A stretch of 64,000 nt of DNA, taken from Clostridia bacterium (GTDB lineage: Bacteria; Bacillota; Clostridia; TANB77; CAG-508). Positions within the stretch are counted from its first letter, which is position 1. Every line of letters begins with the position of its first letter. Both the position numbers and the translations under genes were made by a program. The notes beneath the pieces are model-generated. The model searched no databases. It was not told the DNA's origin and saw only the letters and a list, made by a program, of their open reading frames with translations. Positions 1-64,000 of the stretch are shown in pieces. Where the stretch lies: contig JAAVYV010000019.1 of NCBI GenBank assembly GCA_022791325.1, forward strand, positions 640 through 64,639, given 5' to 3'.

Positions 1-328
1 TACATTAAAAAAATTAATAAATAATAACCTATTCTTAAAGTTGCTAAAACAAATAAATTTCATGATAGGTTTATTATAATAGACGGCAAAGAAATGTATC
101 ATCTAGGAGCTTCAATAAAGGACTTATGAAAGAAATGCTTTGCAATTAATAGAATTGAAGATATGGAAATTATAGAAAAAATTATTAATTTGTAAATTTT
201 AATGATTTAATTAAAGTTAGGAAATCCGTTTAGATGGAATAAATTACCAGAAGAAAATAAAAAAATTGACACATAAAGACCAATAATATAAAATTGTTTT
301 AGCTACAAAACAATAAGGAGGTCAATTT

Positions 329-862
329 ATGTGTCAAATAGATTATACAACAGAAAATAAAAAAAATAAACCCTTAGATGAATTTGAATTATCAAAAATA
401 GAAACATTATTAAATGAAGGATATAGTGCAACGCAGATAGCAGAAGAGATTGAAAGGGACGCAAGTACGATACAAAAAGAAATAAAAAATTTTTCAATAA
501 TAACAAAAGCGCAAAAGGATTGTGCTGTATGTGGGAACTATAATAGCTGTACAAAAACAAAAATATGTGGTAATAATATGAATATAGGATATTGCTCAAG
601 TTGTAAAGGGTGTAAAATAGCTGTGGAAAACTGTAATGAATATGATCCACAAGTAACATGTGAAAGACTAAGAGGAAAGAAAAGAGTATGTAATGATTGT
701 ATGAATTATAAAGAATGTAGAAAAGCAAAAAGAGTGTATGTAGCAAAAATTGCATGGAAACAACACATCGAAAATAAGAAAAACTCAGTAAAAAAGTATA
801 AATCAATAAATAAATCTAAAAATTGTAGTATTGCTTTGCCAATAAAAATATGCTATAATTAA
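329..862 (+). CDS. Small DNA-binding protein with an IS30-like HTH (HTH_38-type) N-terminus and a cysteine-rich C-terminus
   Basis: Intact 177-aa ORF with an AGGAGG RBS. Motif LSKIETLLNEGYSATQIAEEIERDASTIQKEIKN resembles the IS30 transposase N-terminal HTH. More than 15 Cys in CxxC pairs downstream. Confidence 0.45.
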   Translation: MCQIDYTTENKKNKPLDEFELSKIETLLNEGYSATQIAEEIERDASTIQKEIKNFSIITKAQKDCAVCGNYNSCTKTKICGNNMNIGYCSSCKGCKIAVENCNEYDPQVTCERLRGKKRVCNDCMNYKECRKAKRVYVAKIAWKQHIENKKNSVKKYKSINKSKNCSIALPIKICYN

Positions 863-871
863 TTTAATCTA

Positions 872-1387
872 TTGTACTTTACACAGCAAAGTACAGAAGA
901 AATTAATCATTTTTTCTGGAGGGGCTGTGTAAAACCTTCAGATGATTTTTGGAGGTATAATATGACATTTCAAGAAAAAATTGAATTATTGAATAATTTA
1001 AAAAATGACTATTATTATGGAACGAATAATTGTGACTTAGAAAAATTAAAAAATGAATTTGATGAGTTACATTTATCAGATGAGGATTTCATTCATGATG
1101 AGGATCATGAGCATGGTCAGCTATTTATTTGCCCTGATATAGAGGGAGAGTTTCCAAAAGTATATGAAATTGCAGGAGAAAATATGAAAAGAGCAATAGA
1201 TGTCATATATGACGCAATTGTACTTTATTATAAGGAAAGTGACTTTTGGGATGAAATAACTGACTTGACTTCTGATGAAGTGGTAAGACTTTATACTAAA
1301 CTTAACAATATTCCAATAATCAGATTTTTTTCTACGTCAAATGTTGAATTACTTAATTTAAAAAAGCTCAACAGAGATGTTCGGTGA
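872..1387 (+). CDS. Hypothetical acidic protein
   Basis: 171-aa ORF with consistent codon usage and no recognisable motif. It ends ...GTT CGG TGA; the stop may be affected by the same C-before-GG artefact seen elsewhere. Confidence 0.35.
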   Translation: MYFTQQSTEEINHFFWRGCVKPSDDFWRYNMTFQEKIELLNNLKNDYYYGTNNCDLEKLKNEFDELHLSDEDFIHDEDHEHGQLFICPDIEGEFPKVYEIAGENMKRAIDVIYDAIVLYYKESDFWDEITDLTSDEVVRLYTKLNNIPIIRFFSTSNVELLNLKKLNRDVR

Positions 1388-1440
1388 TTCAAAGAAACAT
1401 AGTATAAGGTATATTAAAAATTAATAAAGGGAGTTTTTTT

Positions 1441-2112
1441 ATGAAACGGAGAGTAGTATTATTAGGCATTATGTTATTTATACTTTTTTCTATTACTGGC
1501 TGTAGTACAAAAACAACACAATATGAAAGGCTTGTTAAAGAAAGTCCTGAAAGAGTTAAAAGTACTACTACAACAATAGATAAAGTTACATTATTAAGCG
1601 AAAATGTCTTAATAGTTTCAGAGACGTCAGCAGTAAGAGGAATAGTAACATTTGAAACAGATGAAAAACTTTATTTAATGGGTCATCTAGTGCGTCAGCC
1701 AGTTGGAAGTTTTGTTGTTAAAGTTGATGCAACTAATAATGATATTGATGTATCTAATTTAATAGGAGAGGTAATATCTAATACAGAAGATGGAGTAATT
1801 GCCGAAAAACGGAGAAGTATTAGAGAATACCAAACTATTCCAATAGCAAAAAGTGCTCATTTAGGAGAAGCATTTATACTGGGAAGAGATGATGAAGGAA
1901 ATATAAAGAAATATTCTATCAGCGTTGAGGCATTTAAAGAAGACCAGAATATGTTCTTTTATTCTTCTTCGGAGATAAAGTTTTGTGAAGGAACAAGCGG
2001 TTCTCCAATTATCCAAAATAATGAGTTAATTGGAGTACACTTTGCTTCAACGGAAGATGAAGAAAAAGGATGTGCTTGGCTAATTTGGAGTTTAGATATT
2101 TTGAACTCTTAA
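1441..2112 (+). CDS. Lipoprotein with trypsin-like serine peptidase signature
   Basis: Signal peptide plus lipobox (LFSITGCS). GTSGSPI motif near the C-terminus resembles the GDSGGP catalytic-serine motif of S1 peptidases. Confidence 0.45.
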   Translation: MKRRVVLLGIMLFILFSITGCSTKTTQYERLVKESPERVKSTTTTIDKVTLLSENVLIVSETSAVRGIVTFETDEKLYLMGHLVRQPVGSFVVKVDATNNDIDVSNLIGEVISNTEDGVIAEKRRSIREYQTIPIAKSAHLGEAFILGRDDEGNIKKYSISVEAFKEDQNMFFYSSSEIKFCEGTSGSPIIQNNELIGVHFASTEDEEKGCAWLIWSLDILNS

Positions 2113-2142
2113 TATTAATAATATTCCTTAATTAGAGGCTAT

Positions 2143-2282
2143 AAAAAAGTAAGTCAAAGGGCGCGCGAGGGAATTGGCAAAAGGGACGGGGGAAATTGAC
2201 ACACTTTATCTTTTAAAGATGTGTCAATTTCCCCCGTCCCTTTTGCCAATTCCCTCGCGCGCCCTTTGACTTACTTTTTTAC
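2143..2282. repeat. 140-bp perfect palindrome (about 62-bp GC-rich arms, 16-nt loop)
   Basis: AAAAAAGTAAGTCAAAGGGCGCGCGAGGGAATTGGCAAAAGGGACGGGGGAAATTGACACA...TGTGTCAATTTCCCCCGTCCCTTTTGCCAATTCCCTCGCGCGCCCTTTGACTTACTTTTTT. No mismatches in the arms. Confidence 0.8.
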
Positions 2283-2300
2283 TGCCTCTAATTTTTTTAT

Positions 2301-2375
2301 AGTATAGTAAAAATCGATTTTAAATTGTAGGGGGACGAGATTAGTACTCGTCAATGTGGAAAAGCTACTTTTATT
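2301..2375. repeat. Short-form TGTAGGGG element (AAATTGTAGGGGgaCGAG..CTCGTC..TGTgGAAAAGCtACTTT)
   Basis: Near-identical architecture to 51617-51690. Both lie just downstream of a strong hairpin. Confidence 0.6.
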
Positions 2376-2424
2376 CTTTATAATGGCAAAATTAATAAAA
2401 AATATATAAAAATGTCAAAAAATG

Positions 2425-2453
2425 TTTACATTTATCAAAAAGTTGTATACAAT
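2425..2453 (+). promoter_or_regulatory. Candidate promoter TTTACA-17-TACAAT upstream of glycosyltransferase gene
   Basis: Hexamers with 17-nt spacing, about 50 nt upstream of the RBS. Confidence 0.4.
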
Positions 2454-2504
2454 AGTTCTAACTAAAAACAAAAGAAAACAAAAGCTGAAAGGAGCTATTA
2501 AAAT

Positions 2505-3797
2505 ATGAAAATATTAATGCTAACTTGGGAATATCCACCAAGAATAGTAGGAGGAATTGCAAGAGTAGTACATGACTTATCAAAAAGACTAATAAAAGAT
2601 GGTCATGAAGTAACAGTAGTAACCTATAGAGAAGGAAATACACCATATTATGAAGATGATAAAGGTGTAAAAGTATATAGAGTTGATAATTATATGATAA
2701 AAGCTAACAACTTTATAGAATGGATTATGCAATTAAACTTTAACATGGTAGCAAAGGCATCTGAAATAATTGCAAAAGAAGGCAAATTTGATGTTATACA
2801 TGCACATGACTGGTTAGTAGCAAATAGTGCAAAAACATTAAAACATGCATATGAAATACCAATAATATCAACCATACATGCAACAGAAAGTGGAAGAAAT
2901 AGTGGAATACATGATGAAACACAAAGGTATATTAATGATACAGAATGGATGCTTACATATGAATCAACAGAAGTTATAGTAAATAGTAACTTTATGAAAG
3001 GTCATGTTCAGAATCTATTTGGTTTACCATTTGACAAAATAAATGTAGTACCAAATGGAATAAATATAACTAATTTTAATGGAATAGAACGAGACTACGA
3101 ATTTAGAAGACAATATGCTTCAGATAATGAAAAAATAATATTGTATATGGGTCGCTTAGTATATGAAAAAGGAATACAACACTTAATTTCAGCCATGCCA
3201 AAAATATTAAATGGATATAATGATGCAAAACTTATAATAGCAGGAAAAGGTGGAATGTTAGAAGAGCTAAAATCACAAGCAGAGAGGATGGGAATAGGAA
3301 ATAAAGTATACTTTACAGGGTACTTAAACTCAAAGCAAGTGCAAAAAATGTACAAATGTAGTGACATAGCAGTATTTCCAAGTACATACGAGCCATTTGG
3401 AATAGTAGCATTAGAAGCAATGCTAGCAGGAGTACCTACAGTAGTATCAGATGTAGGAGGACTAAATGAAATAGTAGAGCATAAAGTAAATGGAATGAAA
3501 AGTTATGCAGGAAATTCAAACTCGGTAGCAGATTCAATATTAACATTATTATATGACCATCAATTATGTAGTAGTATTGCAAAAAATGCAAAATCAAAGG
3601 TAAAGCAAGAATATAACTGGAACAAAATAGCACAAGACACACACTTTGTATATCAAAAGGCAATATGCCAAACAATGGCAGAAAAGCAAGCAAGGCAAAT
3701 TGAGCAAGAACAAGCTCAAAAGACTAAAAAAGCTAAAAACACTGATAGTGAAATAACGAATTTGTTGGCATTTAAGTCAAAACATGCGTATGCGTAA
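2505..3797 (+). CDS. Glycosyltransferase, GT4 family (group 1)
   Basis: 430 aa. N-terminal LTWEYPPRIVGGIARVVHDL and C-terminal EPFGIVALEAMLAGVPTV motifs typical of GT4 retaining glycosyltransferases. RBS AAAGGAG. Confidence 0.8.
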   Translation: MKILMLTWEYPPRIVGGIARVVHDLSKRLIKDGHEVTVVTYREGNTPYYEDDKGVKVYRVDNYMIKANNFIEWIMQLNFNMVAKASEIIAKEGKFDVIHAHDWLVANSAKTLKHAYEIPIISTIHATESGRNSGIHDETQRYINDTEWMLTYESTEVIVNSNFMKGHVQNLFGLPFDKINVVPNGINITNFNGIERDYEFRRQYASDNEKIILYMGRLVYEKGIQHLISAMPKILNGYNDAKLIIAGKGGMLEELKSQAERMGIGNKVYFTGYLNSKQVQKMYKCSDIAVFPSTYEPFGIVALEAMLAGVPTVVSDVGGLNEIVEHKVNGMKSYAGNSNSVADSILTLLYDHQLCSSIAKNAKSKVKQEYNWNKIAQDTHFVYQKAICQTMAEKQARQIEQEQAQKTKKAKNTDSEITNLLAFKSKHAYA

Positions 3798-3842
3798 GTG
3801 CATAAATGCGTAGTGAATAATGAATAGTGAATAATTTTATAG

Positions 3843-4004
3843 ATGCAGGGGAGAGCGACGTCTGCTATCTACGTTAAAACGAATACTTAAATAAAATATG
3901 CAAGTCTAGGGAATTTTCGTAGAAAGAGCCGACGTTACACTAACTCATAACTTATCTTTTAACTCGCTATCGCTCGAAGAGTTAAGAAATAGTCGCCACT
4001 ACAA
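3843..4004. repeat. MITE/REP-like intergenic element (diverged member of the TGTAGGGG…CCTACA family)
   Basis: Shares TAGAAAGAgCcGAcG, ATAACTTATcTTTTAACTCG and AGTCGCCaCTACAAA blocks with 60832-60985 and 59501-59650. Preceded by the 21-mer GTGAATAATGAATAGTGAATA, also found at 61713. Confidence 0.55.
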
Positions 4005-4031
4005 ATAAATTAATATAAAAATACGAAAGGA

Positions 4032-4376
4032 TTGATAATAATGAACGTTTATGATACAGCAAACAAATTAGCAGGAGAAATAAAGAGTTCAGAAGAATAT
4101 AAACAATACAGAGAAGCAAAACAAAAAATAGATAATAATCCAGAACTAAAACAAAAAATAGATGAATTCGAAAAATTAAGATATGATGTACAAGTATTAG
4201 CTATTCAAGGAAAAGAAGCAGGAGAGGAAAAGAACAAAAAGCTTCAAGAAATGTATGCAATACTAATAGGGGAAAAAGAAATAAAAGAATATTTTGATTT
4301 AGAAGTAAAATTCAATGTAATGATAGCAGATGTAAATAAAATAATAGCAGAAGCAGTACAAGATGTACTACTATAA
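4032..4376 (+). CDS. YlbF/YmcA family (UPF0342) regulatory protein
   Basis: 114 aa. MNVYDTANKLAGEIKSSEEYKQYREAK... matches the YlbF family N-terminus in length and character. Confidence 0.6.
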   Translation: MIIMNVYDTANKLAGEIKSSEEYKQYREAKQKIDNNPELKQKIDEFEKLRYDVQVLAIQGKEAGEEKNKKLQEMYAILIGEKEIKEYFDLEVKFNVMIADVNKIIAEAVQDVLL

Positions 4377-4467
4377 ATGTCGAAAAAAGTCACAAAAAGT
4401 AAAATTGTGGCTTTTTGTTTTGAAGTTGGAAGTTGGAAAGCAAAAGTTAAAAATAGAAAAATAGATT

Positions 4468-4566
4468 GTAGGGGTCGCTGCCTTCGGCGACCCAATTCTA
4501 GAAATATATTCTGTTTTGATATAATAAGATGTATTTGCGGGTCGCCGAAGGCGGCGACCCCTACAA
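4468..4566. repeat. TGTAGGGG-family element (two GC-rich hairpins in inverted orientation)
   Basis: TGTAGGGGTCGCTGCCTTCGGCGACCC ... GCGGGTCGCCGAAGGCGGCGACCCCTACA. Confidence 0.7.
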
Positions 4567-4621
4567 TACATATTAAGATAATTAAACAGTTTAATATATA
4601 AATAAAAAAAGGAGGAAGAAT

Positions 4622-5341
4622 ATGGAACACATATTTATTTTAATAGGATGTATAACAACAATAGCAATATTATATTTTGCACTAGGAGTTAATATAAAAA
4701 AAATAAAAGAATCAGCCCAAAATGAAAAATTAGATGAATTAGTAAGTAAATTCCCAGAAAATGAAGAAATATGTAGAAGCATTTTAAAAAAACTAAAAAA
4801 TGAAAAAGTTACAATAAAACAAAATGAAGACAAAGAAAATAAAACAAGCCTATATGTAGCAATTTCAAACACTATATTTATAGCAAATATAAAAGATACA
4901 TATACTAGAATTCAAACAATAGCACATGAATGTATACACTCTACTCAAAGCAAGCGAATGCTACTTTTTAATTTTTACTATTCAAACATCTACTTACTAT
5001 ATTTTGTTATTTCAATAATACTTACAATATGTAAGGTTTTCACAAACTATAACTTACAAATAATAATTTTGTTGCTAATGGGTGTAATATACTATATAAT
5101 TAGGTCATTTCTAGAAACAGATGCAATGACAAGAGCAAAATATATAGCAGAAGATTACATGAAAGAATATATAAAAGAAAATGAAATAGCTAACATAGAA
5201 GAAATAATAGAACTTACCAATACATATGATAAAATTAATAAAATAGGTATACCAGCATATAATTTTTTATTAATAAATAGTAGTATTATAAAAGTAATAA
5301 TATATACCTTAATTGTTATAGTAATAAGTTTTTTTAGTTAG
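4622..5341 (+). CDS. Membrane protein with HExxH zinc-metallopeptidase-like motif
   Basis: 239 aa with several predicted TM segments. HECIH motif between TM1 and TM2. Confidence 0.4.
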   Translation: MEHIFILIGCITTIAILYFALGVNIKKIKESAQNEKLDELVSKFPENEEICRSILKKLKNEKVTIKQNEDKENKTSLYVAISNTIFIANIKDTYTRIQTIAHECIHSTQSKRMLLFNFYYSNIYLLYFVISIILTICKVFTNYNLQIIILLLMGVIYYIIRSFLETDAMTRAKYIAEDYMKEYIKENEIANIEEIIELTNTYDKINKIGIPAYNFLLINSSIIKVIIYTLIVIVISFFS

Positions 5342-5427
5342 AAGTATTGAAAAATAAAGCAAAAAATGTTACAATATTTACATAATTTGACATACTAATT
5401 ACAACTAATAATTTAGGAGGTAAGAAA

Positions 5428-6114
5428 ATGAAGAAAGTAGAAGATATGCTAGAAAGAGTTACACAGTGGTTACGGCAAGAAGATAGGATACCAAAAATAG
5501 TATGTTATACAATGCTTATACTATTTGAGGTGGCATTAATTTTAGAAACAATAATACTACTACCTAATTATATTATAGCAACTATAGGAACTTATATAAT
5601 AATAAGACTATTAGTTTTTTGCAAACAAAAAGTAATTTTTAAGAAATTTAACAAGAAGTTAATGGAAATTCCAAAATGTACAATGATAATATTTTTTATA
5701 TTAACAATAGCTACTTTTGTAATGGCACATTATACTTTTATAGCGGTAATACTAGTAGCAATTCAAGCTATTATATATCAGAATTTTAAAAATAGTATTA
5801 AGCTAAAAATACAAGAAAGTATAAAGTTAGTAGATGAAAACCTTAAAGAAAACTTTTATAAAAGGGTATATGCCAGATATTTACCATGGAATACAGAAAA
5901 AATTGCTAATTACAAAATAGAAACATTCAATTTTTATGCAATTAAAGAAGGGCAGAATGTAGTAATTTGTTACCCAACTAGACCATATTTAATAGAGAAA
6001 AATAATACAGTGCCTAAAAAATACTTAACAGAAAAAAACTCTTGTATAGAAAAAAGTATAAAAAAAGAGGATTTTACAAAATATTTTTCTTTAGAAAAGC
6101 AAGAGCATAAATAA
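5428..6114 (+). CDS. Hypothetical membrane protein
   Basis: 228 aa with a GGAGG RBS and four hydrophobic helices. Confidence 0.4.
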   Translation: MKKVEDMLERVTQWLRQEDRIPKIVCYTMLILFEVALILETIILLPNYIIATIGTYIIIRLLVFCKQKVIFKKFNKKLMEIPKCTMIIFFILTIATFVMAHYTFIAVILVAIQAIIYQNFKNSIKLKIQESIKLVDENLKENFYKRVYARYLPWNTEKIANYKIETFNFYAIKEGQNVVICYPTRPYLIEKNNTVPKKYLTEKNSCIEKSIKKEDFTKYFSLEKQEHK

Positions 6115-6212
6115 ATTGAATATTAAAGTGATTTTTATTATACCTATATACCACAAGCTATTTTATGGGGAGAGTATTATAGGATAAGAAATGAAACAAA
6201 TTATCTGTAAAT

Positions 6213-6277
6213 AAAGGGAATGTAAAAAAAGGAAAGTTTTGAACGTGTTCCAAAACTTTCCTTTTTACATTCCCTTT
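6213..6277. terminator. Long convergent hairpin (about 30-bp stem) between the 5428 gene (+) and the Lon-like gene (-)
   Basis: AAAGGGAATGTAAAAAAAGGAAAGTTTTG-loop-CAAAACTTTCCTTTTTACATTCCCTTT. Loop carries the TTTTGAACGTGTTCCAAAA motif. Confidence 0.6.
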
Positions 6278-6283
6278 GACTTT

Positions 6284-8687
6284 TTACAAATCTTTGCTAA
6301 AACTAGCATATTTCTTGAGTTTCTCTTGTACCAAATAATTTATAGAACCAGCAGGGAATTTGCCATTTGCATCTTTTTTACCAGCAGGTACTCCTGTTAA
6401 TATTTCGATACCTTCATCAATTGTAGAAATAGCATAAATATGAAATTTACCATTTTTTACATCTTCAATTATTTCATCAGAAAGGCTCAAATTGTTAACA
6501 TTCTGAATAGGAATTATAACACCATTAGAACCATCTAAACCACGTAATTTACAAACTTGGTAAAAACCTTCTATTTTATCATTAACTCCACCAATAGGTT
6601 GTATTTCGCCTTTTTGATTTACAGATCCAGTTACAGCTAAAGTTTGATTAATTGGTATTCCAGACAAACTTGAAAGTATGGCATATAACTCTGTACTTGA
6701 AGCACTATCACCATCTACACCATTATATAATTGTTCAAAACATATACTTGCTGTAAGGGATAGAGGAATTTCTTGTGCAAACATTTCACCTAAATAACCA
6801 CTTAAAATTAACACCCCTTTTGAATGTGAAGAACCTGAAAGTTCAACTTCTCTTTCTATATTTACAACACCAGTTTTGCCGTAAATATGTGTTAGCAGTT
6901 ATTTTTACAGGTTTTCCAAAAGTATAATCTCCAATTGTCATTATTGTTAAACCATTAATTTGACCTTTTCTTGCTCCTTTAGTATCAATTAAAAGAGTAT
7001 TTTGCTCAATCATTTCCATATACCTAGAATCATATTTTTTAACTCTTTCTACTCTTTGTTTTAAAGCAATATCAATATATTCTGATGTTACTACTTTTTT
7101 TCTATCCATTTTAGCCCAAGTGGCAGCTTCACCAATAACTTGGCCAATATCAGTAAACCTTGTAGATATTTTATCTCTGTCATCAGCAATTTTTGAGGCA
7201 TATTCTACAACTTTAGCAACAGCACCTCTATCTAAATGCGGAAGTTCTTCTTGCTCACAAAAACCATGAATAAATTTTGCAAGTTTATTTACATTTTCAG
7301 TTGTAATAGGAGCATTTTCTTCAAATTCAACTTTTATTTTAAATAGTTTTCTAAAATCACTATCCATAGCTAAAAGTGTTTGATAAATTTGATCATTTCC
7401 GACAACTAAAACTTTAACATCTAATGGAATAGGTTCAGGTTTTAAAGAAACCATAACCATTGAAGAACGTTGGTCTGCTGTATTTTCTATAGAAATTTCC
7501 TTAATACGAAGAGCTTTTTTTAATGCTTCATAACAAATTCCATTTGCAATTAGGTCTTTAGCTTGAAATATAATGTATCCACCATTTGCAATATGAAGAA
7601 GACCAGGCTTTAACATAGTATAATCAGTTTTTAAAGCACCATAATAATTTTCGTATTCTAATTTGCCAAATATATTGTGGTAAGAATAGTTAGAGTCCAT
7701 AATAACTGGAGCACCTTCTAAATTACTATTATCTACAAATAAATTAACACGGTAGTTAAGCCATGGTTTAGGAGGCTCTTTAGCAGGACCTTGAGTAGAA
7801 CCTGATGGAACTTCTTCACCTACAAAAATTGAAATATTTTTTAATATATCTTGTTTAACATCTGTAAGGAATTTATTAATTTTTTTATTTCTTTTATATT
7901 TATTTTTTATATAGTTAATATGTGAGTTAACAGTAAGTAGGGCAATGTTTGCTTGCCATTCTTCAATTTTTTTATCAGAAGCTCTTTCAATTTCTTTTAT
8001 CTTACCAATAGCTTCCATTACTTGCTCTTGAACAATTACAGATTTTTCTTCAAATTGTTTTTTTATAGTATCATCTAATTTTTCAAATTCTTCCTCTTCA
8101 ATTGTTTTACCATCAATAATAGGCATCATATAAATACCATTTTGAGCAGATTTAACTTGGAAACCATGTTTTTCAGACTCTTCATTTAATTTATCTAATA
8201 GGTATGACCTTTTTTCTTCAAATTCCTGTTTAATTAAAGTTTTCTCTTTTTCAAAATCATCATTATTAAAAGTATTTTTAATATCCTTGCGAATATCTTT
8301 AATAAATAAATTCATATTTTCTTCAAACTCTTTACCTTGACCTGCTGGAAGAGAAACTGCAATAGGTTCATTAGGGTTTTCAAAATTATAAATATAACAC
8401 CAGTCAGAAGGAACTTTTTTCTTTTTAGAAATTTTATCTAAATAGTTTTTGGCATACATAGTTTTACCAACACCACTAGGCCCCTCTAAATAAATGTTAT
8501 AACCTTTAACATCTACATTAACGCCAAACTCTAAAGCTTTAATACCTCTATCTTGACCAATACCAGAGTCAATACCTTCAAGCTCAGAAGTATCTTCAAA
8601 TTTAAATACATCTGGGTTACATATCCTTTTTAAATCTTTATAAGATAATTCATTTTTTTTCATTTGTTTTTTCTCCTTTAATTTCAT
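6284..8687 (-). CDS. Lon-like ATP-dependent protease (COG1067/LonB-type: AAA+ ATPase plus S16 peptidase), interrupted by an apparent +1 frameshift at about 6881
   Basis: N-terminal Walker A GPSGVGKT. C-terminal S16 catalytic region (DGDSASS, KGEIQPIGGVNDKIEG). The two ORFs (614 and 176 aa) join perfectly when one C (gene strand TTA[C]GGC) is removed, giving ...[39 protein letters not shown]. Confidence 0.75.
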
Positions 8688-8710
8688 ATATTAATTCAAT
8701 GTATTTACAT

Positions 8711-8790
8711 TGTAGGGGTCGCCGCCATCGGCGACCCGCATATTATTACTGTATCATAATACATCAAAATTTGATATAATCGCCCCTACA
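8711..8790. repeat. TGTAGGGG-family element in the Lon-like/rimI intergenic region
   Basis: TGTAGGGGTCGCCGCCATCGGCGACCC...AATCGCCCCTACA. Confidence 0.65.
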
Positions 8791-8830
8791 TAACATTTCA
8801 ATTTATAAATATTTACATGAAGGTATAGAA

Positions 8831-9280
8831 TTATAATTCCAGTGTCATTAAAATTGCATTATCTATACCATCATAATATTTTTTCCTAAAACCAACCTGC
8901 TTAAAATCAAATTGCTCATATAAATGAATAGCAGGCTTATTATTTTCATTTACTTCTAATGTAATACTATTGCATTTTTCTTCTTTAGCAATATTAATTA
9001 ACTCATTCAAAATAAATTTTGCAAATCCCATATTTCTTTTATCTTTTCTAGTTACAATATTCATAACATCAGCTATATCCAAAACAATTTTAATTCCACC
9101 ATAGCAAACAATTTCATCATCATAACGAGCTACTAAATAACTAGAATTATTATTTACAAGTTCTTCCTTAAATATTTCATAACTCCAAAAATTATCAAAA
9201 CTTTCAGCCAAATTTTCTTTAATTTCATCCAAATCCGAAACATGCATGGTGTGAATTACCATTTTAGTTAAATCAAACAT
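8831..9280 (-). CDS. rimI: GNAT N-acetyltransferase, RimI-like (ribosomal-protein-alanine acetyltransferase)
   Basis: 149-aa GNAT fold motifs. Sits immediately downstream of tsaB as in the conserved tsaE-tsaB-rimI arrangement. Confidence 0.65.
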   Translation of the reverse strand: MFDLTKMVIHTMHVSDLDEIKENLAESFDNFWSYEIFKEELVNNNSSYLVARYDDEIVCYGGIKIVLDIADVMNIVTRKDKRNMGFAKFILNELINIAKEEKCNSITLEVNENNKPAIHLYEQFDFKQVGFRKKYYDGIDNAILMTLEL

Positions 9281-9396
9281 ATCCTTTTCTCCTATTTACC
9301 CCAAAAGGACCAGGTTATTTTGGGGTAAATTATTTTTGTTATATTTTACATCTATTTAAATATTAACTGCAAATAGTAAAAACACTACTGTTATTC

Positions 9397-10110
9397 TTAA
9401 TTTTCACCCTCCAAAGCCCTTTCAGCCTGTGATTTCCTTAAATACAATGGAGAAAGTGAATTTGAATCTCCATAAATTCCTTTATTATATTTATTAAAAC
9501 CAGCTATTCCAATGCTAACTGAAGTTTGTTTATTAAGTTCATCTTCTACAAATAATGAGTTACGAAATTTGTCTAAAATTAAACTTTTATGACAAACAGC
9601 ACCATCACCAACAAATAAAATACTAGATGAAGAATATTTATCTAAAAGGTTTAATACTTCATTAATATTTTTAGCACATAAATCCTCTAACTGAACAAAT
9701 TCATCACTTTCATTTTTAAAAACGCCACAATAAACATTATCATTTTTAGCATCAATTAAAGAACATACAATAGTTGAATTACTTTCAATATTTGAACTTA
9801 GAGTATTATAAGCCAAACCTTCTAAGGAACTAACAGAAGTAACAGGAACATTTGTAACATCACAAAAAGCCTTAACAGTAGAAACCCCAATACGAACTCC
9901 TGTAAAGGAACCAGGTCCAACACTACAGCTAAATAAATCAAAATCAGTAAGTTTCATATTTAATTCATTTAAAATATTATCAATCATAGGCATTAGTTTT
10001 TGTGAATGTGTAAGGCTATCATCAATATTTTTTTCAATAATTACATTATTATCTTCTAAAACAGCAACAGAGCAAATTTTAGAAGAAGTATCAATACTTA
10101 AAATTTTCAA
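9397..10110 (-). CDS. tsaB: tRNA threonylcarbamoyladenosine biosynthesis protein TsaB (YeaZ)
   Basis: MKILSIDTSS...VAVLEDN...GPGSFTGVRIGVSTVKAF is the canonical TsaB/YeaZ N-terminus. Confidence 0.85.
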   Translation of the reverse strand: MKILSIDTSSKICSVAVLEDNNVIIEKNIDDSLTHSQKLMPMIDNILNELNMKLTDFDLFSCSVGPGSFTGVRIGVSTVKAFCDVTNVPVTSVSSLEGLAYNTLSSNIESNSTIVCSLIDAKNDNVYCGVFKNESDEFVQLEDLCAKNINEVLNLLDKYSSSSILFVGDGAVCHKSLILDKFRNSLFVEDELNKQTSVSIGIAGFNKYNKGIYGDSNSLSPLYLRKSQAERALEGEN

Positions 10111-10468
10111 AATAATTCCCTCTTTTCTTAGTCAATATTCTACATTAATATACAAAGTTTGTAAACATTTTTAGATAAAGAAAAGATTACAATAATATTA
10201 CAAATGTTACACAAATATTATTTTTACATTACATTATAATAATTCGTTGAAAATATAGGTAAAATATGGTATTTTATATAGTACAAAAAGGAGAATGGTT
10301 ATGGATATAGAAGATATAAATCAAGAGTTGTTAAACACTCTTTCTATAAAAGAAAAATCTAATTTAGTAGGTAGGTTAGAAAGAAACCTAAGGATACAAA
10401 AAATATTATATGAAGATGAAAAAAAGAAACACACAAATGATTATGAAAGATAATTGGAGGCATCCTAA

Positions 10469-10828
10469 ATGGATAAAAATAGTACAAATGAACTTACAAT
10501 AGTAAGGTTAAGTATAATAGATAGAATTAAAAATTTCTTCAAAAAATTATTTTCTAAAAAAGAGAAAGTAGAAAATGTAGAAGTGCAAGAAAATAAAAAG
10601 GAAAACACTTTTATTAATAATGTAAAAATACAAGCAGATGATGAAGAAAAAAGACTATTAAAACTACAAGCATTAATCGCAGATGATATAGTAACAGAAG
10701 AAGAACTACCAGAAGAAGATGTAAAAGCCTTACATAGACTATATGATAGGCAAATATTGCAATTGAAAAAAGAGATAGATGATTATAGAGAAAGAATATT
10801 AAAATTAAGAATGAATATAAGTGAGTAA
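10469..10828 (+). CDS. Hypothetical coiled-coil protein
   Basis: 119-aa Glu/Lys-rich ORF. Followed by hairpin terminator 10898-10929. Confidence 0.35.
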   Translation: MDKNSTNELTIVRLSIIDRIKNFFKKLFSKKEKVENVEVQENKKENTFINNVKIQADDEEKRLLKLQALIADDIVTEEELPEEDVKALHRLYDRQILQLKKEIDDYRERILKLRMNISE

Positions 10829-10897
10829 AAAACAAAATTATCTTAAAAAAATGTAAGAAAGACACAAAAAGTGATTTGAGAAAATGTAGTAAACTAT

Positions 10898-10929
10898 GCA
10901 AAAGTCGTTTGACTTTTGCAATTTTTTAT
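10898..10929 (+). terminator. Rho-independent terminator after 10469-10828 ORF
   Basis: GCAAAAGTC-GTTT-GACTTTTGC followed by AATTTTTTA. A second 49-nt hairpin (10928-10976) follows. Confidence 0.55.
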
Positions 10930-11060
10930 CTTCTTAGGAAAGTCATCCGCGATAGCGGTGAGTTTCCTAAGAAGATAGTTATGGAAGAATTAGATTTTCT
11001 TAGCGAAGAATGAGCTTAGAAAATTTTATTCTTGTTTTTTATTGTATAGTGTTATACATA

Positions 11061-11485
11061 TTAAAAAAATTCAATATGCAACTCCCTATAATCAGGATTA
11101 TCATCACTTTTCCTAAAAGTAATTTTAGTATAGTTTTTAGGAAGAATGCTTTCAATAATTTCACCCCATTCAATAAGACAAATACCATTTTCAAAATATT
11201 CTTCTCCACCAATAGCATAAAACTCATCAACATCATCTAAACGGTAAACATCAAAATGATAAATATTCATATTTTCAGTATGATGCTCATTTACAACAGT
11301 AAAAGTAGGGCTAGAAATTTCATCACCAACACCAAAAAAATCTAAAACTCCTTGGGTAAATTTGGTTTTACCGTGACCCAAGTTCACCACTTAAAACAAC
11401 AATATCACCGCTTTTTTAAATTTTTAGCAAAATCTTTAGCAAAATTAATTGTATCTTGTTCATTTTTTGAAATAAATTTATCCAT
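11061..11485 (-). CDS. tsaE: tRNA threonylcarbamoyladenosine biosynthesis ATPase TsaE (YjeE), with two apparent +1 frameshifts (plus-strand positions about 11410 and 11373)
   Basis: Removing one C before GG at each site restores MDKFISKNEQDTINFAKDFAKNLKKGDIVVLSGELGSGKTKFTQG (P-loop) followed by ...FDVYRLDD. All three frames are used as the sequence stands. Confidence 0.75.
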
Positions 11486-11655
11486 ATAAAAACTCCTTAC
11501 TAATTGATAATATCATTTTATAACAATTAAGAATATTTGTAAATAATTAAAAAGAAATACTTTATAAAGACTTGAAAAATTATGTTAAATATAGTATTAT
11601 ATTATTATTAAAAATTTAATATAGCAAATTATAAACAACAAAAGGAGGAAGCAAG

Positions 11656-12138
11656 ATGGAACAAATTATTAAAATGGCACAAAATGTTTATGAAAGACGG
11701 ATTTCAAAAACAATGGAACTAAAAGAACAAGAAAATGCAGAAAAAAATGCAGAAGAGGAAAGAATAGGAAAAGAGGCAAAAGAATTAGGAAAATTAGTGA
11801 TAAGACTCTTTGGAGCTTCTAATAAAGAAGAAGGAGATTATCGCATAAGCAATATTATGTTGCGTAAATCAAACCAAACTTGTAATATACTTTGTACAGT
11901 CAGATTTGAAAAAGACAAATATGAAGTACCACAATATAAAGGGTATATGGAACTGATAAATTTACCATATATTTCAAAGGCTATTGATAAAATAAATAAC
12001 CAAAAGTATGATGCAAAGGTACTATATGAAACTATGAATATTATTAGTGAAATAGAAAATTATTATATTTCTGGCTGGAGCGAAGGTGATTATAAAGCTT
12101 CTGAGAAATGTGCAGAATTAGTTACTTTTGCAATGTAA
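11656..12138 (+). CDS. Hypothetical protein
   Basis: 160-aa ORF with RBS AAAGGAGG. Followed by terminator hairpin 12181-12207. Confidence 0.4.
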   Translation: MEQIIKMAQNVYERRISKTMELKEQENAEKNAEEERIGKEAKELGKLVIRLFGASNKEEGDYRISNIMLRKSNQTCNILCTVRFEKDKYEVPQYKGYMELINLPYISKAIDKINNQKYDAKVLYETMNIISEIENYYISGWSEGDYKASEKCAELVTFAM

Positions 12139-12180
12139 ATTATAATTTGCTAAAAATAACGAACAATGTAGTTAGAAACA

Positions 12181-12207
12181 AAAAGCGGAGAAATCTTCGC
12201 TTTTTGT
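12181..12207 (+). terminator. Rho-independent terminator
   Basis: AAAGCGGAGAAATCTTCGCTTTTTG. Confidence 0.5.
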
Positions 12208-12394
12208 TTGTTTATTAAATGTCAATGGGGACTGAGCTTTTTGACAATTTTGTTAACTTAATATGGTATATAAAACTTATACTGGATACTTGACTATTGG
12301 ATGTATAACCAATATAATGAAAATAACAAAAATGAAAGTTGTAACATAAATTTATACAAAGTAACAAATAATAAAGAAATAGGAGGAACAAAAG

Positions 12395-13870
12395 ATGATA
12401 AAAAAAGTGAAAAATGAAAAAGAAAATAAATGTGCTAATATTAATAAATACAAAAATAGTATAAAAATATTAAGTAGTGAAAATATTGCAATAACATTAA
12501 TATCACTAGTAATAACAATAATTCTACTAATAATATTAGCAGGAATAGTAATAAATATAAGTATAGGAGAAAATGGATTATTCAAAAAAGCAAAATATGC
12601 CAAAAATGAATATTTAAATGCACAAAGTAAAGAGGAAGAAGAGCTAAATGAATTATATAAACAGCTTGGAGTAACAGAAAATTTGCCAGAAAACACAAAA
12701 GAAACTCAAGCAGGAACAACAGTTAAACTTCCAAGTAAATGGGAGAAATATACACCAGCATATGTAACAAATGAAAAAGGACAAGAAGTAATATCAAGTA
12801 AAAAAGTATCAAGTGTATATGCAGTAAGTGCAGGAAATGGAGAAACAGTTCCAATACCATATGGTTTTTACTATGTAGGAGGAAACTTAGGAAGTGGAGT
12901 AGTAATATCAGATAATAAGGAAGATAAAAACAAGTATGCAGGGGAATCAGATGTACCAAATGGAGTAAAAGTAGAAAATGGAAAATTTGTAGATATATTA
13001 AAAGGAAACCAATTTGTATTTATACCATGTACACAAAGTGAATATCATAAAACAAATTGGGCAAATGGAAAACAAGGGAATGTATCCGGAGTAAGTGATT
13101 GTTACTGGGGAATAGAGATAAGTACTTTAGAATTAGCACAAATAAAAAAGTATGAAGGATTTTATGTAGGTAGATATGAGGCAGGCTTACCAACAAGCCA
13201 AGATGGATTTACAGGAGAGAATGCATTTGAATCAGCATTATCAACAACAAGCAGTACACTAGTAGGAGGTTCAACACAATATAATAGTACAAAAATACCA
13301 ATATCAAAAGCAGGAAGAGAACCATGGAATTTTATAGACTATAATAATTCATGGGCAAGTGCACAAAAAATGTATACTACTCACAGTGTACAAAGTGGAC
13401 TAATAACAGGAACTCAGTGGGATGTAATGTTAAATAAAATAGTAAGTATAGATGAAACTAAAAATTTAACAGACTCAAAAACGTGGGGAAACTATGCATT
13501 AGGTGAAACATTTAATTATACAGGAAAAACAGCAGAATATAATAAAGCTGATAATAAATTATATGGATATGGAGAAATAGAGGAAAATAAAACTAAAATG
13601 AATAATAGTAATAAGTTATTAACAACAGGAGCAAGTGAACACAATAAGGCATATAATTTATATGATGTAGCAGGAAATTTATATGAATGGACAGAGGAAA
13701 GTGCTGTAATTTCAAGTTCTTTAGAAACACTTGCAACAAATAGAATTGTTCGTGGAGGAAGTTTTGTAAATACTTCAAATAGTACACCTGCAATTATGCG
13801 TGCGGGGAATCTTTTAGGAACAAGTAGTAACTATTTTAATGGGTTTAGAACAGTATTGTATATAATATAA
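12395..13870 (+). CDS. Membrane-anchored protein with C-terminal formylglycine-generating-enzyme (FGE-sulfatase/SUMF1) domain
   Basis: N-terminal hydrophobic anchor. C-terminal motifs YDVAGNLYEWT and RGGSF are characteristic of the FGE-sulfatase family. 491 aa. Confidence 0.6.
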   Translation: MIKKVKNEKENKCANINKYKNSIKILSSENIAITLISLVITIILLIILAGIVINISIGENGLFKKAKYAKNEYLNAQSKEEEELNELYKQLGVTENLPENTKETQAGTTVKLPSKWEKYTPAYVTNEKGQEVISSKKVSSVYAVSAGNGETVPIPYGFYYVGGNLGSGVVISDNKEDKNKYAGESDVPNGVKVENGKFVDILKGNQFVFIPCTQSEYHKTNWANGKQGNVSGVSDCYWGIEISTLELAQIKKYEGFYVGRYEAGLPTSQDGFTGENAFESALSTTSSTLVGGSTQYNSTKIPISKAGREPWNFIDYNNSWASAQKMYTTHSVQSGLITGTQWDVMLNKIVSIDETKNLTDSKTWGNYALGETFNYTGKTAEYNKADNKLYGYGEIEENKTKMNNSNKLLTTGASEHNKAYNLYDVAGNLYEWTEESAVISSSLETLATNRIVRGGSFVNTSNSTPAIMRAGNLLGTSSNYFNGFRTVLYII

Positions 13871-13873
13871 GAA

Positions 13874-13908
13874 AAAAGAGTCATTGATTCCCTCATTGAC
13901 TCTTTTTT
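13874..13908 (+). terminator. Rho-independent terminator after FGE-domain gene
   Basis: AAAAGAGTCATTGA-TTCCC-TCATTGACTCTTTTTT. Confidence 0.6.
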
Positions 13909-13983
13909 CTTAGACTGATAAAGTTACTTTACTATTTAACTGTAAAAAACATTAGAATTCACACAAAATTTACACCTATTTCA

Positions 13984-14012
13984 TTGACAATTAAAAATAT
14001 GTAAAATATAAT
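13984..14012 (+). promoter_or_regulatory. Consensus sigma-A promoter TTGACA-17-TATAAT upstream of ABC exporter operon
   Basis: Perfect -35 and -10 hexamers with a 17-nt spacer, about 90 nt upstream of ATG 14101. Confidence 0.6.
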
Positions 14013-14100
14013 ACAAAGATGAAAATTTTATGTTGTCAATAGTGAATGGGTAACCTTTCTTAAATTGTTTCAACATTATTAACAGAAAGGAAAAAGTAAA

Positions 14101-16521
14101 ATGTTTAAAATATTAAAAAATCTAAAAAAGTCAGCATTATCAGTTGCAATAATCGTATTACTTTTATGTGTGCAAGCATGGGCAGATTTAACTCTTCCAG
14201 ACTATACCTCTAAAATAGTTAATGTGGGTATACAACAGGGGGGAATTGAAAATTCTGTACCTGAGGCAATTCGCAAAAGCCAAATGAATAAACTTCTAAT
14301 TTTTACAAAAGATGATGAAAATATTTTAAGTAAATATATATTAATTTCAAAGAATTCTTTAGAGGAAAAAGAATTTAATAAGTATGTGAAAAAATATCCA
14401 GCGCTAGAAAGTGAAGATTTATACATAATAAATGAATTAAGTAAAGACGAACTAAATGAGTTAGGAACATTAATGGCAAAGCCACTTATGATTCTTTCAA
14501 ATGTAACAAATGAGCAAACTGCGGAGAAAATAAAAGAACAGTTAATAAATACTATGCAAGGGATGCAAGAATACAATGGTGAACAAGTAGAAAATATAAG
14601 CGGGTCGCCGATGGCGGCGACCCCTACAATGGGAACAAATAGAGAAGAGCAAACTGGGGCAGAAAATGGTATAGAGCAAATAGCACAAGAAATAAATGGA
14701 GATAATCTACCAATTCCGCCAGCAATAATGAATCAAATGAGCCTATTAGAACTATTAGGTGCAATGCCACAAGACCAGTTTGATGTTATGTTCGAAAAGA
14801 TAGAAGAAAGCCTAAATGGAATGAATGATTCAATTTTAGCACAAGCAGCAATAAATAGCGTAAAAGAAGAATACAAAGCTATAGGAATAAATACAGATAA
14901 AATTCAAAATGGATATATTTTTGTGTCAGGTCTTCAAATGCTAGGAATTGCATTAATTAGTATGATATCAGCAATTGTAATTATGCTATTATCTTCTAGA
15001 GTAGCAGCTAATTTAGGAAGAACTTTAAGAGATAAAGTATTCAAAAAAGTAATGAATTTCTCTACAAAAGAATTTAGAGAGTTTTCAACAGCGTCATTAA
15101 TAACAAGAAGTACAAACGATATTCAACAAATACAAGGTTTAATTTCTATGCTATTTAGAGTAGTTGTATATGCACCAATTATAGGAGTAGGTGGCTTTTT
15201 AAGAGTACTTGCTAACAGTGATACATCTATGGCATGGATTATAGGTTTTGCTATTTTATGTGTTATAGGAGTTGTATTAACACTATTTACAGTAGCAATG
15301 CCAAAATTTAAAATATTACAAGAATTAGTAGATAAACTAAACTTAGTATCAAGAGAAATATTAACGGGTCTTCCAGTAATAAGAGCATTTAATACAAGTA
15401 AAAGAGAAGAAGAACGTTTTGATAAATCGAATACAGACCTAATGAAAGCAAACATATTTGTAAACCGAGCCATGAGTATAATGATGCCAGCATTAATGTT
15501 TGTAATGAACTCTATAATGCTACTTATAATATGGGTAGGAGGCCACAAAGTTGATGAAGGTATAATGCAAGTTGGAGACATGATGGCATTTATACAATAT
15601 ACAATGCAAATAGTAATGAGTTTCCTAATGATTTCAATGATATCAATTATGCTACCACGTGCAGCAGTATCAGCAAAACGTATTAATGAAGTATTAGAAA
15701 AAGACTTAAGCATAGCTAATAAAGAAAAAATAAAAAGATTTAAAGAAGATAAAAAAGGTTTAGTAGAATTTAAAAATGTATGTTTCAGATATCCAGATGC
15801 AGATGAAGAAATGCTAACAGATATAAACTTTACAGCAAAAACAGGTGAAACAACAGCAATAATAGGAAGTACAGGAAGCGGAAAGTCAACAATAGTAAAC
15901 TTACTACCACGTTTTTATGATGTAACCAGAGGAGAACTTCTAATAGATGGCACAAACATAAAGGATGTACCTATAAAAGAACTAAGGAAAAAAATAGGTT
16001 TTGTACCTCAAAAAGGAATACTATTTTCAGGAACAATAAAATCAAACATAAAATATGGAAATCCTGAAATGAGTGACGAAGATATGATAAAAGCAGTTAA
16101 AATAGCACAAGCAGAAGAATTTATTTTAGCAAAAGAAGAAAAATACGACTCTCCTATTGCACAAGGAGGAAATAATGTATCAGGAGGTCAAAAACAACGT
16201 TTATCAATAGCAAGAGCAATTGCAATATCACCAGAAATATTAGTATTTGACGATAGTTTTTCAGCATTAGACTTAAAAACAGACAAGGCACTAAGGGACG
16301 CTTTAGCAAAAGAAGTAAAAGGGAAAACAGTAATAATAGTAGCACAGCGTATTAGTACAATAATGAATGCAGAGCAAATAGTAGTATTAGAAGAAGGAAA
16401 AGTAGTAGGAAAAGGAACACATGAAGAATTAATGAAAACATGTGAAACATATAAACAAATAGCAATTTCACAATTATCAGAAGAAGAACTAAATGGAAAT
16501 AACAGTAAGGAGGTGGACTAA
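14101..16521 (+). CDS. ABC transporter ATP-binding/permease subunit (type I exporter, heterodimer partner) with an unusually long extracytoplasmic insertion between TM1 and TM2
   Basis: 806 aa. Walker A GSTGSGKST, signature VSGGQKQRLSIARA, Walker B ILVFDDSFSALD. About 220 extra residues after TM1, containing an in-frame copy of the GGGTCGCCG..CGACCCCTACA repeat (14600-14628). Confidence 0.85.
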   Translation: MFKILKNLKKSALSVAIIVLLLCVQAWADLTLPDYTSKIVNVGIQQGGIENSVPEAIRKSQMNKLLIFTKDDENILSKYILISKNSLEEKEFNKYVKKYPALESEDLYIINELSKDELNELGTLMAKPLMILSNVTNEQTAEKIKEQLINTMQGMQEYNGEQVENISGSPMAATPTMGTNREEQTGAENGIEQIAQEINGDNLPIPPAIMNQMSLLELLGAMPQDQFDVMFEKIEESLNGMNDSILAQAAINSVKEEYKAIGINTDKIQNGYIFVSGLQMLGIALISMISAIVIMLLSSRVAANLGRTLRDKVFKKVMNFSTKEFREFSTASLITRSTNDIQQIQGLISMLFRVVVYAPIIGVGGFLRVLANSDTSMAWIIGFAILCVIGVVLTLFTVAMPKFKILQELVDKLNLVSREILTGLPVIRAFNTSKREEERFDKSNTDLMKANIFVNRAMSIMMPALMFVMNSIMLLIIWVGGHKVDEGIMQVGDMMAFIQYTMQIVMSFLMISMISIMLPRAAVSAKRINEVLEKDLSIANKEKIKRFKEDKKGLVEFKNVCFRYPDADEEMLTDINFTAKTGETTAIIGSTGSGKSTIVNLLPRFYDVTRGELLIDGTNIKDVPIKELRKKIGFVPQKGILFSGTIKSNIKYGNPEMSDEDMIKAVKIAQAEEFILAKEEKYDSPIAQGGNNVSGGQKQRLSIARAIAISPEILVFDDSFSALDLKTDKALRDALAKEVKGKTVIIVAQRISTIMNAEQIVVLEEGKVVGKGTHEELMKTCETYKQIAISQLSEEELNGNNSKEVD
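14600..14628 (+). repeat. Half-element of the TGTAGGGG family embedded in-frame in the ABC transporter CDS
   Basis: GCGGGTCGCCGATGGCGGCGACCCCTACA differs by one base from 4537-4565. Translated as SGSPMAATPTM in the long extracytoplasmic insertion. Confidence 0.7.
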
Positions 16522-16523
16522 GT

Positions 16524-18363
16524 ATGCCAGGACCAATGGGCGGACCTCGGAAGGGGACACGCAGGAAAAACAGTAGAAAAAGCAAAAGATTTTAAAGGAA
16601 CTACAAAAAAATTAATAAAAGACTATTTATCAAAATATAAAATAGCAGTAGCAATAGTAATAATCTTTGCAATAGGAAGCACAATATTTTCAATAGTAGG
16701 ACCAAAAATATTAGGAAATGCAACAACAGAAATATTTAATGGTTTAGTAAGCAAATTATCAGGAGGAGAAGGAATAAACTTTGGTAAAATAGGGGCAATA
16801 CTTTTAAGTCTGCTTACTCTATACCTAATAAGTGCGTTATTCTCACTAGTGCAAGGTTTTACAATGACAGGGGTATCACAAAGACTAACTTATAACTTAC
16901 GTAATGACCTAGCTAAAAAAATAAACAAATTACCAATGAGTTACTTTGACAAAAAAACAAAAGGCGAAGTTCTATCAATTGTTACAAACGATATAGACAC
17001 AGTCTCACAAAACTTAAACCAAAGTATTACACAAATAATAACAGCAATATGTACATTAATAGGAATATTAATAATGATGCTATCAATAAGTGTAGAAATG
17101 ACACTTATATCATTACTAATATTACCAGTTACAGTAGTAATAGTAAAAATAATAGTAGAAAAGTCACAAAAATACTTTAAAAAACAACAAGACTACTTAG
17201 GTCACGTAAATGGTCAAGTAGAAGAAGTATATGGAGGGCACACAATAGTAAAAGCATTTGGAGGAGAAGAGAAAGCCTTAGAAGAATTTAGAAAAGCAAA
17301 TAATGAACTATATTCTTCAGCTTGGAAATCTCAATTCCTATCAGGCCTAATACACCCAATAATGAACTTTATAGGAAATGTAGGTTATGTAGCGGTAGCT
17401 ATATTAGGTGGGTATTTAGCAATACAAGGAAAAATTACAGTAGGAAACATACAATCATTTATACAATATAACAAACAATTCACACAGCCAATAAACCAAA
17501 TAGCACAAGTATCAAGTATGTTACAAGCAATGGTCGCAGCAGCAGAAAGAGTATTTGAATTTTTAGAACAGCCAGAAGAAACAAAAGATATAGAAAGTCC
17601 AAAATCTATAAAAGGTCTAAAAGGAAATGTAACATTTGATCACGTACAATTTGGTTATGATAAAGACAAAATAATAATAAACGATTTTAGCGCAAAAATT
17701 AAAGACGGACAAAAAATAGCAATAGTAGGACCAACAGGAGCAGGGAAAACCACAATAGTAAAACTATTAATGCGTTTTTATGACGTAAACAAAGGTGCAA
17801 TATTAGTAGATGGAATAAATATAAAAGACTTTAAACGAGAAGACCTAAGAAAAATGTTCGGAATGGTACTTCAAGACACATGGCTATTTGGAGGAAGTAT
17901 AAAAGAAAATATACGTTACAGTAAGCCAGATGCTACAGACACAGAAGTAATAGAAGCAGCAAAAGCAGCACACGTACACCACTTCATAAAAACACTGCCA
18001 CAGGCATATGACATGATACTAGACGAAGAAACAAGTAATATATCAGCAGGTCAAAAACAATTGCTAACAATAGCAAGAGTAATACTAGCCGACCCAGAAA
18101 TACTAATATTAGATGAAGCAACAAGTTCGATAGACACAAGAACAGAATTACAAATACAATCAGCAATGGATAACCTAATGAAAGGCAGAACTAGTTTCAT
18201 AATAGCCCACCGTCTATCAACAATAAAAAATGCCGACCTAATACTAGTAATGAACCATGGAGATATAGTAGAACAAGGCTCACACGAAGAACTACTACAA
18301 AAAGGCGGATTCTACGCAGACTTATACAATAGCCAGTTCGAAGAAATAGAAGAGGAACGCTAG
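16524..18363 (+). CDS. ABC transporter ATP-binding/permease subunit (partner of the upstream gene), with an apparent +1 frameshift at 16548
   Basis: ATG at 16524 overlaps the upstream stop. After removing the C in CCT[C]GGAAG the ORF reads MPGPMGGPGRGHAGKTVEKAKDFKGTTKKLIKDYL..., a typical YheH/BmrD-like N-terminus. Walker A GPTGAGKTT, signature ISAGQKQLLTIAR. Confidence 0.85.
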
Positions 18364-18384
18364 GGACGGACCTTTAACCAAAGG

Positions 18385-18413
18385 AGATTTTTGGGACGCA
18401 TCCAAAAATTTCT
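18385..18413 (+). terminator. Terminator after ABC exporter operon
   Basis: AGATTTTTGGGACGCATCCAAAAATTTCT. Confidence 0.5.
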
Positions 18414-18590
18414 TAGTATTTAATAGAAAAATATTTCTTTATAGTGGGTAGCACTTTTGTCAACCTAGTCTTTAATGAATTTTTTTCTATACAAAATATA
18501 TTAAAAACAATTGAATAACCCAATCTCTACCAAAAGTCGATTGAATATTTTACTAAATAGTTATAAAATAACATCAAGGAGTGATACAAA

Positions 18591-19409
18591 ATGGATAATA
18601 TAAAATTTGGTAAATTCATACAAGAACTTAGAAAAGAAAAAAATATGACACAAAGGGAATTAGCAGAAAAACTAAATTTAACAGATAAAGCAATATCGAA
18701 ATGGGAAAGAGGAATTGGGTTCCCAGATATAGCTATGCTAAAACCACTATCTGAAATATTTAATGTTAGTATTATAGAACTTTTAAATGGACAAAGAGAA
18801 AATGTAAAGGAAATAGACCTAGATTCAAGAATACTAACAATACTAAATCAAAAAGAAAAAGAAAAAAATACAAAAGTAGGAAAGGTTATAGGTATAAGCT
18901 CTACTATAATTGTAGTATTAATTATAATACTATATATATTAGTATTTTCAAAAGGTGAGCTCAAAACATGGAACCCAATAAGAGCAGCAGTTGGATATAT
19001 AGAAGTTGTGTTTTTAGGGAAAGAATATGTAGAAGTAGGAAATATTCCAACAAAAACAATTTATGCGAATGGTAATTTTAATATAGAAGAATATATGGAA
19101 AAAAGAGGATATGAAAATGTAGGAGGAATAAAAACAGGAGATAATTTTTACGTAAAAGGAGAAAAACGTGTATTGGTAGAACGTTGGGCTGTAAGAGGTG
19201 TAGCAGTTTATGAATGGCATAAGGAGACATATTGCAGTAAAGAAAAAATAGAAGAACTAAGAAAAGAATATAAAGAAGTAAAAGAACGAGAAAAAATGCA
19301 TGCATTGAATGATAATAATCAAAAAGTAAATGGAATCCAAGGTACAGAGATAAATGAGCCAAGTATAGAAATACCTTTAAATATTATAATGCCAACAAAT
19401 TCAATATAA
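18591..19409 (+). CDS. XRE-family HTH transcriptional regulator with a transmembrane segment
   Basis: N-terminal Cro/C1 HTH (MTQRELAEKLNLTDKAISKWERG) followed by one TM helix. Confidence 0.75.
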   Translation: MDNIKFGKFIQELRKEKNMTQRELAEKLNLTDKAISKWERGIGFPDIAMLKPLSEIFNVSIIELLNGQRENVKEIDLDSRILTILNQKEKEKNTKVGKVIGISSTIIVVLIIILYILVFSKGELKTWNPIRAAVGYIEVVFLGKEYVEVGNIPTKTIYANGNFNIEEYMEKRGYENVGGIKTGDNFYVKGEKRVLVERWAVRGVAVYEWHKETYCSKEKIEELRKEYKEVKEREKMHALNDNNQKVNGIQGTEINEPSIEIPLNIIMPTNSI

Positions 19410-19519
19410 TAATAAAATAATTTATAAAAAAATTATAGATTTTATATCATATAAGTCTATGATTTTTTTGTTTCTTATGATATTATGGCCATAATAAAAT
19501 ATAAAAAAGGAGAACAAAA

Positions 19520-19960
19520 ATGGAAAAATTAGAAGTAACATTAGAAAAAGAAAACAATGACTATTTTAGAAAATGGATTATAGAAGAATGGAAACATCAC
19601 AATACAGTAGATCCAATATATCAATTAAGAATTATAAAACCAGAAGAACTAACTTTTGAAGAAAATGAAGAATATTATAAAATTATGTTTAATAATGAAA
19701 TGGTTGGTTTTATAGGAACAAAGAATTATCCGAAAGAACTATATTTATATAGATTTTATATAGATGAAAAATATAGAAATAAGGGAATAGGAACAATAGC
19801 ATTAAATCAAATAATAGGTATGGCAAAAAAACAAGATAAAGATATGTCACTAGAAGTAATGGGGGAGAATATAGCAAGAGACTTATATGAAAGATTAGGC
19901 TTTAAAACTCATTATAGGAGAATGGTATTAAAAATAAATGATGATATATTCCTAAAATAA
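19520..19960 (+). CDS. GNAT family N-acetyltransferase
   Basis: 146-aa acetyl-CoA-binding-like motif (RNKGIGTIALNQ). Confidence 0.65.
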   Translation: MEKLEVTLEKENNDYFRKWIIEEWKHHNTVDPIYQLRIIKPEELTFEENEEYYKIMFNNEMVGFIGTKNYPKELYLYRFYIDEKYRNKGIGTIALNQIIGMAKKQDKDMSLEVMGENIARDLYERLGFKTHYRRMVLKINDDIFLK

Positions 19961-19992
19961 TTCTTAAAAACTAAATAGATTGGAGTAAAATA

Positions 19993-20640
19993 ATGTCTAT
20001 ATTAAAACCACAAAAAATACTATTAGAAAATTTAAATAAAATAGAAAATTTAATAGAAGAAATACAAAAAGATGAAGAGATTGAAAACATTATTATTGAA
20101 GATTATAAAAAAGAAAACATAGAACTTGCAGATATAACAATAAAAAGAGCAATAATAAACAATACAGAAATTATGGGTAGTAATTTAGAAAAAGATACTT
20201 TTATAGATATACAGTTTAACAATTGCAACTTTTCAAATACTTCTTTTGATAATTGTAGTTTTATAAGATGTGAATTTAATAACTGCAAATTAACAGGCTG
20301 CAACTTTATTGAAAGTGGCTTATATGACATAGGTTTTATAGATACAAATATGAATTATACTAATTTATCAATGTCAAGTATGAAAAATATTCTATTTAAA
20401 AATACAATGCTAAGAAATAGCTGTTTTAATGAAAATGAAACAAAGAATATAATATTAAAAGAAATAGACTTGACAAGAGCACAATTTTTCAAAACAAGTC
20501 TAAAGGCAGTAGATTTATCAGATAGTATAATTGAAGGAATAGCAATATCAATAGAAGATATAAAAGGAGCAATAATAAATGAGTTTCAATCATTAGATTT
20601 AATCTATTTGTTAGGAATAAAAGTAAAAGATATAGATTAG
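19993..20640 (+). CDS. Pentapeptide-repeat protein (Qnr/MfpA-like size)
   Basis: 215 aa. Tandem A(D/N)LxX pentapeptide repeats (NCNFSNTSFDNCSFIRCEFNNCKLTGCNF). Confidence 0.75.
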   Translation: MSILKPQKILLENLNKIENLIEEIQKDEEIENIIIEDYKKENIELADITIKRAIINNTEIMGSNLEKDTFIDIQFNNCNFSNTSFDNCSFIRCEFNNCKLTGCNFIESGLYDIGFIDTNMNYTNLSMSSMKNILFKNTMLRNSCFNENETKNIILKEIDLTRAQFFKTSLKAVDLSDSIIEGIAISIEDIKGAIINEFQSLDLIYLLGIKVKDID

Positions 20641-20658
20641 AGAAAAGGAGGCAAAATA

Positions 20659-21186
20659 ATGAAAGAATTAATAGATGTGCTAGATGAAAATGGAAATAGA
20701 ATAGGAGAAATTTTAACAAAAGAACAAATACATAAGAAAGGATTATGCCATAAAATAGTTGTAATTACAATTATAGATGCAAAAGGATATATATTGATGC
20801 AACAACGTTCAAAAAGCAAAGCAGTGAATCCAGAAAAATGGGATGTGACAGTAGCAGGGCATGTGTCAAGTGGAGAAACTTCTAAACAAGCAGCAGTAAG
20901 AGAAATTTTAGAAGAAGTAGGAATAAGTATAAATGAAAAAGAACTTGAACATATACTAACATATAGAGATATAGAAAAAATAAAAGAAAATTATATTGAT
21001 AATCAAATTTACGATTGTTATATTGTAAAAAAAGAAAAAATAGAATTAAATGATATAAAAATACAAGAAAGTGAAGTTGAACAAGTAAAATTATGTAATT
21101 TAAAAGAATTTAATGAAATTGTATTAAATGAAAATATAATGAAAAGAGACGAACTCTATAAGAAAATTATAAAATATTTAAAATAA
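20659..21186 (+). CDS. NUDIX hydrolase
   Basis: Nudix box GHVSSGETSKQAAVREILEEVGI. Confidence 0.75.
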   Translation: MKELIDVLDENGNRIGEILTKEQIHKKGLCHKIVVITIIDAKGYILMQQRSKSKAVNPEKWDVTVAGHVSSGETSKQAAVREILEEVGISINEKELEHILTYRDIEKIKENYIDNQIYDCYIVKKEKIELNDIKIQESEVEQVKLCNLKEFNEIVLNENIMKRDELYKKIIKYLK

Positions 21187-21205
21187 TTATAGAGGAGGAA
21201 TAAAT

Positions 21206-21763
21206 ATGAAAATAGGAATAGATATAGATGATACGATGGCAGATACATTTGAATATTTGATGCCATATATAGCAGAATTTTTTAATGTAGATATAAAATA
21301 TTTGAAAGAAAACAATATTTCATATAGTAATCTGCCAAAAGAAATGAAAGAAAGAGAACTTGAATTTGCAAAAAAATATTATGATAAAGTTATTCCTAAT
21401 ACACCTTTCAAACCAAATGTTGCAGAATATATTGATAAAATAAAAGATTTAGGACATAAAATAATAGTTATTACAGCAAGAGACAAAACATTATATACAG
21501 ATGAATATAAAACAACGACTGAAGAATTGAAAAACAATAATATTCAATATGATAAATTAGTTTGTGATTTTGATAAAGCAAAGGTTTGCAAAAATGAAAA
21601 AATAGATTTATTTATAGATGATTCCATAGCAAATTGTAGCAAAGTCAAAGAACTAGGAATTGAAACTATATTATTTAATAGTAAAAGTAATATAGGAGAT
21701 AAGAATAGTTTTTATAGAGTTAATGACTGGAAAGAAATATATGAAAAAATAAAAAATTTATAG
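21206..21763 (+). CDS. HAD-superfamily 5'(3')-deoxyribonucleotidase-like protein
   Basis: N-terminal DxD-type motif (IGIDIDDT). 185 aa, similar in size and layout to NT5C/YqfW-like nucleotidases. Confidence 0.55.
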   Translation: MKIGIDIDDTMADTFEYLMPYIAEFFNVDIKYLKENNISYSNLPKEMKERELEFAKKYYDKVIPNTPFKPNVAEYIDKIKDLGHKIIVITARDKTLYTDEYKTTTEELKNNNIQYDKLVCDFDKAKVCKNEKIDLFIDDSIANCSKVKELGIETILFNSKSNIGDKNSFYRVNDWKEIYEKIKNL

Positions 21764-21867
21764 CTAAAATATTTATAGAGTAATACTAAAAATTCATATA
21801 ATTAATGAAAACTACTTTATAATTTGAATATAAAAAATTTAGAAAGTTTGAAAATTCTACGAAATCA

Positions 21868-41836: not shown

Positions 41837-42610
41837 ATGTTACTTAAAGACAAACAAATTTTAATAATAGGAATAAGAAACAAATGGAGTATAGCCTATG
41901 GAATAGCAAAATCAGCCTATGAAAATGGAGCAAAGCTAATATTTACATATATGGGTGAAGAAAACAAAGAAAAAATAGAAGAACTAACAAAAGAATTTGA
42001 AGGAAGAAAATGCTATGTTCTAAATGGGGCATCAGAAGATGAAATAGTAGAAGAAACCTTCAAAAAAATAAAAGAAGAAAATGGAAAACTAGATGGCATT
42101 GTACATGCAGTAGCCCACGCAAATACAGAAGATTTGCATAATGATTTCATATATACAAGTAAAGAAGGATATAGCCACGCAGTAGATGTTAGTAGTTACT
42201 CATTTGTATTAGTAGCAAGAAAAGCAAAAGAATTAGAAATGTTAAACGAAAATGCACATTTAGTAACTTTAACATATCATGGTTCAACCAAAGTGCTAGA
42301 TGGCTATAATGTTATGGGAGTAGCAAAAGCAGCACTAGAAACAAGTGTAAGATATTTAGCCCAAAACCTAGGAAAAGAAGGGCACAGAGTAAATGCAATA
42401 TCAGCAGGACCAATAAAAACACTATCAGCAAAAGGAATAAAAGACTTTTCAAAAATAATAACAATAGTAGAAGAAAAAGCACCATTACACCAAAATGTAA
42501 CAACAACAGAAGTAGGAAATGTAGCAACATTTTTACTAAGCAATATGTCAAACAGTATAACAGGTCAAGTTATATATGCGGATAATGGCTACAATATAAT
42601 GGGAGTTTAA
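41837..42610 (+). CDS. fabI: Enoyl-ACP reductase FabI (NADH-dependent)
   Basis: 257 aa. [17 protein letters not shown]-terminus and Y..K catalytic spacing typical of FabI. Confidence 0.8.
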
Positions 42611-42624
42611 AGGAGGTGAGAAAG

Positions 42625-42864
42625 ATGTCAGAACAAGAAATTTACGAAAAATTAAAAAAGATAATAGTAGAACAATTAGGCACAAGTGAAGAAAGTATAG
42701 CAATGGAAGCAACATTTGTAGATGACCTATCAGCAGATTCTTTAGATATAGTAGAATTAATAATGAGCTTAGAAGAAGAATTTGACTTAGAAATACCAGA
42801 CAGCGAAGCAGAAAAAATAGTTACAGTTGGAGATGTTGTTAAATACATACAAGAACACAAATAA
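42625..42864 (+). CDS. acpP: Acyl carrier protein
   Basis: [10 protein letters not shown] phosphopantetheine-attachment motif. RBS AGGAGGTG with a 6-nt spacer to ATG at 42625. Confidence 0.85.
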
Positions 42865-42966
42865 AGCTCACATTACATATGAAAGAAATAAAAAATAAAT
42901 ATTCATTAAATACCTCCCAAAAAGTGTATTACACTATTTTGGGAGGTATTTATAAAACAAATAATA

Positions 42967-44076
42967 TTATACAGGAAATGCTTGTGTTTTAGCAAGTTTA
43001 TGATTTCTGTATTGTGGGTCATCAGTAACTTCTTTTAAAACATTAATAAATGTTGGCAAGTTTACAATATTTGTCTTATCAGTAAGTTCAATTTCCATCA
43101 AAGCATAATCAGTAGAAAAATTAAAAATGTCAAGTTCAAAATATTGAGCTTTGTAAACAAAGCAAACCCGTTTTTTAACAATAGGGCTAAGAGAAGAATC
43201 AATCTGAGAAAGATAACGTAAATAGTCTTTTTCAGAAATTTTCTTTTCGACTTCTGGACGTTCAATGCCAGAAGTTTCCTGCTTTTCTGTAATATAATAT
43301 GAAAAGTTACCATTTTGACCACGCTGACGAATTCTACGTTCTTTTCCATTTGAAGAAGTAAGGTATGTTTGAACAATATCTACAGTTGTAATGTCAACAT
43401 ATTTAGAAAGAACATTTAAATCTGGCTTTTGTACTAAATACTTACGTTCAATTTCAATTGGAACAGGCTCCCCAAGAGCTGAATAAACTTCATTCATAAG
43501 TCTTGACATTTTTCTCTTAAAATCAGTAGAGTTATCAATAACTCGTAAATGAGTGTGACCAGTCCAATTAGCAATTCCTTTTCTATCTAATTGCCTTGCC
43601 TGCTCAGGGGTTTCTGTTCTAGCAACATTATTTTCTAAAGTATAGAATTCTTCAGCACCATCAGCAGCAGTAACAAGATGAAATACTGCATCATATCTAT
43701 CTCGTGCAGAGACTTCATTCATACCAAACTGATAAAGAAGAGTTTGAAACTCACCAGGTGTCATATAACTTTTATTATCAATAATACCACGATCATGTAG
43801 AATTACAATGTCATTTGATGGAATATACAAGTTAGCAGTATTACGATAAAGTTTTTCTTTAAATAATTGTTTCTCCAAAAGAACATGTTGAAAATCCAAA
43901 TTACTTAAAGAATTTCCAAAAGGTCTAATTCCAGTAGGAATAAGTTCAGTTGCTGTTTCAGGAACAACTAAAACATAATAACCCCGGTTTCCAAGTTCCT
44001 GCTCAATAATAGACAAACCAGAAGTTTTACCACCAGAAGGCCCACCTGTAAGAACAAAAGAATGAATTCGTTTCAT
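42967..44076 (-). CDS. P-loop ATPase (AAA_28/NadR-like) fused to a CYTH domain
   Basis: N-terminal GGPSGGKTS P-loop. C-terminal EIERKYLV motif characteristic of the CYTH (CyaB/thiamine-triphosphatase) fold. Confidence 0.55.
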   Translation of the reverse strand: MKRIHSFVLTGGPSGGKTSGLSIIEQELGNRGYYVLVVPETATELIPTGIRPFGNSLSNLDFQHVLLEKQLFKEKLYRNTANLYIPSNDIVILHDRGIIDNKSYMTPGEFQTLLYQFGMNEVSARDRYDAVFHLVTAADGAEEFYTLENNVARTETPEQARQLDRKGIANWTGHTHLRVIDNSTDFKRKMSRLMNEVYSALGEPVPIEIERKYLVQKPDLNVLSKYVDITTVDIVQTYLTSSNGKERRIRQRGQNGNFSYYITEKQETSGIERPEVEKKISEKDYLRYLSQIDSSLSPIVKKRVCFVYKAQYFELDIFNFSTDYALMEIELTDKTNIVNLPTFINVLKEVTDDPQYRNHKLAKTQAFPV

Positions 44077-44174
44077 AATTAATATACCTCCTCAAAATTT
44101 TAAAAAGATTAATTACAATATTAACGCTATAAGTATATAATGTATTATGTAAAATGTCAAGCAAATATAATAAA

Positions 44175-44229
44175 TTAGAGATTTTTGGAAAGTTTTGAAC
44201 ACGTCCCAAATCTTTCCAAAAATCTCTAA
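44175..44229 (-). terminator. Terminator of cotF-like gene (18-bp perfect stem)
   Basis: TTAGAGATTTTTGGAAAG-TTTTGAACACGTCCCAAAT-CTTTCCAAAAATCTCTAA. On the minus strand it is followed by a T-rich run. Confidence 0.6.
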
Positions 44230-44234
44230 ATACC

Positions 44235-44786
44235 CTACAAAGAAATAGTATTATAAATACTAGCAATATCGCCAGTTTGTTCACCTGTAGCAACAATAAT
44301 CGGATAATAATTATTTTTAGCCATCCACTCATAAACTTCATAAGAATGATTACAACTCATAGTATAAGCATCTTTTAAAAATTGACGTAAAGTAGGGTTA
44401 GTAGCCTCCATAGAAGCTATAGCATATTCCTTACCAGCTCTTTTTAAAGTTAAGAAATATGATAAAGCAATTTCCCTATCAGTCAAAGTAGTAACATTAG
44501 TATTTACAGTAATAGGCTCAGCACGTTTAGAACTATTAACATCTTCAGCAAAAATAGAAGTATTAAGCTCAGGAACATTAAGTTTTCCAGAAGCACTATC
44601 CACATTTTTAACAAACTCTACTTTTCTATTATAATCCTCCACATGAATAGGAAAATGATTACAAAGTAAAGCTTTTAATTCTTCATTAGTAACCTGATTT
44701 TTAAATAAAGACATACAAGTAATAGTATTAACACAACTAGTAATTAGTTCATTTAAATAACTTAATTCACATATAGTTAATTTCAT
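44235..44786 (-). CDS. Spore coat protein F (CotF)-like protein
   Basis: 183 aa with duplicated Coat_F-type halves. Terminated by hairpin 44175-44229. Confidence 0.6.
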   Translation of the reverse strand: MKLTICELSYLNELITSCVNTITCMSLFKNQVTNEELKALLCNHFPIHVEDYNRKVEFVKNVDSASGKLNVPELNTSIFAEDVNSSKRAEPITVNTNVTTLTDREIALSYFLTLKRAGKEYAIASMEATNPTLRQFLKDAYTMSCNHSYEVYEWMAKNNYYPIIVATGEQTGDIASIYNTISL

Positions 44787-45129
44787 AAAAACACCTCCAG
44801 ATTTTTTTAATAGGATAACCAGAATGTAAAAATGTATACAAGAATAAAAGCACAGAAAAAGAACTTTCTTTAAATAAAATTTTTTGAAAATTGAAAAAAC
44901 TAATAATATTAAAGTATAAAGATATTTAACTAAAATATGTAATTAGTAAAAAACAAATAACTACTAAGAAAACAAAAAAACAATAAAAGCTATTGCAAGT
45001 TTCCATAAAACATGATATACTTTTAAAGTAATATGTTTTAAAAAATTTATTTTAAATAAAATAATAAAAGGAGGATAGAATTTCACAAGTAACTTAAAAA
45101 CCAAGCAAACAATATAGGAGGATTTCAGA

Positions 45130-46914
45130 ATGGAAAAAGTAGGTAAGTTAGTTGTAAGTGTTCTTTCAGTAGTATTAATGTGCGCACTATATTGGTTATG
45201 GCTTCCGCCATTATCAATTGCATATGCCAGCGGTTTTCTATTCATAGGTTTATGTGTAATTATACTAATATCCAATATTGCCATGTGGGTTTCTGACTTT
45301 GGAATAGCGGGTGTTATAGCCTTTTTAGGATTTGCAATTTTACTAATTTTATGGATAGGGGGAGCCTTTTTTGGAAGTTCTGTATTCAATGCAACAGTAA
45401 AACAGCAACAAATTGGAGAAGTAGAAAAAGTAGAATATTCAGAAATGATAAAACAGATAGACACTTCTCAAATTCCAATTGTAGACGAAGCATTGGCAAA
45501 GAAGCAAGCTGACAAGAAGATTGGCGAAGATATTGCCTTAGGGTCTAGAGTATACTTAGGAAATGCAGCAATTCAGGAGGTAAATGGAGAAATTATGTAT
45601 GTAGTACCTCTTGAGCATTCTGGATATTTCAAATGGAATAAGAATAGAACCATACCAGGCTATATTACAGTTTCTGCTTCAAACCCCAACAAAGTAAATT
45701 TTATAACAGAGTTAGATGGCGAAAAGATTAATATTCGTTACCAGAAGTCAGCTTATTTTAGCTATGACTTAACACGCCATATAAGGAATCAAGGATTTAA
45801 AAACGTTGGATTAACAGAGTATACACTTGAAATTAATGACTCTGGACGTCCATATTGGGTAGTAACAACATATGAAAATAAAACAATATTTGGAACCGAA
45901 GAGGCAACTGGAGTGGTAGTAGTAGATGCACAAACAGGTGAAACAAGCTGGTATTCAGTAGAAGATACGCCAGATTGGGTAGATATTATTCAGCCACAGG
46001 CATTTATTGAAAACCAAATAGACAATTGGGGAAAACTGATACACGGTTTTGGGAATACTATATTTGGAAACACAGAAATGACAAAGAAAACAGATCTTAT
46101 ATTAACTGTGTATGTAGAAGGAGATTGCTACTATTTCACAGGAATGACGAGTGTAGGAACAGATGAATCTAGTGTAGGTTTCATTATGGTAAATACCCGA
46201 AACAAATATGCACAAATAGCATATTTAAATGGTGCAACAGAAAGTGCAGCAATGAAATCGGCAGAAGGATTGGTATCAGACTTTGGTTATACATCGACAG
46301 AGCCATTACCATTAAATATTAATGGAATTCCTACATATGTTATGGGACTTAAAGATCAAGAAGGGCTATTAAAAGCATATGCAATGGTAAATATTGAGAA
46401 TTATAGTATAGCAGCCAAAGGAGCTAGTTTGTCTGAGGCAAACAGAGCATATATCCAAGCAGTTGCAAGAAATAGTACTACACATGTAGTAGCTTCCGAT
46501 GAAGCATATGGATATACTTATAAAGGCAAAGTTCAGCGGATCTCAAATGTAGTAGAAGACGGCTCAACTTACTATTATTTGGTAGTAGAAGGAGAAGAAG
46601 AGAAAATCTTCACAGCTTCGTATATGGTTTCAGAAGAACTGGCAGTTACTCGTGATGGTGATACTGTAAAAATTACTTATGTAGATGACAAAAATGGGAC
46701 AGTAGACATCGTAACATTTGATAATGTTGCATTTGCTACCCCTGTTTCCGAAGCACAGGAAAAACGAAATGAACTCGATGAAGGTACTTCAGCATATGAT
46801 GCAGAAGATAGCCAAATGATTGAAGTAAATCCTGATGTAACTGAAGACACCTGGAACAGCCTTTCAGATGAAGAAAAGGCGAAGATATTACAGGAGTATC
46901 AGAATAATAATTAA
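45130..46914 (+). CDS. Membrane-anchored protein with large extracytoplasmic domain
   Basis: 594 aa. Three N-terminal TM helices, then a soluble region. Terminator 46926-46958. Confidence 0.45.
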   Translation: MEKVGKLVVSVLSVVLMCALYWLWLPPLSIAYASGFLFIGLCVIILISNIAMWVSDFGIAGVIAFLGFAILLILWIGGAFFGSSVFNATVKQQQIGEVEKVEYSEMIKQIDTSQIPIVDEALAKKQADKKIGEDIALGSRVYLGNAAIQEVNGEIMYVVPLEHSGYFKWNKNRTIPGYITVSASNPNKVNFITELDGEKINIRYQKSAYFSYDLTRHIRNQGFKNVGLTEYTLEINDSGRPYWVVTTYENKTIFGTEEATGVVVVDAQTGETSWYSVEDTPDWVDIIQPQAFIENQIDNWGKLIHGFGNTIFGNTEMTKKTDLILTVYVEGDCYYFTGMTSVGTDESSVGFIMVNTRNKYAQIAYLNGATESAAMKSAEGLVSDFGYTSTEPLPLNINGIPTYVMGLKDQEGLLKAYAMVNIENYSIAAKGASLSEANRAYIQAVARNSTTHVVASDEAYGYTYKGKVQRISNVVEDGSTYYYLVVEGEEEKIFTASYMVSEELAVTRDGDTVKITYVDDKNGTVDIVTFDNVAFATPVSEAQEKRNELDEGTSAYDAEDSQMIEVNPDVTEDTWNSLSDEEKAKILQEYQNNN

Positions 46915-46925
46915 AAATTTTATCC

Positions 46926-46958
46926 AAAAAACTGAGTGTACAATGTGCACTCAGTTTT
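46926..46958 (+). terminator. Rho-independent terminator
   Basis: AAAACTGAGTGTACA-AT-GTGCACTCAGTTTTT. Confidence 0.6.
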
Positions 46959-47168
46959 TGTTTAAGAAATTTAGTAAATACTTAATTGAAGTAGATTCAT
47001 TTTTATGATATTATATAAAAGAAAAATTTAAATTGATACAATATATAAGCTTTTGCAACCAAATAAAACACTACAATGTTAAAATCAGTTGACAAATTTC
47101 CAACTAAAATTGATAGAAATTGGCCAAAGAAATATATATAATTTTAAATAAAGGGAGGATGAAAATAA

Positions 47169-47815
47169 TGAATTTAGGAGAAAGATTATTTGAATTAAGA
47201 AAAGCAAAAAGTTTAACACAAGATGAGGTTGCAGAGAAATTAAATGTAACTAGGCAAACTGTTTCAAAATGGGAAACAAACCAAAGCACACCAGACTTTG
47301 ATAAAATAGTTCCAATAAGTGAATTATTTGAAATAGGTGTAGAAGAACTGCTAACAGGAAAAAAAGAAGAAAAACAGAAGAAGGAGGAAGTACAAGAAGA
47401 AAAAGTAATTACTAAACAAGAGGCAAAAGAAAAATCAGCAAAAGTAGTAAGTGGTTCTATTTTTATATACATTTTAGCAGTAGCTTTAATAATGATATTA
47501 GTTCCAGTAAAACATGTAAACCCAATAGTAGCAAGTTCAATATTCCTAATATTAATAGGTTGGGCAACAGCAAGAATAATAAAAAACTATATGTCAATGC
47601 CAAAATTTGAAAAAACAAAAGAAGAAAAGAAAGAAGAAAAAATAATAAAACAAATAAATGGAATAATAGGCTCAATTTGTGTAGCACTATATTTCATAAT
47701 AAGCTTTACAACAATGGCATGGCATGTAACATGGGTAATATTTATAATAAATGGTTTAATATGCCAAGCTGTAAAATTAATATTTATGTTAAAAGGAGAT
47801 GAAAAAGATGAATAG
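47169..47815 (+). CDS. XRE-family HTH regulator with transmembrane segments
   Basis: HTH LTQDEVAEKLNVTRQTVSKWETNQSTP, then a Lys/Glu linker and two TM helices. RBS AAGGGAGG upstream of ATG 47169. Confidence 0.7.
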
Positions 47816-48596
47816 TAAAACACCAATTATATGTTTATTAATACTACTTTCTATATTAATATTCATTTTAGTAATGTTTTTAGTAGTAAATTTAACAGGG
47901 GGAAAAGGTAAAATAATAAATATTGGTTCTAAAAGCAATAAAATAATATATGACAAAACCTTTAGCTTAGAGGAAATAAAAAATATAGAAATAAAACAAG
48001 ATGCAGGAGATATTACATTCAAAGAAACTTCAAACGATAATATTACAGTAACAGCTTATGGAGAAGAAGAGAAAGATGTAGAAATTACGTTAGAAGGAAA
48101 CAAATTAATAGTAGATTATACAAAAAGAAACAAATTCATATTTTTTAATTTTGGAAATATAAAAAATGATATTATAATAAATATTCCTTCTAGCTATCAT
48201 AATACAATAAAAATAAACAATAACTTAGGAAACTGCTATATAAACAATTTACCAAATGCAACAATAAATGTAGACTGTGACGCAGGAAATGTAGAAATAG
48301 GCAAAATAAAAAATGCAAATATAAAATGTGATTTAGGAAATATAAAAGTAGAAGAAATACTAAATAAATGCGACATAAAAGTTGACTCAGGAAACGTAGA
48401 AATACAAAAACTTATAATAAACGAAAATTCTAAAATAAAAGCAGACTTAGGAAATATAGATATAAAAGAAACAAACGAAGTATACATAGAATCAAAAGTA
48501 AACTTAGGAAAAGCAAATATAAGTAAAAATAATAGAAACTCAGAAATTACATTACAACTAGAATGTGATTGTGGAAATATAAATGTAGGAAAATAA
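47799..48596 (+). CDS. DUF4097-like beta-helical protein (putative adhesin/stress-response protein)
   Basis: Signal anchor followed by repetitive GN(V/I)(E/K)I... beta-strand repeats. Overlaps the upstream regulator by 17 nt. Confidence 0.5.
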   Translation: MKKMNSKTPIICLLILLSILIFILVMFLVVNLTGGKGKIINIGSKSNKIIYDKTFSLEEIKNIEIKQDAGDITFKETSNDNITVTAYGEEEKDVEITLEGNKLIVDYTKRNKFIFFNFGNIKNDIIINIPSSYHNTIKINNNLGNCYINNLPNATINVDCDAGNVEIGKIKNANIKCDLGNIKVEEILNKCDIKVDSGNVEIQKLIINENSKIKADLGNIDIKETNEVYIESKVNLGKANISKNNRNSEITLQLECDCGNINVGK

Positions 48597-48869
48597 CTTG
48601 TTTAAGAACATGTATATATAATAAAATAGAAATATATTATATATAACAACAAATACTAAGCAAAACAAAATAATTAAAAATAACCTTATATATAAGTAAT
48701 AACTTTGATAATAATAAGTAAAAGTTATTACTTTTTTTGCATAAATAACTATATCTGATTGCAATGTTATGTAAAATGTTATATAATATAAGCAATATTG
48801 TTTATATTTAGCATAAACAAACATTACCAAAAAACTTAAATAAGCGAAATTTGAAAGGAGTATTTTAAT

Positions 48870-51560
48870 ATGAACACATCATTACCTATTTACAACTATA
48901 TGAATGAAATCACAGAGGCAATCAAGAATCATGCTGTAACAATTATTACAGCTGAAACAGGCTCTGGAAAATCAACACAGGTACCACAGTATGCATATAA
49001 TGCTGGGTATGATGTTGTTGTTACCGAACCTCGGCGTATGGCAGCTTGGTCATTAGCAGAAAGAGTGGCAGAAGAGATGGAAACTACGTTAGGTGAAATA
49101 GTAGGTTTCAGAACAGCACTCGAGAGAAAGGACTCTAAAAACACATCAGTGCTTTATTGTACAGATGGCTTAGAGTTAGTTCGGTCTCTTACAGACACCA
49201 AGAACAAGCCAAAAGTGTTAGTAATAGATGAAGTTCACGAGTGGAACTCAAATATTGAAACACTTGTAGGCTGGTCTAAGAAGAAGATACAGGAGGGCTG
49301 GTGTACCAAAGTAGTTATTATGAGTGCAACTCTGGAAAAGGAGAGCTTGGCAGAATACTTTGGAGAAGATGTATATTCTCTTGAAGTACCTGGAAGATTA
49401 TATCCAGTAAGCTTTGAAGAAAGAAGTGAAGAAAGTCTAATTCCAGCTATTACTGAAATGGTTTTAGAAGGACGTAATACATTGGTATTTGTTCCAGGAA
49501 AAAAAGAAATTGCAGAAGTGATTAAGAAACTTTCTTCTATCAATGTAAAAGCAAAAGTGCTTCCATTACATGGTGAACTGGATTCAGAAGAGCAGAAGAA
49601 GTGCTTTTATAGTTATTCTGTTCCCAAGGTAATTGTAGCCACCAATGTAGCACAGACTTCGATAACAATTCCAGATATTGACGCAGTTGCAGACACAGGA
49701 AAAGAAAGACACTTAGAAACATATAATGGTATTCAGGGATTATTCTTAAGAGACACAAGCAAGGCAGACTGCATGCAAAGAAAAGGCCGTGCAGGAAGAA
49801 CAAAGGAAGGTAAATACATTCTTTGCTCAAATACTTACTTTGAAGAAAGAAAAGAATTCTCGGTACCTGAAATTCAAAGATGTCTTTTAGAGCAGACAGT
49901 ACTGCGCTTAGCAACTATTGGAATTGACGCAGTAGAATTTCCATTCTTCCATCAGCCAAGAATAGAAGAACTTGTAAGAGCAAAAGAAATGCTTATAAAC
50001 TTAGGTGCACTTAAAGAAGATAACACAGTAACTCCCATTGGCTACAAGATGGCTAAAATGCCAGTAGGCGTGCAGTCAGCAAGAATGATTATTGAAGCTG
50101 AGAAATATGGTGTTACAGAAGAAGTAATTAAAATTGCATCTATTGTTGAAATCGGAACTTTGCTTAGCAGTAACCAAAGGCAAATTGGAATAGACTCAGA
50201 AGGAGATCCTATCTATGGGAAACAAGGCTCATATGATAATTTTACTCGTGAAAGAGAAAGTGACCTATTAGCAGAGCTGGATGTATGGAATGAGCTTCAA
50301 AAAATGGGGTTTGTAAAATTCGACGAGTTAGGCATTAACAAAAAAGCTTTCTTCCAAATTAAAGAGCACATCAAAAGAATGCATGAAGCATTAAAAGGAG
50401 TTGTAGAAATAACATCTTCAGACGACCGAAAGGCAATAAAGATGGCATGCATGGCAGGAATGATTAACCATGTATACAAAGATACTGGTTATGGATATGT
50501 AAATGGAGATGGAATTTACAGAAACTTAGATCGAAAAAGTTGCTTAAGCTCAAGTAATCCAAGTTTAGTAGTTGGAAAGCCGAGAATTATTGAGTTTAAA
50601 GACTCATATGGCAGAAAGAGAACCATGGACTTGGTTACAATAGTAACAAAAGTAAGTGCAGAGGAATTAAAAGAAATAGCACCTCAGTTTATTACAGAAG
50701 AGGAGACAGATAGTTATTATTCTTCTTATGAGGATGCTGTGAAAGTAACAAAAGTAACATATTTTAAAGATATTCAAATTGCAGAAGATACCAAAACTGT
50801 TCCAAATCATCCAGAGTATGAAAGGCTAAAAGCTGATTATGAAAGTAGCAATAGAAGTACTTACTACGAAGAAAGAAGGCAAAAAACAATAGAGATTGAC
50901 GGAAAAACCTTTGACGTAAACTATGGCTGGAAGGAAGCCTCAATAACTGTAGATAAGTATACATTATATCATTCAAATACTAAAAGAATAACTTTAGATG
51001 ATGGAACACAGGTAACATTTAATTACTATGGAGACTCTTGGCATGGATACAATGGAAATACTATGGCAGACTTAAGAAACAAAGTAGAACGTGCAAGAGT
51101 AAAAGAAGCATGGGATAGAGCCAAAAGATATATTCCTGAATTAGAATCTTTTGATATTTCGTCTGCATTAAAATGCATTCCTTACATGGGAAAGCGAGAA
51201 ATAACAATTGGTAATGGTGGATATGGTCAGCCAATTTATGGTTTTGGATGTATTACACTGCTGAAAAACAATTCTCTGAAATTAGAATTAATTGAAGATG
51301 AAGAAAAGGCAGTAGAAAATACAAAAGAAACTGTAGAATTTTTGTATGGGAAGTACATCAAAGAGAATTATTCAGAAAAGAAATTCAAATTTATTAAAGG
51401 TGTAAAAGGCCTGTCCAAAAAAGAACAAAAAGTAAAGGAGGAATTTGACTCCTATGTACGAGAGCTATTAGAAGGATTGGATATCAGTAACATTGAAGAA
51501 AGAATTTCCGACTTAGAAGAACTCTACAATGTAATGATTGAAGATTTGAAAATAGCATAA
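48870..51560 (+). CDS. DEAH-box ATP-dependent helicase (HrpA/HrpB-like) with a long C-terminal extension
   Basis: 896 aa. Walker A ETGSGKST, motif Ia TEPRRMAA, DEVHE, SATL, QRKGRAGR. Confidence 0.85.
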   Translation: MNTSLPIYNYMNEITEAIKNHAVTIITAETGSGKSTQVPQYAYNAGYDVVVTEPRRMAAWSLAERVAEEMETTLGEIVGFRTALERKDSKNTSVLYCTDGLELVRSLTDTKNKPKVLVIDEVHEWNSNIETLVGWSKKKIQEGWCTKVVIMSATLEKESLAEYFGEDVYSLEVPGRLYPVSFEERSEESLIPAITEMVLEGRNTLVFVPGKKEIAEVIKKLSSINVKAKVLPLHGELDSEEQKKCFYSYSVPKVIVATNVAQTSITIPDIDAVADTGKERHLETYNGIQGLFLRDTSKADCMQRKGRAGRTKEGKYILCSNTYFEERKEFSVPEIQRCLLEQTVLRLATIGIDAVEFPFFHQPRIEELVRAKEMLINLGALKEDNTVTPIGYKMAKMPVGVQSARMIIEAEKYGVTEEVIKIASIVEIGTLLSSNQRQIGIDSEGDPIYGKQGSYDNFTRERESDLLAELDVWNELQKMGFVKFDELGINKKAFFQIKEHIKRMHEALKGVVEITSSDDRKAIKMACMAGMINHVYKDTGYGYVNGDGIYRNLDRKSCLSSSNPSLVVGKPRIIEFKDSYGRKRTMDLVTIVTKVSAEELKEIAPQFITEEETDSYYSSYEDAVKVTKVTYFKDIQIAEDTKTVPNHPEYERLKADYESSNRSTYYEERRQKTIEIDGKTFDVNYGWKEASITVDKYTLYHSNTKRITLDDGTQVTFNYYGDSWHGYNGNTMADLRNKVERARVKEAWDRAKRYIPELESFDISSALKCIPYMGKREITIGNGGYGQPIYGFGCITLLKNNSLKLELIEDEEKAVENTKETVEFLYGKYIKENYSEKKFKFIKGVKGLSKKEQKVKEEFDSYVRELLEGLDISNIEERISDLEELYNVMIEDLKIA

Positions 51561-51581
51561 GTACCAGAAATGCTAAAGAAA

Positions 51582-51608
51582 CTGCAGACGATTGTCTGCG
51601 GTTTTTTT
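51582..51608 (+). terminator. Rho-independent terminator after helicase gene
   Basis: GCAGAC-GATT-GTCTGC followed by GGTTTTTTT. Confidence 0.65.
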
Positions 51609-51616
51609 AACTTTTA

Positions 51617-51690
51617 AATATAAAAAATCTAATTTTAAATTGTAGGGGCGAGCGTCGCTCGTCCGTGTAGCAAAGCCACTTTCTTATTGT
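51617..51690. repeat. Short-form TGTAGGGG element downstream of helicase terminator
   Basis: AAATTGTAGGGGCGAGCGTCGCTCGTCCGTGTAGCAAAGCCACTTT; paralogue of 2301-2375. Confidence 0.6.
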
Positions 51691-51753
51691 ATAGGAAAAA
51701 ATAATTTAAATTGAAATAATATTAGTATGGCTAAACTATTTCCTTGCAAATAA

Positions 51754-52440
51754 TTAAACAACATATAATAATATACAAAGAAAATGTAATAAATTTCCTA
51801 AAAATATAAATATATGGAAAACAGAATGAATATACTTATGCTTTTTTCCAACTCCATATAAAACAGCTCCAATTGTATAAATAATACCACCAAGAAGTAA
51901 AAGTACAAAACCAGGAATAGTTAATAAATTAGGCAATATATTAATTTTAACAATAATACACCATCCCATTAAAAGGTAGCAAACCATAGAAAGGACCTTA
52001 TACTTTTTAATATCGATAGAATTAAAAATAACACCTAATATAGCAGCAAGCCAAATAATAGCAAGAATAGAATAACCAGTTATAGGGTTATATTCTCTTA
52101 ATGTACATAAACAAAAAGGAGTATATGAGCCAGCTATTAAAATAAAAATAGAACAATGGTCTAAAATTTGGAAAATTTTTTTAGACTTAAGTTTAGGACT
52201 AAGCCCATGATATATACTAGACATTGAGTAAAGTAAAATCATAGAAAAACCAAAAATAATACCACTAACAATACCATAAACATTATGATGCTTACCTGCA
52301 AAAATGGGTACCAATATAATACCAATAACCCCCAAAGCACCACCAACAATATGAGTAACCATATTAAAAATTTCTTCACCTTTTGTATAAGAAGGTAAAA
52401 CTCTATCTATTAATTTTGTTCTTTTCAAATAAATCAACAC
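51754..52440 (-). CDS. Hemolysin III family (PAQR) membrane protein
   Basis: 228 aa, seven TM helices. HIFIFLG and H-rich motifs of HlyIII/YqfA. Confidence 0.8.
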   Translation of the reverse strand: MLIYLKRTKLIDRVLPSYTKGEEIFNMVTHIVGGALGVIGIILVPIFAGKHHNVYGIVSGIIFGFSMILLYSMSSIYHGLSPKLKSKKIFQILDHCSIFILIAGSYTPFCLCTLREYNPITGYSILAIIWLAAILGVIFNSIDIKKYKVLSMVCYLLMGWCIIVKINILPNLLTIPGFVLLLLGGIIYTIGAVLYGVGKKHKYIHSVFHIFIFLGNLLHFLCILLYVV

Positions 52441-52607
52441 CTTTATAAATTTCTATATGGAAAAATATACCATATGAAATATTAAGTGTCAAATAACTGA
52501 CTAACTATTCAGTATAAAAAAAGGTTAAAAATATTGAAAAATTATGTAGAATATAGTATAATATAATTGTAGCAATCAAATATTGAGAATTTATAGGAGG
52601 ATTTAGG

Positions 52608-52853
52608 ATGACAACACAGATGAGAGAACTTGTAGCGGAGATGGAAGGCGTTACTAAAGAAGACATTGGAAGAAAAGTTAAATCTGAAAGTATATCTGCG
52701 TTTCGGCATGGAGAAATTGCTGAAGTTATAGGCTGGGGATTGGACATCGAAAAAAAGAGGCCAGTATACTTTATAAGATTTAATAACAATGAATGTGATA
52801 CCATTCCTGCTGGAAAGTACTTTAAGGATAGTGGATTTGAATTTACTGACTAA
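52608..52853 (+). CDS. Small hypothetical protein
   Basis: 81-aa ORF with RBS GGAGGA. Terminator 52882-52929. Confidence 0.4.
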   Translation: MTTQMRELVAEMEGVTKEDIGRKVKSESISAFRHGEIAEVIGWGLDIEKKRPVYFIRFNNNECDTIPAGKYFKDSGFEFTD

Positions 52854-52881
52854 TTCCAAAAATTCGTACAATTAAACGAAC

Positions 52882-52929
52882 AAACCCGTATTTTACTATT
52901 AATAGTGAAATACGGGTTATATTTTTTGT
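52882..52929 (+). terminator. Rho-independent terminator
   Basis: AAACCCGTATTT-loop-AAATACGGGTT followed by ATATTTTTTG. Confidence 0.65.
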
Positions 52930-53048
52930 ATAAAAAATAATAATGAAGAAAGATAAAAGGAAAATAAACACAAAAAAGTTACAAAGCGTTAATATATGTT
53001 TAACAAATGTAATATATAATCCATATAACCTAATTAAGGAGGGATAGA

Positions 53049-53741
53049 ATGGAAAGTATATTAAAAAGAGAAAATGAGGTGCTCAAAAATAATGAATTAA
53101 TAAAAATAGAAAAAGAATATGATGAATTTGAAATAATTATGCTAATTTACCAAAAAGCTTTAAATAGTATAGTTGAAAAGTTTACAAATTTAAAAAGAGT
53201 ATTGAATGAATATTATAATTATGAAGTAATAACAAATGTAACATCAAGAATAAAAAGTCCAGAAAGTATAGCTGGGAAAATGAAAAAGAAAAAAATAGAA
53301 ATTAATTATGAAAATATGATTCAAAACATTAATGATATTGCAGGAATAAGAATAGTTTGTAATTATAAAGAAGATATTTATAAAATAAGAAACATTATAG
53401 CAAATCAAAAAGACATAAAAATATTAAAAGAAAAAGATTATATAAAAAAGGCAAAAAAGAGTGGCTATTCAGCTTACCATGTAATAATAGAAGTACCAGT
53501 TAAAATAAAAGAAGAGACAATACATATAAAAGTAGAAATACAAATAAGAACAGCACTAATGGACTTCTGGACAAGCACAGAGCATAAAGTAAAATACAAA
53601 CCAAAAAAGAAATTATCGAATATAGATAGTTTTAAACTATACATTTATGCAAAAATAATAAATATAATAAATGACAAAATGTTCAAAATATATAAAAAGC
53701 AAAATACGAATATTAAAGAAATAACAATAAATAGTAAATAA
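53049..53741 (+). CDS. Small alarmone synthetase (RelQ/RelP-type GTP pyrophosphokinase)
   Basis: 230 aa. Motifs RIKSPESIAGKM, DIAGIRIVC and EIQIRT...DFW of the RelA/SpoT synthetase domain. Confidence 0.8.
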   Translation: MESILKRENEVLKNNELIKIEKEYDEFEIIMLIYQKALNSIVEKFTNLKRVLNEYYNYEVITNVTSRIKSPESIAGKMKKKKIEINYENMIQNINDIAGIRIVCNYKEDIYKIRNIIANQKDIKILKEKDYIKKAKKSGYSAYHVIIEVPVKIKEETIHIKVEIQIRTALMDFWTSTEHKVKYKPKKKLSNIDSFKLYIYAKIINIINDKMFKIYKKQNTNIKEITINSK

Positions 53742-53812
53742 AAATAAAAAGCTATAACATTTCAAATAATTAAATAATTATTTGAAACGTTATGGCAAAA
53801 ATTATTAATAAA

Positions 53813-54196
53813 TTAATTTTGCTGTTCAATTTTTAACTCTTCAATTCTAGAAAAAAGCCCAAATACTATAGATAGTACAAATGAAACCTCAACAATGATA
53901 ATTGTAGGAAAAAATGATTTAAAAGCAATTGCTATTAAAATGCTTGAAAAACATGTTATAGTAAATAATAAGAAAAGAAAAAGAAAAATGTGGTATTTCA
54001 ATTGTGTTTTCTTTAGAATGCCACAAAATGTAAAAAATAATGCAAAAAATAAAGTGGCAAACATTATAAGAAAAAGAAATGAAAAACTAAAGGTTAATTT
54101 AATAATATAGCAATTAAAAAATAGCACATATAAAAGTGCACATATGAAAGCTAATACTAAACATATTAAACACCAAATTTTACTCCGTCTAATCAT
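53813..54196 (-). CDS. Hypothetical membrane protein
   Basis: 127 aa with three hydrophobic helices. Confidence 0.35.
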   Translation of the reverse strand: MIRRSKIWCLICLVLAFICALLYVLFFNCYIIKLTFSFSFLFLIMFATLFFALFFTFCGILKKTQLKYHIFLFLFLLFTITCFSSILIAIAFKSFFPTIIIVEVSFVLSIVFGLFSRIEELKIEQQN

Positions 54197-54442
54197 AATA
54201 AACCTCCTATAATAAAATTTTATTAATAGTTACTAACAAGCCATTTAGCTTAAGATGATAATGATTTTACCATAAGACTATTAAAAAGTAAATAAATATT
54301 CTAAAACAACTTGAAAATTATGTAAAATAAGAGTATAATGAAAAATAGGTAATACCATGTATAAAAAATCTTATACAGTAATGAATATTACTAAGTAGCA
54401 CTAAAAACAAACATTTATAAGAGAGTATAAGGAGGAAAAATT

Positions 54443-55270
54443 ATGTTTTTCAATGGTAATGTTTTTTCAGGGAGCCAAGTAATTATTAATGGACGGGTTA
54501 TAAACGGAGGAGAAACAGTCAAACTTAAAAAATACGATGAAAAAAAGTCAGAAGAAGTAAAAGGTGATATGAAGAAGTTGAGCATTGAGTCAACATTTGC
54601 TGATGTTAACATATATGCTTCGAAGTCTTCTAAGGTTGAAGCACATTTATATGGAGAAGCATCGCTGGATAGAGACATAAAAATTGATGTTCAATGCAAG
54701 GGTAATGAAATTTTAGTTGTAACTAAATACAATGGAAATTGTTATGGCGGTAAATTATATTTAGATATTACAATGCCATATAAAACATTTAAAGAGATAG
54801 TTACAATAGGTTCCTCAGCAGACATTACCTTAAATGATGGGATTTCAACTGAAAGAATTAAGATACGTACATCATCAGGAGATGTTATCTTAAATCAAGG
54901 CGTTTGGGCTAAAAACATTAAGGTACAAACATCATCAGGAGATGTTAAATTAAATGAAGGTGTTTCAGCTCAATATATTGAAGTGAAAACATCTTCAGGA
55001 GATATAGAGACCAATGCAATATTTACCACAGCAGATATTTCGGCAACAAGAGGAGATATCAATCTTTATATTGATGCAGATAATGACATTGATGTAGATG
55101 TTTCAGCAACAAGTGGAGACATATCAGCTAAGTTTGATAACATTGGTCATATTAATTTATCAACAAGGGCGATGAGTGGAGATGTTAAAAACCGCCACAA
55201 AGGAGGCAACTTTGGATACACTGCAAATGTAGAAATTTCTACTATGAGTGGTGATATAAAAATTAAATAA
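54443..55270 (+). CDS. DUF4097-like beta-helical repeat protein
   Basis: Repeats of TSSGD(V/I).LN.G; similar architecture to 47799-48596. Terminator 55295-55333. Confidence 0.5.
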   Translation: MFFNGNVFSGSQVIINGRVINGGETVKLKKYDEKKSEEVKGDMKKLSIESTFADVNIYASKSSKVEAHLYGEASLDRDIKIDVQCKGNEILVVTKYNGNCYGGKLYLDITMPYKTFKEIVTIGSSADITLNDGISTERIKIRTSSGDVILNQGVWAKNIKVQTSSGDVKLNEGVSAQYIEVKTSSGDIETNAIFTTADISATRGDINLYIDADNDIDVDVSATSGDISAKFDNIGHINLSTRAMSGDVKNRHKGGNFGYTANVEISTMSGDIKIK

Positions 55271-55294
55271 ATACCAAAATGTAATAATAATTTT

Positions 55295-55333
55295 GCAATC
55301 TGTGCTATTTTTTATAGTACAGATTGTTTTTTT
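55295..55333 (+). terminator. Rho-independent terminator (CAATCTGTG…CACAGATTG module)
   Basis: GCAATCTGTGCTATTTTTTATAGTACAGATTGTTTTTTT. Paralogous to 57327-57366. Confidence 0.6.
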
Positions 55334-55565
55334 CTATACTACACTAGCAAAGTATTCTATTTTAAGAAAACTATAAAATTAAAAGAATATAAAAATATCT
55401 ATAATTTAATTTATTCAAACAGCCAATAGAAGTCTATAAAATATAAATGTTATACCATATAAAAAAGTAAACAAACAAATAGAAAAAAATATAAAAGCAT
55501 TGCAGGCTATATGTCTTTATGATATTATTTAGGTATAAAAATTCTATAAAGGGGGAAATTAGAAA

Positions 55566-56195
55566 ATGAAAAAAGGGAACAAAACAATAAAAGTAGTATT
55601 AGGTGCAATATTTGCAATTATAATAAGTGCCTGCATTATAATTCAAGTTGTTATATCAAATGAGAATAAAAAACTTGAAAAAGAAAGTAAAAAGTATGAA
55701 ACACTAACTACGCAAACTAAAAGTGGAGAGCAAATAGAAACTGAATATATTCATATAGAAGAAAACGAATTCTATGTAAAAATTCCAAAAACTTTTAAAC
55801 AATTAGACTATGAAACAATAAATAAAAAATATAATGGAGATGTACCAAACATAGTATTTTCAAATGACGAAACAACTGTAAATATTGCAATAAGCATAAC
55901 ACAAAATGAAATGAAAAATGAACAAATAGAAACTTACAAAGAATATATGGAAAAAATACTAAAAAACAATAGTGAAATAATAAGCTCAAACTATTACAAA
56001 GAAGAAAAACATAATATTGGTCAAATAAAATTAATGTCACAAGCAGTAGATACAAAAATATATAATAATATGATATTTTTCTCATATAATGACAAATTAG
56101 TAATAATAGCATTTAACTGTACAGAAGATCTAAAAGAAGAATGGCAAAACGTTGGAGATTTCATAACAAATTCACTATTCTTTAAAAACAATTAA
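55566..56195 (+). CDS. Hypothetical exported protein
   Basis: 209 aa with N-terminal signal anchor. Confidence 0.4.
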   Translation: MKKGNKTIKVVLGAIFAIIISACIIIQVVISNENKKLEKESKKYETLTTQTKSGEQIETEYIHIEENEFYVKIPKTFKQLDYETINKKYNGDVPNIVFSNDETTVNIAISITQNEMKNEQIETYKEYMEKILKNNSEIISSNYYKEEKHNIGQIKLMSQAVDTKIYNNMIFFSYNDKLVIIAFNCTEDLKEEWQNVGDFITNSLFFKNN

Positions 56196-56299
56196 AAAAG
56201 TAAAGATTTGGTAAAGATTTGGGACGTGTCAAAAACTTTACAACTCTTTCGAAATCTTTCTAAAAAGAAATAAGAACCTATAATACAAGGAGGAAAAAT

Positions 56300-56692
56300 A
56301 TGATTACAAAACAATTAGAAAATATAATAGAAAAATATAAAATAACACAGACAGATAATATAATATATGGTACAAATATACCAATGCCAAATGCTGTAAT
56401 ACCAACACCTTGGAAAACATATATAAAATTTGACCAAACAGAGTACTACTTTTTTCTATTTAACGAAAAAGGGATAACAATATACCCTACAAACGGAGAA
56501 ACTTACGCTATTATACCATGGGAAGAGATAGAAGACTTCAAAATAAGCCATATATTTATACTAGGAAAAATGACAATAAAAACAAAGCAAGCAAAACTTA
56601 ATTTTCAAATAAACAGGTTTGTATTTGGTTGCCCTTGGATAAAAAAGAATACTATGTATTTAGAAGGGAATAATTATTTTTATAAAAAGTAA
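56300..56692 (+). CDS. Hypothetical protein
   Basis: 130-aa ORF with RBS AAGGAGG. Confidence 0.4.
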   Translation: MITKQLENIIEKYKITQTDNIIYGTNIPMPNAVIPTPWKTYIKFDQTEYYFFLFNEKGITIYPTNGETYAIIPWEEIEDFKISHIFILGKMTIKTKQAKLNFQINRFVFGCPWIKKNTMYLEGNNYFYKK

Positions 56693-56709
56693 ATAAAAGG
56701 AAGAGTAAA

Positions 56710-57264
56710 ATGACTGAAAAAGAAAAGATGTTAGCAGAACAAATATATAATGCAAATTATGACGAAGAATTAATAAAAGAAAGAAATATAGCAAAAGACA
56801 AATGCTATGAATACAATAATATAAAACCTTCAAAAACTGAAGAAAGAAAAAATTTAATGAAAACAATACTAGGAAAAACAGCAAAAAACTTTCTAATAGA
56901 ACAGCCATTTATATGTGATTATGGCTACAATATAGAAATAGGAGAAAACTTTTATTCAAACCATAATTTAACTATTTTAGATGGAAATAAGGTGGAATTT
57001 GGAGATAATGTATTTATAGCACCAAATTGCAGTTTTTATACAGCTACACACCCATTAGACTACAAACAAAGAAATGAAGGATTAGAATATGCAAAACCTA
57101 TAAAAGTAGGCAATAATGTATGGATTGGAGGAAATGTAGTAGTACTTCCAGGAGTAACAATAGGAGATAATGTTGTAATAGGAGCAGGAAGCATAGTAAA
57201 TAAAAGTATTCCACCCAATAGTGTAGCAGTTGGAAACCCTTGCAAAGTAATAAAACGAATGTAG
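56710..57264 (+). CDS. maa: Maltose/galactoside O-acetyltransferase (left-handed beta-helix, hexapeptide repeat)
   Basis: 184 aa with the Maa/LacA-type N-terminus and hexapeptide repeats. Terminator 57327-57366. Confidence 0.75.
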   Translation: MTEKEKMLAEQIYNANYDEELIKERNIAKDKCYEYNNIKPSKTEERKNLMKTILGKTAKNFLIEQPFICDYGYNIEIGENFYSNHNLTILDGNKVEFGDNVFIAPNCSFYTATHPLDYKQRNEGLEYAKPIKVGNNVWIGGNVVVLPGVTIGDNVVIGAGSIVNKSIPPNSVAVGNPCKVIKRM

Positions 57265-57326
57265 AAGTTTTTATTATGAGTGAATATATAAGAATTTAAT
57301 AAATACAAATATTTAATAATCATTTT

Positions 57327-57366
57327 ACAATCTGTGTTATAAAAAAATAGCACAGATTGTTTTTTG
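57327..57366 (+). terminator. Rho-independent terminator (CAATCTGTG…CACAGATTG module)
   Basis: ACAATCTGTGTTATAAAAAAATAGCACAGATTGTTTTTTG. Confidence 0.6.
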
Positions 57367-57465
57367 ACTTTTACTATATAATTAGTAAATGACCTTATTA
57401 GGGAATAAATTTCCATTGAAAATCAAAAAGAAAAATGTTAACATAAGCTTAAAGGATGTGGTGTT

Positions 57466-58704
57466 TTGAGAATATTAAAAAAGTATGGTAATAATTTATT
57501 ACTTAAAGAACTAAAAGGAAGTTACAAATTTTTTATTAAAGAAAGTAAATTAAATGAGAACAGCAAAGGATATGGGCTAATTAGAGATAAGGACATGTAT
57601 GCAAACAATATTGCAAGTATTGCATCTGTTGGATATGGACTTGCAGCATTGGTAATAGGAGTAGAACGAAAATGGATTAGTCATGAAAAGGCATATAAAA
57701 GAGCAAATAAAACCTTAGATACATTTTTAAACCATGTAGATGGAAAAAATGGCTTTTACTACCATTTTGTAAATATGGATACAGCAAAAAGAGAATGGAA
57801 TTGTGAAATATCAATAATAGATACTGCAATTTTCATATGTGGAGCAATATGTGCAGGAGAATTTTTTGAAGGAGAAGTTAAACAAAAAGCAGAAGAACTG
57901 TATAAAAGAATTAATTGGGAGTGGTATAGAAATAAAGAAACTAATTATTTTTATATGGGGTATAAACCAGAAGAAGGCTTTTGGGGGCATTGGGATATGT
58001 ATGCAGAACAACTAATGTTATATGTACTTGGAGCAGGCTCACCAACATTTCCTATAAACAAAACAATGTATGATGATATGAGAAAAGAAAAGGAAAGTTA
58101 TGAAGGAATAGAAGATATTATTTATACATATTGCGGAACATTATTTACATATCAGTTTTCACATGCATGGATAGATTTTAGAAATAAAGTAGATAAGCAA
58201 GGAATTAACTGGTTTGAAAACTCTATAAAAGCTACTATTGCAAATAGAGAATATTGTATAAAAAATAGTAAAAAATTTAAAACGTTTGGAAAAAATTCAT
58301 GGGGGTTAACTGCATGTGTTGGACCAAAAGGATACAGTGGTGGATATGGAGCAAAACCAAGTTTAGCTGACTTAGATAAAGAAAATGATGGAACAATATC
58401 TCCTTGTGGAAGCGCAGGCTCAATAGTTTTTACACCAGAACTAAGTATAAAAGCATTAGAAAATTTTTATAATAATTACCCAAAACTATGGTGCAAATAT
58501 GGTTTCAAAGATGCCTATAATTTAGAAAATGGAGAGTGGTATTCAAAAGAAGTAATAGGAATAGATAAAGGAATATCAATGCTAATGATAGAAAATTATT
58601 TGACAGGAACAATATGGGAATACTTTATGAAAAATGAGAATATACAAAAAGGGTTAAATATTTTAGGAATAAAAAACAACGAAAAGCAATATGAAAAGAT
58701 ATAG
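57466..58704 (+). CDS. Putative glycoside-hydrolase-like protein ((alpha/alpha)6-barrel-type, DUF3131-like)
   Basis: 412 aa, TTG start. Weak family assignment from size and Trp/Tyr-rich composition only. Confidence 0.35.
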   Translation: MRILKKYGNNLLLKELKGSYKFFIKESKLNENSKGYGLIRDKDMYANNIASIASVGYGLAALVIGVERKWISHEKAYKRANKTLDTFLNHVDGKNGFYYHFVNMDTAKREWNCEISIIDTAIFICGAICAGEFFEGEVKQKAEELYKRINWEWYRNKETNYFYMGYKPEEGFWGHWDMYAEQLMLYVLGAGSPTFPINKTMYDDMRKEKESYEGIEDIIYTYCGTLFTYQFSHAWIDFRNKVDKQGINWFENSIKATIANREYCIKNSKKFKTFGKNSWGLTACVGPKGYSGGYGAKPSLADLDKENDGTISPCGSAGSIVFTPELSIKALENFYNNYPKLWCKYGFKDAYNLENGEWYSKEVIGIDKGISMLMIENYLTGTIWEYFMKNENIQKGLNILGIKNNEKQYEKI

Positions 58705-58726
58705 TTAGGGGTAAGTTTATGAAAGA

Positions 58727-58780
58727 TAGAGAAATTATAGAGCTACTAAATAAAATGACTGTAGATGAAAAATAGGACAA
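58727..58780 (+). pseudogene. Remnant of a GH3 beta-glucosidase N-terminus
   Basis: MKDREIIELLNKMTVDEK* matches the GH3 N-terminal signature (…MTLEEKIGQ). A +2 frame continues IGQM… then stops. Only about 30 codons remain. Confidence 0.35.
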
Positions 58781-58874
58781 ATGGTGCAAAAAGCAAATAG
58801 TTAGCCTTGCTAATTATTTGCTTTTATGCTAATATAAATATGAAATAAGTATATAGTGAAAGGAAGAAAAAACT

Positions 58875-59471
58875 TTGAAAAATATAAAAATAACAAGAAA
58901 AATAACACAAGGAATGTATGTACTAACAACAAAAGAAGGAGGCTGTATAGTAGATGCAGTATCACAAGTAAGTGCAGGGGATGAACCATTAATATCAGTA
59001 GCTGTAATGAAAAGCAACTATACAAACGAATTATTAAAGAAAAATAATAAATTTTCATTATCAATATTAAGTAAAGATGTAAATCCAGAAATAATAAAAA
59101 CTTTTGGTTTCAACACTGGAAGAAAAATAAATAAATTTGAAAATACCAAAACAACCAAAATAGAAGAAATAGATGTTATAAATGACTCTATAGGATATAT
59201 GGTATGTGAAATAGTTGACTTTATAGAAAATGATACACATACACTATTTATAGGAAAAGTAATAGAAGCAGATGTATTTGAAGAAAAAGAGCCAATGAGT
59301 TATGGGTACTACCAAGAACATAAAGAAGAGCTATTAAAAGTTACAACGCAAAAAGGAAAAACAGCATGGGTATGCTCAGTATGTGGATACATATATTATG
59401 CAGAAGAATTACCAGAAGACTTTAGGTGCCCTATATGTAAGGTAGGAAAAGAGTATTTTAAAAAGCAATAA
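58875..59471 (+). CDS. High-molecular-weight rubredoxin (flavin-reductase domain fused to C-terminal rubredoxin domain, Hrb-like)
   Basis: 198 aa. Flavin reductase-like N-domain, C-terminal WVCSVCGYIY...FRCPICKVGKEYF rubredoxin fold. Confidence 0.7.
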   Translation: MKNIKITRKITQGMYVLTTKEGGCIVDAVSQVSAGDEPLISVAVMKSNYTNELLKKNNKFSLSILSKDVNPEIIKTFGFNTGRKINKFENTKTTKIEEIDVINDSIGYMVCEIVDFIENDTHTLFIGKVIEADVFEEKEPMSYGYYQEHKEELLKVTTQKGKTAWVCSVCGYIYYAEELPEDFRCPICKVGKEYFKKQ

Positions 59472-59500
59472 TTGAATTACGCATAATGAATGAAAAATAT

Positions 59501-59650
59501 TGTAGGAAAGATTAGCAATTGACTATGGATACAAAGAGTTGCTATAAAACAATATTTAAGTAAAATCTTCGAAGAGCTGGCGATTAAGCTAACGAATAGC
59601 TTATTTGTAACTTGCTTTACTCCAAAAGCTAAGAAATAATCGCTCCTACA
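59501..59650. repeat. MITE/REP-like element (TGTAGGAAAG … AATCGCTCCTACA)
   Basis: Shares the CTTCGAAGAG core and right-end blocks with 3843-4004 and 60832-60985. Confidence 0.6.
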
Positions 59651-59902
59651 AAATAATTATTATTTATATGATTATTTAATTAATAGAAAAATTAAGAGAG
59701 AGGTATTAAAAATGAACGAGAAATTTCAAGAATACTTAAGCAAATTAACATGTAGAGGGTGTTATAATCACTGCCCATTAAATAGTCCTAATTGTGGTAG
59801 AAGTAAAATTTTTATAAAAGAGGCAGAAGAGAAATTTGAAAAAGAAATGAAGAAATCTAAGGAATAAAACTTGTAAAATAAAAAGAAAGTTGGAAAACCT
59901 AT

Positions 59903-60818
59903 ATGGAAGAAATAATAAATATACCAGAATTTTTAAAAGAAATGCTAAATAAGCAATATGGAGAAGAATTAACAAAAAAAATAATAGAAGGGTACAAAAA
60001 TAAAAGACCAGTTACTTTTAGAGTAAACACTTTGAAAACAAATATAGCAGAAATAGAAAATAAATTAAAAGAAAAACAAATTGAATTTGAAAATGTACCA
60101 TGGAGCAAAGAAGCATTTATAATAAAAAATAGCACTGAAAAAGAAATACAAAATATGCAAATGTATATAAATGGAGAAATATATCTTCAAAGTCTATCAT
60201 CAATGCTACCACCAATTATATTAAACCCACAGGCAAATAATGATATATTAGATATGGCAGCAGCACCAGGAGGAAAAACAACACAAATTGCAACACTAAC
60301 ACAAAATAAGGCCCATATTACAGCGTGTGAAATGAACAACATTAGAATAGAAAGGCTAAAATATAATATAGAAAAACAAGGAGCAACCTCAGTATATATA
60401 ATGCAAACAGATAGTAGAATAATTAATGACTTTTTTTCATTTGACCAAATTCTATTAGATGCACCATGTTCACGGAAGTGGAACTCTAAATATTAATAAT
60501 GCAAAAATAGAAAAAAATTTTACAAAAAAATTGATAGAAAAAGTAACCACTTCCCAATTGCAATTATTAAAAAAAGCAATAAAATTATTAAAGCCAGGTC
60601 ATGAAATGGTATATTCAACATGTTCAATACTTTCATGTGAAAACGAAGAAATATTAGAAAAAGCTTTAAAAGGAACTAATACTAAAATACTACCAATTAA
60701 ATTTGAAGCAATAGAAGAATTACCATTATTGCCAACAAAAATAGAAGGAACACTTTGTGTGAAACCTACCCAAAAATATGAAGGTTTCTTTATTGCAAAA
60801 ATATATAAAGAAATTTAG
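59903..60818 (+). CDS. RsmB/RsmF (NOL1/NOP2/Sun) family RNA m5C methyltransferase, with an apparent +1 frameshift at 60473
   Basis: SAM motif DMAAAPGGKT. Removing the C in TCA[C]GGAAG restores the family-defining DAPCSGSGT motif and joins it to the downstream ORF (...VYSTCS...). Confidence 0.75.
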
Positions 60819-60831
60819 GAAATAATTCTTT

Positions 60832-60985
60832 TGTAGGGGCGATTTTAATCGCCCGCAAGCTACAACACATACTAAAAAAATATTTATTTAAGCAATTTCA
60901 TAGAAAGAACGAGTGATTATACTAAAGTATAACTTATTTCTAACTCGTTGTTGCCCAAAGATCTAAGAAAAAATCGCCTCAAAGA
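60832..60985. repeat. MITE/REP-like element (TGTAGGGGCGATTTTAATCGCCCG … AAATCGCCTCAAAG)
   Basis: Left terminus identical in type to 26259/37214. Internal blocks shared with 3843 and 59501. Confidence 0.65.
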
Positions 60986-60991
60986 TTTAAT

Positions 60992-61426
60992 TTACAAATA
61001 TTTTTTTAAAGTTTCAACACTATCTTCTTGCATAACAACAAAATCATTTAAAACATCTTTTACATCTTTAGGAGCATTAGGGTTTTGATTCATAAGTCTT
61101 CTACCCTCAATAATTCCCATATTAGTTCCTTGCATTAATAGCTCAGAAAGTTTGGAAGTAGTATCATCATTCATAGTTTTCATTTGAATTCCATACCAAG
61201 TCATAGCTTTATTCATAGCATTTGTTTCGTGAGGGTCTTTGTTACTATAATTTGAATATATATCATTAACTCTATTAGATATCTTTTTATATTTATTATA
61301 TTCGATATCTAAAACTTCTTTAAAAGTATCATCTTTTACTTTATCGGAAACAAAAGAAATAGCATCCATTCCCATAGTAGCACCTTTATTAACTTCATCT
61401 AAAATATTCAAATTTTGATTTTCCAT
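60992..61426 (-). CDS. Hypothetical protein (four-helix-bundle-like)
   Basis: 144-aa ORF with RBS on the minus strand. Confidence 0.4.
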   Translation of the reverse strand: MENQNLNILDEVNKGATMGMDAISFVSDKVKDDTFKEVLDIEYNKYKKISNRVNDIYSNYSNKDPHETNAMNKAMTWYGIQMKTMNDDTTSKLSELLMQGTNMGIIEGRRLMNQNPNAPKDVKDVLNDFVVMQEDSVETLKKYL

Positions 61427-61619
61427 TTAAAATCACATTCCTTTCAAAATATAAAATTTATAATATTAATATAACCAAAAATATAAAAATAAAACGAAAA
61501 ACTTTTGACAAATAGAAAGAAATGTGCTAATATAGAAAAGTGGCAAATGGAAACGAACATTATTATAAAATAATGCTTAACGAACAACACATTTTTATTG
61601 TGTTGTATTTTTGTGCTAA

Positions 61620-61735
61620 TTAGAAGTTGGAGGTTGGAATATTTGGGTAAGTTCTTCGGAGAAATTACTTAAAATCTAACTTCTAACTTCCAACGTCTAC
61701 AAAACTAAAAGTGAATAATGAATAGTGAATAGTAC
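61620..61735. repeat. Related intergenic element with inverted TTAGAAGTTGGAGGTTGG/CCAACGTC...CTAACTTCTAA arms plus the 21-mer GTGAATAATGAATAGTGAATA
   Basis: Internal TTCTTCGGAGAAATTAC matches the TTCTTCGAAGAAATTAC core of 26259-26388. The 21-mer is also found at 3815. Confidence 0.5.
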
Positions 61736-61765
61736 ACGCTTCGCGTGTGAAAGGAGAAGAGGAAA

Positions 61766-64000: not shown

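Follow-up and report, generated by a model that had tools for sequence, protein, structure and literature searches.

The repeats scattered through the window (the whole 64-kb stretch of DNA analysed, from an uncultured Clostridia MAG) are real. They are the Clostridial form of a class of bacterial DNA, junk or regulatory, that is already known. With a probability that we put at roughly 0.78, they are GTAG-tagged REPs (repetitive extragenic palindromes) of an uncultured, AT-rich Clostridia species, many of them set in inverted, head-out pairs like those of REPINs. From the anatomy of the unit we infer the REP type of TnpA_REP subclass 2.4 (RAYT group 4). The REP would be what Y1/HUH REP-associated tyrosine transposases of this subclass recognize, and an enzyme of that type, acting in trans on single-stranded DNA, has probably spread the copies.

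One repeat family occupies 11 loci in the window (Table 1). The initial annotation had listed 12 copies; all 12 sites exist, but the one at 61620 has neither a GTAG head nor a GC hairpin and carries an internal module only, the TTCTTCGRAGAAATTAC core. The REP unit consists of T-GTAG and, immediately after it, a GC-rich stem-loop starting with GGG and having G-C as its first three pairs. Intact GC-stem units have stems of 7 to 9 bp, loops of 2 to 4 nt and folding energies of -10.7 to -19.6 kcal/mol, and all of them read GTAG-GGG...CCC, giving the foot and the stem bottom of three G-C pairs that characterize subclass 2.4. The TGTAGGG head is the sole part common to all copies, which corrects the initial annotation; the stems fall into at least four classes in the window (GGGCGATT.., GGGTCGCCG.., GGGCGAGC.. 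and GACGAG..). Stem sequence differs from copy to copy with compensating changes, and complementarity is kept; conservation thus concerns the foot and the ability to form a hairpin rather than any particular sequence.

Table 1. Repeat loci in the 64-kb window.
Position	Strand	Element	Context and remarks
2326..2375	+	Single REP (TGTAGGGG-GACGAG..CTCGTC), then small second hairpin GTGGAAAAGCTAC and T-run	Right edge of strain-variable island
3843..4003	.	Long degenerate head-out doublet, heads TGCAGGGG and TGTAGTGG	Between GT4 glycosyltransferase and ylbF
4467..4565	.	Intact head-out REP doublet (REPIN-like), stems GGGTCGC(T/C)G..CGGCGACCC	Between ylbF and ORF 4622-5341; z -11.5
8711..8790	.	Doublet; left REP intact (8711-8739), right REP half-decayed (..TAATCGCCCCTACA)	rimI stop to Lon-like start, both genes on -
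14602..14628	-	Single REP, in frame, encodes SGSPMAATPT	In ABC exporter gene 14101-16521 (806 aa)
26259..26388	.	Intact head-out doublet, arms TGTAGGGGCGATTAGTAATCGCCCG	Downstream of DUF2975 gene; z -10.2
37214..37319	.	Intact head-out doublet, arms 100% complementary over 35 nt	Between accB and fabZ; z -9.9
38018..38040	-	Single, slightly decayed REP (GGGCAATTAAAATCGCCCCTACA)	Between fabZ and accC
51641..51690	+	Single REP, stem GGGCGAGC..GCTCGTCC with one G-T pair, and second hairpin GTAGCAAAGCCAC	Directly past terminator of HrpA-like helicase gene
59501..59650	.	Long degenerate doublet, heads TGTAGGAA and TGTAGGAG	Internal modules shared with 3843 and 60832
60832..60990	.	Long element; left REP intact (60832-60857), right end decayed	Between rsmB-like gene and convergent ORF
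61620..61700	.	Related palindrome without REP ends, arms AGAAGTTGGAGGTTGGAA / CTAACTTCTAACTTCCAAC	Shares TTCTTCGRAGAAATTAC core with 26259 spacer

Because stems differ between copies and some of the listed copies are very degenerate, it might be supposed that there is no family at all, only unrelated GC-rich hairpins or terminators with a chance likeness in an AT-rich genome. The probability of this is close to nil. Exact TGTAGGGG/CCCCTACA sites number 13 in 64 kb, and the 10-mer TGTAGGGGCG, with at most one mismatch, has 10 sites in the window against 0.32 expected. Perfect GC-rich hairpins directly after GTAG number nine in the window, while none follows any of ten control tetramers matched in composition, and TGTAG stands on exactly one side of nine of the ten perfect GC hairpins, the tenth having no foot. 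Internal blocks are also common to several copies, as first described (CTTCGAAGA three times, ATTTATTTAAGCAATTTC twice and ATAACTTATTTCTAACTCG-like sequence three times). Together with the spread of an identical 23-mer through at least about 55 other genomes (below), the head counts, the 10-mer excess and the one-sided foot refute chance likeness.

Units are found singly or as head-out inverted pairs. Three head-out doublets (4467-4565, 26259-26388 and 37214-37319) fold as single-stranded DNA at -35.6 to -38.5 kcal/mol (z -9.9 to -11.5), and each has the structure of a REPIN, with inverted REPs and a spacer forming one long hairpin. The palindromic terminus GGGCGATTAGTAATCGCCC was found again at 26259/26388 and 37214/37319. 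The arms of these two type-A doublets are identical and their spacers are far more diverged than the arms, so that whole REPIN units are no more than candidate units of replication. Degenerate copies are those at 3843, 59501 and 38028 and the right halves of those at 8711 and 60832.

The longer forms may have arisen by nesting of other short modules inside REP elements. The 3843 element has an extra module of about 50 nt within the loop of its right REP, and the 61620-type palindrome also occurs in block L009, adjoining a REP. A tandem bipartite form, REP plus GTGGCnnnGCCAC, recurs; the layout of the 2326 copy is seen again at 51641 and in blocks L015, L139 and L141.

The high GC content first noted for the elements applies to the REP hairpins, most of which have 54 to 74% GC (one has 48%), but not to whole elements, which have only 31 to 54%. 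Two copies do lie in the fab/acc operon (accB-fabZ and fabZ-accC), and another occupies the spacer that separates rimI from the Lon-like gene. Intergenic location is likewise correct for 10 of the 11 loci, which are in spacers of co-directional operons where transcription is expected, but not for the 14600 copy, which is in frame in the gene for an 806-aa ABC exporter, at a position corresponding to the extracytoplasmic loop after TM1.

The GTAG-tagged REP superfamily comprises palindromes of 20 to 40 bp in which a GTAG stays unpaired at a single end; its sub-families have compensating stem changes, and its members mostly form head-head (GTAG-outside) dimers, 20 to 100 bp apart, lying mainly between genes that are co-directional or convergent and now and then in frame within a gene (Di Nocera, De Gregorio & Rocco 2013, PMC3733652). 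The window family has the same one-sided foot, palindrome size, compensated stems, dimers and siting in gene spacers. The main text of that survey has no mention of Firmicutes or Clostridia, whereas the window's host belongs to the Clostridia. Unlike the superfamily, several window copies have extra nested modules, the bipartite REP plus GTGGCnnnGCCAC form occurs, and, since the host has about 29% GC, the window REPs are GC islands. The REPs of Nunvar et al. belong with the same superfamily. The original proposal of a REP/MITE-like non-autonomous family is borne out, as a one-sided GTAG foot, a covarying GC stem and head-out doublets are diagnostic of GTAG-REPs and REPINs. Neither of the grounds on which the initial annotation would have dropped it applies: copies are present outside the window, and the likeness between copies extends to internal blocks.

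In the E. coli REP/BIME and TnpA_REP system studied by Ton-Hoang and colleagues in 2012, a GTAG guide tetranucleotide reportedly stands at the 5' hairpin foot. This foot is shared, but E. coli REPs have longer, bulged stems, fall in subclass 2.2 and are unrelated in sequence to the window REPs. Rickettsia palindromic elements (RPEs) are palindromic repeats found in frame in genes of an AT-rich genome, without destroying those genes. The in-frame copy in an AT-rich genome recalls them, but only one of the 11 window loci is intragenic, and RPEs, at about 100 to 150 bp, are not GTAG-tagged GC hairpins and have sequences unrelated to the window REPs.

In subclass 2.4, a GT[AG]G foot stands on a stem with three G-C pairs at its base, and REPs lie in frame in tnpA_REP (Quentin et al. 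2018, PMC6006769). The subclass, equivalent to RAYT group 4, was reported to be common in Cyanobacteria and Bacteroidetes, with scattered occurrence in other groups (PMC6006769; Bertels et al. 2017, PMC5581495). The window REPs, in a Clostridia species, share its foot and stem bottom; 'double-foot' variants occur in related genomes, and RAYT genes of other genomes are flanked or entered by this REP. REPINs of Pseudomonas and Enterobacteria, in which an inverted REP pair and its spacer form one long hairpin (Bertels & Rainey 2011, PMC3116915), have the same doublet fold, and singlets in the window look like decayed remnants. The Pseudomonas and Enterobacteria REPINs belong, however, to RAYT groups 2 and 3, whereas the window REPs are probably of the group 4 type; in addition, the window spacers differ strongly, no large near-identical population was seen here and the window doublets have 6-nt flanking direct repeats.

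The family extends well beyond the window. The exact 23-mer TGTAGGGGCGATTANTAATCGCCC was found in at least 118 blocks from at least about 55 other genomes, which among the matches listed carry four phylum-level labels (Clostridia, CPR, Omnitrophota and Alphaproteobacteria) and range from 25 to 68% GC. In 852 kb from other genomes, 227 GC hairpins of about 30 stem classes followed GTAG, against 0 to 10 after control tetramers. Near-identical 104-nt doublets are present in sister MAGs, and in sister genomes the doublet forms part of a larger nested unit, about 230 nt long, that has inverted ends of its own.

Recognition by a Y1/HUH enzyme of the TnpA(REP) type, suggested by the initial annotation, gains support from these other genomes. 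Six of the 23-mer blocks have RAYT-like ORFs, in which the REP either follows the stop codon closely or sits in frame, with the HUH motif on one side and the Tyr motif on the other; the hairpin accompanying RAYT-like genes is identical or near-identical in blocks L109, L083, L084, L043, L007 and L143. RAYT genes flanked or entered in frame by the same REP have NH(L/I/V)H, WQ and YIxNNP motifs. The RAYT-like ORFs matched NF047646 (REP_Tyr_transpos) at E 2e-17, short of the curated cutoff, and also Pfam Y1_Tnp, with 28 bits in L007 (above cutoff) and 19.8 bits in L109 (below). E. coli TnpA_REP (PDB 4ER8) was matched by the RAYT clade profile at E 1.3e-7, indicating a related enzyme family. At 80 metagenomic loci of this clade, 218 GC hairpins followed GTAG, against 3 to 11 for control tetramers, and 74 of the 80 had at least one GTAG hairpin. 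Regex and HMM searches found no RAYT-like ORF in the 64-kb window, in extra strain DNA or in the fetched sister-species loci, and a protein probe with the REP-encoded peptide of the window found no matching RAYT.

Six window doublets are bounded by imperfect 6-nt direct repeats (29/36 identities versus 13.1 ± 2.8 in controls, 0 of 20,000 of which reach 29; mismatched flank pairs give 2.6/6). These could be the 6-bp target-site duplications of conventional MITEs, deletion derivatives of a DDE-transposase IS moved by cut-and-paste, with TIRs of about 25 bp (TGTAGGGGCG..); full-length copies with terminal inverted repeats and shared internal modules, and the inverted ends of the 230-nt unit, would agree with this. 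We consider such an origin very unlikely. Each 'TIR' is itself a hairpin, and its constant GTAG foot and variable stem fit hairpin recognition, not a DDE end; one-foot singlets are common, and the flanking-repeat signal is absent at 38 doublets from other genomes. Furthermore, the transposase-like genes adjoining the motif were only Y1 RAYT-like, in regex and HMM screens of motif-bearing blocks specific for such ORFs and an annotation that covered 20 window ORFs, and plasmid and phage collections gave no match. The 6-nt flanking repeats also run against the GTAG-tagged REP reading, as they are not predicted by TSD-less transposition of the IS200/RAYT type.

Among 20 contigs of the same species (99.1 to 100% identity in the main aligned segments), the seven covered REP loci showed no presence/absence polymorphism, and the 37214 doublet was kept in 10 of 10 strain contigs. 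No recent activity is thus seen, a point against the GTAG-tagged REP reading. At orthologous sites in sister species, elements were present or absent (rimI-lon spacer, ABC loop, and downstream of the ABC pair, ylbF and DUF2975). Of the sister contigs, L141 and L225 have a rimI-Lon-like spacer of 28 nt, and L226 has unrelated sequence there. The latter also lacks the 4467 doublet and has a different hairpin element at the 26259 site, and ABC exporter orthologues at 88 to 93% identity are without the 14602 REP.

Fixation of all seven covered loci would also be expected of cis-acting RNA or DNA signals selected by the host (stabilisers, processing sites, attenuators, or nucleoid/topoisomerase binding sites) that spread by usefulness, mobility being incidental. 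Siting in co-directional operon spacers, where copies would be transcribed, arms much better conserved than spacers and the G-T pair in one stem point the same way, and such roles are reported for E. coli REPs (PMC3733652). We nevertheless regard this as unlikely, as the units lie in both orientations relative to transcription, one copy is within a coding region and sister-species sites are empty or hold different elements. Intrinsic terminators were called at only two REP hairpins, 8716(+) and 14623(-), both with weak T-runs and on the non-transcribed strand; none of the hairpins qualifies as a canonical terminator, for which a U-run would be needed on the transcribed strand. Rfam gave no match at gathering score anywhere in the window, the 37214 hairpin having only sub-threshold, spurious matches resembling miRNA precursors.

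As GTAG-tagged REPs, the copies in this species may now be fixed, slowly decaying passengers of operon spacers. Transcription there would give stable hairpins, and if these influence the processing or stability of mRNA, that influence would probably be secondary.

The GC-rich repeats form a dispersed family, and the original observation is confirmed as real. In a window whose GC content stays between 25 and 36%, the 8-mer TGTAGGGG and its complement occur exactly 13 times, and the 10-mer TGTAGGGGCG occurs 10 times with at most one mismatch (0.32 expected from shuffles). Something is present at each of the twelve sites where the initial annotation placed a copy, and 11 of them belong to one family, whose shared internal blocks are borne out by alignment. 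The exception, at 61620, has only the core TTCTTCGRAGAAATTAC in common with the spacer of the 26259 copy; in another genome (L009) an element of its type adjoins a REP. The 55 to 60% GC attributed to the copies holds for most hairpin termini (54 to 74%; one 48%) but not for whole elements (31 to 54%), which together make up 1.7% of the window.

Intact units, read from the head, consist of T-GTAG and a stem-loop that opens at once with GGG and closes with CCC, often followed by GC. The stems sort into at least four classes in the window: GGGCGATT-AGT-AATCGCCC, GGGTCGCCG-CCWT-CGGCGACCC, GGGCGAGC-GTC-GCTCGTCC (with one G-T pair) and GACGAG-ATTAGTA-CTCGTC. Conservation thus concerns the foot and the pairing capacity rather than the sequence of the stem. 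The foot stands strictly on one side: in nine of the ten perfect GC-rich hairpins of the window, exactly one flank carries TGTAG; the tenth resembles an ordinary terminator. No such hairpin directly follows any of ten control tetramers of equal composition in the window.

Units are arranged as singlets, as head-out inverted pairs of 80 to 130 nt and as long degenerate pairs. When aligned, the three long copies prove to be ordinary doublets in which the right-hand hairpin loop houses an additional module of about 50 nt. As single-stranded DNA, intact pairs fold into one long hairpin (-35.6 to -38.5 kcal/mol, z -9.9 to -11.5). Singlets 2326 and 51641 carry a second small hairpin, GT(G/A)GnAAAGCyAC, and then a T-run, a bipartite form also found in other genomes.

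Repeat elements and other features of the window (REP copies are named by their start)
Feature	Position	Description	Strains and other genomes
REP 2326	2326	singlet	
REP 3843	3843	long copy	
REP 4467	4467-4565	head-out inverted pair	
REP 8711	8711-8790	head-out inverted pair	
REP 14602	14602-14628	singlet (14628), in frame within ABC exporter gene 14101-16521 (806 aa); encodes SGSPMAATPT	
REP 26259	26259-26388	head-out inverted pair	
REP 37214	37214-37319	head-out inverted pair	
REP 38018	38018	singlet (38040)	
REP 51641	51641	singlet	
REP 59501	59501	long copy	
REP 60832	60832	long copy	
61620 element	61620-61700	no GTAG head, no GC hairpin	L009
Tenth GC hairpin	24232	no foot	
AT-rich motif (A)ATGAATAGTGAATAATGAATAGTGAATA	3810-3835, 59485-59495, 61705-61730	adjoins several REP elements	L111; also adjoins tRNA in L132 (2735-2760)
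Inverted repeat	2130-2293	just upstream of REP 2326; near-perfect, GC-rich, 74-nt arms, 97% complementary	
Tandem modules	34096-34307, 35022-35233, 36497-36747, 40295-40400	42-45-nt units inside recurring modules (about 200 nt each) ahead of fabG, fabF, accB, accA	unit number differs by one in strain contig L120
fabZ-accC element	37845-37955	long AT-rich stem around GC-rich core	L078, 92% identical; sister L226 (20070-20192), 87.5%
Possible small element	10919-11042	about 125 nt	L018 (another species), 90-98% identical; L225, 80%, inverted
Two-copy repeat	24597-24686, 25523-25612	84%; terminator-like hairpin and downstream AT-rich sequence	
Two-copy repeat	28688-28746, 58790-58848	81%; terminator-like hairpin and downstream AT-rich sequence	
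Polymorphic segment	46184-46255	70 nt, in ORF 45130-46914	missing in L119, L122
Polymorphic segment	11546-12241	about 695 nt, with ORF 11656-12138	missing in L130
Genes split into two ORFs	6284-8687, 39456-40320, 40875-41689, 59903-60818		

The intergenic position described for the family applies to 10 of 11 loci, mostly spacers between co-directional genes such as accB-fabZ, fabZ-accC, rimI-lon, glycosyltransferase-ylbF and ylbF-next ORF. The exception is REP 14602, whose encoded peptide falls within the extracytoplasmic loop that follows transmembrane helix 1 of the ABC exporter, a protein that can tolerate such an insertion. Hairpins are found in both orientations relative to transcription. 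A role as intrinsic terminators on the transcribed strand is rejected, since the only two terminator-like calls have weak T-tails and both lie on the non-transcribed strand. The whole window gave no Rfam match at gathering score, 33.9-40.95 kb gave nothing real at E ≤ 1, and a tRNA and tmRNA search of the window found none. Effects on the host, for example on transcript stability or processing, are possible candidates. Sporulation-related genes of the host include SpoIVB-like, YlbF and Coat_F, in keeping with its placement in Clostridia.

Relatives are widespread in other genomes. A scan for the 23-mer TGTAGGGGCGATTANTAATCGCCC, with one genome per species, gave at least 118 blocks from at least about 55 assemblies. 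Gut Clostridia MAGs make up the majority of the matches listed (Faecousia, Oscillospiraceae, Christensenellaceae, several 'Clostridium sp.' MAGs of 27% GC), and Acetobacterium tundrae is also among them; other labels are CPR (Peribacteria, Absconditabacterales, Gracilibacteria), Omnitrophota and Alphaproteobacteria, and the blocks span 25 to 68% GC. The taxonomic breadth is clear, though MAG labels may be imperfect. In the 852 kb of matching blocks listed, 227 perfect GC hairpins, of about 30 stem classes, directly follow GTAG, versus 0 to 10 after control tetramers. Many matches in other MAGs lie less than 100 nt from contig ends, as expected for a dispersed repeat, and the repeats thus help to explain contig breaks. 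Carriage on phages or plasmids is rejected, as blastn of the 37214 doublet against plasmid and phage collections gave no match and a pattern scan of IMG/VR gave one in 2.9 million contigs. A literature search for the repeat strings returned only primer matches. Separately, sister MAGs CAMUHU and CAOKMR (27% GC; L011, L016, L095, L098, L103, L108, L118) carry a near-identical 104-nt REP doublet nested in a unit of about 230 nt with its own inverted ends (AAATTkGkGTTTGTGGGGATGAT...). This unit has at least seven near-identical copies and is a composite MITE, apparently a young one.

In other genomes the repeat is linked to REP-associated tyrosine transposases (RAYTs; TnpA_REP, Y1/HUH). An ORF with the motif ..WQRSFYDH(I/V)IR.. 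is present in six of the at least 118 blocks listed. Such ORFs match NCBIfam NF047646 ('REP-associated tyrosine transposase') with E values of 2e-17 and 4e-16, below the curated cutoff; against Pfam Y1_Tnp (cutoff 23 bits) the L007 ORF scores above (28 bits) and the L109 ORF below (19.8 bits). A single-sequence phmmer search of PDB sequences found nothing, and a profile of 30 family members matches E. coli TnpA_REP (4ER8) with E 1.3e-7, in an alignment that spans both the HUH and the Tyr region. Thousands of members exist, named RayT or REP-associated tyrosine transposase by their sources.

A copy of the query hairpin, or of a close variant, directly follows the RAYT stop codon and/or interrupts the gene in frame, between its HUH and Tyr motifs, in L109 (Omnitrophota), L083 and L084 (CPR, TGA read as Gly), L007 (Oscillospiraceae) and L143 (a 50%-GC genome); for example, GTAGGGGCGATTAATAATCGCCCCTAC encodes VGAINNRPY. 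The HUH-Tyr loop is hypervariable across 230 homologues, with sequences that resemble translated GTAG hairpins. Among 80 independent metagenomic loci from the RAYT clade (318 kb), 218 GC hairpins follow GTAG, versus 3 to 11 for controls, and 74 of the 80 hold at least one. The suggestion that these are REP-like elements served by a TnpA(REP)-type enzyme is thus supported by anatomy, the GTAG foot and RAYT linkage in other genomes. In the window, neighbouring DNA and the same- and sister-species loci fetched, no RAYT was found by regular expression or by an HMM of 120 homologues on six-frame translations. An artificial RAYT probe into which the window REP peptide VGAISNRPY was built retrieved RAYTs of CPR and others only, and ranking of RAYT matches by AT-rich amino-acid usage gave no candidate for the window species. 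In the Oscillospiraceae MAG L007, the RAYT gene (5288-6052) lies between rimI and tsaD, and a window doublet lies just downstream of rimI; the shared neighbourhood may be a coincidence.

The family belongs to an already known element type. In the survey by Di Nocera et al. (2013, PMC3733652), whose main text does not mention Firmicutes, GTAG REPs mostly form head-head dimers at a spacing of 20-100 bp and occasionally lie in frame within genes. TnpA_REP subclass 2.4, which Bertels et al. call RAYT group 4, has the signature NH[IFV]H, WQ, YIxNNP (Quentin et al. 2018, PMC6006769); its REPs are either 'canonical long', with three G-C pairs at the stem bottom, or 'double foot', and the window units match this definition exactly. 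The observations on RAYT genes are therefore a rediscovery: element type, RAYT link and REP insertion inside RAYT genes are all published. Loss of RAYT while REPs persist is likewise described for E. coli strains (PMC3733652, PMC6006769).

Turnover occurs on a between-species scale, with no sign of current activity, as judged from presence and absence between sisters and fixation among strains. Twenty same-species contigs from independent assemblies are 99.1 to 100% identical to the window over the main aligned segments; REPs are kept at all seven loci that they cover, with no empty site. In sister lineages, whose ABC protein is 88 to 93% identical to that of the window, the rimI-lon spacer (144 nt with a doublet in the window) is 28 nt in L141 and L225 and unrelated sequence in L226. 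The exporter-loop REP is absent in orthologues of 785 to 801 aa and decaying in two others (P0122, P0127). Downstream of the ABC pair, L139 has one REP and L141 three, versus no intact REP in the window. The window doublets downstream of ylbF and DUF2975 have no REP counterpart in L226, which carries a different hairpin element at the latter site. The spacers of sister species have diverged too far for insertion boundaries to be placed exactly.

The window also holds other repeats and variable regions. The 2130-2293 region resembles the boundary of an integrated element that varies between strains: many assemblies break there (region 1-2380), strain contig L132 has a tRNA gene and about 150 nt in place of the whole left segment, and L129 carries resolvase, ORF6N and HTH genes upstream of the same edge. 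The fabZ-accC element (region 37800-38045 folds as RNA, z -5.5) is a second mobile hairpin family, since its L226 copy occupies the exact site of the 26259 doublet. The tandem units (GTAGCATTGGGGACGGTTCGTAATCGGAAACAAGryAGArrA), which have no Rfam match, could be regulatory or leader modules that are repeated along the fab/acc operon. The 10919-11042 segment (with 10587-10654 and 10972-11011) may represent a further small element, either mobile or conserved and non-coding; in strain contig L131 it is flanked on each side by small indels. Among the split genes, the Lon-like gene is 606 + 166 aa in this species, while sister species have it intact at 793-794 aa; both accD and accA are likewise divided, and in the rsmB-like methyltransferase a frameshift falls inside the LLDAPCSGSGT motif. 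Independent assemblies, whose coverage does not extend to the rsmB region, show the same splits in lon, accD and accA, which makes genuine pseudogenes or recoding more probable for these three than sequencing errors.

Beside the observed anatomy, foot specificity, single-strand foldability, cross-genome RAYT linkage and lineage-specific presence stands a mechanism drawn from work on TnpA_REP and IS200/IS605, in which a Y1 HUH enzyme would recognize, on single-stranded DNA, the hairpin together with its GTAG guide; cleavage and rejoining would then let REPs spread in trans. Transposition of the RAYT/IS200 type is not expected to duplicate its target. All six window doublets are nevertheless flanked by imperfect 6-nt direct repeats (TATAGA/AATAAA, ATAGAT/ATACAT, TTACAT/TAACAT, TTTTGA/TCTTAA, TTATAA/TTATAA, AAATAT/AAATAA), with 29 of 36 identities versus 13.1 ± 2.8 for random AT-rich position pairs (29 reached in 0 of 20,000), and flanks of different copies match each other at only 2.6 of 6. 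In this lineage, whole doublets may insert and duplicate 6 bp of the target, which would imply a mechanism different from 'peel-and-paste', the duplication-free single-strand route that RAYT/IS200 enzymes are assumed to take. These flanks also leave a small probability that the family is a DDE-type MITE or took an unusual insertion route; the signal comes from six old copies, however, and 38 doublets from other genomes show none (1.5 versus 1.7 of 6).

A RAYT-type REP family remains the preferred reading. Its hairpin GGGGCGATTAnTAATCGCCCC is identical base for base across four phylum-level labels and 25 to 68% GC among the matches listed, which may reflect repeated inter-phylum transfer of the subclass 2.4 RAYT-REP system; the transferred system may persist in these Clostridia without its transposase. 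That either this transfer and persistence or duplication-type insertion took place is unlikely, at roughly one chance in seven.

Unless the flanking repeats or the cross-phylum identity prove meaningful, the gain is incremental. The repeats document a REP/REPIN population in AT-rich uncultured gut Clostridia, a group unmentioned in the main text of the REP surveys checked. Annotation of such MAGs should not take these GC islands for sRNAs, terminators or regulatory sites. As sister species differ at orthologous sites, the elements serve as strain or species markers.
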